Positions 1-45,135 of a DNA stretch of 45,135 bases are shown here, piece by piece. Origin of the DNA: a virus. Its lineage: Duplodnaviria; Heunggongvirae; Uroviricota; Caudoviricetes. Position 1 is the first letter of the stretch, and every line of letters begins with the position of its first letter. Under the pieces are notes generated by a model. The model did not search any database. It worked only from the letters and a program-made list of their open reading frames with translations, and was not told where the DNA came from. The position numbers and the translations under genes are program-made. The stretch is taken from IMG/VR virus record IMGVR_UViG_3300029549_000273; one strand, 5' to 3'.

Positions 1-858
1 TCAAGTTTTGAAATTCGGATGCAATTTCTGCATCCATTCAGTAAATTCTCCTTTGGTGCAGCCGGAAAGGTTCAATGCCTCCGCAACAGTCAATACACCT
101 TTGGCAACGAGGTCGCAGAAAGTTTCAATACGACCTTCTTGCCTGCCTTCTCTGATGCCTTCTTTGATGCCTTCTTCACGGCCTTCTTTATGAGCCGCCC
201 TGCGTTCATCCATGAGTGCCATACGGAACGTCACAAAATCAACCTCCTTTTCAGGGTCGTGCCTCACCTTCTGAGTGAGGTCTACTGCTTCCTGTGCCAA
301 CGTCGTTGAAAATTTCGCAGTGTCATTGTTGTCTCGAATATAGTCCAGATACTCGGCGATAGAATCGGAAACATTGCTCCTGTCCGTATACCTGGTATTG
401 AGCAAAATTACATGACTGCCATCATTGTATTCATCGTCCGTACCTTTGTAGTACGATACCCGCTCGTATTTCGCCAAGCCTTTTCCCACATGGTCAAAAT
501 TGCAGATGAAGATGATAAAACTCTCCGGCAGCTTATCGTAGTCCATGCTGCGCTTCAGCAGCTCCCGGTCGATGACCGACTGATAGTATCGGCTGCGTTT
601 TTCGATGCTGTCGGAGGTGTTCTGCATCTCGACATCGTAGTGAGTATTGTTTTCGTCTGCCAGAAATACGTCGAGCCGAATACCGTGACCGAGCACGGTA
701 TCGCTCAGGTCCGCTTCTTTGACCGCAAACACAATGCGCTCGATTTTGCATTGCAGTAATTCCTCCAGGAACAGCTTGCAGATGCCAGAGTTGCGCATAA
801 CCTCACCGAACATGAAGCGGTCAGACAAAGGTAGATTTTTGAACTCGTCTCGATACAT
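1..858 (-). CDS. Rpn family (PD-(D/E)xK_2) recombination-promoting nuclease / putative transposase
   Basis: DRFMFGEVM N-terminus, RLDV...DVEMQ catalytic motif, RSRYYQ, C-terminal EGREEG repeats. Confidence 0.85.
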   Translation of the reverse strand: MYRDEFKNLPLSDRFMFGEVMRNSGICKLFLEELLQCKIERIVFAVKEADLSDTVLGHGIRLDVFLADENNTHYDVEMQNTSDSIEKRSRYYQSVIDRELLKRSMDYDKLPESFIIFICNFDHVGKGLAKYERVSYYKGTDDEYNDGSHVILLNTRYTDRSNVSDSIAEYLDYIRDNNDTAKFSTTLAQEAVDLTQKVRHDPEKEVDFVTFRMALMDERRAAHKEGREEGIKEGIREGRQEGRIETFCDLVAKGVLTVAEALNLSGCTKGEFTEWMQKLHPNFKT

Positions 859-885
859 GGGTTTCCCTCTTTCTTTTGTTGCTTT

Positions 886-914
886 ATTATACCACGCGCC
901 TTTGTGCCTTACAA
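886..914 (-). promoter_or_regulatory. sigma-A-like promoter for the Rpn gene
   Basis: TTGTAA-17nt-TATAAT with extended TG. Confidence 0.6.
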
Positions 915-945
915 GCGGAAAATTGCGTAAAGTGTTTCGATGCTA

Positions 946-1497
946 TTAAAGTGCCTTCTTCCCGCCCGCAGGCGGCCAGTCCAGCATCGGCCGTCCGACA
1001 TTCAAAATCGCTTTCGCAATAGAATCGGGCGAGAAGAAGCGCGAAACGGAAATGCCGGTCCACGTTCCATTCGTGCCGTTGATGCCGTTCAGGAGTTTCA
1101 CCGCTCGGCCAAATTTTGCATCGCCAAATACGGGCCACTCTTTGAGATTTTTGGTGTAGTCATCTACGAGCACATCGGTCATTCTGACGCCGCCCGGAAC
1201 ACGCAGACGCTTGGGAACGGAGCTTTCGACATATAGTCGGTGGTCCACATCCACAAAACTCAGATACTCGTCGAGCCACGCATTCTTCTCCGAAATGGCA
1301 TAGCGGCTGTCAGCGAGAACCGCAGACAGGATAAACACCTCCGCTTCCCCGCTTTCGTAGAGCTTCCATGCGGCCTCTACAACGCTCTGATATGGCTTTA
1401 GCGAAAGGAAATAATCCTTCTCGTACAGGTCTTCCGGCTCCTTGGCGGCTTTCCATTCCGCCAGCGTGCCGTCCATGTCAAAAAATACTCGAAACAT
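946..1497 (-). CDS. HAD-family 5'(3')-deoxyribonucleotidase-like phosphatase
   Basis: FFDMDGTLA motif I, ILS motif II, LVDDYTKNL motif IV. Confidence 0.75.
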   Translation of the reverse strand: MFRVFFDMDGTLAEWKAAKEPEDLYEKDYFLSLKPYQSVVEAAWKLYESGEAEVFILSAVLADSRYAISEKNAWLDEYLSFVDVDHRLYVESSVPKRLRVPGGVRMTDVLVDDYTKNLKEWPVFGDAKFGRAVKLLNGINGTNGTWTGISVSRFFSPDSIAKAILNVGRPMLDWPPAGGKKAL

Positions 1498-1536
1498 ATT
1501 ATTATTCTCCTTTTCAGTCTATATGGGAGTCCCCGC

Positions 1537-1851
1537 TCAAATGAGCGAGGACTCTTTTCCCATGTGGTCAAAAATTTTCTCAGTGTTAATGCGATAGCCT
1601 CCGAATGGAGTTTCCTCCAGAAAGAAACCTCTGGACAGAAGCTCTGCTTCCAGTCCCAGATAGACCGGCCTCTTTCCAAACTGCGTCACGCGATACACAA
1701 CATACGGGTGGTTCTCCGCGAAGGCAAATGGGATTCTGACGCGAGTACCATCCGCCGTCTTTGCGGCGAACACAATGTCGTCGCCGAAGCGTTCCGGTCC
1801 GAAATGACACTCCTTGAGTCCGATGGCGGGCAAATCAAATGTCTGCTTCAC
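1537..1851 (-). CDS. hypothetical protein
   Basis: GTG start with GGAGG RBS, co-oriented in operon. Confidence 0.6.
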   Translation of the reverse strand: MKQTFDLPAIGLKECHFGPERFGDDIVFAAKTADGTRVRIPFAFAENHPYVVYRVTQFGKRPVYLGLEAELLSRGFFLEETPFGGYRINTEKIFDHMGKESSLI

Positions 1852-1882
1852 AGTGCCTCCCTCCTTCCCACAGACTTCCGAA

Positions 1883-2221
1883 TCAAAGGCATTCGCAAAT
1901 CTGCTTGCGGGTCAGGTTCGGCGTCGTGTCGAAGGTATTGACAAAATCCTTGAGTGTCTTCGTGCCGTCCTCAAGGGCGTTCATAGCTTTCTGCGCCTGC
2001 ACGGTGCTGGTGAACTTCATTCCCAGACGGAACTTCTCCCCACGGCGGGGATAGGCATAGTTGTAATAGCCTTTGTACACGCTGCCCTTAGCAATGGGGT
2101 AAGCTGCCAACTGGTCAGCATAGGCATGGACCGAAGGATAGTCCTCGCTCCAGTCTTCCATCTGAAGCAGATACTCGCCATCCACCTTCGACGTAATGTT
2201 TCTTCTCTCGATAACTTTCAT
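1883..2221 (-). CDS. hypothetical protein
   Basis: AAGGAG RBS, 112 aa. Confidence 0.65.
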   Translation of the reverse strand: MKVIERRNITSKVDGEYLLQMEDWSEDYPSVHAYADQLAAYPIAKGSVYKGYYNYAYPRRGEKFRLGMKFTSTVQAQKAMNALEDGTKTLKDFVNTFDTTPNLTRKQICECL

Positions 2222-2250
2222 AGTAAATCTCCTTATGCAACTTTTTTCTT

Positions 2251-2266
2251 TGTTTCATGTGAAACA
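2251..2266. promoter_or_regulatory. chromosomal-type parS (Spo0J/ParB) palindrome
   Basis: TGTTTCATGTGAAACA, one mismatch to TGTTNCACGTGAAACA, intergenic. Confidence 0.7.
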
Positions 2267-2288
2267 TTTGTGATTTTCGAAGATTTTT

Positions 2289-2352
2289 GGAACTTTTGAA
2301 CTGAAATTCTCAAATTCTTTAATTCCTGGATTCTCAGGTTCTCAGGTGCCAA
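2289..2352. repeat. phased 8-bp iteron array (same unit as the regulon boxes)
   Basis: GGAACTTT TGAACTGA then inverted AATTCTCA AATTCTTT AATTCCTG GATTCTCA GGTTCTCA GGTGCCAA. Confidence 0.6.
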
Positions 2353-2515
2353 TGCAGTAAATGTAGTTCCCATGCCGAACGACGTCGGCATCCTTGGGCC
2401 AGAACCCACACCGCTTCATGCCGCGAACGCTTCCGGAGCAGTGAATGTTCGGACACTTAGACAGGTCAATGTGTCCTTTTGCTGCGATAGCTTTTGTGAG
2501 AGATGTGTAATACAT
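2342..2515 (-). CDS. small hypothetical protein, 57 aa (not in ORF track)
   Basis: MYYTSLTKAIAAKGHIDLSKCPNIHCSGSVRGMKRCGFWPKDADVVRHGNYIYCIGT*, G-rich RBS, directly after the 66-aa gene. Confidence 0.55.
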   Translation of the reverse strand: MYYTSLTKAIAAKGHIDLSKCPNIHCSGSVRGMKRCGFWPKDADVVRHGNYIYCIGT

Positions 2516-2530
2516 GGTTCAGACCCCCCT

Positions 2531-2731
2531 TCAACAGACCGTCATTTTCCCGGTCAGTCGGATGGGAACGCTCTGAGAAAGCCCCATGTGCTTGCGGAAC
2601 TGGTAGCCGAGATTGCTTCTTGCCTTCTTTTCCGACTCTGCAAACGTCTGCCCTCTCCACTTCACGGAGAGAATGTCGTCAAAGGAGCGCACGGCACCAT
2701 CGTAACTGTACCTTTTTTTCGTGGTGTTCAT
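2531..2731 (-). CDS. small basic hypothetical protein
   Basis: GGAGAAATGAAAAATG start, first gene after module E1. Confidence 0.65.
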   Translation of the reverse strand: MNTTKKRYSYDGAVRSFDDILSVKWRGQTFAESEKKARSNLGYQFRKHMGLSQSVPIRLTGKMTVC

Positions 2732-2760
2732 TTTTCATTTCTCCATTCTGAAAAAATATG

Positions 2761-2895
2761 TATATAAAAGCCAGCGCTCCCAATGGGGGCACCGGCTGAA
2801 TTTTCATTTTGTTTGTGATACTTCCTTTGTATGTTTTCAGTATACGGCTTGTAGGAGAAACCCCCTTGTTTCAACGGCGGGAACTTGAGAACCCG
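2761..2895 (-). promoter_or_regulatory. conserved regulatory module E1 (8-bp boxes / -10 / leader / attenuator hairpin)
   Basis: box GGAACTTG-AGAACCCG at 2880, -10 TATACT 2839-2844, 35-nt gap. Confidence 0.85.
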
Positions 2896-2920
2896 AATTC
2901 CCGCTCTTGGAACCGCAAAG

Positions 2921-2952
2921 AAAAAGCCCGCTCTGCATTATGCAGAGCGGGC
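2921..2952 (-). terminator. intrinsic terminator
   Basis: GCCCGCTCTGCA/TGCAGAGCGGGC stem plus T-run on minus strand. Confidence 0.75.
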
Positions 2953-2962
2953 GTGCTTAGTC

Positions 2963-3334
2963 TCAGAGATTGAGGTTAATGCGGCGGTTGAGTTTCTTCA
3001 CCTCGTCCTTGCAGACGGTGCTCAATTCCTCCACTTCAGGAGCGGAATACACATTTTTGAGCATCGCGCAGGCGTCCTTGAAGGTGACATCCGGGCTGGT
3101 TGTGAAGAGAATGTTGGAATCATCCATCAGCTCAACGAGCCAGACAATGTACTCGTCCGTCTTGTTGTCCATCGTCAAATTGTCGATGATGTGATTCGTT
3201 TCCAGAAGCTCTGAGACAGCGGAGAAGTTCTCCGCCCATGCCGCGTGGCACTCGCGCTGTGCCTTCTCGACCTCATAGAACTCCTCGTCCGTCATAGTGT
3301 CGGCGAATACGCCGTAACAGTACGCTTTAATCAT
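2963..3334 (-). CDS. acidic hypothetical protein
   Basis: AAGGAG RBS, 123 aa. Confidence 0.65.
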   Translation of the reverse strand: MIKAYCYGVFADTMTDEEFYEVEKAQRECHAAWAENFSAVSELLETNHIIDNLTMDNKTDEYIVWLVELMDDSNILFTTSPDVTFKDACAMLKNVYSAPEVEELSTVCKDEVKKLNRRINLNL

Positions 3335-3346
3335 AATTTTGTCTCC

Positions 3347-4300
3347 TTATCGAAAGTCGGTATTCTCAAACAGATAGTCCACGACAATCTGTTCCGTCCG
3401 CTGCCGGGAAAGTCTCATTTTCTGAATGACTTCCACATCAGGGAACAGGTTTCTGATATGCCGCGAAGCACGAATAGCTCGCGACAAATCTTCGTCATCG
3501 CTGGCGTTATTCTCCACGAGGCACAACAGGTCATAGACCGGTGCGGAAGAAATGCTTAGGATAGAATAGATGGAGCATCTGCGGTTGAGCTTTTCGCATA
3601 CATCTCGCATCGTCTCCATGGGCGGCAGCGTGACGCAGATGCGTCCGTTGCAGTCATTCTTGAAGCATTTACCTCTTCCCGTCCCGGTTTTCTTACGGAG
3701 GCTCTCACGCCATCTGTCGTCCTCTCCATACAATCCGGAGCACCTGTCCGCCGGCCACCTTGGGTCACGAACATAGACGCACCACGTTGAGGAGTTGCTG
3801 TTTCTGTCTTCGAGCTTCACATGGGCGATGTATGGATTTGCTGCCTTGAGTCGGTCCAGTGAATCGTCTGCCATGTTCAGGTCCTCAAGGATTTCCTCTG
3901 TCGTTCTTCCCCCGCAATCCGCCGTCCGAATACAGGCGTCTGAAACAGACCGGGTAGAATAGCAGTATTTCAGAGCTTGACATACGGCGGAAACCGTTGC
4001 GTTCGCGGGTAGGGACAGTTCAATGCGGATATTGCAATCCAGTGTTTTCGCTGCTTCTTCGCAGTTCCATGCGTCAGAGCTGTGCGTCGCGGGGCGTCTG
4101 AAGTCCATCAGATAGACGGCCCAGATACTCCGTTCGCTTTCTGCCTGAATGGGATGTAAATTTGCAATGAACGGGTTTTCCCTGCGCAGACGCAGTATCC
4201 GGTCGTGTTCCTCCTTTCTCGCCAGCGCCGCGAATTCGCGGCTGTCCCTATCAGGATGATAGAGGAAAAAGAAGGCTGGTATGGAGTGTTTTCTTTTTAT
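3347..4300 (-). CDS. hypothetical protein with internal tandem domain duplication; probable ATA start (317 aa)
   Basis: frame is open 64 codons upstream of the called ATG (4108) to ATA at 4300 behind GGAGG; the extension resembles the second repeat. Confidence 0.55.
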   Translation of the reverse strand: MKRKHSIPAFFFLYHPDRDSREFAALARKEEHDRILRLRRENPFIANLHPIQAESERSIWAVYLMDFRRPATHSSDAWNCEEAAKTLDCNIRIELSLPANATVSAVCQALKYCYSTRSVSDACIRTADCGGRTTEEILEDLNMADDSLDRLKAANPYIAHVKLEDRNSNSSTWCVYVRDPRWPADRCSGLYGEDDRWRESLRKKTGTGRGKCFKNDCNGRICVTLPPMETMRDVCEKLNRRCSIYSILSISSAPVYDLLCLVENNASDDEDLSRAIRASRHIRNLFPDVEVIQKMRLSRQRTEQIVVDYLFENTDFR

Positions 4301-4312
4301 GCCACCCCTCCC

Positions 4313-4936
4313 TCACATCTCGAAACCGATGTCTCGGACGGGGTGCTTGGTCCCATAATCCTCATTGAACTGCTCCGCTGCCGGCTCTGGTACATAGCTG
4401 TCCCCGTCCGGCGTAAAGCGCCCATCAAGGATGATTTTCTGAAGTGTCTTTGCCGACAGGTCTTCGTCCGGGCCAAAGATAGCGGCTTCCTCCTCAGCGG
4501 TAATCCGAAGTGAAACGCCAAGCCGCGCCCACAGCTTGCGTGTGAGTGGCTTCTCACCGGAGGCAAAGTTGAACTGTGGGGCCTGCCGACGCTGCGCACA
4601 ATGCGTGAGCCATGCCTGAACCTCGTCTGTCCAATATTTCCTTCCGGCTGTATGACGGCCATCTGAAAAAATGATGCCTTTGCTGGACTCAATTTGGTGA
4701 ATGAAGATAGTCACTTCACCGCGAATCGGTTGAAACTTAATCGCCCACGGGCCATCCGCGTGAATCTTTCTCGCGGAAGCCGGCGTAGGAAAGCTCATAG
4801 CCCCCGTGTTGCTGGAGTAGTCCTGCTGCATCTGGTCGAATATCCAGTTTTCCAATTCGGAAAGGCTGGCAAAGGATTTCGCTTCAACTTTCCGCCAGAA
4901 GTCGTTCAGGTATCTTTCTAACTTTACGTTTAGCAT
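4313..4936 (-). CDS. hypothetical protein
   Basis: AAGGAG RBS before MLNVK. Confidence 0.65.
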   Translation of the reverse strand: MLNVKLERYLNDFWRKVEAKSFASLSELENWIFDQMQQDYSSNTGAMSFPTPASARKIHADGPWAIKFQPIRGEVTIFIHQIESSKGIIFSDGRHTAGRKYWTDEVQAWLTHCAQRRQAPQFNFASGEKPLTRKLWARLGVSLRITAEEEAAIFGPDEDLSAKTLQKIILDGRFTPDGDSYVPEPAAEQFNEDYGTKHPVRDIGFEM

Positions 4937-5055
4937 TTTTAGTTCTCCTTTCATTTGCGGCCGCTCAAAGCGGAAATCAGCTGCGCGAGGGAAGCCTGTT
5001 CTCCATTGTCGAGGATTTTCATATTCATCTTTCTCCTTGCGTGATTATTTTTTTG

Positions 5056-5198
5056 TATATAAAAGTCAGCACCCCCCAATGAGGCGCTGGCTGAACTTTC
5101 TTTATGTTTGTGATACTTCTTTTGTATGGTTTCAGCATACCGGCGGAGTGAGAAATTGTGCTATTTCTTAACAGGGAACCTGAGAATATGGGAACTTG
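5056..5198 (-). promoter_or_regulatory. conserved regulatory module E2
   Basis: boxes GGAACCTG AGAATATG GGAACTTG from 5175; -10 TATGCT 5134-5139; 35-nt gap. Confidence 0.85.
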
Positions 5199-5260
5199 AT
5201 TGCGATAAGGCCCGAAAAATGCCAGCGGATTGTAAGTCCGCTGGCATTTAGTGCATATAA

Positions 5261-6727
5261 TCATGCAAACTGTACCTGTCTCTGCGCCTGAAGGATACGC
5301 AGAATACAGCGCTTTATAAACTCACCGATTGCTACAGGCACGCTGTTTCCTACCTGCTGCTGCATCTGTCCGAGCGTTCCGCAAATGCGGAAATCCTTCG
5401 GCAGCCCTTGCAGAGCCTTCGCCTCCGCTACTGTCAGCGTTCGGTTCTCCAACGGATGAATGAGCGGAGGTTTCCGCCAATTCACAATGGTCGGAGAAGG
5501 CTCGTTCCATGCCAGACGCCGGTAGGTACAGGAATGGCGGTTTTTGCTTTCCGTACGGTATTCTTCTGGGATAGAGGCATAGTTGCCGCCCTGTGGCACG
5601 AAGCTCATACGCTTCTCCACCTCCGGACTTGGCTTGGTCACATCACCGTAATTGCTCCAGGATGCGTCCACTTTACCGATAGCATCTCCTGCCGTCCGGT
5701 ATTTCCCTGCCAGCGTAATGTCTGCCAGCTTTGGTGTACCGATGCGGCTGCCGAGGATAACAGCACGTTTCCGCGTTGTATAGCCTCCGACTTTGCAATC
5801 CTGCACGATACCGGAATCCAGCTCATAGCCGAAACTCTCAGCCTTTTCGCGGACTGCGGCATAGTAGGAACCACCGCAGGCGGTAAGGACTTCCGGTACG
5901 TTTTCGATAGCAAAGACTTTCGGATTGAGTGTTTCAACAATGCGCATATACTGCATCAAAAGGTCGCTGTCCGGATGGTCTTCTAACCGCGTGTGCCGGT
6001 TGGCGTTGCTGAACGGTTTGCAGGATGGACCGCCGACAATAACATCGGGAGCCTTTACCGTGCTGTCCAGCGGGAAACCATTCTCCTTGGTAAACGCTTT
6101 GTGAACATCCCCGTGAACGATGTGCATACCGATGTTCTGACGATAGGTCTGGCAGGCACCGGCGTCGTAGTCGATGGCATACTGGATGCTGAACCGCTCG
6201 TCCTTGAAAAACGGCCAGTCGAGGATGCCAGCACCTGAGAACAGAGACACCACAGAATATATATCTGGTAAATCCTTCTGAATTGCAGCGATGTCCAGCG
6301 GTGCTTTGCTGGATGCAAGGTATTCGTCCAGCGTGATTTGTGTGCCTTCCAGAATACGGGACACCGCGCAGCTGTCGCTGATGCCCACGACCTTTCTGGC
6401 CTGAGCCAGAAGCGTTCGTGGAAATTGCAGGACAACCGCGTGCTCCGCTTCACCCGAAACAAGGATACTTTCCGCCGTGATATGCAGACGGATATTTTCC
6501 ATGCCGGCAATCGCATCGAGCACTTCCCTGTTTCGCAGGTCGATAAGCGGGTTCCAGCCGGAGCCAGACCTCTTCCGCGACACGGTATAGCGACCCGTTT
6601 TAGACGGGACGATGCGGATGCCGGAGTTGCTGATGATGTAGTCGTACCGGCTTCCAATTTGCATGGTCTCTGTAGGCGTAAAACTGAACGTCAGCCCTCT
6701 TTTGCTTTCCTTAATTTTTTTGTCCAT
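5261..6727 (-). CDS. DNA (cytosine-5) methyltransferase with N-terminal extension, orphan
   Basis: LFSGAG, GGPSC, ENV, RTLT..EA, GNSV motifs; start MDKK after AAGGAG. Confidence 0.9.
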   Translation of the reverse strand: MDKKIKESKRGLTFSFTPTETMQIGSRYDYIISNSGIRIVPSKTGRYTVSRKRSGSGWNPLIDLRNREVLDAIAGMENIRLHITAESILVSGEAEHAVVLQFPRTLLAQARKVVGISDSCAVSRILEGTQITLDEYLASSKAPLDIAAIQKDLPDIYSVVSLFSGAGILDWPFFKDERFSIQYAIDYDAGACQTYRQNIGMHIVHGDVHKAFTKENGFPLDSTVKAPDVIVGGPSCKPFSNANRHTRLEDHPDSDLLMQYMRIVETLNPKVFAIENVPEVLTACGGSYYAAVREKAESFGYELDSGIVQDCKVGGYTTRKRAVILGSRIGTPKLADITLAGKYRTAGDAIGKVDASWSNYGDVTKPSPEVEKRMSFVPQGGNYASIPEEYRTESKNRHSCTYRRLAWNEPSPTIVNWRKPPLIHPLENRTLTVAEAKALQGLPKDFRICGTLGQMQQQVGNSVPVAIGEFIKRCILRILQAQRQVQFA

Positions 6728-6782
6728 TTTCTTTCTCCTTTTGAGAAGAAGGCGGCTGTTCTCAGCCGCCTTCTTCGTTTCG

Positions 6783-6980
6783 TTATTCATCATCATCTTC
6801 GCAGATATGCTCGTCCAGCGCACCGTTCTTCACGCAATCCTCGCAGAAGACAGCACCGCAGTCCGCGCAATCTACAGCCAAATCCTCTCTGCGGAGATGC
6901 TTCCCACAGTTGCAGCAGGAAAACAGCGTAGAGCCGATAGGGCGAAGAAATCTGGTGTATTTACTCTCCTTATTGGGCAT
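6783..6980 (-). CDS. small Cys-rich zinc-finger-like protein
   Basis: CCNC..CADC..CEDC..HIC pattern. Confidence 0.6.
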   Translation of the reverse strand: MPNKESKYTRFLRPIGSTLFSCCNCGKHLRREDLAVDCADCGAVFCEDCVKNGALDEHICEDDDE

Positions 6981-7245
6981 CTCTATTTTCCTCTCTTTCT
7001 GTGTCGGCGGATTCACAATGATGATGGACAATCACCGGGTCATCGCGGCCTATGTCATATACCGTTGTCAGCATATCATGGGTGCCGCTGTCATACTCCG
7101 TACAGGCCAACAGCTCAGGCTCGCATCCTTCGCGGAGCAATTCGACATAAACGCCGGGGTAATCCGCCATTATATCGCTATTCTCGTGCTTTGCGTAAAT
7201 GTGCAGGTCGCCCATCGGGGTTTTGACATGAAATTCTCGCTTCAT
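6970..7245 (-). CDS. hypothetical protein
   Basis: AAGGAGAAATGAAAATG start, first gene after E3. Confidence 0.6.
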   Translation of the reverse strand: MKREFHVKTPMGDLHIYAKHENSDIMADYPGVYVELLREGCEPELLACTEYDSGTHDMLTTVYDIGRDDPVIVHHHCESADTEREENRDAQ

Positions 7246-7282
7246 TTTCATTTCTCCTTTTCTGTGATGGTTTTGTGATATG

Positions 7283-7411
7283 TTAAAGCCAGCATCCGCA
7301 ATGGATACTGACTGAATTTTCTTTATGTATGTGATACTTCCTTTGTATGGTTTCAGCATACCGGCGGAGATGGAAAACGGCTCATTCCTCTATCGAGAAC
7401 CTAAGAACCTG
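7283..7411 (-). promoter_or_regulatory. conserved regulatory module E3
   Basis: boxes AGAACCTA AGAACCTG from 7396; -10 7355-7360; 35-nt gap. Confidence 0.85.
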
Positions 7412-7420
7412 GGAGTGCGC

Positions 7421-7451
7421 AAAAAAGGACCGGCAGGAAATCCTGCCGGTC
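7421..7451 (-). terminator. intrinsic terminator
   Basis: GACCGGCAGG/CCTGCCGGTC stem plus T-run on minus strand. Confidence 0.7.
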
Positions 7452-7466
7452 ACGAGAAATGTACAA

Positions 7467-7898
7467 CTATCTCCAGACCATGCTGCATTTATGTTCCGCG
7501 CAGTCCTCCAGGATTTTTTTGAAATCCCGAAACATCGCGCAGTCTTCGCGTCCAGCATAGCCATAGCAGATATTGTCGTCGTAGTTGCCGATGACCTTTA
7601 GCAACTCTTTACAGGCTCCATAACGAATCGAACCTTCACAGTCTGATTGCAAGCAGAAATCGACAATTTTCACGGAGACACGCTTCTTATTGAGAAGCTC
7701 CTCCGTTTTCTTGTCAAAATCCTCGTAGAACTTTTCACGTTCCTTTTCATCGCGAATGCGTTCCTCGACAAGCGCCTTGTAGTGGCTGGCCCACGGTTCC
7801 CCAACAAGTTCGGAAATTTTGCTCCGCAGCCGCAGGAAACCGCCGCTGCCCACGTCAATAGTCCGACCTGTCTTCGTGCAGGAAATTGTTACGCCCAT
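7467..7898 (-). CDS. hypothetical protein (QSDCEG motif)
   Basis: start MGVT abuts the stop of the kinase gene; the longer ORF call overlaps that gene. Confidence 0.65.
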   Translation of the reverse strand: MGVTISCTKTGRTIDVGSGGFLRLRSKISELVGEPWASHYKALVEERIRDEKEREKFYEDFDKKTEELLNKKRVSVKIVDFCLQSDCEGSIRYGACKELLKVIGNYDDNICYGYAGREDCAMFRDFKKILEDCAEHKCSMVWR

Positions 7899-7899
7899 G

Positions 7900-8490
7900 T
7901 TAAACCCGCTCCTGCCGTTTGATGTACTGGTAAACAAGGTCCGGAATCTCGTCTTCAAGACCCTTAACTGAAGCGAAATTGTTGCGAAAAACAACATCGC
8001 AGCATTCCTGTAGACCGTAGAGTGCGTAGGTTTTCGGGTTCGATGCGATACGGCGTGCTGGGGCGAACGCGATTCTGTCATGCTCAACGCGCTCGCTGAC
8101 AGCTTCCTTACTGTCGCCGCGTGCTCTCATGCGGCGCTTACAGACTTCTTCAGCTGCGAACAGCCCGATGACCTTCACGCCCTTTTTGCCGCTGTAATGC
8201 TCCTTCATGTAAGCCACACCAGCAGGGTCAATGGCGTAGATATCAGAGACTTCTACCATCTCGGCCGGAACGCCGTAGCGATGCCCGTCAAACACGGTAT
8301 ACGCGCACAGATTTTCCAGCTTGTCAAACTCCTCCGGAGTCACGAAGGTATGTCCTCCCTCGCCCTCAAAGCGGGGCGGGCGCTCCGTGTACGAGAGGAC
8401 CTGCTTGAGACGGTATTTCTCTTCGAGGCGGTTTGCCACCATCGTCTTGCCGGACCCGGATGGCCCAACGATAAGATAGATATTTTTCAT
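7900..8490 (-). CDS. guanylate kinase-like protein
   Basis: GPSGSGKT P-loop, SYTERPPR, YG motif. Confidence 0.8.
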   Translation of the reverse strand: MKNIYLIVGPSGSGKTMVANRLEEKYRLKQVLSYTERPPRFEGEGGHTFVTPEEFDKLENLCAYTVFDGHRYGVPAEMVEVSDIYAIDPAGVAYMKEHYSGKKGVKVIGLFAAEEVCKRRMRARGDSKEAVSERVEHDRIAFAPARRIASNPKTYALYGLQECCDVVFRNNFASVKGLEDEIPDLVYQYIKRQERV

Positions 8491-8510
8491 ACATCTTTCT
8501 CCTTTTTTGT

Positions 8511-8792
8511 TCAGAATAGCTGAATGCCAAACTTTTGAGCCGCTTGTACCAGAATGGCGTACTTTTCATCCGGCTCCGCTTCTGCAAATTTGCGTGAGGT
8601 TCCGGCCCTCACGGTTAATTCCAGCGCATACGGATTGTCCACCGTTGTGCAGTATGTGGACGCTGCCGCCAACTGTGCGGCAGTCATCCGCGTCGGCACT
8701 TCGAGCGTTGTGCCGCTCCGTTCAACATAGTGCCGGGTAATTCTATCCCTGCGCCACGGAACGAATGTCAGGTCGATTTTATTTTTGTGCAT
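8511..8792 (-). CDS. hypothetical protein
   Basis: GAGG RBS, operon context. Confidence 0.55.
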   Translation of the reverse strand: MHKNKIDLTFVPWRRDRITRHYVERSGTTLEVPTRMTAAQLAAASTYCTTVDNPYALELTVRAGTSRKFAEAEPDEKYAILVQAAQKFGIQLF

Positions 8793-8834
8793 TGTCGTTT
8801 TCCTCTATTTGCCTTAGCAGAACAGGCCGCTGTT

Positions 8835-9149
8835 TCACAGCAGCCCATTCTTGGTTTTGAATTCCAGTTTTTGTTTATCCGAGAATTTTTCGTAACGTTG
8901 GACAAACTCAACAATGAGCTTTTCCACGGCGTCCGGGGTGGCATACAGGTTATTTGCCCAGGCGCGGCATTTTCCGTTGTATCGGAGCAGAACCCCGATA
9001 TTCCTGGATGCAGCAGCGTAAAACACCGCAGGTATGAACTCAACGCCATCCTGCGTACTGTGAGAGTGCTTGGCGTATAACCCACTGACCCTGACCACTA
9101 CACCGGTCTCGGTCGGTGCATTTAACGATTTCTTGCATTGACATTTCAT
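8835..9149 (-). CDS. hypothetical protein
   Basis: GGAGG RBS before MKCQC. Confidence 0.55.
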   Translation of the reverse strand: MKCQCKKSLNAPTETGVVVRVSGLYAKHSHSTQDGVEFIPAVFYAAASRNIGVLLRYNGKCRAWANNLYATPDAVEKLIVEFVQRYEKFSDKQKLEFKTKNGLL

Positions 9150-9176
9150 AAAAAATACCTCCAACATAGTTTGGGA

Positions 9177-9208
9177 AACAACCCACTGCCTTTAGGCGGT
9201 GGGTTGTT
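9177..9208. repeat. inverted repeat resembling an IS200/IS605-superfamily end hairpin
   Basis: AACAACCCACTGCC-TTTA-GGCGGTGGGTTGTT. Confidence 0.45.
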
Positions 9209-9225
9209 GGCCCCGGTGTCCCTTT

Positions 9226-10017
9226 TCACTTGAATTTTTCGAGAATGACCTCACGTGCAATATCCGCCAGTTCATAAGGTGCTATGTAACTCGTCCGCTT
9301 AAACTCCTCATTCTTTCTTGCACGTTTCATAATGGCAACCATCAGGTTCGACAGACCTTCTTCCAGTGCTCCAAAACCCAATTCTTGTGTCAACGCTTTG
9401 CGGGCATTTTTCTCAAGGCAGTCGTCTACCCGATTCAGGTAAGTCGGCAGCTTCAACGCATCCGGAATGCGAACTTCAATCGAGTTGTAGTCCTCGTCGT
9501 TCTCTTTGCAAGCATATTCAGGGTATAGTGCGTCACGGTATCTCTTGGCCTCAAAAAGCTCGTCTGCGCGAAATCTGTCAGGGTCCATATTTTCCCGGTC
9601 CCAAATTACATCCGTGAGAATAAACTGGTCGCAAACCCTGTATATCGGTTCGCCGGTCACACGATATAGCGTGTCATCGCAAATCAGCCACTCTTCCTCA
9701 ATCTTCTTTACGGTTTTTGGAATATCGCCTTCTCGCTCAATGCGGCCATCGCACTGATAGTTCTTGAACTTCGCATCACTGCCTTGTGCGACGTAAAGCC
9801 GGCCATCATAGAGCCTGAACTCTTCTCCAACCTTTTTGTTCGTGCCGTAATCCATCTTGTAAACAACAATGGCCACCGGTGCGTTTTTGTCCACTTCGAC
9901 TCCCTGGAACTCTGGGATGTTGACCTCGACTGTCTTGGTGTGCAGAACATCCCTTGGTTTTCTGCACCGTGGAGGGATTTCCTGGACATACCATTCGAAT
10001 TTGTAATCTACTTTCAT
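9226..10017 (-). CDS. hypothetical protein (PPRCRKPR N-terminal motif)
   Basis: 263 aa, AAGGAG RBS, first gene after E4. Confidence 0.7.
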   Translation of the reverse strand: MKVDYKFEWYVQEIPPRCRKPRDVLHTKTVEVNIPEFQGVEVDKNAPVAIVVYKMDYGTNKKVGEEFRLYDGRLYVAQGSDAKFKNYQCDGRIEREGDIPKTVKKIEEEWLICDDTLYRVTGEPIYRVCDQFILTDVIWDRENMDPDRFRADELFEAKRYRDALYPEYACKENDEDYNSIEVRIPDALKLPTYLNRVDDCLEKNARKALTQELGFGALEEGLSNLMVAIMKRARKNEEFKRTSYIAPYELADIAREVILEKFK

Positions 10018-10049
10018 TTTTCCATTTCTCCTTTTTGAGTTAAGATTTT

Positions 10050-10216
10050 TATATAAAAGCCAACGGTTCGAAAAAACCGTCGGCTGAATGTTCTGTATTG
10101 CTTGTGATACTTCCTTTGTATGGTCTCAGCATACCGGCATCTTGCCGATTCGCGTCTTTTCCCCGTCAAGAACCTTGGAATATGGGAACCTTGGAATGTA
10201 GGAGGCTCGGAACCTG
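10050..10216 (-). promoter_or_regulatory. conserved regulatory module E4 (six tandem boxes)
   Basis: AGAACCTT GGAATATG GGAACCTT GGAATGTA GGAGGCTC GGAACCTG 10169-10216; -10 10128-10133. Confidence 0.85.
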
Positions 10217-10345
10217 TAAAAGGTCTGCGGTTCCGGAGTGGGAATCTCTCCTGTACTTGAAAACGGAAGAGCAAAATAGCAAAGCGTCTCCCCCCACCGC
10301 CAAAAAAACGGCCCCCTCTCATTTAGCTGAGAGGGGGCGGGTTTT

Positions 10346-10891
10346 TTATGTCCAACCGAGCTTGTCCAGATACGGAAGCGCGGCCTTAATGCGCTGCACG
10401 CAACGGTCATTGTAGCTTCCCGGTTCCGCGTTCTGGTGCTTGCTGAGGAACTTTCTCATTGCGCGGGGCGTACCGGCGCAAGTTGCAGCGTCCAGAATAG
10501 TCTGCGCACCATCGCACTTTACGGCCTTGAGCGTGTCTGGATTCACCTGACAGCCATCAGCCCCGCCGACCTGGCAAAGCGGCAGATATCCGTCTGCCAT
10601 ATTGTTGCCGATGTTCCAAATGACATAGCCAAGGGGAACCTTGTCAACAACTTGGAATGAGTGGTGTTCATCCACGATGGTCTTCACCCCGTCATGAACC
10701 TCCAACTCGTCCTCGAAGGCATCAGTCTCAAATCCATCCGCAAAGCGGACATGGAACATTCTGCCGACGTCAGCGATATCCGCTTCCCTGTCGGTCAGTT
10801 CCCGAAGGACCTCTACGACCTGCCCGGTGCGGGCATTCAGTTTGGAATCCCCATTGTGGGAATCATAGACTTTCTTGCGATAGTAACTCAT
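10346..10891 (-). CDS. hypothetical protein
   Basis: overlapping stop/start with upstream gene, terminator downstream. Confidence 0.7.
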   Translation of the reverse strand: MSYYRKKVYDSHNGDSKLNARTGQVVEVLRELTDREADIADVGRMFHVRFADGFETDAFEDELEVHDGVKTIVDEHHSFQVVDKVPLGYVIWNIGNNMADGYLPLCQVGGADGCQVNPDTLKAVKCDGAQTILDAATCAGTPRAMRKFLSKHQNAEPGSYNDRCVQRIKAALPYLDKLGWT

Positions 10892-11763
10892 TTCTTCGTC
10901 TCCTTTCCATTCGTAAGATAGCCCTCGACGTAGACGCCTATGAGTGCGCCAAGCGCACGGGCAGCATCCTCAAAGGTGGCATACTCCTCGTCCGTATCGT
11001 ACTCTGTCGCAGCAGACTCGAAAGATGCCTCCGCAAGCAGAGCGGGGAATTCGTCACTCTCAATCGTCTCCTTTGGCCAACCGAACTCGCTAATCAAGTG
11101 GGTCTGTTCGTCCGCGTCAATGTCGCTCGGATAGACGAAGCCATGCGCCACATGGAATAAGTCGTCTCCGTACTGATTGACTTGTGCCAGTTCATAGACA
11201 CCATTGCCCTTTTCGGGAGCCATGCGGCGGAACTGCATAGTATCGGGGTCCGTTGCAACCCACTGACCCATGAATTCCTTCTCTAACCACTTGACCCATG
11301 CCTGGATATCTCCGCAGGCGTCCAGCACATTGTCTGTTTCGTCCACGACCATTCCCTCGCTCCAATCACCGTTCGGTCCTTGCACAAAAACCTCAATCCA
11401 GTTGTTCGCGGTATACTCGATGCGTTCGTCTTCAATGGCCTTATCAAGCTCTGCGTCGCTCTTAAAAGCTGTACGCAGGTGGTCGGAGGCAGCCATGCTC
11501 ATTGCCCCGTTGTTCAAGCGGTTAGTGTACTCAAAATCCTTGCCGTCAACAACGCCGCAGATTACGACATCTCCATGCACCTCAAGGGCCACCGTGTAGT
11601 CCTTGTACATGAAGCCTCCAATATAGCCTCCGTACCAAACACAGCAAAGATGGTCGTCGTCAATGAAGACCTCCGGCTTGGTTAGCAGCTCGACACCGAG
11701 CTGTTTTGCTTCCTGCTGCATTTTTGCAAATGCAGCGTTAATGTTTTTCCTGTTTGTTTCCAT
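10888..11763 (-). CDS. acidic hypothetical protein
   Basis: 291 aa, AAGGAG RBS, first gene after E5. Confidence 0.7.
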   Translation of the reverse strand: METNRKNINAAFAKMQQEAKQLGVELLTKPEVFIDDDHLCCVWYGGYIGGFMYKDYTVALEVHGDVVICGVVDGKDFEYTNRLNNGAMSMAASDHLRTAFKSDAELDKAIEDERIEYTANNWIEVFVQGPNGDWSEGMVVDETDNVLDACGDIQAWVKWLEKEFMGQWVATDPDTMQFRRMAPEKGNGVYELAQVNQYGDDLFHVAHGFVYPSDIDADEQTHLISEFGWPKETIESDEFPALLAEASFESAATEYDTDEEYATFEDAARALGALIGVYVEGYLTNGKETKK

Positions 11764-11797
11764 TTTTCAATTTCTCCTTTTCGATTTTAAGATGTTT

Positions 11798-11929
11798 TAT
11801 GTAAAAGCCAGCGGCTCGAAAACCGCTGGCTGAATTATTGAACTGTTTGTGATACTTCCTTGGTATACTCTCAGCATACGGCAAAGTCTCAAATAAGCCT
11901 GATTCTATTTGCAAGAACCTGAGAACCTG
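11798..11929 (-). promoter_or_regulatory. conserved regulatory module E5
   Basis: AGAACCTG x2 from 11914; -10 11873-11878; 35-nt gap. Confidence 0.85.
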
Positions 11930-11979
11930 ACTTCTTCAAAGAAGGCCGACAGGAAAACCTGTCGGCCTGGTATCTGGGA

Positions 11980-12369
11980 TTATTTGTGACCGCCACTCTT
12001 TTTCAGGGCATCCTCTGCGTCCTCGTAGTCTGCAAGGCGGTCCTTGCAACGATTGCGGCAATAGAGCGCCGTGCATTGTACGAGGGGCTTTCCATGCTTG
12101 GCAGTCCAATCGGCCTCACATTTCTGGCAATCCATGACCGCCTGACCATCGGAGAGGCGCTTGGTGAAGCGGTCCTGCTCATGTCCGCCTTCCTGGTCTG
12201 AAACGTCCGATTCGAGGTCAGACCATGCGAGCATTTTTTGCATCTCCTCTGCGGAAACGCCAAGGATTTCAGCTCCGACGGCAAGAAGCAAATCGGTGGT
12301 TGCTTCGTCGCCGTCGTTGGCAAGACAGTAAGACCGAATGATGCTGATGACATCTTCCTTAGAACGCAT
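11980..12369 (-). CDS. hypothetical protein
   Basis: AAGGAGG RBS before MRSK. Confidence 0.6.
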   Translation of the reverse strand: MRSKEDVISIIRSYCLANDGDEATTDLLLAVGAEILGVSAEEMQKMLAWSDLESDVSDQEGGHEQDRFTKRLSDGQAVMDCQKCEADWTAKHGKPLVQCTALYCRNRCKDRLADYEDAEDALKKSGGHK

Positions 12370-12383
12370 TTTGCTATCCTCCT

Positions 12384-13133
12384 TCACTTGACAGATTCGA
12401 TATAGAGGATTTTGGGCATTTCTTTCCAATGATTGTCCTCACGAAAGTCGTTGCGGAAGAGGTTTAACGCTTCAAAAATGCTGTTGACATCAAACTCTGT
12501 CTCGTCATCACTGCCGGTATCTGGATTGACAAAGCCAACACGGATGGCAAATGGCGAAATCTCCTGCAAGGCAGCCGCATAGGCCTCCGTGTAGGCGTCA
12601 TCCTTGCTCATACCGCCTGCGATAGCGTGTTCGTATACGGTCTTGAATGCCTCCGATTCGATGATTTCCTCTTCGGAGCAGGTATCTGCGTCAGGCAGCG
12701 TGTCTGCGTCCTCTGCATCGCTTTCCGAAGGAATATCATACAGCACAGGCACATAGAAGAGATACAAGCCAGGACTCAGCGAAAGAACGGCGTTTGCCGC
12801 GTCATACTCGTCGTTGCAGACCACAAACGGGTGGTCGTTCATCTCCATGAACTGACGCACCCCTTCCTCGCAGAGCTGGTCGTAGAGGTTAATGCCGCCG
12901 CAGGCCGTTCCGTTAATGTCGGTCCAGGTCCTCCAGAAGCCATTATTCAGAAAGGCCGCTGCCGCAGCGCCACGGTCTGCAAGCGTCCATTCCTCTCCGA
13001 ATTCCTCACCCTGCACGCCGTCTTCGGCATCAGGATTCAGCGAGCGGAGAAGGCGCACGCTGTCGTCTTCGCACAGCTTGATAAGCGCAAGGTTGGCAAG
13101 GCCATTCTCTTTGAATGAAACGATTTGGAACAT
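12384..13133 (-). CDS. acidic hypothetical protein
   Basis: AAGGAG RBS before MFQIV. Confidence 0.65.
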   Translation of the reverse strand: MFQIVSFKENGLANLALIKLCEDDSVRLLRSLNPDAEDGVQGEEFGEEWTLADRGAAAAAFLNNGFWRTWTDINGTACGGINLYDQLCEEGVRQFMEMNDHPFVVCNDEYDAANAVLSLSPGLYLFYVPVLYDIPSESDAEDADTLPDADTCSEEEIIESEAFKTVYEHAIAGGMSKDDAYTEAYAAALQEISPFAIRVGFVNPDTGSDDETEFDVNSIFEALNLFRNDFREDNHWKEMPKILYIESVK

Positions 13134-13281
13134 GATTTTTCTCCTTTTTGATTTTGGGGTTGGGCGGGATTTTGCTCCCGCCCAACTGTTCTGGTGTGTG
13201 TCGGCGTTAAGCTCTTTTGTGTAGGTTATTCCAATTTTGAATAAGTGAAACTGCACGAAGCGAAGTCGGAACTCACGCCTT

Positions 13282-13458
13282 TCAGAACGCGATGTCTACA
13301 TCCGCCGTTCCAACGCTGTTATTGGATTGCTCTTTCAGTTGATGTTCAATTCGTAGCAATATTTCGTTCTGCTGCTGCATCCGTGCCGCAATCTCACCGA
13401 TGGCGTTGGCAATATGCTCGACGGCGTTTTGTCCTGCGGCACTTTCAAAATAGGTCAT
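13282..13458 (-). CDS. small helical hypothetical protein
   Basis: GGAGG RBS, overlapping stop/start; N-terminus resembles 28790-29146. Confidence 0.55.
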   Translation of the reverse strand: MTYFESAAGQNAVEHIANAIGEIAARMQQQNEILLRIEHQLKEQSNNSVGTADVDIAF

Positions 13459-14087
13459 TCTGTCGCCTCCCTTTCGCGGGCAAAGTATTCCGTGATGACA
13501 GACTGCCATGTGTCATTTTCTGCCACATTACAATCCATCGCGTCCTCATACTCTGCGACGAGTGCCTCCAGCGCATAGTTGCGAGATTCCACGTCCATCA
13601 ATTCGACGAACGGATAGCCGTATTTCATGACAAACGCATGGCTGTTCTCTTTGCTATCCTCTTCGTCAAACGGTGAATTTTCCTTCGTATTGATGCCAAA
13701 AAAGGCGGACAGTTGAATTTCCGCATCAGCGAGACGGTACTGATGCTCGCGCTTGCGGTAGGCTGTCTCCAGTTCGTATTCGGTCAACTCGAATTCCGGA
13801 ACGCCGCCGTCAAGGTCGGTATCGTGGTTCTCGTAGTACCGAATCAGAGCAGCAATGCCTCCGGCGTCGATGGTCAGCGGCTTAATGCCCCGACCGCTGT
13901 GGGAGAGTTTGGCTCCGTAATGTACCTCCTTGGCATCTGTCTCGTGCGTTTTTTTGGGCTTGCCACAGAAGGAACCCTCAAAGGTCAGGAAAGCGAACTC
14001 TTTTCCGTCTTTGTCAGTGTAGACACAGACCTCGGTTTCCCCCATATCGCAAGGGAGGAACATTTTGCGTTCTTCTTTGAATTTCAT
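13455..14087 (-). CDS. acidic hypothetical protein
   Basis: first gene after E6. Confidence 0.7.
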   Translation of the reverse strand: MKFKEERKMFLPCDMGETEVCVYTDKDGKEFAFLTFEGSFCGKPKKTHETDAKEVHYGAKLSHSGRGIKPLTIDAGGIAALIRYYENHDTDLDGGVPEFELTEYELETAYRKREHQYRLADAEIQLSAFFGINTKENSPFDEEDSKENSHAFVMKYGYPFVELMDVESRNYALEALVAEYEDAMDCNVAENDTWQSVITEYFAREREATE

Positions 14088-14121
14088 TTTTTCATTTCTC
14101 CTTTTTTTGAATTAAGATTTT

Positions 14122-14253
14122 TATATAAAAGCCAGCGGTCTGAAAACCGCTGGCTGAATTGTTTCTTTAATTGTGATACTTCTTTGGTATGGTCTTAGCA
14201 TACCGGCAAGCGCAAAAAACGGCTCATTTTTTTACTGGGAACCTAAGAACCCG
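14122..14253 (-). promoter_or_regulatory. conserved regulatory module E6
   Basis: GGAACCTA AGAACCCG from 14238; -10 14197-14202; 35-nt gap. Confidence 0.85.
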
Positions 14254-14265
14254 GAAAGATGCAAT

Positions 14266-14295
14266 AAAAAAGACCGGCAGGAAAACCTGCCGGTC
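14266..14295 (-). terminator. intrinsic terminator of the HU gene
   Basis: GACCGGCAGG-AAAA-CCTGCCGGTC plus T-run. Confidence 0.7.
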
Positions 14296-14311
14296 AAGAA
14301 TATGAGCGAGA

Positions 14312-14590
14312 TTATTTGCTGTTGGCCGCTTCCTTCAGGGTGGAACCGGGCTTGAATACGGGAACGGAACGTGCGGGAATTTTCAGTGTCTCGCCCGTCT
14401 TGGGGTTCTTGCCGGTACGCTCCTCCCTGTGTGCAATGGACAGTGTGCCGAAGCCGACGATGCTGATGGGTTCATGCGCCTTCACAGCATCGGTTACAAC
14501 CTCCAGAGCCGCGTCTACCAGTGCTGCGGCCGCCTTCTTCTCTACGCCAGCTTTGGCCGCGACTTTCGCGATGAATTCAGTTTTGTTCAT
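14312..14590 (-). CDS. hup: HU family histone-like DNA-binding protein
   Basis: MNKTEFI start, GFGT, RTGKNPKTGE..IPA..P.FKPG..LK. Confidence 0.92.
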   Translation of the reverse strand: MNKTEFIAKVAAKAGVEKKAAAALVDAALEVVTDAVKAHEPISIVGFGTLSIAHREERTGKNPKTGETLKIPARSVPVFKPGSTLKEAANSK

Positions 14591-14643
14591 TGGAAAATAG
14601 ACCTTTCTTTTGTATTTGGGCATTGGCTGCCCCCGACACTTTC

Positions 14644-14672
14644 ATTATACCACATTTAATCTCGGAAGTCAA
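14644..14672 (-). promoter_or_regulatory. canonical sigma-A promoter (HU)
   Basis: TTGACT-17nt-TATAAT with extended TG. Confidence 0.8.
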
Positions 14673-14692
14673 TTCATTCGCCTGCTGTAGAA

Positions 14693-17002
14693 TCAGTTTG
14701 TTACGATGACATTGACGCGGGCGGTTCCATTTCCTTCGGTTGCTCTGGCTGTAATGGTGCAGGTTCCCGCTCCAACAGCGTGAATCGTGCCGTTGTCGCT
14801 GATGGTTGCAACCGCGTGATTTGAACTGCTGAGCGTACAAGCGGCGGAGGATTGGATGGCAGCCTCTTCCCCTATGGATAGCGTGACTTCCTTTGGTGAA
14901 ACGGTGAAGGTATCCCCTGCCGTAATATACGGGATGTCGATGGGGATAGGAACTCCGGCATACTTCAGACCACAAAGCACGCCGAAAGCCAGAAGTGCGA
15001 AGATGATGATAAAACGGAGAAATGCCGCGAACGGCCTTTTTTTAGGACGGTAGGTCGTCGTAGTCCGCCTTACTACGGTTGGGGGCTTACTCGGTACATC
15101 ATCCTGTGTGGGTGCTTGCGGAGCAGCCTGTGGTTGCGATGCGGGTTTCGGTTCCGGCTGAGGCGGCGTCTGAAGCTGTGGCTGTGGCTGTGGCGGGCTA
15201 TACGGCTGAGGAGGATAGACAGGGTATACGGGCTGGTAAACAGGCTGTGTGAAAACAGGCTGGTATCCGAACGGCGGTGCTGGCTGCTGTACGAATTGCT
15301 GCTGGTACGGCGGGGCCGTCTGTGCCGGACCTGTCTCCGCGTGAAGCGTTGCTTCATGCTGAGCGGCCTGTACCGGCTGCTGCGGTGCCGAAGGCGTGGT
15401 TTCTGCTGGTGCTTCCTTCAACCGCTCATTTTTGTACGAGGGTCCCCTATCCTGCTCCGAGCTGTCCTTCTGCGCGGTGGTTCTGACCGGTTCCGTCTTC
15501 GTGGCCGGCTGTTCTGTCTCCTTTACAGTATTGACCTTCGGAATGACGACAGGCGGCTTCGCAGGCTCGTCAGCTTCGCGTGTATCGCTCTGCTTTCTCT
15601 CCGGTTTCGCGCTTCCCTGCTCTGTGGCAGGTTCTTCCAGTTCTTCCGTGCAGGGGTCTTCCGCAGGAACTTCTTCGGCTTCCTGCGATGTTTGCTCAGG
15701 CTCCTTTGAGGCGCTGACTACCGGTGTGTCTACGGGTTCGGCGGCAGGCGGTACAGTCTCCTCTGCTTCCTGCGGTTTCTCCGCCGCATTCTCAGCATTG
15801 CCGACAGGCGCGGGTTCTGCCGGTGGATGCTCCTGCTGTGCGGGTGGAGTTTCCGCCGGTTCGTCCTCGATTATCTCAACGACCTCGACGACTTCCTCCT
15901 CCGGCTCCTCGCTATTTTTCGCCTTTTCTTCGTGGTTTTGCATAGCCCCCGTGGATTCTCCGCTCTCCGACTCTTTCTTGAGCGGCTCCGGTGGTGTTAT
16001 CATATCCCGCTCGGAAAGCAACGGACGGCTCAATTCAAGCCGAATGACGGACTCTGAAAGGTCTCCGCGCCCAATGTTGCGGGCAATGCCTCTGAACTCC
16101 TTTTGCAGAGCTTTCAGCATCTCCGGGTCATCACTGGCGTAGACCTCCTTCAGCAACTGCGCAGTGCGGTCTGGCGCGTACTGTGGTGTCAGGTCCCAAT
16201 TTGGCGCATTGCGGTAGTCATCGCCGCACAGAATAACCCAAAGAAGGGCAGCAAGGGAGTGCATATCGCCAACGAGCGATGGCCTTTCTTCTCCGTTGCG
16301 GATGTTTTCGTCCATTGTCACAGGGACGGTCGCTGGAAACGAATTTACCCTCCACGGCTGTCCGGCCTTATCCTTTGGCTCATACCCTTCATCAAAGCCG
16401 CCATATAGGAATGAGCTAAAGGCGAAGAGCTGCTTGCCGTCATCTTTCGTGCGAAGCACAATGGAGTCAAGGTCGATTGCTCCCAGGTGGACGTGATAGG
16501 TGTCCAGTCCCTTGATGATTTGTGCAGCTCTCGCAGCAAACATTGCGAGATTCGTCATGGTGAAGGCATAGCCGCTGAAAAAGGGACTCCCCACAAATGG
16601 TTCTGCTACATCGGAAATGAGATAGATGTCGGAACCGGGTTCTCCCTCATGTTTCAGCTGATGATTGGCGCTGATTGTCAGATTCGACGCCTTGAGATTT
16701 TCCACCGCAGTCCGGTCATCTCCGGAAGCATCCAGAGTGCCAAGGTATCGGCGGATTTTGATGTCATTTGACACGCATCGCGCAAATTTCTTATAAAAAT
16801 CGTTCGTATCATCGCCCATCTTATCTCGCAGCAGAGCTTCCCGTTTCGGATTGAAAGGAATGGAAACGCGCAGAACGTCGCGAATCTTTTCAACTCCGCC
16901 GACCGAGGTAGTTGTGCGAAAAACTTCTCCGTACTGTGTGGACCGCACAAAATGATTCATGGAGCAGACTATTTCGAAAGTCTTTCGAGTTTCATTGGAC
17001 AT
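14693..17002 (-). CDS. membrane protein: degenerate Ser/Thr kinase-like domain, Pro/Glu/Gln-rich linker, TM helix, C-terminal Ig-like (Big_2) domain
   Basis: HVHLGAIDLDSIVL, FAFSSFLYG and GDMHSLAALLW resemble kinase subdomains VIb, VII and IX; SSSNHAVATISDNGTIHAVGAGTCTITA is Big_2-like. Confidence 0.6.
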   Translation of the reverse strand: MSNETRKTFEIVCSMNHFVRSTQYGEVFRTTTSVGGVEKIRDVLRVSIPFNPKREALLRDKMGDDTNDFYKKFARCVSNDIKIRRYLGTLDASGDDRTAVENLKASNLTISANHQLKHEGEPGSDIYLISDVAEPFVGSPFFSGYAFTMTNLAMFAARAAQIIKGLDTYHVHLGAIDLDSIVLRTKDDGKQLFAFSSFLYGGFDEGYEPKDKAGQPWRVNSFPATVPVTMDENIRNGEERPSLVGDMHSLAALLWVILCGDDYRNAPNWDLTPQYAPDRTAQLLKEVYASDDPEMLKALQKEFRGIARNIGRGDLSESVIRLELSRPLLSERDMITPPEPLKKESESGESTGAMQNHEEKAKNSEEPEEEVVEVVEIIEDEPAETPPAQQEHPPAEPAPVGNAENAAEKPQEAEETVPPAAEPVDTPVVSASKEPEQTSQEAEEVPAEDPCTEELEEPATEQGSAKPERKQSDTREADEPAKPPVVIPKVNTVKETEQPATKTEPVRTTAQKDSSEQDRGPSYKNERLKEAPAETTPSAPQQPVQAAQHEATLHAETGPAQTAPPYQQQFVQQPAPPFGYQPVFTQPVYQPVYPVYPPQPYSPPQPQPQLQTPPQPEPKPASQPQAAPQAPTQDDVPSKPPTVVRRTTTTYRPKKRPFAAFLRFIIIFALLAFGVLCGLKYAGVPIPIDIPYITAGDTFTVSPKEVTLSIGEEAAIQSSAACTLSSSNHAVATISDNGTIHAVGAGTCTITARATEGNGTARVNVIVTN

Positions 17003-17075
17003 AAAGCGTTCAAAGGGCGCGGAAGTCCATTGCCGTACAGCAAAGGATGAAGGCCCCGTCTCCTTTCTTCAAACA

Positions 17076-17339
17076 TCAATTTTGTGTGGCTTGCGCAGAC
17101 GATTCCTCTGCGCGGATTGCCTCGCGAATGCGTTCCTTATCTGGGTTGTTCCTAACGTCGATTTTCTTTCTGGTGTACTTTTTAGGCGTAATACCGAGTT
17201 CCTTATTTTCCCTGCGCCGCTTCCTCGCGTTTGCGTTATCACGGACGCGAATGCGCTCCTTGTTCTTGCGGTAATATTCACGACGCCAAGCATTGTGCTT
17301 GTCTTTGCCTTCTTGCGTTTTGTACTGATAAGCAGGCAT
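17076..17339 (-). CDS. small highly basic protein
   Basis: GGAGG RBS, own promoter, REYYRKNKERI motif. Confidence 0.6.
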   Translation of the reverse strand: MPAYQYKTQEGKDKHNAWRREYYRKNKERIRVRDNANARKRRRENKELGITPKKYTRKKIDVRNNPDKERIREAIRAEESSAQATQN

Positions 17340-17367
17340 TTCTTCACCTCCTTGGTGGTTTACATTT

Positions 17368-17396
17368 ATTATACCACACAAAGAGTCATCAGTCAA
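17368..17396 (-). promoter_or_regulatory. canonical sigma-A promoter
   Basis: TTGACT-17nt-TATAAT with extended TG. Confidence 0.8.
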
Positions 17397-17441
17397 ATAA
17401 TCACAGCAACGCCCACCGCGTTGAAGCGGTGGGCGTTATGG

Positions 17442-18299
17442 TTAGACTAAATTTTTGATTTTCCCCATCATAGATTCTCCGGCTTCTGTTAAACTTCCGG
17501 ATTCTGCGGAGCTATTGTAAAGGCCGCATAGCGTCTCAATGAACTCCTGGCCGACTTCGGGTGATGCCTTCCTGATGTAGGAGGTCTGCTCAACGATATC
17601 TGCCTTCTGCTCCTCTCCCAGCCGGTCTGCCAGCATGGCAACGAAGAAGGAGGCGTCATCCGCGTCTTTTTCACTCATGCGCTCCCGGAAGAACAACCGC
17701 ATACTGGACAGCATCCGTGAGACGCCGTAGCGTCTCGCATCCCTTCTCTTTTCAATGATGTCGGTAATGAGAAGCAAGGTCATTTCGACCATGAGCAGTG
17801 TCGCATGGACTCCGCGTAGCCGTGGGTCTCCTCCGAGAACGCTGACCGGAAAAAGCTCATGCAAAATTTCCTCCAGACCGGGCGTCATCCATCCATGCTG
17901 CTGCATCGTTACGATGACAGCGTACGGAAGATGCGACACCACCAGCGCCGACAGGAAGATGTTTGTCAGTCGCAGTCCGGCTCCATCCAATGCGGACAAA
18001 TCCAATTTTGGGTCAAACGGTCTGAATACGTCCTGTCCTGTCTTTATCATGTAGTTTCTTGTAAACCAGACATTCCAGGAAGGCGGTTCCTTTTTCTTTT
18101 GGACCTGTGGGGTTTTCCCTGCCAGGAGCCATCCGAAGACGTTCTTCATATCCTGCCAATTCGCCCTGATTCTCTCACGGCGGAACAGAAAGTCGTAGGG
18201 CACTGTGACTATGAGTGGAAGAAAACACACCACAGCCACCCCGACGTAAAAGCCCTGTGCCATCTCAAGTAAATAAATTCCGAACAAATTCAAACGCAA
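17442..18299 (-). CDS. hypothetical membrane protein
   Basis: TTG start, several hydrophobic segments, hairpin downstream. Confidence 0.6.
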   Translation of the reverse strand: MRLNLFGIYLLEMAQGFYVGVAVVCFLPLIVTVPYDFLFRRERIRANWQDMKNVFGWLLAGKTPQVQKKKEPPSWNVWFTRNYMIKTGQDVFRPFDPKLDLSALDGAGLRLTNIFLSALVVSHLPYAVIVTMQQHGWMTPGLEEILHELFPVSVLGGDPRLRGVHATLLMVEMTLLLITDIIEKRRDARRYGVSRMLSSMRLFFRERMSEKDADDASFFVAMLADRLGEEQKADIVEQTSYIRKASPEVGQEFIETLCGLYNSSAESGSLTEAGESMMGKIKNLV

Positions 18300-18308
18300 T
18301 CACCCACC

Positions 18309-18617
18309 CTAATTAAAAAGTGATTCCTGCGGTACGTTTTCCTCCGTTGTTTCCTTCGGCCCATATATTTCGACCAGAGGGACCCGAACCGGGCGCAGAC
18401 CGCGAAACGGGCGGTTATAAAGCCCACACGCACGCTTATCCTCACCCCAGGTACAGTCTACCATCGGTGACGTTCCGAAAGCAATACAAATTTTGTGTTT
18501 CGTATCGTCCGGATTTGTTTGCCGGTTGCAGCAGGTGCCGCAGACATGAACGATATCCTTTCCATATACTTTCTGCATCAGCTTATACTTATCAATCAAA
18601 ATAAGCCCTCCCTTCAT
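18309..18617 (-). CDS. Cys-rich hypothetical protein
   Basis: CGTCC...C...C; start may be slightly downstream. Confidence 0.6.
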   Translation of the reverse strand: MKGGLILIDKYKLMQKVYGKDIVHVCGTCCNRQTNPDDTKHKICIAFGTSPMVDCTWGEDKRACGLYNRPFRGLRPVRVPLVEIYGPKETTEENVPQESLFN

Positions 18618-18625
18618 TTGCTTTC

Positions 18626-18654
18626 ATTATACCACACTTTAGCTTTTTAGTCAA
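18626..18654 (-). promoter_or_regulatory. canonical sigma-A promoter
   Basis: TTGACT-17nt-TATAAT with extended TG. Confidence 0.8.
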
Positions 18655-18837
18655 CTTATTGCTTTTGCGGAAGTACCTTTTGACCCGCATATTGTCCATC
18701 CTCCTTAGCCTCTATGCGGCACGGATGACCCCAGTGGCTTCTACTGCTGAGTTCAGGCCGCACGGTGGAAATGAGTCTGAAGCCTAAAGCCCCGGAAGCA
18801 CCATCCATAGCGCTTGCGCTTGGGTTGTGAGGTTCAC

Positions 18838-18880
18838 AAAAAAAGAAACACCCCCGGCCTGCGCATGGCCGGGGGGTGTT
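18838..18880 (-). terminator. intrinsic terminator
   Basis: AACACCCCCGGCC/GGCCGGGGGGTGTT stem plus long T-run on minus strand. Confidence 0.7.
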
Positions 18881-18893
18881 CCGCTGGGTTGTG

Positions 18894-19079
18894 TTACTTG
18901 GATTTTTTGTTCTTGCTGCGGTCAAGCAGCTTGCGAACAACTGGGCCAAGCAGCCCAATGGCAAGCATCAGCAGATTCAGGCTGATGAAGCCGATTTGCC
19001 CGCACACGATGACGAGCTGGTGACGCCCCTCCAGGGCCGTCACCACGCCTTCACGGGTGGTGACGCCCTCAAAGAGCAT
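18894..19079 (-). CDS. 3' part (exon 2 side) of the intron-interrupted small membrane gene
   Basis: hydrophobic helix plus basic tail, directly after the intron 3' end. Confidence 0.4.
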   Translation of the reverse strand: MLFEGVTTREGVVTALEGRHQLVIVCGQIGFISLNLLMLAIGLLGPVVRKLLDRSKNKKSK

Positions 19080-19081
19080 CA

Positions 19082-21632
19082 GTAGGGTAAGAACCCGGCG
19101 CCTTGCCATATTGCTATGGTAGGTTTCCGAGAACTCCCCTCCGAACCGGACTTACACCTCTCAGCGTATCCGGCTCTCCAGATGTCAGTCTAATTTCCCA
19201 GCGTGTAACTTATCGTGACAGTAGACGCAGAGTGCCATTGTCTTGCGCTTACGCCCAATCATGGCGATTTCCCATTGTTTTCTGCCACTTAAATCTTTGA
19301 GTTTTCGTACATGGTGTATTTCAAGCGGCACATTTTCTGCGCCGCACCACTCGCATTGGTTCGCTTGCAGTCTTTTAATCAGGCTGTTGCGTCCATAATT
19401 CTCAACGGCTCGTGCTACTATATCGGGATTTCCGCTTTCTACTTTGGTATTCCGGCGGAAACCGTCATTGTAGAACAGCACTTTTCCCACCTTGCCGTTT
19501 TTCTTCGGATACTCCACAACAAAATCTTTCCCTTGACGGTACTTGCGGATAATTCTGCTGATTCGTGTCCGATATTTTCCAGCAAAGGTTTTGAGCATAC
19601 TGTATCTCATTACATAGTAGAAGTTATTGAGTACAGACACGTTGTTTGCAAGTCGGTAGTAGTTATACAATCCACGGATTTCTGCGTTGTATTGGTTTAG
19701 GATTTCCAAATCGTCCAAGTGCAACAGGCGAGTGCGCCGGACAGGTTCCCAAACCTCTTTGTTTCCATTTTGTTTGTCGTATTTAATCTTGAGGGCATTG
19801 TAGGAGAACAGTCGTTTTACCCACTTATCATGGGGAACATAAAGTAAGACTTTTCCATTGTTTACCCGTCTGGTAGCCCCGGTTTTGGTCTTTTTGTTGT
19901 GTTCGCCTTTGGCGATTGTGACCTCATATCCCAAGAACTTCGCAGCGTCGTGTCCATGAGTAATCAATGTCTTTTCCTCGGACATTTCCAGATGGAGTTT
20001 GTCCCGGATAAAGCAGCCTACATCTTGTTTAATCTGTTCTGCGTCCTCTTTGCTGCCGATAACTCCAATTAAGAAATCATCGGCATATCGGATATAGCAA
20101 ATCCGTTTATAGCTATCGTCCATCTGGTCGCTATACGGCATAGATTTCAGACTACGCCGCAGTTCCCGGATTTCTGCAATTAAGCCCTCTTTTTCTTCCT
20201 CGCTCATTTTAGAGAGATTTCTTTTAAGCCTTTGTTCTTTCCCCCGGCAGACATCCAGCTTCTTCTTGAACGCAGGATTGATTTTACGGCGGTTTCCGCA
20301 GTTGAATTTCTCTGCATACTCTGCCATATAGCTATCCAGTTCGTTCATGTAGATGTTTGCAAGGATAGGGCTGATGATGGAGCCTTGCGGAGTGCCGGAA
20401 TAAGTATTGTGATAATTCCAATCCTCCATATATCCAGCTTTCAAGAACTTCCAGAGCAGACCGATGAAATGTTCATCTGCAATCCGCTTTCGCAAAATAG
20501 CAATCAACACATGATGGTCTACGTTGTCAAAACAGCCCTTTATATCTCCCTCAACGAACCACTTTGTCCCCGTAAAATATTTCTGCACATATTTGAGTGC
20601 CGTATGACAGCTTCTGTTTATACGGAAACCGTGGGAATAGTCGCTAAAGGTTGGCTCATAAATACTCTCTAAGATGAGCCGCACCACCTCCTGTATCAGT
20701 TTATCGTCGAATGACGGTATCCCCAGAGGACGCATTTTCCCATTGGATTTCGGGATATACGTTCTCCTTGCCGGGTTAGGCTGATAACTAAAATCCCGCA
20801 TCTTTTCAATGAGGGCGTTTATCCTTGCCATTCCCATTCCGTCAATGGTTTTGCCGTCTGTTCCGGCTGTCATGTTGCCTGGTTTCGCCTGTATCCGCTG
20901 ATATGCCAGCAGATAGAATTGTGGATTGTACAGGTTGCGGTATAACCGCTCGTACTTGTAACTCTTGTTACACGCCTTGGATTTTAGGCTTTCCAACACA
21001 TTTTCAGGACTTCTCATAATGCCTCACGCACCTTTCCTTTTTATGAATTGGTTGACATCCTGCCTCCCTTCGCCATGTAGACGGCTTTCCCGCCCTCGGA
21101 CTACTACGGAGGCTCCGTTGCCATGCCGGATATTCAGCGTCATCTTTCTTGGGTTTTTACCCCTTGAAATTTATCGCCTTGCGGCATTACGCATAGCCGG
21201 ATAGTTCCGGCGTTCCGGTTTAGGCAATCTCCAGTTAGACACTTTGGGAAAAGCGTATTGTGATGTCGGTAGTGGGTTTTCGTCCTTTTCCGCTTACTGC
21301 GGCTGGCTGTCATAAGTATCGTGCGGTCTGTGTTTACCTGTCACATTCCGCTATGACATACGGCGAATACAACCATCCTGCGCCGTCGGGTCGAGTATCC
21401 CGCCTCGGACTGCCCTTAAAGCAGTTTAGCCTTGCTCCTCATTCACAATGTTGCGTCTTGCCGCTCAGTCGTGGGTAGATGGTTTTCCCAACTTGCGATT
21501 TTTCCGATACGCTATTGTCCCCCTTGTGGTTTCCCTCCGAGGTAAATCGGATGACGCTAAAGTGACGCTTTTCACGTCTTTGATACTTTTCTTTACCGGC
21601 TTGCTAAAGCCGGGTTCCCAAAATGCCCGCAC
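19082..21632 (-). mobile_element. group IIA intron (LtrB-like), apparently full length
   Basis: 5' GTGCG at 21632; domain V GAGCCGGATACGCTGAGAGGTGTAAGTCCGGTTCGG 19176-19141; domain VI with bulged A 7 nt from the ...ACCCTAC end; candidate EBS1 ACCGC (21327-21323) pairs with exon GCGGT; lower GC. Confidence 0.88.
19185..21017 (-). CDS. ltrA: group II intron reverse transcriptase/maturase with HNH endonuclease
   Basis: RPLGIP, GTPQG, YIRYADD, domain X, CEWC...EIHH...CVYCH. Confidence 0.93.
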   Translation of the reverse strand: MRSPENVLESLKSKACNKSYKYERLYRNLYNPQFYLLAYQRIQAKPGNMTAGTDGKTIDGMGMARINALIEKMRDFSYQPNPARRTYIPKSNGKMRPLGIPSFDDKLIQEVVRLILESIYEPTFSDYSHGFRINRSCHTALKYVQKYFTGTKWFVEGDIKGCFDNVDHHVLIAILRKRIADEHFIGLLWKFLKAGYMEDWNYHNTYSGTPQGSIISPILANIYMNELDSYMAEYAEKFNCGNRRKINPAFKKKLDVCRGKEQRLKRNLSKMSEEEKEGLIAEIRELRRSLKSMPYSDQMDDSYKRICYIRYADDFLIGVIGSKEDAEQIKQDVGCFIRDKLHLEMSEEKTLITHGHDAAKFLGYEVTIAKGEHNKKTKTGATRRVNNGKVLLYVPHDKWVKRLFSYNALKIKYDKQNGNKEVWEPVRRTRLLHLDDLEILNQYNAEIRGLYNYYRLANNVSVLNNFYYVMRYSMLKTFAGKYRTRISRIIRKYRQGKDFVVEYPKKNGKVGKVLFYNDGFRRNTKVESGNPDIVARAVENYGRNSLIKRLQANQCEWCGAENVPLEIHHVRKLKDLSGRKQWEIAMIGRKRKTMALCVYCHDKLHAGKLD

Positions 21633-21748
21633 ACCGCCTTTGGATGAAAAGCGGCGCTTCTGGACGCGCGGTAGACTCCGAGAAAGAGTCCGTAGACTTC
21701 GGCAGTCACGATGGCTGCCACGAGGATGGTGTTGAGGATGTTGAACAT
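21633..21748 (-). CDS. exon 1 of intron-interrupted small membrane gene
   Basis: AAGGAG RBS, MFNILNTILVAAIVTAEVYGLFLGVYRASRSAAFHPKA runs up to the intron. Confidence 0.55.
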
Positions 21749-22070
21749 AGCTATTTCTCCTTCATGAAGTTTTTTTAACTCCCATTCGCTCTGCGGCCGG
21801 GAGATAAATTACTTAAAATCAGAATTGCACGGCTGCGTCAGTAACAGCTGCCCCGTCTTAATTTGGGGCATACCGCATTACTGGTGCATCATTTTTCGAA
21901 GGAACCCGCGAAGATTCCTGCGCGTGCGGACTGAGTGTTGAAATTTGGTCCGATACGGCATCGACAGACCGGCTCTGCGGCTGCGTCCGTGTCGGCGCTT
22001 GCTCCAACACTTGAAATCGTCAGGTGTTATCAGACCAAATTACCCTTTGGGTAGATTTGAGTTGATGTAA

Positions 22071-22158
22071 GATACTTCTTTAATGTTACTCTGAGTTTAG
22101 CGCAAAAAAAGAAAAAGCCATGAATTATTGAATGGGAACCCAGGTTCCTGCATTCCTT
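22071..22158 (-). promoter_or_regulatory. degenerate regulatory module E7
   Basis: GATACTTC core, -10 TAAACT 22094-22099, box GGAACCCA at 22135 (35-nt gap) then inverted boxes. Confidence 0.6.
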
Positions 22159-22406
22159 ATAAAGAAATGGAGAGTTTTACAAAAAAATTGCAAAACTCTC
22201 CATTTTTGTTGAAATTTGTTCGTAATTGACACTAAATCATGCGTTCATGTGTTGACCGTTGTTGACGTCATTTTTCCAGCTCTCTATTTTTTCTTCCTTT
22301 TGAAAAAAAATTTCGCGGTTTTGTCATGTCCGCCGGTGCCTATCTATTCCTGGGTATCTTTGTCGCGGCCGCAGTCCGTCCCTCCTTCTGCAAAATACGC
22401 GGAGAT

Positions 22407-23114
22407 TCAACGTGCTACTGGGCGTCTGCGCTGCTTGAAATGCTTTTTATTCCTTCCCGTCATCATCTTCTTCTGCATCTCATTGGCAAGCGGAAGCGTA
22501 CGCTCCGGCTGGTCGTGAATCGCGATGTAGCTGAGCGTGTGCGCCGGGGTATACATCAGAATGTCTTGCAGGTGATATGCTTCTTCCCCGTTTTCGTCCA
22601 GTGGTTCAAAGTTGTTCTTATGGTACAGCTGGATTGGCCGCTTTCTGTAGTTGAATCGCCACTCTCCCGCAATGGATTTCACATGGGCGGTATCCGCATC
22701 GAGAAAACTCACCTCCAGTCCAAGTTTCCTCGCATAGGCCACTATCGCATCCTGGAACATCGCCTTCTTCATGTTCTCTGTCCGGCTGATGTACTGGCTC
22801 AGTTCCAGTTCATCCGGCGTAGCGGAGAAGCAGTTCGTACAGAGCGAAATTTGTGGGTTTCGCTGGAATGAACTAAGGTAGATGCGGTTTTTGAATGGGA
22901 TATTTTTGCACCGCTCGCATGAGCCTTTGTGACAAATTAAGGTCCGGTCGTCCATAATAAATCTTGCTCTCACCGTCCGCTGCGTCTCCGCTGTTTTCCG
23001 CAGTTTCCGAACCGCCATCTCGTGTGCCCTATCGTCCGGTGCGAACTTCTGAAGATGCAACGGCTGTGCATGAGCCGCTGTCGCATCCCGGTAGATTTCG
23101 CCATACACGCTCAA
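22407..23114 (-). CDS. hypothetical protein with CxxC pairs
   Basis: AAGGAGG RBS, TTG start. Confidence 0.6.
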   Translation of the reverse strand: MSVYGEIYRDATAAHAQPLHLQKFAPDDRAHEMAVRKLRKTAETQRTVRARFIMDDRTLICHKGSCERCKNIPFKNRIYLSSFQRNPQISLCTNCFSATPDELELSQYISRTENMKKAMFQDAIVAYARKLGLEVSFLDADTAHVKSIAGEWRFNYRKRPIQLYHKNNFEPLDENGEEAYHLQDILMYTPAHTLSYIAIHDQPERTLPLANEMQKKMMTGRNKKHFKQRRRPVAR

Positions 23115-23192
23115 GAGTACGCCTCCTTTCCGCCGTGTTGTCCGAGGTCAAGAAAAAATGCCCGCCCGAAATGGGCGGGCATTCAGATTAGC

Positions 23193-24038
23193 TCAGGTGG
23201 CCTCGTATGCGGTCACAACATAGCGGTAATCACGCTCATTTGCGACGCAGGTAATCAGGGTAATACGGTTATCCGTAGTGCGGCTCAGGCAGTTCATATT
23301 GGTTTCCAAAACCTTGTCCACAGTAGAAACCTTGTAGGTTCTCGTACCGTATTGCGTGTTCAGCACAATCTTGTCTCCGGACTTCAGTGTATGAATTTTT
23401 CCGAAGTTGTTTTGAACTCCACGATTGTGTCCCGCAAGGCACACATTGCCATCCCAGATGGAGGAATCAATCACATGGCCAGCTCCGTACTTCATATTCT
23501 CGTTGGAGGTTCCTTCGGTGATGGTGTAATTGATTTTCAGCGCGGGAATCTTGATAGTTCCCAGCTTTCCCTTCGAATTGTAGGACGTCGATGTGACTGC
23601 CGTGAACTTGGTCGTTGCCTGAGTTGGTGTCGCAGTGTTTGCGGGTGTCACCGCGCCATAGGAACCGCTGCCACCGTCAACAGTCGGGAAACCATCAGCT
23701 CCAACAGAAACACTGCCGCCGGTGATAGCATCGGTCAGACTGCCGGGACCGACTGCGACATTATCGCTTCCGTCAATTCCGCGCAGGTCAATGAGTTTCT
23801 CAGACCTGTTAGGCAGATACGATTCCGGCGTTCCAAATCCGGGAGGCGCGTATGCCGCATTCTTGCTGTAATCCGACGCGCTGTCTGCGGCTGGGATTTC
23901 AAATTCTACCGACGTGATAGGGCCGAAGTTGCGTTCCTTGGCTCCTTCAACGGTGTAACTCATGGCGTTGGCGGGAAGTGCCGCCAACGATGCGGTCATT
24001 ACTGTCGCGACCACAAACGCCCCAATGCGTTTCTTCAC
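23193..24038 (-). CDS. sortase (class D-like) with N-terminal signal/anchor
   Basis: LAGHNRG, ITLITC...R catalytic triad. Confidence 0.85.
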   Translation of the reverse strand: MKKRIGAFVVATVMTASLAALPANAMSYTVEGAKERNFGPITSVEFEIPAADSASDYSKNAAYAPPGFGTPESYLPNRSEKLIDLRGIDGSDNVAVGPGSLTDAITGGSVSVGADGFPTVDGGSGSYGAVTPANTATPTQATTKFTAVTSTSYNSKGKLGTIKIPALKINYTITEGTSNENMKYGAGHVIDSSIWDGNVCLAGHNRGVQNNFGKIHTLKSGDKIVLNTQYGTRTYKVSTVDKVLETNMNCLSRTTDNRITLITCVANERDYRYVVTAYEAT

Positions 24039-24099
24039 GAAAAATCTCCTTTCTCAGTCAAAATGGTTGTAAGGTGTGGTGGGACTTGAAAACAAAGGC

Positions 24100-25026
24100 T
24101 TACTTCTTTTTCTCGTCCGGCTGATTCTGGTAAATTTCCTCGACCGTCACAGTCTTGTCTTCCTTCTTGCCGAAGAGAATGGGCCACAGAAAATACAGCA
24201 GCCCGACCAGCATTGCAAAGAACAGTACGGTGAACAGAACCATGAATCCGTTGGTCGTGCCGTCCTCATTCAGATAGACGTCATACCAATGAGAAGGCTC
24301 TTCCTCCGGTGCGAACAGGAGCGTGCAGAGGTAGCCCTCAACCTCGTCCTTTTCCACCGTTCCATAGTAATTGACCTCGTAGGCATAACCCTTAGCATAG
24401 CTGTAGCCAACCTTGCCGGAGTATGTCGCGGTTGCAGTAAAGCGGTTGCCAATATCGGGGTCATACGGATTATACTGCGCATCCTCACTCCAGGAGCAGT
24501 TTACCAGCTGAAGGGTTGCGCCGCCGGAGGTAACGGTTTTCGGGACAAGGGACAAATCGCCGTCAGACATACCGGGATACGTCTTGGTCACAGTCTTCTT
24601 CTGAGAACCCTTACCATACTCCGTAACGGTGGTCGTCAGCGTAGACGCATCCAGCGTCAACTCGCCGGCATACCCATCATCGGTCACTTCATCGAGGTTG
24701 ACTTCGAGAGTTGCGAGGATTTTGGCCTTATCGTTGGTATCGGACTCACCGGATACCTTCTTGACCATGTTCTTCTCGTCGTGGACCTCCTGCGGCTCCA
24801 CGGTCATATCGAGGTAATTATAGGTCTTGCCCTTGTAGGTGAAGGAGCTGCGGTCAAGAAGCTCGATTTCCTTCTCCGTCTCCACCATGTAGACCTTTTG
24901 GGCAAGCCCTGTGTCATCAGACGGATAGTAGACATCCTGCGGGAACTGCATGGCACTGGCTGATACCACCGTGGACGCCATGATTGCCCCCGTCATCAGG
25001 AGACTTGCGAGACGTTCTTTTTTCAC
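24100..25026 (-). CDS. secreted protein with C-terminal TM anchor
   Basis: signal peptide (ASA cleavage), C-terminal hydrophobic helix. Confidence 0.7.
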   Translation of the reverse strand: MKKERLASLLMTGAIMASTVVSASAMQFPQDVYYPSDDTGLAQKVYMVETEKEIELLDRSSFTYKGKTYNYLDMTVEPQEVHDEKNMVKKVSGESDTNDKAKILATLEVNLDEVTDDGYAGELTLDASTLTTTVTEYGKGSQKKTVTKTYPGMSDGDLSLVPKTVTSGGATLQLVNCSWSEDAQYNPYDPDIGNRFTATATYSGKVGYSYAKGYAYEVNYYGTVEKDEVEGYLCTLLFAPEEEPSHWYDVYLNEDGTTNGFMVLFTVLFFAMLVGLLYFLWPILFGKKEDKTVTVEEIYQNQPDEKKK

Positions 25027-25048
25027 TGTTTCATTCCTCCTGCCTATC

Positions 25049-25387
25049 TTAAAGGCCTTCTGTTCTGGAGGAATCCTTGGCGACGGTGGAATTCTTCTTC
25101 CGCTTGCCGCCCTTCTTGCCCTTCGTCAGGTACAATGCGCCAAGACCGACGGCGCAAATACCGACAACGAGCAGCTCGCCTCCAGTGCTGGTAATGAAGT
25201 CACTGTACTTGGCTAATGCGCCCTTCTCGGACCCGGTGTCCGTGTCCGCAGTAACGACTTCGGTCTGCTGCGTCGGCTCACTGGAGGCTGTGTCTGCGGG
25301 TTCGTTGGCCGCGAGTGCAGTGCAGGTAAACAGGGACACAGCCATCACGGTTGCCGCCAGAGCCGAAAGAAAACGCTGGTTTTTCAT
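25049..25387 (-). CDS. small secreted protein with sorting-signal-like C-terminus
   Basis: signal peptide; ITSTG, hydrophobic stretch, Lys-rich tail. Confidence 0.65.
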   Translation of the reverse strand: MKNQRFLSALAATVMAVSLFTCTALAANEPADTASSEPTQQTEVVTADTDTGSEKGALAKYSDFITSTGGELLVVGICAVGLGALYLTKGKKGGKRKKNSTVAKDSSRTEGL

Positions 25388-25453
25388 GTGAATACACTCC
25401 TTTTCGTTTTAATATGTGATTGCGAGTATCCCCGCCATTCACATTTCCACTAT

Positions 25454-25482
25454 ATTATACCACTTAAAATTCTTGTAGTCAA
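25454..25482 (-). promoter_or_regulatory. canonical sigma-A promoter (sortase operon)
   Basis: TTGACT-17nt-TATAAT with extended TG. Confidence 0.8.
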
Positions 25483-25619
25483 TTTTTTGCAGAATTTAAT
25501 GTGAAATACCTGAGCAAAAAAGAAGGACGTCCAATGGACGTCCTTCTGCGGGGTGTTCTTTGGCAAGGTGGATTTTTCTGTTCATTTGCTCGAAAGCGCT
25601 TTTTCGGTTATGTCGGTTC

Positions 25620-27824
25620 TCACAGATGAAGCACGCGCTCGCGAATCTCCTGCGTGCGGCCCTGATTCCAGAACTGCGTACCAATGTAGCCGCAGGTTCG
25701 GCGGGCAACATTCATCTTGTGCTGGTCGCGATTTCCGCAGTTTGGGCATTCCCAAACGAGCTTTCCGCCATCTTCGACAATTTGAATTTCGCCGTCATAG
25801 CCGCAGACCTGGCAATAATCAGACTTGGTATTCAGCTCTGCGTACATGATATTTTCATAGATGAACTGAATAACGCTGATAACCGCAGGAATGTTCTGCG
25901 TCATGTTTGGCACCTCAACGTAGCTGACGGCACCACCGGGAGAAAGAGCCTGAAACTCAGACTCAAAACTCAACTTGGCGAAGGCGTCGATGGGTTCGCG
26001 CACATTGACGTGGTAGGAATTCGTAATGTAGTCATGGTCGGAAACCTCCGGCACAACGCCGAACTTGGCCTTGAGTGCCTTAGCAAATTTGTAGGTCGTA
26101 GACTCCAGCGGCGTGCCGTAGAGGGAGTAGTCGATATTCTCCGCTTTCTTCCACTCCGCGCATTTGTCGTTCATTTTCTGCATGATGGCCAGAGCCAGCG
26201 GCTTACCTTCCTTGTCTGTGTGGCTGTGTCCGGTAAGGTAGTAGACCGCTTCATAGAGTCCGGCGTAACCCAAGGAAATTGTGGAGTATCCGTTGTAAAG
26301 CAGCTTGTCGATGGTCTCACCCTTTGCAAGGCGGGCCAAAGCGCCGTGTTGCCACAGAATAGGCGCGACATCTGATACCGTACCGAGCAGGTGTTCGTGG
26401 CGTAGGCGCAGCGCACGATGACACAACTCCAGCGTTTCATCGAACTCTTTCCAGAAAGCATCAAGGTCTTTGCCGGAATCCATCGCTACAAACGGAAGAT
26501 TCACGGTCACAACGCCTTGATTAAAGCGCCCATAATACTTGTGCTTTCCGGGGACATAGTTTTTGGCGTTAGCGATATTTCCTATACCGGCATCCGTGAA
26601 ACGGTCCGGCGTCAGGAAACTGCGGCAGCCCATGCAAGGATAGATGTCGCCTTTGAGTTCCAACATTTTCTTCTCGCTGATGTAATCAGGAGTAAGATGC
26701 TTTGCGGAGCACTTTGCTGCCAGCTTTGTCAGCCAGAAGTATTTGCTGTCTTCGTAAGTGTTGTCCTCTTCCAGAAAATACAGGAGCTTCGGAAAAGCAG
26801 GTGCGACCCAAACGCCGACCTCATTCTTTACGCCCTGAATGCGCTGACGGAGCATTTCCGCGATGACCATAGCAAGGTCGTTTCGCAGACCTTCATCGTC
26901 ACCGCATTCGTTGAGACACATACAGACCGAGATAAACGGAGCCTGTCCGTTGGTCGTCATCAGCGTCACCACTTGATACTGAATGATTTGGACTCCCTTT
27001 TTCACATCCTCCTTTACACGCTCCTCGGCAATCAGATTGATTTGGTCCTCGGATGCCTGAATCCCGGCCAGCGTCAATTCTTCTCTTACAGCAGTGCGGA
27101 ATTTTTGACGGCTGACCTCCACAAAGGGAGCCAGATGCGTCAGGGTAATGGTCTGGCCGCCGTACTGGCTCGACGCTACCTGCGCGATGATTTGTGTTGC
27201 GATGTTGCAGGCGGTGGAGAAGCTGTGAGGCTTTTCAATGAGTGTTCCAGTAATGACCGTTCCATTCTGGAGCATATCCTCCAGATTCACCAGGTCGCAG
27301 TTATGAATGGGCTGGGCCGAATAATCCGTATCGTGAAAATGAATACGTCCCTCGTCATGTGCCGCCGTGATTTCGGCGGGCAGGATAAGTCTGCGTGTCA
27401 GGTCGCGATTTACCTCACCAGCAATATAGTCTCGCTGGGTGGAAACGATATCGGGATTTTTATTCGAATTCTCCTCCTTCGCATCCGCACTACTGCGGTG
27501 CAGAATGGCAAGGATTTTGTCATCGGTCGTATTCGCCTTCCGCATCAGCTCGTGCTGATAGCGATATACGGCGTAATTCTTTGCCAGACGGTAAGCGCCG
27601 GCCTTCGCGATGGCATATTCCACCATGTCCTGTACGGATTCTACGGTCGGAATGGTTTTCATGTTTGAGCAGGCGTTCTCAATGCTCAAAGCAATACCTG
27701 CTATGATGTCACGGTCGAGACGCTCTGGTATCGAAACACTGGCGTTGGCCTTCTCAATGGCTCTCTCAATTTTACTGCGGTCGAAGAGAACCTCCTCGCC
27801 GCTACGTTTTCTGATTTTCAACAT
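25620..27824 (-). CDS. nrdD: class III anaerobic ribonucleoside-triphosphate reductase
   Basis: N-terminal ATP cone, MGCRSF, Zn ribbon CQVC/CPNC, RRTCGYI glycyl-radical motif. Confidence 0.95.
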   Translation of the reverse strand: MLKIRKRSGEEVLFDRSKIERAIEKANASVSIPERLDRDIIAGIALSIENACSNMKTIPTVESVQDMVEYAIAKAGAYRLAKNYAVYRYQHELMRKANTTDDKILAILHRSSADAKEENSNKNPDIVSTQRDYIAGEVNRDLTRRLILPAEITAAHDEGRIHFHDTDYSAQPIHNCDLVNLEDMLQNGTVITGTLIEKPHSFSTACNIATQIIAQVASSQYGGQTITLTHLAPFVEVSRQKFRTAVREELTLAGIQASEDQINLIAEERVKEDVKKGVQIIQYQVVTLMTTNGQAPFISVCMCLNECGDDEGLRNDLAMVIAEMLRQRIQGVKNEVGVWVAPAFPKLLYFLEEDNTYEDSKYFWLTKLAAKCSAKHLTPDYISEKKMLELKGDIYPCMGCRSFLTPDRFTDAGIGNIANAKNYVPGKHKYYGRFNQGVVTVNLPFVAMDSGKDLDAFWKEFDETLELCHRALRLRHEHLLGTVSDVAPILWQHGALARLAKGETIDKLLYNGYSTISLGYAGLYEAVYYLTGHSHTDKEGKPLALAIMQKMNDKCAEWKKAENIDYSLYGTPLESTTYKFAKALKAKFGVVPEVSDHDYITNSYHVNVREPIDAFAKLSFESEFQALSPGGAVSYVEVPNMTQNIPAVISVIQFIYENIMYAELNTKSDYCQVCGYDGEIQIVEDGGKLVWECPNCGNRDQHKMNVARRTCGYIGTQFWNQGRTQEIRERVLHL

Positions 27825-28024
27825 GGTTCTTCTCCTTTCAATAAAAAAACTGTCTTATTCTTATATTGCCGTGCTTTCTTCAAGAAACATACTACTTCTG
27901 CCGGGAACCTGAACACTTGAGTTCCTGTATTCCCTGCACGCACTGCTTTGGATGTTTCTGTACCCTATAGAGAGGCATAGCGGAACGTCCCAATAGGACA
28001 TTCCGCTATGCGTTGTGTATTTGG

Positions 28025-28579
28025 TTACGCGGCTCCTTTTGCCGGCACACGCTCATAGAGTACGACGTCATCGCCCTCCACAGCGCGTTCCACCAGCTTC
28101 CACGTCTGGTGGTCATCTGAGAACCAGACCGCATCACCGGCGTAAATAGACGGCAGCCCGGACATGAGCAGCCAGTCCTCCATCGTATCGCACACCGTAT
28201 CGCTCAAGGCAGAGCGGCGGCATAGGATACGGCCTGTACGGACGGTCTCTTTCCCTTTCGGTACAGAAAGCTCAAAGTGCGCCATTCTGACGCCGGAGGA
28301 CATGGTGAAGGTATCGACCATGCCTCTCCGCTCAATATAGCGGTCTATACGGCGCTCAAGTGCCTGGATGTTCTTCGTGCAGATGTGCTTGCCAAGATAG
28401 GCAATGGCAAATCCGCCGGAGACCACAGACAGGCTCTTGAAAAGCTCGGCGTCGGTCAGATTACCGGCGTCAGATGCTCCCGCTACCGAGAGAAGCGCTA
28501 CAGCAGCTACAACGATGGCCGCTGTAAAGGCGGAGCTGAGAAGCTGATAGGCTCGCAGACTCTTTTTTACACGTTTCAT
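28025..28579 (-). CDS. hypothetical membrane protein
   Basis: two N-terminal hydrophobic helices, AAGGAG RBS. Confidence 0.65.
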   Translation of the reverse strand: MKRVKKSLRAYQLLSSAFTAAIVVAAVALLSVAGASDAGNLTDAELFKSLSVVSGGFAIAYLGKHICTKNIQALERRIDRYIERRGMVDTFTMSSGVRMAHFELSVPKGKETVRTGRILCRRSALSDTVCDTMEDWLLMSGLPSIYAGDAVWFSDDHQTWKLVERAVEGDDVVLYERVPAKGAA

Positions 28580-28582
28580 TTT

Positions 28583-28786
28583 TCATTTCTCCTTTTTGTT
28601 TACTTGTTTCACAACCACCAAGTCCACCGCCTCAAACTCCACAATGTCATCAAGATGGAAGGACGAGACGAAGTTGCCAACAATAACGTTCACAAAGCGG
28701 TACTTCCCGTTGTTACAGTACAGCACCTTGTCGGCCTTGTAATGTCGTGTGTACTTGTCGTCTTTGCAGCGTACTTTCACGTCCAT
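28583..28786 (-). CDS. small hypothetical protein
   Basis: GGAGG RBS, tight operon. Confidence 0.55.
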   Translation of the reverse strand: MDVKVRCKDDKYTRHYKADKVLYCNNGKYRFVNVIVGNFVSSFHLDDIVEFEAVDLVVVKQVNKKEK

Positions 28787-28789
28787 TAC

Positions 28790-29146
28790 TCACTTCACCT
28801 CCAATTCCACGATTTTCCAGTCATTGTCTCCGTGATGGTTCGCCCATGCGTTGTCTTCGTGGATTTCAAAGTCATCGTAGCAATCTCCGATATGCAGATT
28901 ATTGGCATCCGCAACGCCGGTCTGAGCAATCTCAGCCAGCATCTGTGCCTGCGCTGCTTCGAGAGATGGAAACTGCTCTGCGGTGATTTCACGGTCAAGG
29001 ACCGAAATCAGCAGGTATGGCTTTGCGGCAGTCTTGTTTTGCTCTTCCATTGCCTTTGCAATACGCTCTGCGCTCTTTACAAGGGATGGAAAGTCGTGAT
29101 TGAGGAACCGTTGTCCGGCGACTGTTTCAGCAAAATTCATTTTCAT
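28790..29146 (-). CDS. hypothetical protein
   Basis: first gene after E8. Confidence 0.65.
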   Translation of the reverse strand: MKMNFAETVAGQRFLNHDFPSLVKSAERIAKAMEEQNKTAAKPYLLISVLDREITAEQFPSLEAAQAQMLAEIAQTGVADANNLHIGDCYDDFEIHEDNAWANHHGDNDWKIVELEVK

Positions 29147-29173
29147 TTCTCCTTTTTGTTTATGAAATTTTTA

Positions 29174-29314
29174 TATATAAAAGCCAGCATCCGCAATGGA
29201 TGCTGACTGAATTTTCTTTATGTATGTGATACTTCCTTTGTATGGTTTCAGCATACCGGCAGGCACAGAAAACGGCGCATTCTACCGCTCGGAACCTGAG
29301 AACCAAAGAACCTC
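29174..29314 (-). promoter_or_regulatory. conserved regulatory module E8
   Basis: GGAACCTG AGAACCAA AGAACCTC from 29291; -10 29250-29255; 35-nt gap. Confidence 0.85.
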
Positions 29315-29455
29315 GTGACTTTGTAAGAAAAACGGGCCTTCCCTCTCGGAGAAATAGCGCAAATCTGCCCTATCAGGGTGCAGTTCTGCCCCGTCTTGGG
29401 ACAATTCTGCTCTTGTATGGGTCTTTGAAATTTAGGCAAAAAAAGTGAGCAGGCA

Positions 29456-29713
29456 TTAAGCCTGCTCACGGGTTGCGATTCTGCGGAAGTTTTCCACCAC
29501 ACGCTCGTCGATATGGGCGGTACTATTGCAAGAGTCTTTCGCTTCCTTGCGTGCCTCAATAATAATTGTGTTCACGATGTCACTACTCACCCGCTTGGTA
29601 ATGCGGGTATGGTTCATGTGTTCAGCGAAGTCCACGAGGTCATCTGCCTCGTGATAATCAAGCCCACAACGGCCAAGAAAACCGGCTGTGAGCTGCACGA
29701 GCCACTGTCTCAT
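29456..29713 (-). CDS. hypothetical protein
   Basis: GGAGG RBS. Confidence 0.5.
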   Translation of the reverse strand: MRQWLVQLTAGFLGRCGLDYHEADDLVDFAEHMNHTRITKRVSSDIVNTIIIEARKEAKDSCNSTAHIDERVVENFRRIATREQA

Positions 29714-29845
29714 TCATCACCACCTCCGCCTGCAAGACGGTTTACATCGGCACCCTCCATTTTTTCAATTTCTTCGGCGGTGTAGGGCTGTCCCATGGCC
29801 GCATAATCTGATGTACTCATTTTTCCATTTCCTCCTTCAAAAAAA

Positions 29846-30046
29846 TCAATCGTAATATATCTTTCCGTGCTGGTCGAGGGCAATCACTTCCTGCGGATTC
29901 TGCGCCTGAGCAATGAGCGCGGTAAGATGCTCCAGCGTCTCGTCCTCGTCGCGATGAATGCGGAAGATGCCCATATCCGTGCTGATTTTCCAGGTGGTAT
30001 CATAGCCCGGACGTTTTTCCAAAAGCTCAACTTTTCTGGCTTCCAT
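29846..30046 (-). CDS. small hypothetical protein
   Basis: AAGGAG RBS before MEARK. Confidence 0.55.
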   Translation of the reverse strand: MEARKVELLEKRPGYDTTWKISTDMGIFRIHRDEDETLEHLTALIAQAQNPQEVIALDQHGKIYYD

Positions 30047-30135
30047 GATTAAATCTCCTTTTTGTGTGATAAGTGTTGGGTGGTCTACATCCGTGCTTTT
30101 TGCGGCAGCGGCGAGGCAAATGCAATAAGTGTTGG

Positions 30136-30213
30136 ATACTTCCTGAATATACCTCAATACTACCATCTCACTCCCTTCTGAATAACCTTTTTCTATAGGA
30201 ACCTAAGAACCTC
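30136..30213 (-). promoter_or_regulatory. degenerate regulatory module E9
   Basis: GATACTTCC core, -10-like TAGTAT 30157-30162, GGAACCTA AGAACCTC at 30198 (35-nt gap). Confidence 0.6.
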
Positions 30214-30225
30214 GGCACCTATAGA

Positions 30226-30254
30226 TTGACTTTTGAGTTAATGTGTGGTATAAT
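30226..30254 (+). promoter_or_regulatory. canonical sigma-A promoter
   Basis: TTGACT-17nt-TATAAT with extended TG. Confidence 0.8.
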
Positions 30255-30283
30255 AGCATTATTGAGGAGCGGAGGTTTAATCA

Positions 30284-31759
30284 ATGCAGAGAATTTTAGG
30301 ATTGCTCAATCAGAGCAACAGTCTGGAACATATCGTGCGACTGTCCAATATTGAGACAGAAGATGACCTCAATCGGTGCATCGCAGACCAATATGCGGTC
30401 GCTTTTACAAAAGCACAGTGGGTGGCACGCTTCCCGAAGATTCCACCGGAAAATGTCGTCTGCGCACAGGGAACGCTGAATGTGAATGGCTTAATGTACT
30501 ACGACCCTAAACACGGCATCTGCTTCCCCCTTCATCTGTTTGGGAACTCCCTTCTGTTCGACAAAACGGACGATGATTTTCAGCGGCGGACGTGCAGCAT
30601 GATTTCGGAGTTGGAGCAGTGTCATGCTGACCGGGATTACCGGCGCTTGCTTCAGCCGGTTGTCAGCGAAGGTACGGGTAAAATCGTCATGCAGCTGCTC
30701 CTCGACCTTCTGAATGCAGACGAACCAAACTCAAAGCTGTATACAACTATCATTCACGAGTATTCCTTCTGTGATGGCGGTGCGGGCGTTCTCGCAAACT
30801 CCCCTGATTTTGCAGAAAAGATGATGCGCTGTAAGAGCCGCCAGCAGAAAGCAAGCACACGGAAGAAGCTGAAGGGATTTCCTGATGTGATTCCTGTTTA
30901 TCGTGGAGAAGGCAGTGAAAGCACTCCATATACCAAGGCTTTTTCGTGGACAACCGAAATCAATACTGCCTATTTTTTTGCATCCCGCCTTGGCGGAGAA
31001 CGTTCCCGCGTTGTGAATGGATTCGTGAAGAAGGAAGATGTTCTGGAGTATCTTGCTGACCGCAACGAATCGGAAATCATTGTGTTTCCTGACAAGGTGC
31101 AGGATATTACAGTTTGCGATTGCTATACGCTGGACGAATTTGCCTCCAACATTAAAAAGCCGATGGACGGGTATCGGAATACGGGCATCAGCCGTGTTAC
31201 CGCAGCAGACCTGTTCTCCGAGGTCCACTCAGCGTACTGCGACCTACCGGACAGCTGTGACCATGATAATACCCATGCGCTGCGTGTGGCGCTTATGGCT
31301 ATGTTTCTCTACCGTGTGCGCGTGCTTTCCCGCTATACCGGCAAGGATACGCCTTTGGGCCGCAGAAAAAATGTAGCTGAGATTTGCAAGTCCCTTCTGT
31401 TCGCGGCGGCGTGGCATGACACAGGACGTACCAGCGATTTTGAATCCCCTGACCACGGAGCCAGAAGTGCCGGGTTGTTCGAGAATAGCTATGGTTTAGA
31501 TGATGTGGCGCGATTCCTTATGACATATCATTGCCGTTCAGACGAGGAGGCAAAAGCATATCTGGATGAACACGCTGACCCTGCCCTCCGTAATGACATC
31601 TGGGAGGCGTACATGGTGCTCAAGGATGCCGACGCGCTGGACCGCTGGCGGTTCGGCACACTCAGTTCCGACTTTATCAATGTAAGTATGCTGCATCTTG
31701 AGGAGTCCAAACGCCTGATGCCGGTGGCCGCCGTGCTGCAAAACGTAAAGCTGTCTTAA
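30284..31759 (+). CDS. ADP-ribosyltransferase-like (R-S-E) domain fused to HD phosphohydrolase
   Basis: YRG (206-208), SWT (221), ESE (262-264); HD domain H..HALRV, WHDTGR (378-379), YH, DADALDR. Confidence 0.7.
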   Translation: MQRILGLLNQSNSLEHIVRLSNIETEDDLNRCIADQYAVAFTKAQWVARFPKIPPENVVCAQGTLNVNGLMYYDPKHGICFPLHLFGNSLLFDKTDDDFQRRTCSMISELEQCHADRDYRRLLQPVVSEGTGKIVMQLLLDLLNADEPNSKLYTTIIHEYSFCDGGAGVLANSPDFAEKMMRCKSRQQKASTRKKLKGFPDVIPVYRGEGSESTPYTKAFSWTTEINTAYFFASRLGGERSRVVNGFVKKEDVLEYLADRNESEIIVFPDKVQDITVCDCYTLDEFASNIKKPMDGYRNTGISRVTAADLFSEVHSAYCDLPDSCDHDNTHALRVALMAMFLYRVRVLSRYTGKDTPLGRRKNVAEICKSLLFAAAWHDTGRTSDFESPDHGARSAGLFENSYGLDDVARFLMTYHCRSDEEAKAYLDEHADPALRNDIWEAYMVLKDADALDRWRFGTLSSDFINVSMLHLEESKRLMPVAAVLQNVKLS

Positions 31760-31800
31760 TCTATTCTGCGCCAATTCAAAAATTTTCAAGGAGAAAAAAC

Positions 31801-32922
31801 ATGAAAAAAATCATATCATCTCTACTTTCCTTGTGTCTGACATTTTCCTTGTCAGTCCCTGCCTTTGCAAGCGAGAAAACGCTCCAGAAAGTGAATCAGT
31901 ACACGCCCGGACAGTTCACCGATGTCCCCGATACACTCTGGTGCGCATCTAACGTCCAGTCCGTTTATGAGTATGGCCTTATGAACGGCGTATCCGACAG
32001 CTATTTCAGCGTGAACGGTGAGTTGACCGTTATCCAGTCCATTGTCATGGCCTGCCGCATCCACGCCAACTATTACGGCAATGCCATCGACACCACCGAT
32101 GCAAGCGTCTGGTATCAGCCCTATGTGGATTACGCGAAAGCACACAAGCTGGTATGGGAGGCGGACAGTGCCTACAACAGCCCCGCTCGCAGAGAAACCT
32201 TTGTGACGATTTTCAGCTATGCCATGCCGGAGGAGGCTCTGAATGCCATCAACGATGTGGAGGATGGGGCTATTCCCGATGTTGCCGTGAGCGCCGCATA
32301 CGCGCAGTCTGTCTACCGTTTCTATCGCGCCGGCATCCTAACCGGCAATGACGCCAAGGGAACCTTTGGCCCGCAGACCACTATTGCCCGTGGCGCTGCT
32401 GCGGCTATCATTAGCCGTATGGCGGACCCCTCTCTGCGGAAATCCTTCACGCTCCACCAGCAGCCCTTTGAGCCGGTTCCTATCAGTCAGCTTGCCAACT
32501 ACAAGAGTCTCAAAAAGAGTATGACCGATTCCGAACTTCAGGCCGCCTATGACGCGGCGCGAAAAATCATTGAACCTCTTGCTAAGAAGGACCGTACCGA
32601 GCAGCTGAAGGGCATTGCGTCGGCGCTGCGTGACATGGTGGATAGTGGCAAGGTTGCATATACGACCTCAGAGCCGCACTACAATGACCCATACGGCTTC
32701 TTCGTTTCCGGTGTCGCCTCGTGTGCGGGCTGTACGCGAGCGACTGGTCTGTGCCTGAATATGTTGGGTATTCCCTATGAACACGTCAATGAGAACCAGT
32801 ACACGCATCAGTGGTGCCGCGTGGATATGGGCGGTGGCGTGTATTGGATTTGCGATGCTTACGGATTGTACTGCGGTCCTGAATCCGCGCCGTACCTGCA
32901 TCCCAATTTCCCCAATGCCTAA
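31801..32922 (+). CDS. S-layer homology (SLH) protein with transglutaminase-like domain
   Basis: signal peptide, FTDVP/GLMNG and PDV/GILTG/IARG SLH motifs, SCAG..HQWCRV..CD triad. Confidence 0.8.
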   Translation: MKKIISSLLSLCLTFSLSVPAFASEKTLQKVNQYTPGQFTDVPDTLWCASNVQSVYEYGLMNGVSDSYFSVNGELTVIQSIVMACRIHANYYGNAIDTTDASVWYQPYVDYAKAHKLVWEADSAYNSPARRETFVTIFSYAMPEEALNAINDVEDGAIPDVAVSAAYAQSVYRFYRAGILTGNDAKGTFGPQTTIARGAAAAIISRMADPSLRKSFTLHQQPFEPVPISQLANYKSLKKSMTDSELQAAYDAARKIIEPLAKKDRTEQLKGIASALRDMVDSGKVAYTTSEPHYNDPYGFFVSGVASCAGCTRATGLCLNMLGIPYEHVNENQYTHQWCRVDMGGGVYWICDAYGLYCGPESAPYLHPNFPNA

Positions 32923-32968
32923 TTTGCGAATCTCTTGACTTTTTTCACTTCTCTGTTATACTGAACAT

Positions 32969-33044
32969 AGTGATTGTGTCCCGGAATGGTTGTGCGCCAC
33001 GGGACCTGGCTGGAGAACCCTTTCCCGGTTCTCCAGCCTTTTTT
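32969..33044 (+). ncRNA. candidate ~75-nt small RNA
   Basis: TTGACT-16nt-TATACT promoter with extended TG (32935-32962), hairpin, 12-bp terminator plus T6, no RBS-linked ORF. Confidence 0.5.
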
Positions 33045-33253
33045 GTTTCCTTTGAGAGTGCGCAAAACACACGAAAAACGCATGGAATGTGCGTTTTCCA
33101 AAAAAGAAAAGGCACCCTTCGGGTGCCTTTTCGCAAGGTTGTGATTCAATTCTCCTCCTTTTTCGGGGTATTCGACATTTTGTGTGGGATTAGCTGGGGC
33201 TGACGAAGAGCCAGACTCAGCGCAATCCGCAGTTTTGTTGTAAGCATATACAA

Positions 33254-33433
33254 TCAGACAGCGAAATACGCGATGTCGCACTCGTCCAAAATATCTTCCA
33301 CTTCATCACAGTCCTCATCGTTTTCAACAATCAACCTATCTAAAGGACCCCAATCGTAGTCAATGCCTGCTTCATCGAGTTTTTCTTCTACGAGGGCACA
33401 TTCATCCCCATCGAGAATACAGTATCTTTTCAT
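33254..33433 (-). CDS. very acidic small protein (59 aa)
   Basis: GGAGG RBS, overlapping stop/start. Confidence 0.55.
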   Translation of the reverse strand: MKRYCILDGDECALVEEKLDEAGIDYDWGPLDRLIVENDEDCDEVEDILDECDIAYFAV

Positions 33434-33780
33434 TTTTCCTCCATTTCTTTTCGCCAATTTTCAGACAGATTGAACACCGCCGCATAGAAGGCATCTGCCG
33501 CCTCCAGCGTCTGGTTGTCGCGGAAATTATCGGCTGCCTTGCAGATGCGCTCACTCAGGGCAAGAGCTGAACGGTCGAGGAACTCCTCTTTGGAGTGCTC
33601 GGTCATATAGGCCGCAAGAATAGCCTTTTTTTCTTCGGCAGCCTGCTTCTTCGTGACAACGCCTTTCTGATATGCCGCGTACAGGGTGCGAAGTGCCAGG
33701 TAATACCCCTGCTCTGCAAGTGTAAGACCTTTCGGCAGCTCATAGCCCTTCATTGCAGCTTTCTCCAGCTTAACATCCAT
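33430..33780 (-). CDS. hypothetical protein
   Basis: GGAGG RBS. Confidence 0.65.
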   Translation of the reverse strand: MDVKLEKAAMKGYELPKGLTLAEQGYYLALRTLYAAYQKGVVTKKQAAEEKKAILAAYMTEHSKEEFLDRSALALSERICKAADNFRDNQTLEAADAFYAAVFNLSENWRKEMEEK

Positions 33781-34777
33781 TGGACTTCACCTCCAGCTTC
33801 ACCGACTCGATGGCGCGAATAGCGTTGCCGAATCGCTTTGTGAGATGGTGGTCTTCTGCCCATTTCAGTACCGCTTTTTCACTTGGAAACATTTTGGCCT
33901 TCTCAGAAGAAGTGGAAGTCCAGATGCGGCTTCTCGTGAGCTTCACGATATAGGCTCCAGCCCTGTCTCCTTCCGTGATACGCAGAGCAAACAACTTCTC
34001 CGCAGGCTTGGAACTTTTAGCACTGTCAGCGCCAGCCCGTTCAAATGTGACCTTACTTGCGTGGAACGTGATACTGCCGAGTTCAGCAATGGCGTCGTCG
34101 ATGTTCTTAAACACCTTTGCAGCAGCTCTATTGCGTTCGTAATTCCGGCAGCTGTGCTCCGTCTTTGTGTAGTAGCCATAAGGAGCCACTTTCACGACAA
34201 CCGGTTCGTCATCACTCAGGGATGCCATCTTTTCGATGGAAAGCGGTTCACGGCCCTCAAAGGACAGATACGGGTAGAATTCCGTTACCGTTTTGTCGCT
34301 TCCATATACCTTCCACGCGCTTTCCATTTCCTCGGCAAACGCCTCAAGTTCCTGTGTTGTCTTGCAGTAGCAGTTGTGGACTGTTTCGCGCTTGTCCCCA
34401 CGCCATACAACGATTCTGCCGTACAAAGGCGTATTGGGGCGGAAAAAGTTGATGCGTTCGATGTTCATGGCATTTCTGATGCCGCTCTCAACCCACTTGA
34501 GCACATCCTTGCAATACAGCCACTTTCCGCCCTGCTTCGCAAATTCGTAATCCGCGCCGTCACCGGTCGAGATAGCTCTCGCCCGTTCCAGCAGCTCTTC
34601 CGCAGGGATGGCAATGCGCTTATCCTTGTTGCTCAGCGTCATGGGATACCAGTTCCGTTCGAGGACTTCTCTTCCCTGAATAAATTCTGTGCAGTTGTTT
34701 GAACCGCTCAAAATCATTGGGATGATGCCTTTTGTCGTTTTTACAAACTGCCTCCCGTAGATAATGGAATAACTCAT
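33770..34777 (-). CDS. hypothetical protein (GSNNC motif)
   Basis: 335 aa, first gene after E10. Confidence 0.7.
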   Translation of the reverse strand: MSYSIIYGRQFVKTTKGIIPMILSGSNNCTEFIQGREVLERNWYPMTLSNKDKRIAIPAEELLERARAISTGDGADYEFAKQGGKWLYCKDVLKWVESGIRNAMNIERINFFRPNTPLYGRIVVWRGDKRETVHNCYCKTTQELEAFAEEMESAWKVYGSDKTVTEFYPYLSFEGREPLSIEKMASLSDDEPVVVKVAPYGYYTKTEHSCRNYERNRAAAKVFKNIDDAIAELGSITFHASKVTFERAGADSAKSSKPAEKLFALRITEGDRAGAYIVKLTRSRIWTSTSSEKAKMFPSEKAVLKWAEDHHLTKRFGNAIRAIESVKLEVKSNGC

Positions 34778-34811
34778 TTTTCATTTCTCCTTTTCATGTT
34801 TTCTGGTGGGA

Positions 34812-34943
34812 TATATAAAAGCCAGCGGCCTGAAACCGCTGACTGAACTTTCCTTGTGTTTGCGATACTTCCTTTGTATGCTCTCAGTATACCGACAGAA
34901 ACGGGAGACACCTCATTCCCCCCTTCAGGAACCTGAGAACCCA
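34812..34943 (-). promoter_or_regulatory. conserved regulatory module E10
   Basis: GGAACCTG AGAACCCA from 34928; -10 TATACT 34886-34891; 36-nt gap. Confidence 0.85.
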
Positions 34944-34997
34944 CAATCGTTGAAAAAGGAAAAAGCGCAGAGAGGAAATTCCCCTCTGCGCTTTTTG

Positions 34998-35447
34998 TTA
35001 AGCGTATCTGACCGCCGCAGCGAATACCATCCGGTTGAAGCCGGTGGACTTGCCGCAAATTACATAGCGGTCATTCTGGTAATGCGTAGGTTCGGTGTAC
35101 CCTGCGGCACGAAGCTCCTTCTCTGTGCCGTATACTGCCTCCAGTGTGACGTTACAGAAGCGAGGGGTGTATACTCTGTCACCCGCTTCCAGGTCTCCTC
35201 GTTCCTTGCGGGCAAGCTCCTCACGGTACGCCTGCTTGTATTCCGGCTGAGAGAGCACCGACACACGGGGCGTACTGCTGCTGTCCTCAAAGATGCGATT
35301 CACGGAGGAAATGACCTTGCCGGATGCCGCTTTCTTCGCGCAGAAGCGATACAGTTCCTCCTGGGCGTTCTCTTCGTCGCATTCCACGAAGCAGCTGCCA
35401 TACTGGAAATTGACGCGGTAAATGATGCCTTTAATTTCGTGATACAT
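34998..35447 (-). CDS. hypothetical protein
   Basis: AAGGAG RBS before MYHE. Confidence 0.6.
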   Translation of the reverse strand: MYHEIKGIIYRVNFQYGSCFVECDEENAQEELYRFCAKKAASGKVISSVNRIFEDSSSTPRVSVLSQPEYKQAYREELARKERGDLEAGDRVYTPRFCNVTLEAVYGTEKELRAAGYTEPTHYQNDRYVICGKSTGFNRMVFAAAVRYA

Positions 35448-35460
35448 GATTTTTCTCCTT

Positions 35461-35697
35461 TCAGTCGGCGCTATCTTTGCCTTCGCACTCGGCCCATTCG
35501 GCCTCACAGGGCCAAATCTCGGAGCCGAACCCTCTGTCCTGCTCCCATTCCTGGAACAATTCCTGAATGGGGGTGGAGATGCGGTCGCTGTCCTCCGGGT
35601 CATCGTACTGAAGGCTTTGCAGTTCCTCCATCAGTTCACGCAAGGAATGCCCGTGGTCGAGCATCCATTGCAGTCGAAATTTCTCATAATCGCTCAT
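35461..35697 (-). CDS. small acidic hypothetical protein
   Basis: AAGGAG RBS. Confidence 0.6.
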   Translation of the reverse strand: MSDYEKFRLQWMLDHGHSLRELMEELQSLQYDDPEDSDRISTPIQELFQEWEQDRGFGSEIWPCEAEWAECEGKDSAD

Positions 35698-35745
35698 ATT
35701 GTTCTCCTTTCTCGGCGGGGCCAGAAATCCGGCCCCGCATTCTGT

Positions 35746-35961
35746 TCACTTTTTTGACTTCCGTAGTGGACATTTCCTTGGAGCCGTTTCACCGTAGAAA
35801 ATGATTGGCAGCTTAGTCTCGCCGTCCTTGTGATGGCAAACATAGCCCTTCTGGCCAAAAAGTCCAGAGCGCCAACTCCCACTATTTCCTTTCCTCGGAA
35901 AGTCATAGGCCTTGGCAAACTCACAGTCTCTGCATTTTTGCATAGATGTCACCAGCCGCAC
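35746..35961 (-). CDS. small Cys-rich protein (CxxC...CPL)
   Basis: operon context. Confidence 0.5.
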   Translation of the reverse strand: MRLVTSMQKCRDCEFAKAYDFPRKGNSGSWRSGLFGQKGYVCHHKDGETKLPIIFYGETAPRKCPLRKSKK

Positions 35962-36743
35962 ACAGTTGCCTTCTTGGCGTAATAGTCGCTGGCTTCTCTC
36001 ACCGAGATGATGTCGAAGCAGGATTCCAGAGTGTGCATGACCTTACGAATCGTTTCTGTATCCAGGTCTGCACGTTCCATAGCGACAGCGGCATAGCCCA
36101 AGCAGGCATCATTGCGCCACGGACCGTTGAGAGAATCAAGCGTTTCTGTGGGCTGAGCGGCATCTTCCTGAGCAGGAGTTTCCGCATCCGGCTGCTGAGT
36201 GCCGCCGTATTCCTCAAAGGTATCGAAATCTCCAACCTCCGCCACACCGTCGCAGGTGCATTCACGGTCAACGAAGTCCTTATTGCCAAGTTCGATGTCG
36301 CCGGCGTTGCACAGCTCCTGCGCGGTCACTTCGGCGTCGATGCGCTCGGCGGCCCAGACGATAACGGTGCGGGAGAGCGTTTCCTGAACGGTCACGCAAT
36401 ACGGGAGTTTACCGCTCTCCGGAGCGGTTCTCACAGACTCCCAGCCCTTACTCGCCTCTTCGAAGCGCTTGACCAGCTCTTCGGCGGTGATTTCGAGTGT
36501 AGGCTTCTGCCCGGTCTCCTCGATGCGCTCCCACTCGAACCACGGATGGTCCGAGTCCGTTTCCGTATCGAATTTTCGCTCCGGCATCCCTACACGGGAC
36601 GGCACGAAATACTCCTTTTCGTCCAAGCAGGCGATGATGCGCTGCTCCTGCTCCTCGGTCATCTCACCAAGGATGACGCATTCGTTCTGGACCTTGTAGT
36701 TGTCCGCATCGCGGTACAGGTAATGAATTCTGGTATTCATCAT
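35949..36743 (-). CDS. multidomain protein with a DpnD/PcfM-like domain
   Basis: YCVTVQETLSRTVIV.A....A.......GDIEL..DF; start MMNTR after GAGGAG. Confidence 0.6.
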   Translation of the reverse strand: MMNTRIHYLYRDADNYKVQNECVILGEMTEEQEQRIIACLDEKEYFVPSRVGMPERKFDTETDSDHPWFEWERIEETGQKPTLEITAEELVKRFEEASKGWESVRTAPESGKLPYCVTVQETLSRTVIVWAAERIDAEVTAQELCNAGDIELGNKDFVDRECTCDGVAEVGDFDTFEEYGGTQQPDAETPAQEDAAQPTETLDSLNGPWRNDACLGYAAVAMERADLDTETIRKVMHTLESCFDIISVREASDYYAKKATVCGW

Positions 36744-36762
36744 TTCTTCTCCTCTTAGTAAT

Positions 36763-37215
36763 TTAATCAAATGCTTCCAATTCATTGAAAAGCTGTTCCA
36801 AATCGGAATTTTTCCTGATAGTGGGAATATGTCTCCGGTTTTCACAGAGACTTTCAACGGCGTTCTCGTCGAGCTGGTTGAAATAGTCAGGACTATCGCA
36901 ACTTACCAAGCTGCCATAGCAGCGGTCGAAATAGAAATAGTTGCTATGTGGATTGAAGGCTCCATATTTCTTGTTTCCACCGCTGTCCAGACTCCAGGTG
37001 TCTGCGTCATAGCCGTCGAACCCGCAGCGCAGAATATCAACCGGCTCTTTTCCGGCGAACAGGTCGTTCAGCTCGACCATAGAACGGCAGCGAGTATCGC
37101 CCAAATACCCGTTCTCGTTACAGTCGTCCAACTCTTCAATGGCTGTGGTGAAGACAGACTTGTTATCCTTGAAGAATTGGATGATTTCCTCGATAATGCT
37201 TTCCTTTGTTCTCAT
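36763..37215 (-). CDS. acidic hypothetical protein
   Basis: 150 aa, RBS. Confidence 0.65.
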   Translation of the reverse strand: MRTKESIIEEIIQFFKDNKSVFTTAIEELDDCNENGYLGDTRCRSMVELNDLFAGKEPVDILRCGFDGYDADTWSLDSGGNKKYGAFNPHSNYFYFDRCYGSLVSCDSPDYFNQLDENAVESLCENRRHIPTIRKNSDLEQLFNELEAFD

Positions 37216-37244
37216 TGGTTTTTCCCCTTTTCGGATTTAGTGTC

Positions 37245-37703
37245 TTACGCCGGTATCAGACCGAACGTTTCCTTAAACCAGCTTCTGATTTCCTCCTTGC
37301 TCGTCCCCGCTTTGAACGGAACCGCCGTAGGACTCTCCTGTGTGCCGCACCAGACCGTCCACTCTTCGCGGATGCGGCCCGTCGCGTCTCTTGGCGTCTT
37401 GGCGTAGTCCGTCCAAAGGGACTGTGCGATGTACTTCTTTGCCCACGTCTGAAGCTCTGCGCCCTCCTGCTCCAACACAGTATCCATATAGACCCTTGCG
37501 GAGATACCATCCAGGCTGTCGCCGCAATGCAAATCTATCTGCTTCTGTGCCCATCTGTGCATGAAAGCATACCCAGGCAGGTTTCGAAAACGCCAAATCC
37601 GAGCCGCGAAATTCTTTTCGTAGGCATACTGGACATGATTGTTCTGCTTCCAGCCCAAGGGTACAATGTTGAGCGGACCTTTCGGTAAATCTTCTCTCGT
37701 CAT
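37245..37703 (-). CDS. hypothetical protein
   Basis: AAGGAG RBS. Confidence 0.65.
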   Translation of the reverse strand: MTREDLPKGPLNIVPLGWKQNNHVQYAYEKNFAARIWRFRNLPGYAFMHRWAQKQIDLHCGDSLDGISARVYMDTVLEQEGAELQTWAKKYIAQSLWTDYAKTPRDATGRIREEWTVWCGTQESPTAVPFKAGTSKEEIRSWFKETFGLIPA

Positions 37704-37717
37704 GTTTCGAACTCCTT

Positions 37718-37894
37718 TCAGCAGATTCCGTTCTCTCTGAACTCTGTCAGCAGACCATAGCGCCGACCGAGTTGTTCAAAGACGGACTGCGCGATGGCAA
37801 GCTCCTCGTAGCTTATGGATTGCTCTCCAAACCGTTCCTGCCACTCGATAGCTTTCTCACGCGCCTTTTTCTTTTTTTCCTGATAAGTGCTCAT
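37718..37894 (-). CDS. small hypothetical protein, 58 aa (not in ORF track)
   Basis: MSTYQEKKKKAREKAIEWQERFGEQSISYEELAIAQSVFEQLGRRYGLLTEFRENGIC*, AAGGAG RBS. Confidence 0.65.
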   Translation of the reverse strand: MSTYQEKKKKAREKAIEWQERFGEQSISYEELAIAQSVFEQLGRRYGLLTEFRENGIC

Positions 37895-38097
37895 TCTTTC
37901 AATGTCTCCTTTTCGTTGATTTTTTTGGTATTTGCGAAAATAGGTGGGTGGAGAGAGTTGCTTGGGTTATCCCGCAAGCAACTCTCTTCTTATCTGTATT
38001 TAGCCTTTTGCAGGGCTTACAACGCCATGAAGATGTCTTCCGCATCAGGGGTTTCCCACGAAATCGTGTACATTGCTTTTTCTCCTTTTACAAAAAT

Positions 38098-38616
38098 TCA
38101 GAATTCCGCTTCGCATTCCTGAATGTTGTCCAGAACAGCTTTGACAGGGCAATCCAGACACGCGGTCTCAAAGTCCTTCAAAGTCACTGTGCCGTCCTCA
38201 GAGACGGAGGCATGGTCGCACTGAGCGCAGAAATTCCAGCAATCCTGCTGCGTCAGAGATGGCTCTCCAAGCAGCTCATACCAGGGGCGCGTATCAGGCG
38301 TTACATGGAACTTTGCCAGCGGGCAAACCGTTTCTGTCCCAATAAAGGGGCCGAGCTTGTCCTTGGACGGCTTATTGCTATGCCCACAATCGTAGGCACA
38401 GTAACACTGGCCACGGCCGCAAATGAGCTGAGCAATCAACTCGCGGTCTTTGAACTCCTCCACAGAGCAGTTCTTGATGAGCCATCCGTACTTGTCGGAC
38501 AGGGCGTCAACCGCCGCATCCGCATCGTCGGCACCGTCAACGATTTCCTCGGTAGGAAGAGAAACTTCCTCCCCATCCGTCTCCCAGTCGATGCTGGTTA
38601 TCATGAATTTTGCCAT
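38098..38616 (-). CDS. acidic Cys-rich hypothetical protein
   Basis: first gene after E11. Confidence 0.65.
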   Translation of the reverse strand: MAKFMITSIDWETDGEEVSLPTEEIVDGADDADAAVDALSDKYGWLIKNCSVEEFKDRELIAQLICGRGQCYCAYDCGHSNKPSKDKLGPFIGTETVCPLAKFHVTPDTRPWYELLGEPSLTQQDCWNFCAQCDHASVSEDGTVTLKDFETACLDCPVKAVLDNIQECEAEF

Positions 38617-38655
38617 TTCAAGTATTCTCCTTTCAGTTTTTTGACTGTTTTTTTA

Positions 38656-38789
38656 TATATAAAAGTCAGCATCCCTAACGGACGCTGACTGAACATTCTT
38701 TATGTTTGTGATACTTCCTTTGTATGGTCTGAGCATACCAGAAGATATGCAAAGCGTGAAATTTCCCGTCGCAGGAACCTAAGAACCTT
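38656..38789 (-). promoter_or_regulatory. conserved regulatory module E11
   Basis: GGAACCTA AGAACCTT from 38774; -10 38732-38737; 36-nt gap. Confidence 0.85.
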
Positions 38790-38845
38790 AAAGCTAAACA
38801 ACGCCACCGACCGCGTATTGCAGTCGGTAGCGTTGCTTGCGTACT

Positions 38846-39307
38846 TCAGATTTCCCAAAAACCTGCGGTGTCCTTCAACTCGTCGGCGAGGTATTCTCTC
38901 AAAGCCTCGCGGACTATTGCCGACAGTTCGCCGGAGCCGCCCTTGCGTTTCTCACGGATACCGCGCTCCTCCAGCGCGAGAATCAGGTCTCCACTCATGA
39001 AGTACGAGCGTTTTACCAGTTCATCCGGCTTTTTGGAGTCGTAGCGGTATGGCTGAGAAATAGCACGGGTCAGCTTGCGACGCGGCTTTTCTTCCAAGCC
39101 AATCGCTTCCATAGAAGGAGGGATTTTGGACGGCTTCTGTGCGACACTGGGCAACTTCGTACTTGCCTTCGGCTCTTCCTGTGTTTCAGCCTCCAGTCTT
39201 TTCTCAGACTCCTTTTCCGGTTTCTGCTCCTCCGCTGCTTCCTGCGGCCCGCCGAACAGGCTCGCGTACATTTTGTTCGTATCGAGACTTCCGAGCTTCT
39301 TTGCCAT
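38846..39307 (-). CDS. ParA partner: disordered N-terminus plus C-terminal ribbon-helix-helix (type Ib centromere-binding protein)
   Basis: KRSYFM beta strand, LILALEE, LSAIVREALREYL; directly downstream of parA. Confidence 0.7.
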   Translation of the reverse strand: MAKKLGSLDTNKMYASLFGGPQEAAEEQKPEKESEKRLEAETQEEPKASTKLPSVAQKPSKIPPSMEAIGLEEKPRRKLTRAISQPYRYDSKKPDELVKRSYFMSGDLILALEERGIREKRKGGSGELSAIVREALREYLADELKDTAGFWEI

Positions 39308-39308
39308 A

Positions 39309-40073
39309 TCAGATACCCTCCTTTGCGATTTCGTCTGCCAGTGCCATATAATCCATAGCAACCGTGCTGTCCGGTGCAGCCGTCAGCAAGTCCAGTTCAC
39401 GGCTCTTGGTCTCTTTTACGATAACTGCCGAGCGAATGAAGGTGTTGAACACCTTAGTGTCCAGCGCATTTGCTGCCTGCATCGCAACTTTCATCATGTC
39501 CTTGCTGTTATTCTGGCGCGGGTCGAACTTGGTGAACAGGATGCCGAGGATTTTCGGGTCCACGTTGCAATACTGCCTTGCCTGCTGAATCGTGTTGCCG
39601 AGCTGGGCGATACCGCTGATGGCGTCGGAATCCGCATCCGTGGGAATTAGAATGTAGTCGGCGGCCACAATCGCGTTGGTTGTCAGGATGCCGAGGGAAG
39701 GCGGCGTGTCAATGAGTACATAGTCATAAACGTCCCGCACAGCGCTGTCCTTGAGTGCGTTTTTCAGGCGGAAGCTACGACCAATCTCAGATACCAGCTC
39801 CCCTTCCAGACCGGCCAGCAGAATATTGGTGGGTAAGATATCAAAGCGGTCGAAGTGCTGGATAGCATCCTGAATGGCGATGTCCCCTCTGAGGACGCTA
39901 TAGACGCCCCTGCCGTTATCCTCCGCACCGACCTGCTTGCTGAGATTGCCCTGCGGGTCCATATCGACCGCAAGAACTTTGTTCCCGCGCTTTGTCAGCG
40001 CGGAAGCCATGATTGCGGTGGTCGCTGTCTTTGCGACGCCGCCCTTCTGATTTGCAATGCAGATAACCTTCAT
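39309..40073 (-). CDS. parA: ParA/Soj family partition ATPase (no N-terminal HTH, type Ib)
   Basis: NQKGGVAKT, DMDPQGN, IDTPP. Confidence 0.92.
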   Translation of the reverse strand: MKVICIANQKGGVAKTATTAIMASALTKRGNKVLAVDMDPQGNLSKQVGAEDNGRGVYSVLRGDIAIQDAIQHFDRFDILPTNILLAGLEGELVSEIGRSFRLKNALKDSAVRDVYDYVLIDTPPSLGILTTNAIVAADYILIPTDADSDAISGIAQLGNTIQQARQYCNVDPKILGILFTKFDPRQNNSKDMMKVAMQAANALDTKVFNTFIRSAVIVKETKSRELDLLTAAPDSTVAMDYMALADEIAKEGI

Positions 40074-40134
40074 CGGTTTTTCTCCTCTCATATATTAGTT
40101 TCAGCGAACTTCGCTTGGCTTCCTTTATGACGTT

Positions 40135-40204
40135 ATTATACCACACAACAGCTTGATTGTCAATAAGAACTCAAGAGTAAAAGAATGTGGGTTCTCAGGT
40201 TCCA
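40135..40204 (-). promoter_or_regulatory. parA promoter with adjacent 8-bp box array
   Basis: TTGACA-17nt-TATAAT; AAGAACTC AAGAGTAA AAGAATGT then inverted GGGTTCTC AGGTTCCA at 40165-40204. Confidence 0.75.
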
Positions 40205-41268
40205 TCCGTACTTGTTGCAAATGCCGAAACAGCGAGCTTTTCGCCGTCGCTGGTAATGCGGATGGTTCCAAGCTCGTCCGTGCGGTAGACCTTGATGCCG
40301 TGCTGGCTGAGACGCTGCAAGGTTGAGGTTGCCGGATGATGGTACATTTCGCCCATATCGCTTTCGGAATCCACGCTAATGACCGCGATTTCTGGTGCCA
40401 CGGCATCAAGAAAGGAATCTGCCGTGGAACTTGCGGAGCCGTGATGGCCCACCTTCAGGACGTCGCTCTTGAGGTCGTAGCCACTCATTTCGAGGCCCTG
40501 CTCCGTGTTCATCGTCGCATCGCCGGTGAAGAGGAAAGATGTATTGCCGTAGGTGAGCTTAATGACGATGGAGGATTCGTTTAGGTCGGACACATCCGTA
40601 TCGCATGAAAGAATCTGCCATGTGGCATCTCCCAGCGTATATGTCTCCCCCGCCTTCGGTGTCAGCTGCTCGGCGGAGCTGCTGTCTGCGGCCTCCACTA
40701 CAGAGCGGTAGGTTGCGGTCGTTCCCTCCTCCTCGGAGAGCATAATGTAATCGACTTCGGAGCTGTACGCGGTAATAACGTCATCCATACCTCCGATGTG
40801 GTCCTCGTGGTTATGGGTGCCAATCACATAGTCCAGATGGTCGATGCCAAGGCTCTTAATGTAATTGGTCAGTGGTTTTCCATCCGGATTGTTGCCGGCG
40901 TCTATGAGCATGGCGTTTTCATCGTTGTAAATGAGTATTGCATCCGCCTGTCCAACATCTATGAATTCCACATTGAGTGTGCCAGAGACCTGCGTCCGTG
41001 TACCCTGTACCGCCGCGTTGTCCTGACTTGACGTCTGCGTATCGCCGGTGTTCTTATCGCCCTTCCATAGCCCTTGAGGGCCATCCAGTGGACTTGCGAT
41101 GTACTCGATAGCGTCTATCCATGACTCCGGGACAATCCCGACGCCGTAGCCTACGGACATCAGAATAAAGAAGACTGCGAGGAAGGACGCAATTTTCTTC
41201 ACAAGGCTGCCCTTTTTATGCTTTTTGCTACTCATGATTTCGTGAGGATACTTGTTGGAGTATCCCAT
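40195..41268 (-). CDS. membrane-anchored ComEC/Rec2-like metallo-beta-lactamase-fold nuclease
   Basis: DVGQAD, THNHEDHIGG, FTGD, KVGHHGS, YRTDELG; N-terminal TM. Confidence 0.88.
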   Translation of the reverse strand: MGYSNKYPHEIMSSKKHKKGSLVKKIASFLAVFFILMSVGYGVGIVPESWIDAIEYIASPLDGPQGLWKGDKNTGDTQTSSQDNAAVQGTRTQVSGTLNVEFIDVGQADAILIYNDENAMLIDAGNNPDGKPLTNYIKSLGIDHLDYVIGTHNHEDHIGGMDDVITAYSSEVDYIMLSEEEGTTATYRSVVEAADSSSAEQLTPKAGETYTLGDATWQILSCDTDVSDLNESSIVIKLTYGNTSFLFTGDATMNTEQGLEMSGYDLKSDVLKVGHHGSASSTADSFLDAVAPEIAVISVDSESDMGEMYHHPATSTLQRLSQHGIKVYRTDELGTIRITSDGEKLAVSAFATSTDGT

Positions 41269-41346
41269 CTCCTTTCAAGAAAATGAAAATTTGGCGTTTT
41301 GAAATTTGTACGCTATACTTGGGAAAATGGCAAAGGAGGTTTTCCC

Positions 41347-41607
41347 ATGACGGAATTATTTGATGCTGCCAAAACTTTTTTATCAAGCCTGAGTACAGAC
41401 CAGCTGGTAGCTCTGTTTATTGGGGTGATGGCGCTGTCCTGCGCCGTCAAGTTCTTAAAGGATACGCTCTCCACCATCGTGAGCATCCTTGGCGTACTGT
41501 TTATTCTCTATTTCTTCGCTCCCGGTCTTTATGCTGACCTGATTGTGATGCTCATGCAGGCACTCCGCTGGCTTGGTAGTCTTTTTGCAGGGCTTTCGAG
41601 CCATTGA
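41347..41607 (+). CDS. small membrane protein
   Basis: AAGGAGG RBS, hydrophobic, terminator at 41612-41646. Confidence 0.65.
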   Translation: MTELFDAAKTFLSSLSTDQLVALFIGVMALSCAVKFLKDTLSTIVSILGVLFILYFFAPGLYADLIVMLMQALRWLGSLFAGLSSH

Positions 41608-41660
41608 CCTCAAAGATGCTCCCGGACAACCGGGAGCATCTTTTTTGCCCTTGTTCCGCA

Positions 41661-42422
41661 TCACATTTTCTGCTCCAGCTCGAAGTAAATGCCATCGCAG
41701 TACATGAGCGGTAGTTTCGGGCTGGTGAAGCCGTAAAGTCCGCAGGCGATGAAGTTATGCACCTCGATGACAGCCGTTTGGCCATTCCGCAGCACGGCTA
41801 CATCGAGCGTGTATGCTTTCGGAGTATTGGTGAAGGCTTCAACCATCTTCTCTACGGTGGTCCTGTCAGGCATTTGCCACGGGTCGCCGGAATAATTTTT
41901 AAGGTCGAGAATGTTGCCTCGATGAACAAATATGCGCCACTCTGAAACGATGTCGATAGTTTGTGAAACGAAGTAGTCTGTATCGTCCGGCAGCTTCTGT
42001 CCTGCGTGGTAGATGCCGGCATAGTCACACTTCACGACGGATGCGCTTTTAATGAATGCTTTGCCAAGGTCGGCGAGGGCGCTTTCGGCCTGCTGCTTCC
42101 CATGCGTAACCTGTACCCACCTGTGGGCGAATGGCCTCAGCGGCTCTGGGATGAAAAGCGGAGTCAGCCCGCGTTCAATGCCATACCACCGTCTCAGACC
42201 ACTCTCAACAAATTCAATGGAGCCGACCGGAATTAGCTGCTCTCCATCCTGGAAGATGTTCGCACAGGAACTTGAGAGCATCGCGGCAATGGGGTCCTCC
42301 GGGTGCAGCCAGTTATGTTCGTCGATAACCTCAAGCAACACCGCCGAGTCCGGGGACGGCAGCGAAAAGCCTGAGTTGTCGTGAGGAAGTGTCTGGATAC
42401 AGAAGGTCACATTATTCACCAC
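41661..42422 (-). CDS. ATP-grasp domain protein (DUF4343/R2K-like)
   Basis: FIKS, EWRIFV, YTLDVAV, VIEVH; GTG start after GGAGG. Confidence 0.75.
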   Translation of the reverse strand: MVNNVTFCIQTLPHDNSGFSLPSPDSAVLLEVIDEHNWLHPEDPIAAMLSSSCANIFQDGEQLIPVGSIEFVESGLRRWYGIERGLTPLFIPEPLRPFAHRWVQVTHGKQQAESALADLGKAFIKSASVVKCDYAGIYHAGQKLPDDTDYFVSQTIDIVSEWRIFVHRGNILDLKNYSGDPWQMPDRTTVEKMVEAFTNTPKAYTLDVAVLRNGQTAVIEVHNFIACGLYGFTSPKLPLMYCDGIYFELEQKM

Positions 42423-44418
42423 TTTCGTCCTCCTGTTCGGCCAGCACCTTCGTGAGGAGGGGACACTTCTTCCGGTCGTCCAGAATCCGCTTGGCAAGAG
42501 TTAGCGCATACTTGTATTTATCCGGATATGCCAGCATCAATGCCATGTATTTGTTTTCGCCGCTTTGCCTGGTTCCAAGAAAGTCTCCCGCTCCACGGAT
42601 TTTCAGGTCTTCCTCCGCGATTTCAAAGCCGTTGGTGGTTCGAACCATTGCACCAAGCCGTTGCATCGCTTTTTCCGACTGGTCATTGCTTTGCAGCACA
42701 CAATAGGATTGCAGGCTGCTTCTGCCGACACGTCCGCGAAGCTGGTGCAGGGAGGAAAGGCCGAACCGCTCGGCGTTTGTGATAATCATTGCGGTGGCAT
42801 TCGGTACATTGACACCGACCTCAATGACTGTCGTTGCAATAAGAACATCAATCGCTCCGTCCTTGAATTTCTGAATCGTTTCCTCTGTTGTTTCCTTGCT
42901 GTCTCTGCCAGTCAGCGTGGCAATGCGGACACCGTATGGCTTCAGCCATTTCTCGTATTCCCTGCTAACTTCTTCCACGGAAAGAACTCCGGCCATATCT
43001 TCACTGGAGTCAATCATCGGCGAAACCACATAGCATTGGTGGCCTTTTCTTTTCTGACTCAGAACAAATCGCATGATTCGTTCTTCGTCCGTGGCGATAC
43101 CGGTAACAACCGGCTTCCTCCCTGCTGGCATCGTCTGGATGGTGTAGAGGTCGATTGCGGAGCCATAAATGACCTGCGCCAGCGTCCGGGGGATGGGGGT
43201 GGCACTCATGGTGATGCTGTGAACGCCCGCCGCCGCCTTTTCGACCAGAGCCGCCCGCTGCGCAACACCGAATTTGTGTTCCTCGTCCGTAACCGTGATA
43301 CCAAGGTTCTTATATTCAACGCTCTTTCCGATAACGGAATGCGTACCGACGATGATATTTGCCTCACCGCTCGCAATGGACGCCAGAACAGCCTTCTTCT
43401 CCTTCACTTTCATGTTGGAACCGAGATACGCGATGTGGAAGCCTACCGGCTCCAGAATTGCGCATAGGTCGGCATAGTGCTGTTTGGCAAGGACTTGCGT
43501 GGGAGCCATCAGGACTGCCTGATACCCATTCTCCGCAAGCACAGCCATCATCAGTATGGCAACGATGGTCTTGCCACATCCGACATCGCCCTGGACCAGC
43601 GCATTCAGGCGCTTTCCCTCCCGTACCTTCTGAATCATGGAATTCACGGTATCCTTCTGGTCCTTCGTGAGCTGATATGGCAGGTTTTCCGTGATTTCCT
43701 TTATGGTGCCAAGCGTTTTAATATTGAAGGGGCTGCCAATACTGGAGCTTCTGGCCGCGTATTCATTACTCATGGCGAAGTACACCATATCGTCCAGAAG
43801 AAGACGGTCATGGGCCTTTTCTATCTGCGCCATGCTCTGCGGGAAATGGACAGAGTACAAAGCCTCCCGCATAAGCAGCAGCTTCTCGTCCGCAACCATG
43901 TCCGGAGGCAGCGTCTCTCCCAGCGCCTCTGGCATACTGACTGCTGCTTCCATTTTTGCAGACAAGTAGTCCATGCTCATGCCGGGAATTTTGCTGTAAA
44001 CTGGGATAATACGCTTTCCGATGCTGATACGAGGCTCAAACATTTCCGGCGAGGTCGCCGAGTAATTGTCATATTCTGCGCTATATTCGAGTTTTGCGCA
44101 CAAATAGACCTTATGTCCAACGAACTCTTCGTACTTTGCCGCGAGATAGTTTTGATGGAACCATTTGACGAAGATACGCTTTCCGTCTTCCGTTTCGCAA
44201 AACACAATCATCAACGGCTTTCCGTTGTTGTAGGTACAGACTTTATTGACCGTTACAATAAGACAGGAGATTTGGTCCTCCGGCAAGATTCCAGTCTCTC
44301 TGCTGAAATCGTTGTATTTTCGCGGAAGGTAGCGTACCATGTCCTCAACAGAGAAAATACCTTTCCCGTTGAACTGCTTTTCCTTCTGCGGGGTGATACC
44401 GATAGCCGACAATTTCAC
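42412..44418 (-). CDS. recG: RecG-like ATP-dependent DNA helicase
   Basis: QGDVGCGKT, DEEH, SATPIPRT, QLRGRVGR, GFEIAEEDLKIRG; GTG start after GGAGG. Confidence 0.9.
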   Translation of the reverse strand: MKLSAIGITPQKEKQFNGKGIFSVEDMVRYLPRKYNDFSRETGILPEDQISCLIVTVNKVCTYNNGKPLMIVFCETEDGKRIFVKWFHQNYLAAKYEEFVGHKVYLCAKLEYSAEYDNYSATSPEMFEPRISIGKRIIPVYSKIPGMSMDYLSAKMEAAVSMPEALGETLPPDMVADEKLLLMREALYSVHFPQSMAQIEKAHDRLLLDDMVYFAMSNEYAARSSSIGSPFNIKTLGTIKEITENLPYQLTKDQKDTVNSMIQKVREGKRLNALVQGDVGCGKTIVAILMMAVLAENGYQAVLMAPTQVLAKQHYADLCAILEPVGFHIAYLGSNMKVKEKKAVLASIASGEANIIVGTHSVIGKSVEYKNLGITVTDEEHKFGVAQRAALVEKAAAGVHSITMSATPIPRTLAQVIYGSAIDLYTIQTMPAGRKPVVTGIATDEERIMRFVLSQKRKGHQCYVVSPMIDSSEDMAGVLSVEEVSREYEKWLKPYGVRIATLTGRDSKETTEETIQKFKDGAIDVLIATTVIEVGVNVPNATAMIITNAERFGLSSLHQLRGRVGRSSLQSYCVLQSNDQSEKAMQRLGAMVRTTNGFEIAEEDLKIRGAGDFLGTRQSGENKYMALMLAYPDKYKYALTLAKRILDDRKKCPLLTKVLAEQEDESGE

Positions 44419-44443
44419 GATTTGCCCCCTCCTTTCAAATAAA

Positions 44444-45135
44444 TCAAATATGCGCCCGGATATCATCTGCCAGAAACTGTACGGTTGTTTCCCCACGGAA
44501 GGTATTCTCTCCGAGACTGCCAACAGCGTCGATGACCTCCGGACTCCCCATGCTGCGGAACGCTTCCGCCATGTTGAATGCCACCACGTTTCCATTCCTT
44601 CCGGACAACTTGATGTGCGTTTTATTCGTGCCCATCTCCAGCATACCGAGCGCCTGAAATCCTCTCACCATACACACGGGTTTTGGGACACTCTGTCCGA
44701 ACGGTTGGTACTTCTTGAGCGTCTGAACTGCCGCTCCAAAATCCTTGGACTGGAGCACAATGTCATAGCGGATATACTCGCCCGCCTGTTCAATACCGGT
44801 GCAGTAATCCCTCGCACGTTTTCTGAACTCGGAGACCTTATCGGGCATCAAAGATAAGCCCGCAGCACCCACATGGCCGCCGTATGTGATAAGCAGGTCA
44901 GAAAGGGTGTCCAGCATAGCCTTCATGTCAAAATCTCCGTAGGACCGCCCCGACCCTTTTGCAATGCCATCTTCCGTTTCGACCAGAACAATGGTTGGAA
45001 CATGATACTGATTTGCCAGCTTGCCAGCAACCAGACCAACGATGCCCTCCGGCATTTTCTTTGCGAATGCAACGAGTGGCGCGGACAGTTTCTCCTGCGT
45101 GTCAATCGCGGCGCGGATTTTGCCCATCCACTCCT
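44444..45135 (-). CDS. recJ: RecJ-like ssDNA exonuclease, C-terminal DHHA1 part (5' end outside window)
   Basis: GIVGLVAGKL, GSGRS, GGHVGAAG, QPFG, HIK. Confidence 0.82.
   Translation of the reverse strand, partial: EWMGKIRAAIDTQEKLSAPLVAFAKKMPEGIVGLVAGKLANQYHVPTIVLVETEDGIAKGSGRSYGDFDMKAMLDTLSDLLITYGGHVGAAGLSLMPDKVSEFRKRARDYCTGIEQAGEYIRYDIVLQSKDFGAAVQTLKKYQPFGQSVPKPVCMVRGFQALGMLEMGTNKTHIKLSGRNGNVVAFNMAEAFRSMGSPEVIDAVGSLGENTFRGETTVQFLADDIRAHI

Follow-up and report, generated by a model that had tools for sequence, protein, structure and literature searches.

A dispersed putative promoter-leader cassette with a predicted terminator heads about 20 gene clusters of a Clostridial conjugative element

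Introduction

What does a noncoding module of about 170 bp do when it recurs in one orientation before gene after gene of a mobile element? The question is raised by the window, i.e. the whole stretch of 45,135 nucleotides analyzed here (virus record IMGVR_UViG_3300029549_000273). CUP repeats precede maintenance and anti-restriction genes on IncN-IncW plasmids. The original prediction took the module to be a promoter and leader common to many operons of a Clostridial conjugative element, and likened it to the p576 and CUP regulons. It further suggested that the operons are induced jointly, for example upon entry into a new host. The window is part of a ~152-kb integrative conjugative element (ICE) family of gut Clostridia, and the promoter-leader reading holds up, also in a distant element.

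Results

Copies of the cassette

All eleven predicted positions hold, as nine full and two partial copies, and all are on the minus strand as predicted. A 29-nt pattern derived from the copies has nine matches in the window versus 0 expected (100 shuffles), and an unbiased repeat finder also recovered 7-copy families. With nhmmer, the nine full copies each reach E<1e-37, and the partial copies 22071 and 30136 are not significant (E 2 and 0.63). A minimal pattern built on both ICE lineages, TAnnnT-N11-15-ARGRAGTAT, occurs exactly 11 times in the window, all on the minus strand, and 0.2 times in shuffles. The copies are as follows.

2729..2893, minus strand: full copy 1 (nhmmer and pattern); boxes 2893/2885, −10 TATACT 2844-2839, 9-mer 2826-2818, hairpin 2797-2769, ATG 2731
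5026..5196, minus strand: full copy 2; boxes 5196/5180, −10 5139-5134, hairpin 5092-5064, ATG 5028
7243..7409, minus strand: full copy 3; heads a block whose last gene is the C5 methyltransferase
10015..10190, minus strand: full copy 4 (nhmmer and minimal pattern)
11761..11927, minus strand: full copy 5 (nhmmer and minimal pattern)
14085..14251, minus strand: full copy 6; the 5′ end of its first gene differs in the close relative G001, with the break at the ATG
22071..22156, minus strand: partial copy; two boxes arranged as a dyad, then TAAACT and 9-mer, with a different leader and no U-tract hairpin
29138..29312, minus strand: full copy 7; three boxes
30044..30211, minus strand: partial copy; two boxes, TAGTAT and 9-mer, no terminator, RBS/ATG 30046
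34775..34941, minus strand: full copy 8 (nhmmer and minimal pattern)
38614..38787, minus strand: full copy 9; directly behind the operon of parA and its partner

A 25-aa ORF and next a 213-aa ORF lie behind full copy 2, and the partial copy at 30044..30211 sits back-to-back with a plain sigma-A promoter at 30226. The previous cassette's terminator was said to lie just upstream of most full copies; a hairpin immediately 5′ of the copy is clear in seven of the nine. That at 29174 is weak, and the 150 nt before copy 10050 contain none.

The element and its relatives

The ICE carries VirB4/VirD4 and a serine recombinase. Neither a relaxase nor oriT, next to which leading-region establishment genes lie and are transferred first, was found in it; a 462-aa relaxase candidate has an atlas lead below 0.9, no Pfam match, a pLDDT-40 model and no fold match, and its profile matched 3 of 400 class genomes (two weakly) and 1 of 165 genus genomes. 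In G001, the minimal-pattern scan yields 20 copies in the ICE versus 0 in the 419-kb host flank. G1226 is a distant element with 19 copies, and the proteins in common are mostly 25-68% identical. Because its record has no integrase and breaks off within adhesin repeats, it may be incomplete.

Elsewhere, the promoter plus 9-mer pattern matched 1 of 351 class genomes, and the 20 single matches on other viral contigs were mostly ribosome-binding sites when read, with one (L378) ambiguous. Rfam gave only a group II intron in the window, with nothing near the gathering score at E≤10 in 2600-14400, and only a tRNA in G1226. PLSDB and INPHARED yielded no real match to the cassette, and nothing relevant on it was found in the literature.

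The conserved core

The predicted order of parts is correct: boxes, a spacer of ~36 nt, −10, leader, hairpin followed by TTTTATATA, and RBS. Judged from comparison of copies, the conserved core is the putative promoter, an invariant ARGRAGTAT at about +7 to +15, a covarying predicted terminator hairpin near +70, and the RBS. In the window lineage the −10 is promoter-like and the −35 is not conserved, being lost or degenerate. In G1226 the copies have complete sigma-A-type promoters (TTGAC/TTG..-N17-TAnnnT), which supports the −10 call. AGGRAGTAT is invariant among the G1226 copies while its flanks vary, and 11 other G1226 promoters lack the 9-mer motif. Within the 9-mer, AAGTAT at +10 to +15 is a candidate for a −10-like hexamer in the early transcript, with its A and T kept.

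The hairpin, then TTTTATATA, was found in 30 of 32 representatives. Its pairs 6-11 are paired in 172 of 180 cells versus 149.5 ± 4.0 (maximum 163, of 2000) with 3′ arms shuffled, a shuffle that ignores relatedness. The stem of 11-15 bp is kept in both lineages, and at copy 239281 of G001 an unrelated terminator stands in the same place. The U tract is not perfect; in G1226 it comprises 5-7 U. The 9-mer is retained without the hairpin in the other two representatives and in both partial copies of the window. Only in 21 of 32 is the fold of the sense strand more stable than that of the antisense strand. Behind nearly every copy, an RBS and ORF follow at fixed distance. Very probably, transcription would initiate about 7 nt behind the −10 and terminate near +70.

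A cis antiterminator or antisense RNA was rejected as a means of passing the terminator. Folding of the 32 representatives gave no antiterminator fold recurring across copies, and the ICE holds no antisense source longer than 14 nt; a trans factor is thus indicated. No element-encoded NusG/NGN protein was found (G001 has the host nusG only, and G002 none). The S1-domain protein gene has a plain promoter of its own in both elements, and an RpoD-like sigma is encoded beside a cassette copy in both. Other ICE genes encode two sigma4-alphaCTD proteins, a ProQ-C-like protein, an ASCH protein and an HTH pair.

Other readings of the module were discarded. Frpo/ssi-type promoters have a stable single-stranded-DNA hairpin over −35 and −10; here such a hairpin is not stable (mean z 0.02 on both strands, 32 representatives). 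The 9-mer motif, which we take to resemble a CsrA site, lacks GGA in 9 of 32 representatives, and CsrA was not found in G001 (97% complete), G002 or G1226.

Boxes and the partition locus

The 8-bp boxes (GGTTCYnn) are a second layer, variable between lineages, over the conserved core. Tandem boxes number 35 in the ICE versus 2 in the host flank. They form a centromere-like array downstream of rep, and boxes with a tetramer core recur at an 8-bp period in the array and at the par promoter. G1226 has a GTGC core with the same 8-bp period in all three geometries (12/6/9 versus about 1.5 per orientation), but a box lies upstream of only 10 of its 19 copies. The boxes were rejected as rep iterons, for the iteron-like sequence is another repeat, a 28-mer found upstream of rep. 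The Firmicute LexA box has the consensus dyad GAAC-N4-GTTC. A host LexA box was likewise rejected, with 2 such dyads in the ICE versus about 3.8 expected, 39 direct repeats, and no LexA-like gene in the G001 ICE. The partition locus is as follows.

40135..40203, minus strand: parA promoter, plain sigma-A; 8-bp boxes in both orientations just upstream of −35
39309..40091, minus strand: ParA ATPase (Pfam AAA_31, E 5e-52)
38846..39304, minus strand: ParA partner, positioned behind parA; candidate box binder

The boxes at the parA promoter are likely an autoregulatory operator. The partner is likely a ParG-like ribbon-helix-helix protein: its atlas lead is CB_ParB_C on 26% of a cluster at 0.90, and Pfam RHH_1 gives E 0.092, under the cut-off. 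Its model (pLDDT 61) is a monomer without a strand, and neither Foldseek nor PDB matched its fold. Its profile matched 1 of 401 order genomes. In G1226, where box-like repeats are present and the record is possibly incomplete, no homologue of the partner or ParA was detected. Since the boxes form an array beside rep and flank the parA promoter, a ParG-like partition protein is the likely binder. We favor, by a little, that it binds the boxes and tunes initiation; in the lineage without −35, it may activate as omega2 can.

Cargo and gene exchange

The orphan C5 DNA methyltransferase was among the genes noted at first.

5261..6823, minus strand: orphan C5 DNA methyltransferase; in G1226, a copy has the orthologue (65%) as its first gene

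Orthologous operons are headed by the cassette in both lineages. The cargo in G001 and G1226 includes a methyltransferase, ERF, primase and YqaJ/RecD2, and that of G001 also an SSB-like gene, read from its C-terminal tail. The view that a copy drives tra genes had to be narrowed: what the copy heads is an ERF-primase operon, and in G1226 a separate plain promoter serves virB2. The description of the cargo as mostly small acidic or Cys-rich was overstated, as pI is below 5.5 in 17 and Cys exceeds 3.5% in 9 of 39 chosen ORFs. As for the proposed anti-defense candidates, PADLOC/NCBIfam matched the methyltransferase and no other cargo gene.

Comparison of contexts indicates that genes are exchanged at the cassette ATG or through apparent crossover between copies. 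Seven of 19 upstream contexts carry at least two different first genes, and the breakpoints fall either on the ATG or within the module; some of the swaps are known from single metagenome contigs. For instance, the first gene of full copy 9 (38098-38616) is missing from G001 and L122. The common sequence, above all the RBS-ATG block, is probably the recombination point for cargo, plausibly via the ERF/YqaJ proteins of the element.

Discussion

Three things escaped the original prediction: the hairpin is a predicted terminator between promoter and RBS, the boxes are common to the partition locus, and the copies are gene-swap points. Its p576/CUP analogy is apt for the box layer, but the conserved core is the 9-mer and terminator.

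We propose that about 20 gene clusters are each started by one cassette, in which a sigma-A-type promoter comes first and the 9-base motif follows. A predicted intrinsic terminator then separates this promoter from the RBS, so that the operons would by default be silent. A read-through factor encoded by the ICE, for which the S1-domain protein and the RpoD-like sigma are candidates, would recognize the 9-mer and open the operons together. The 8-bp boxes would set initiation through the partition protein, and the cassette would also serve as a site for gene exchange. Our confidence is evenly balanced on terminator-gated, default-off operons opened jointly by such a factor reading the 9-mer, and tilts slightly toward the 9-mer being an antiterminator loading site, as RNA or non-template DNA. 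More speculative, and rather doubtful as a whole, is that giant Clostridial ICEs run a phage-like program with a new sequence-specific non-NusG antiterminator at ~20 leaders, a partition protein setting initiation via centromere-type boxes, and integrase-free cargo capture at the start codon.

Alternatively, the copies could form an establishment regulon, as originally predicted, under the control of a repressor, where the 9-mer, the boxes or both are operators. The promoters would then be active in a recipient that lacks the repressor, and the terminator would do no more than reduce output. The position at +7 to +15 fits a repressor site, the 9-mer persists where the terminator is missing, and a methyltransferase, primase and SSB-like gene are among the cargo. 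Reg576 likewise has an operator upstream of −35 (PMC6294495), and in R388 a partition protein, StbA, acts as repressor of establishment promoters (PMC3937220). However, the 9-mer is single, non-palindromic and fixed in orientation, the copies are spread along the element, and a strong terminator that both lineages keep and G001 replaces at 239281 is left unexplained. A model with expression on by default in the recipient must also account for read-through of the terminator there, where the factor is absent. We regard this alternative as unlikely.

The polarity could also be reverse: an RNA-binding protein of the ICE, e.g. a constitutive S1 protein, would enforce termination from ARGRAGUAU, and its absence in a new host would cause transient read-through. 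This would reconcile the terminator with induction on entry, and both the imperfect U tracts and the plain promoter of the S1 gene in both elements fit it. On the other hand, a hairpin without competing structure and with 5-7 U in G1226 apparently needs no helper, making this improbable.

Quite improbable is a private sigma or lambda-Q type control, in which the RpoD-like sigma of the ICE reads the promoters, or AAGTAT is a sigma-dependent pause for loading a Q-like sigma4-alphaCTD protein. The sigma gene adjoins a copy in both elements, the −35 is lost in the window lineage, and AAGTAT is near the position of the phage 82 pause element (PMC5001585). Against it, the G1226 copies have ordinary sigma-A promoters, and the full elemental pause sequence, necessary according to PMC5001585, is found in none of the 20 and none of the 19 copies. 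The sigma4-alphaCTD protein has a full match in 1 of 301 family genomes, and the G1226 match is short (123 residues), its ORF resembling their C-terminal domain alone. Finally, the ~70-nt terminated RNA could be the product, made from many copies to titrate an RNA-binding protein of host or phage, with genes expressed by leak. This would suit ~20 copies of unstructured A-rich RNA with an invariant 9-mer and protective terminator, but is very improbable given the RBS and ORF behind nearly every copy, the negative search for CsrA in G001, G002 and G1226, and the representatives without GGA.

With the read-through reading, the repeat becomes a testable switch, for which two diverged elements share the 9-nt site, the terminator and a few candidate factors. 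If true, it would mean a new principle of control in Gram-positive conjugative elements, with a non-NusG antiterminator working on ~20 separate leaders, and the cassette would be an integrase-free expression-and-capture platform for uncharacterized host-interaction genes. It marks several dozen orphan genes per element as a candidate co-regulated, mobile set for host-interaction and anti-defense screens in gut Clostridia.

Comparison with known systems

The PeSL of T4-type phages are dispersed units of sigma70-type promoter, terminator stem-loop, Shine-Dalgarno sequence and start codon before non-essential orphan genes, and recombination between copies shuffles these genes (PMC2839356; PMC4122927). 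Mini-circle formation is a further PeSL trait. The ICE cassette shares this composition, as predicted from sequence, and gene gain and loss with breakpoints in it. It differs in that its stem-loop is downstream in the leader, whereas those of PeSL are mostly between or over promoter boxes, and in adding the invariant 9-mer and upstream boxes. Its host element is a Clostridial ICE rather than a T4-type phage; among phages no match exceeded 24% of the query.

In Bacillus p576, also a Gram-positive conjugative element, several operons are likewise preceded by a conserved sequence (EGeRS2/Reg576), with short direct repeats at a 2-bp gap upstream of −35; the candidate reader in the ICE is a likely RHH protein (PMC6294495; PMC8708921). 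Expression of that regulon is transient after transfer. There is no sequence likeness, with a dual TTATCCC operator there versus GGTTCYnn boxes here, and the portions seen describe no leader terminator (PMC6294495; PMC8708921). The ICE candidate binder is the ParA partner, and no ardC was found in the ICE; the strong sigma-A promoter of EGeRS2 has a counterpart with degenerate −35 in the window lineage and a complete one in G1226. EGeRS1 of pLS20 is also a repeated upstream element that blocks read-through just ahead of the RBS, but is 420-750 bp, multi-branched and without a detectable promoter (PMC8708921), as opposed to about 170 bp, one hairpin and a promoter.

CUP/ArdK of IncN-IncW resembles the cassette as a repeated upstream element before maintenance and anti-restriction genes. 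It is Proteobacterial. ArdK is a KorA-family HTH protein (PMC9723621; PMC3937220), of which none was found in the ICE, and no leader terminator is described in the passages available. In the pLS20 cATT zipper attenuator with conAn antitermination (PMC13401043) and the lambdoid pR′-pause-terminator/Q system (PMC5001585), a promoter is likewise followed by a leader terminator to bypass, but each gates one operon, while the ICE has about 20 short leaders with no zipper fold, pause signature or NusG paralogue.

The type Ib partition loci of TP228 ParG/parH/OF (PMC3130281), pSM19035 omega2 (PMC4627068) and R388 StbA (PMC3937220) have tetramer boxes of degenerate sequence, set 4 bp apart as direct or inverted repeats, both in an array and at the par promoter, as does the ICE. 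In these systems the partition protein controls other promoters, a candidate role in the ICE, which differs in combining about 20 candidate target promoters with a predicted terminator gate.

Structure of the cassette

The nine full and two partial copies of the original prediction were confirmed in position, on the minus strand throughout. In the window lineage, 128 distinct copies were clustered at 90% into 32 representatives, and leaders were numbered from an inferred start site (+1) 7 nt behind the -10. Among these representatives GGTTCY boxes lie at about -53, -61 and -69, followed by a conserved AAT at -38 to -36 and then GG-TATGCT, with no -35 hexamer. Positions +1 to +23 are almost invariant, GAAGTATC occupying +9 to +16. 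A hairpin of ~11 bp ends near +62 and precedes TTTTATATA in 30 of the 32, and the RBS and start codon follow ~45 nt downstream. In the variable upper pairs of the hairpin, 172 of 180 cells are paired, versus 149.5 ± 4.0 with the 3' arms shuffled, a control that ignores relatedness among copies.

Variants occur in G001, the nearest genome. Two copies (G001:C1 307,432 and 311,838) have the 8-bp boxes inverted and moved ~9 bp upstream. At copy 239281 (L070), the terminator is unrelated to those of other copies and stands ahead of a gene that is, by our reading of its C-terminus, SSB-like; a perfect complement 17 nt downstream of the 9-mer ARGRAGTAT could pair with it. This variant type is kept in nine viral-contig loci.

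A core common to two lineages

The distant element G1226 was reached by profile search with one tra-linked gene, and the proteins it shares with the window lineage are mostly 25–68% identical. In each of its 19 copies the promoter reads TTG..-N16-18-TAnnnT (mostly TTGAC) and follows an AAT, as in the window lineage. AGGRAGTAT is invariant across the 19, a hairpin with a U tract is present in the 18 minus-strand copies, and the 9-mer is missing from 11 other G1226 promoters. Copies head orthologous operons in both elements (ERF-primase, the vWA operon, YqaJ-RecD2 and the methyltransferase). This two-lineage conservation indicates that the 9-mer and the terminator are the ancestral core of the cassette.

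A minimal pattern derived from both lineages, TAnnnT-N11-15-ARGRAGTAT, matches 11 times in the window, 20 times in the G001 element and 19 times in G1226; the 419-kb host flank yields no match, and shuffles yield 0.2. Because of these counts, and with complete promoters in G1226, the -10 first proposed and both partial copies stand.

A second class, plain near-consensus sigma-A promoters, heads HU, nrdD, parA and other genes.

Plain sigma-A promoters, TTGAC-N-TGTGGTATAAT
Window 14672
Window 17396
Window 18654
Window 25482
Window 30226
Window 40163

Close to its sigma gene, G1226 encodes a stand-alone LexA-type DNA-binding domain (65,533-65,916), with no counterpart in the G001 element.

The host element

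Window genes are mostly 91–99% identical in G001, with one block at 68%. There they belong to a ~152-kb island of low GC (50–53% versus 58–65%) encoding a large serine recombinase, VirB2/VirB4/VirD4/CHAP, topoisomerase III, two Rep3-like proteins, ERF, primase, YqaJ, RecD2, UvrD, an RpoD-like sigma and two sigma4-alphaCTD fusion proteins. Eight tRNA genes cluster beside the recombinase (G001:C1 233,324-234,819). Searches of the island genes confirmed no relaxase.

Insertion site, a conserved host gene near spoIIIAA
G001:C1 229,415 and 381,460 (L070, L078): host gene split in frame by the island
G002, another genome, about 42,000: joined ends

The in-frame split and the joined ends in G002 show that the island excises; with its gene content, it is therefore an integrative conjugative element (ICE). 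Excision would restore the split gene, and a link to sporulation is conceivable by analogy with skin elements, whose excision is sporulation-linked. The repeat pattern was found on 10 IMG/VR contigs. Metagenomes yielded at least 125 stretches with it, and human gut was the source of many.

The sigma4-alphaCTD proteins, found in only two sequence clusters, adjoin each other in G001 (L072:5797-9166). They comprise three units and one unit of sigma70 region 4 plus RNA polymerase alpha-CTD, with a C-terminal nuclease-like domain; the 373-aa RpoD-like sigma lies directly downstream. Elsewhere in G001, a beta-lactamase-family serine hydrolase gene is inserted between cassettes (L071:8385-9734) and an SLH protein carries a Pfam ATLF-type peptidase domain (L074:12528-13634). 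At window 19082-21670 a group II intron (RT/maturase/HNH) splits a small membrane-protein gene; this site has no intron in G001.

Gene swapping and cargo

Full flanks were available for 220 copy instances (154 distinct), in which 19 upstream contexts and 25 first genes were combined into 27 pairs. Seven contexts had at least two different first genes, and two genes stood behind two contexts each. In 13 aligned pairs, identity often stops exactly at the ATG (window 7283 versus L115, 11798 versus L136, 14122 versus G001). In G002 a ~515-bp gene lies between direct repeats of ~30 nt RBS-ATG, and one entire cassette of L154 is missing from L024. Since exact matches between window copies are short (12–28 nt, one pair 58), assembly error is improbable for most joins, although it could explain those on the single contigs L115 and L136.

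PADLOC matched only the methyltransferase and, weakly, a kinase-like ORF among 39 cassette-block ORFs of the window, so the anti-defence function first proposed for the cargo is kept as a hypothesis. Other matches were NT5C, a guanylate-kinase-like protein and DpnD/PcfM in Pfam, and two unknown families in PHROGs. A 769-aa protein (window 14693-17002) has an N-terminus that looks kinase-like by eye, a Pro/Gln-rich linker, a membrane helix and an Ig domain.

Possible control of the leader terminator

Neither a recurring alternative fold across leaders nor an antisense source for them was found, so a trans-acting bypass would be needed. Such a factor would bypass the leader terminator ahead of DNA-processing genes, and the invariant, orientation-fixed 9-mer would be its obvious handle. 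One candidate is the S1-domain protein, whose gene stands behind a plain promoter of its own in each element. The ICE has no NusG, and CsrA was not found. We give an even chance to the whole model, terminator-gated operons opened in trans via the 9-mer. Its rivals are repressor-based induction on entry, enforced termination, a decoy RNA and a sigma/Q system; the copies contain no elemental pause sequence.

Boxes and comparison with known systems

The ICE has 35 tandem boxes, versus 2 in the host flank. Outside the copies, a ~1.2-kb array of them lies downstream of rep, and others flank the parA promoter; iteron-like 28-mers, unlike the array, lie upstream of rep. The 152-aa product of the gene behind parA, with a weakly supported RHH fold, is the natural candidate to bind the boxes. 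A box-like repeat with a GTGC core and the same period, in all orientations, precedes 10 of the 19 G1226 copies; no homologue of ParA or of this partner was detected in G1226, a record that may be incomplete.

The Rfam search suggested with the original prediction returned no described family, and PLSDB and INPHARED held no match to the cassette. No published work on it was found in the main texts of openly accessible papers. Several mobile elements are already known to repeat a sequence at the head of their operons (EGeRS, CUP, PeSL); none described in the searchable literature joins a cross-lineage 9-mer to a leader terminator and partition-type boxes. At TP228 parH/OF the RHH protein ParG binds degenerate tetramers spaced 4 bp apart (PMC3130281), a layout matched by the ICE array and the parA-promoter boxes. 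Partition proteins controlling other promoters have precedents: omega2 activates or represses depending on occupancy (PMC4627068), and in R388 StbA acts as a repressor of establishment promoters (PMC3937220). Gene shuffling at PeSL (PMC2839356) parallels the swaps at the ICE cassette.

Follow-up and report, generated by a model that had tools for sequence, protein, structure and literature searches.

The window, the whole 45,135-nt stretch of DNA analysed here, carries repeated copies of a promoter-leader cassette found ahead of about 20 operons of a large integrative conjugative element (ICE) of gut bacteria. We propose that these cassettes form an ICE-wide antitermination gate at which a predicted factor is loaded at the motif GAAGTATC, a reading to which we give an even chance of being correct. 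TAnnnT would act as the -10 box with +1 at the A of ATAC, and initiation at these promoters, which have no -35 box, would be set by a protein that binds the repeats, the ParB-type protein encoded beside parA being the most likely candidate. The default product would be a terminated RNA of ~70 nt. GAAGTATC, at +9 to +16, would be read as sequence, either in the nascent RNA or in the non-template DNA and possibly during a promoter-proximal pause, and RNA polymerase carrying the factor would pass the leader terminator and the later terminators of the operon, so that a single switch would activate the transfer, recombination, SSB-like and establishment-type genes at once. A more specific version with two locks is doubtful: the 8-bp repeats of the partition protein would gate the -35-less promoters, and a Firmicute antiterminator of a new class, unlike NusG, Q or conAn and loaded at GAAGTATC, would make RNA polymerase processive over ~20 operons, including the whole conjugation operon.

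Layout of the cassette and its copies

The window is, judging by its gene content, part of an ICE of ~150 kb: a recombinase, VirB4, a coupling protein and an integrated low-GC island are present, while the relaxase search gave no match above cut-off and a weak MobH match only. Nine full leader copies with pairing stems lie in the window, every one on the minus strand (Table 1), in agreement with the earlier sequence-only reading, and a covariance model built from related copies recovered the same nine and no others there. The stems quoted in that reading were found in E6, E8, E11 and E4, and the quoted tails in E3 (UUUAAC) and E5 (UUUUACAU). Its placement of the U-tract directly ahead of the RBS needs correction, the actual gap from UUUUAUAU to the RBS being ~25-35 nt.

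Table 1. Positions of cassettes and associated features in the window
Feature	Span	Strand	8-bp repeats	-10 box	Predicted +1 (ATAC start)	GAAGTATC	Stem	Remarks
Cassette 1	2732..2901	-	2880-2893	TATACT 2839-2844	2832	2817-2824	2769-2797	U-tract 2762-2769; gene start 2731
Cassette 2	5023..5196	-	5175-5188	5134-5139	5127	5112-5119	5064-5092	
Cassette 3 (E3)	7246..7417	-	7396-7409	7355-7360	7348	7333-7340	7287-7313	
Cassette 4 (E4)	10018..10190	-	10169-10182	10128-10133	10121	10106-10113	10058-10085	
Cassette 5 (E5)	11764..11935	-	11914-11927	11873-11878	11866	11851-11858	11806-11831	
Cassette 6 (E6)	14088..14259	-	14238-14251	14197-14202	14190	14175-14182	14130-14155	
Cassette 8 (E8)	29141..29312	-	29291-29312 (three)	29250-29255	29243	29228-29235	29182-29208	
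Cassette 10	34778..34949	-	~34927-34941	TATACT 34886-34891	34879	34864-34871	34820-34844	
Cassette 11 (E11)	38617..38795	-	~38773-38787	38732-38737	38725	38710-38717	38664-38690	
Diverged cassette A	21749..22156	-	22135-22149 (head-to-head)	TAAACT 22094-22099		22071-22078		
Diverged cassette B	30047..30219	-	30198-30211	TAGTAT 30157-30162		30135-30142		gene start 30046
153-aa gene	38846..39307	-						directly after parA
8-bp repeat array	40164..40203	.	40164-40203					abuts -35 box of canonical parA promoter

The leader is, as far as the sequence can tell, one half of a larger promoter-leader cassette with the order tandem 8-bp repeats, TAnnnT -10 box, GAAGTATC, stem, U-tract and RBS. Two or three tandem repeats (GGTTCYYA) lie at about -69 to -48, the TAnnnT hexamer follows 35-36 nt downstream of them, and GAAGTATC comes 20-21 nt downstream of the first base of TAnnnT; the covarying stem of 10-12 bp then spans +36 to ~+62, with UUUUAUAU next. 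Neither a TTGACA box nor any other -35 consensus lies upstream of TAnnnT, and the spacer between the -35 region and the -10 box is only moderately conserved. The upstream 8-bp repeats, the absent -35 box and the ICE setting had been left out of the earlier reading. Cassette 3 heads an operon containing a C-5 DNA methylase. Diverged cassette A has a leader of ~340 nt that is predicted to be structured, lacks the common stem and has no Rfam match, and diverged cassette B has no terminator stem and shares its repeats with a divergent canonical promoter at +30226. The sole Rfam match in the window is a group II intron, the cassette itself being unmatched, and seven stretches of G001, a genome carrying the element, gave tRNAs and HEARO only.

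In every copy, the distance to the RBS and start codon downstream is ~100 nt, and this stretch holds no second promoter. This arrangement bears on the idea that the terminated ~70-nt RNAs are themselves the product, as a family of small RNAs, a sponge or an antisense regulator: a promoter and a terminator would indeed delimit an RNA whose 5' motif is invariant and unpaired, but the missing second promoter and the twenty dispersed copies ahead of genes suit a role in cis, and we regard a small RNA family as very unlikely.

The covarying stem as a probable early terminator

Across 37 distinct leader variants, both-sided (compensatory) changes occur in 7 of the 10 stem pairs and 95.4% of stem cells pair, so the covariation anticipated earlier is also seen in this enlarged set. 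The covariation score is 0.366 compared with 0.224 ± 0.015 for shuffled data, with none of 500 shuffles reaching it, and the count of covarying pairs was matched by 10 of 500 shuffles; this control ignores relatedness, and the leader copies belong to one gene family. Over the nine stems, the outer 10 pairs comprise 77 Watson-Crick, 11 G-U and 2 C-A pairs, so the statement that nearly all non-Watson-Crick positions are G-U on the minus strand holds. Minus-strand leaders fold at z of -4.3 to -5.4 (three leaders). The terminator or attenuator reading of the large stem is backed by this covariation and strand bias, as well as by the fixed position between the predicted promoter and the RBS and by long downstream operons with internal terminators, and on these grounds of sequence we consider the stem with its U-tract likely to be an early intrinsic terminator.

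The common stem is present in 21 of 24 promoter clusters (window, G001 element and four IMG/VR records) and missing from the other 3. Two of these three (window 30150 and 22087) show no early terminator, nor does the G001 copy at 340,580, and in one metagenome copy (L207) the stem is deleted. At the SSB-like gene, promoter and motif are retained but the terminator is unrelated and longer; a terminator therefore recurs independently of the common stem.

The leader U-tracts have a mean of 5.8 T of 8 (16 leaders), compared with 6.8 in 20 hand-picked other terminators of the element, so the leader terminators may simply leak. Interrupted U-tracts are described as typical of NusA/NusG-dependent terminators in B. 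subtilis (PMC8060035), and LoaP is described as bypassing a NusA-dependent leader terminator (PMC12691694). In the nine leaders examined we found no competing fold or alternative antiterminator overlapping the terminator: duplexes of upstream sequence with the 5' arm reach -0.5 to -6.8 kcal/mol, as against -15.8 to -21.5 for arm with arm. With no competing RNA fold in cis, read-through would need a factor acting in trans.

G-T pairs form in single-stranded DNA too, and genes for a primase and an SSB-like protein, as well as establishment-type genes, are present on the element. This would fit stems that work on the single strand while DNA is transferred, as promoters of the Frpo type or as sites of primase assembly. 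However, the promoter part (-70 to +30) folded as DNA on either strand does no better than shuffles (z -1.4 to +1.9, 11 copies), none of the 11 copies folded showed a long Frpo-type hairpin that would bring -10 and -35 into a duplex, and the stem sits at a fixed position between promoter and RBS with a U-tract on its 3' side. A role in single-stranded DNA thus seems highly improbable.

The motif and the factors that may read it

GAAGTATC is invariant, including in the diverged cassettes where the ATAC/GTAT pairing is broken. Its 11 occurrences in the window are all on the minus strand, at a constant offset from the TAnnnT box. Counting the window, the G001 element and four IMG/VR records together, TAnnnT lies 20-21 nt upstream in 86 of 96 sites, and 85 of those 86 also have the repeats; the spacing of RGAAGTATC from the -10 box is 19 nt (20 in one cluster). 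In a search from the repeats, 24 forward clusters have TAnnnT at 35-36 nt; 23 of them contain the motif, and the one without it has a canonical TTGACA. None of the 29 canonical promoters listed has the motif. The hexamer occurs as TATGCT, TATACT, TATTCT, TATGAT, TAGTAT and TAAACT, with T, A and the final T fixed. AAGTAT at +10 to +15, a possible pause element, matches 3 of the 6 consensus positions of a -10 box.

The placement of the invariant 8-mer 14 nt after the second conserved hexamer resembles a -35/-10 layout, and the element encodes an RpoD-like sigma factor and sigma4-alphaCTD fusion proteins. GAAGTATC might then be the -10 box of a private promoter for an element-encoded sigma or sigma-like factor, with a start near +23 and the stem as a 5' stabilising or processing hairpin rather than a terminator. 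Against this, the variants of the upstream hexamer preserve exactly T, A and the final T of a -10 box, the element's sigma retains, in regions 2.3-2.4 and 4.2, the recognition residues of the host RpoD, the three-unit sigma4-alphaCTD protein has its full-length match at full identity in G001 only (three other records have a one-unit version with 79% identity), and a stabiliser needs no conserved U-tract. We consider a private promoter improbable, and the three-unit protein a weak candidate for the repeat binder.

An AUAC-loop-GUAU hairpin had been claimed for all nine copies. The inverted repeat is real, with ATAC-N7-GTAT lying 20 nt upstream of the stem in 9/9 copies, but the RNA hairpin is not borne out: its MFE is 0 kcal/mol, pair probabilities are 0.07-0.37, compensatory changes are zero, and 10 of the 86 promoter copies have a 5' arm that does not allow pairing (ACAT 6, ACAC 3, AAGC 1), one of these copies retaining the terminator stem. 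The loop and 3' arm are invariant and the 5' arm is variable, so what is conserved is the sequence RGAAGTATC and not pairing, contrary to the boxB-like protein-recruitment site suggested before. The remaining 76 copies can pair, among them the variants ATAT, ATGC and GTAC through G-U; these variants carry no weight since 3 of the 4 possible transitions in the 5' arm keep pairing. Because most copies of 22 of the 24 clusters can still pair, the hairpin may be stabilised by a protein, and LoaP is described as requiring a small leader hairpin together with a NusA-dependent terminator (PMC12691694). The suggested search for a NusG-like factor gave no paralogue in the ICE: PF02357 matched only the chromosomal nusG in G001 and nothing in the IMG/VR records G002, G403 and G404, a search that a very diverged paralogue might escape. 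Recruitment of a boxB- or LoaP-like RNA-binding antiterminator by a small purine-loop hairpin is accordingly a poor prospect in our estimation.

For the proposed gate, the 153-aa neighbour of parA is a candidate ribbon-helix-helix centromere-binding protein and a candidate binder of the 8-bp repeats. It is 97-99% conserved in 3 other records and has no match in Pfam or PDB, with a weak Atlas lead to PF18064 (26% of one cluster, score 0.90, rank 13). Annotation with Pfam, PHROGs and NCBIfam gave no protein resembling conAn1, Q or BglG, only generic sigma-4 HTH matches. Homologues of the S1-domain protein adjoin the coupling-protein gene at 6 of the 7 loci inspected and are also present in a related element, for which the leader model gives no match; the S1-domain protein is therefore more likely part of the transfer machinery than an RNA-binding factor. 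Separately, the gene-free unit at window +32969-33046 formed the best duplex among 29 canonical-promoter transcripts, but an antisense small RNA from it was rejected, its net binding being -7.5 compared with -7.6 ± 2.8 for shuffles, 21 of 40 of which did as well.

Control could also lie in initiation only, with the repeats and GAAGTATC as DNA sites for an activator and a repressor (a Reg576-like de-repression after transfer) and the stem as a terminator that leaks, is not itself regulated and keeps basal expression down. These 8-bp repeats also abut the parA promoter and occur in arrays after rep, a distribution that a centromere-binding repressor would be expected to show. Four establishment promoters of p576 have upstream paired heptamers to which Reg576 binds (PMC6294495). 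In the cassettes, the spacing of the motif from the -10 box is near-fixed, and the U-tracts are weak. Such control would leave transcription of a 24-kb operon with four predicted terminators unexplained. Moreover, the Reg576 promoters have -35 boxes with operators beside or within the promoter (same source), whereas the cassettes have no -35 and repeats 12 nt further up, and the motif is strictly strand-specific. Initiation-only control is, in our judgement, rather unlikely.

Element context and comparison with known systems

G001 has 20 promoters of this kind, which precede operons with small unknown genes, an SSB-like gene and recombination genes as well as the 24-kb type IV secretion operon. 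This last operon runs from 307,452 to ~283,600, has the cassette as its first element and contains the four predicted internal terminators; a strict pattern search, which weak internal promoters could escape, found no canonical promoter inside it. The recombination operon has one predicted terminator, upstream of recD2. The records are not independent since all are close strains of one family (the sigma factor is 98% identical among them). The covariance model matched 2 of 151 family genomes, the second being a generic terminator without the motif, and nothing in NZ_AP023417.1 or OY725878.1 (VirB4 38% identical); with relatives this sparse there is no deep covariation set. In the pattern search of genome contigs, 24 of 38 matches are single and have neither repeats nor stem. 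A literature search, mostly outside subscription journals and of main texts, found no description of this element or motif.

The timing of transfer and establishment genes in large conjugative elements of gut Clostridia is little studied, and for EGeRS1 of pLS20 the mechanism is stated to be unknown (PMC8708921). If read-through is factor-loaded and processive, it would imply an undescribed antiterminator and one switch governing the spread of a 150-kb element. The ~20 natural variants of the cassette, including terminator-less copies, make repeats, motif and stem separable by simple reporters.

The proposed gate would work like the Q/AlpA, LoaP or conAn systems, and we assign it to none of them. 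Q at PR' of phage 82 and Pseudomonas AlpA share a promoter, short leader, early terminator and conserved sequence in the initially transcribed region (PMC4914094, PMC9371919), and the AAGTAT of the cassette has its A and last T in common with a -10 box; the phage 82 pause is at +25 (same sources). The Q and AlpA sites fall inside one promoter, between its -35 and -10 (PMC4914094, PMC9371919), unlike the cassette with repeats at -48 to -69, no -35, ~20 copies, and an invariant G+12 and C+16 that -10 mimicry does not account for; nor did the three databases name a Q-like protein in the element. The LoaP/dfn leader of Bacillus velezensis likewise has a small 5' element, a weak, probably NusA-dependent terminator and downstream operons with more terminators, but LoaP is a NusG paralogue requiring an RNA hairpin (PMC12691694), and in the cassette the hairpin is unsupported and the paralogue was not found.

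The conAn/cATT system of pLS20 and canT of Tn916 also concern a Gram-positive conjugation operon with internal and leader terminators; there, a single operon has one large RNA, hundreds of nt long, or an antiterminator fold of the zipper type is used (PMC8191782, PMC13401043, PMC11658703), whereas the ICE repeats a ~70-nt leader without an alternative fold element-wide. EGeRS2/Reg576 (p576) and EGeRS1 (pLS20) resemble the cassettes in a regulatory sequence repeated ahead of scattered, variable establishment-type operons, in paired short direct repeats upstream of the promoter and in a candidate RHH protein (PMC6294495, PMC8708921). EGeRS2 has strong -35/-10 promoters under simple repression (PMC6294495), unlike the cassettes with no -35 consensus and repeats ending at -48, and EGeRS1 comprises 400-600 bp of inverted repeats (PMC8708921). 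The descriptions consulted for both mention neither the GAAGTATC motif nor the stem, and the cassette set of the ICE, unlike theirs, includes the transfer operon. Zipper-like 5'-3' pairing occurs in the ICE in the SSB-like leader only.

Leader copies and the covarying stem

All nine full copies of the leader element, which runs ~70 nt from the predicted +1 to the U-tract ahead of the RBS, lie on the minus strand of the window, and a covariance model run on the window recovers the same nine with no extra. The window sequence contains the four stems given in the sequence-only reading as well as its tail variants. The remark there that non-Watson-Crick positions are mostly G-U on the minus strand holds: counted over all nine stems, the ten outermost pairs comprise 77 Watson-Crick, 11 G-U and 2 C-A. 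Matches with flanks were gathered from the window, G001 (the genome whose integrative conjugative element, ICE, matches the window), IMG/VR and metagenome loci, giving 208 matches and 69 distinct leaders. The covariation alignment holds 37 rows, i.e., 35 distinct stems plus two from G001 whose repeats have another orientation, the stem-deleted metagenome copy L207 being left out. Both-sided changes occur in 7 of the 10 stem pairs, and one pair appears as G-C, U-A or C-G with zero mismatches. The covariation score exceeds all 500 of 500 shuffles which, since shuffles ignore relatedness, is to be taken as strong support for an upheld pairing and not as a probability.

The small ATAC-N7-GTAT hairpin, previously proposed to be boxB-like, is not supported: its predicted fold is 0 kcal/mol with a pairing probability of 0.07-0.37, and the invariance of ATAC/GTAT across the 37 rows is an artefact of the search pattern, which demanded it. 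Two further searches were run without this requirement. Starting from the upstream repeats and the TAnnnT hexamer, RGAAGTATC is found at +8 to +16 in 23/24 forward clusters with 35-36 nt spacing (the lone motif-less cluster has a canonical TTGACA box) and is absent from the remaining 16 of 40 repeat clusters, those with other spacings or reversed. With GAAGTATC by itself as the query, the window gave 11 occurrences, each on the minus strand and at the same cassette position. Of the 96 sites pooled over the window plus the element of G001 and four IMG/VR records, 86 have TAnnnT 20-21 nt upstream. The 5' arm is mostly ATAC, and pairing is impossible in 10 of the 86 promoter copies. What is kept at this site is sequence.

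Cassette anatomy and promoter classes

Position-wise conservation was computed over 21 cassette classes. Two or three 8-bp repeats (GGTTCYYA, -69 to -48) and an A/T patch (-39 to -36) precede GGTATGCT at -14 to -7, and no -35 hexamer is conserved over these classes. Diverged copies retain just the T, A and last T of TAnnnT, as is characteristic of a sigma-A -10 box, and on this reading of the hexamer +1 would fall on the A of ATAC, with the stem spanning +36 to about +62 and translation starting near +104. A promoter for a private sigma factor seems less likely because the element's own sigma retains the RpoD recognition residues. The 29 canonical promoters listed (TTGAC-N17-TGnTATAAT type) lack the cassette motif, so that the element has two predicted promoter classes. 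Promoter halves and leader halves are swapped among cassette classes across records (L220, L237, L157), which suggests recombination or gene conversion between cassette copies.

A reading of the cassette as a Frpo-type ssDNA promoter failed its test, as did an antisense-RNA reading with a trans RNA against the leaders.

Host element and its operons

The window matches G001 at 93-99% along most of its length. The G001 island (~150 kb, GC 0.51; flanks about 0.62) codes for a serine recombinase, VirB4, coupling protein, pilins, CHAP-lysozyme, Rep3, ParA, topoisomerase III, an RpoD-like sigma factor and eight tRNAs, a gene content that marks it as an ICE. Six IMG/VR records (G002, G403-G407) are filed as viral yet hold the same ICE genes and cassettes, and are likely fragments of this ICE. 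Fourteen leader matches share one Oscillospiraceae contig, and many others come from human gut metagenomes. The carriers of the cassette are all close strains; the covariance model gave zero credible copies in 150 other family genomes and zero in two more distant elements.

The island has 20 cassette promoters, 16 with the common stem. Behind them lie operons for small proteins of unknown function, a DNA methylase, YqaJ and RecD2, an SSB-type acidic-tail protein (assigned by reading of the sequence, with zero Pfam matches) and the transfer operon, which is headed by a cassette promoter, contains four predicted internal terminators and, by strict pattern, no internal canonical promoter. The SSB-like leader retains the cassette promoter and motif, with a terminator unrelated to the common stem.

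Features of the window, the G001 island and extracted loci (L numbers)
Feature	Location	Strand	Observation
Group II intron	window 19082-21670	-	RT/maturase/HNH ORF; in small membrane-protein gene intact in G001
~340-nt leader	window 21749-22087	-	After diverged cassette promoter; predicted highly structured; near-identical in related records; no Rfam match; downstream gene split by group II intron; candidate ncRNA or conAn2-like RNA
Two-hairpin unit	window 32935-33046	+	Canonical-type promoter, ~80 nt gene-free, strong terminator; in G001, G002, G403; candidate small RNA, not antisense to leaders
Transfer operon	G001 307,452 to about 283,600
Cassettes ahead of transfer region (L005, L006)	G001 307,440 and 311,846		8-bp repeats mixed or inverted, unlike other cassettes
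tRNA cluster	L020:13324-14819	-	Eight genes, inside element near recombinase
SSB-like leader	L020:19142-19289	-	Possible three-way junction in which motif would pair with its exact complement and first 8 nt with U-tract end, zipper-like
Sigma-region-4 HTH/RNA polymerase alpha-CTD-like proteins	L022:5800-8136 and 8069-9166	-	Adjacent pair, one of three units and one of a single unit; RpoD-like sigma gene lies downstream
Two HEARO RNAs	L022:10831-14184	-	Beside RRXRR-HNH (IscB-like) ORF
TnpB gene	L023:2298-3440
S1-domain protein	L023:13001-14251	-	In transfer operon; family > 300 representatives; members adjoin coupling-protein gene in other elements
Repeats around rep genes	L025:2900-3260 and 5740-6780		Iteron-like 22-bp repeats ahead; dense 8-bp-repeat arrays after, parS-like (by eye)
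Small hydrophobic ORF	near L025 6235-6318		Terminators on both sides; resembles type I toxin-antitoxin locus (by eye)

Proposed termination and read-through

Past the sequence anatomy of the cassette, every mechanistic step is one that we infer. The stem most likely stops transcription about 70 nt past the start. The leader U-tract is interrupted and weaker than the element's other terminators, and interrupted, weak U-tracts are described for NusA/NusG-dependent terminators of B. subtilis (PMC8060035). No alternative cis fold able to displace the stem was found in the leaders, so the read-through needed by genes past the leader terminator and the later internal terminators would have to be given in trans. 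The invariant, strand-specific motif at +9 would be the obvious candidate for the loading mark of a trans factor, read either as RNA or as non-template DNA. Within it AAGTAT resembles a -10-like pause element, a likeness that leaves two invariant motif bases unexplained; the phage 82 pause is at +25 (PMC4914094). The early terminator is missing from some cassettes, which counts against an antitermination gate, and control might instead lie purely at initiation with a terminator that is just leaky, a less probable but fair competing reading.

The cassette resembles Q/AlpA (PMC4914094, PMC9371919) and LoaP (PMC12691694) cassettes in its proposed action, and conAn (PMC8191782, PMC13401043) and EGeRS (PMC6294495, PMC8708921) sequences in its placement, but it fell short on a defining test for each of the four; PMC11658703 and PMC9191641 complete the comparison literature. 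Rfam gave zero family matches to the cassette leader, and no description of the cassette or motif was found in the literature searched. We regard the cassette family as real and previously undescribed, a gate of a known general type with a proposed mechanism.

The NusG-like antiterminator suggested as a check in the sequence-only reading did not appear, as a family search found no NusG paralogue in the element, and protein family scans of the element named no antiterminator. The small protein encoded after parA, for which fold support consists of one weak Atlas lead, is pointed to as a candidate binder of the 8-bp repeats, since these adjoin the parA promoter and form arrays after rep; the iteron-like repeats upstream of rep are distinct from them.
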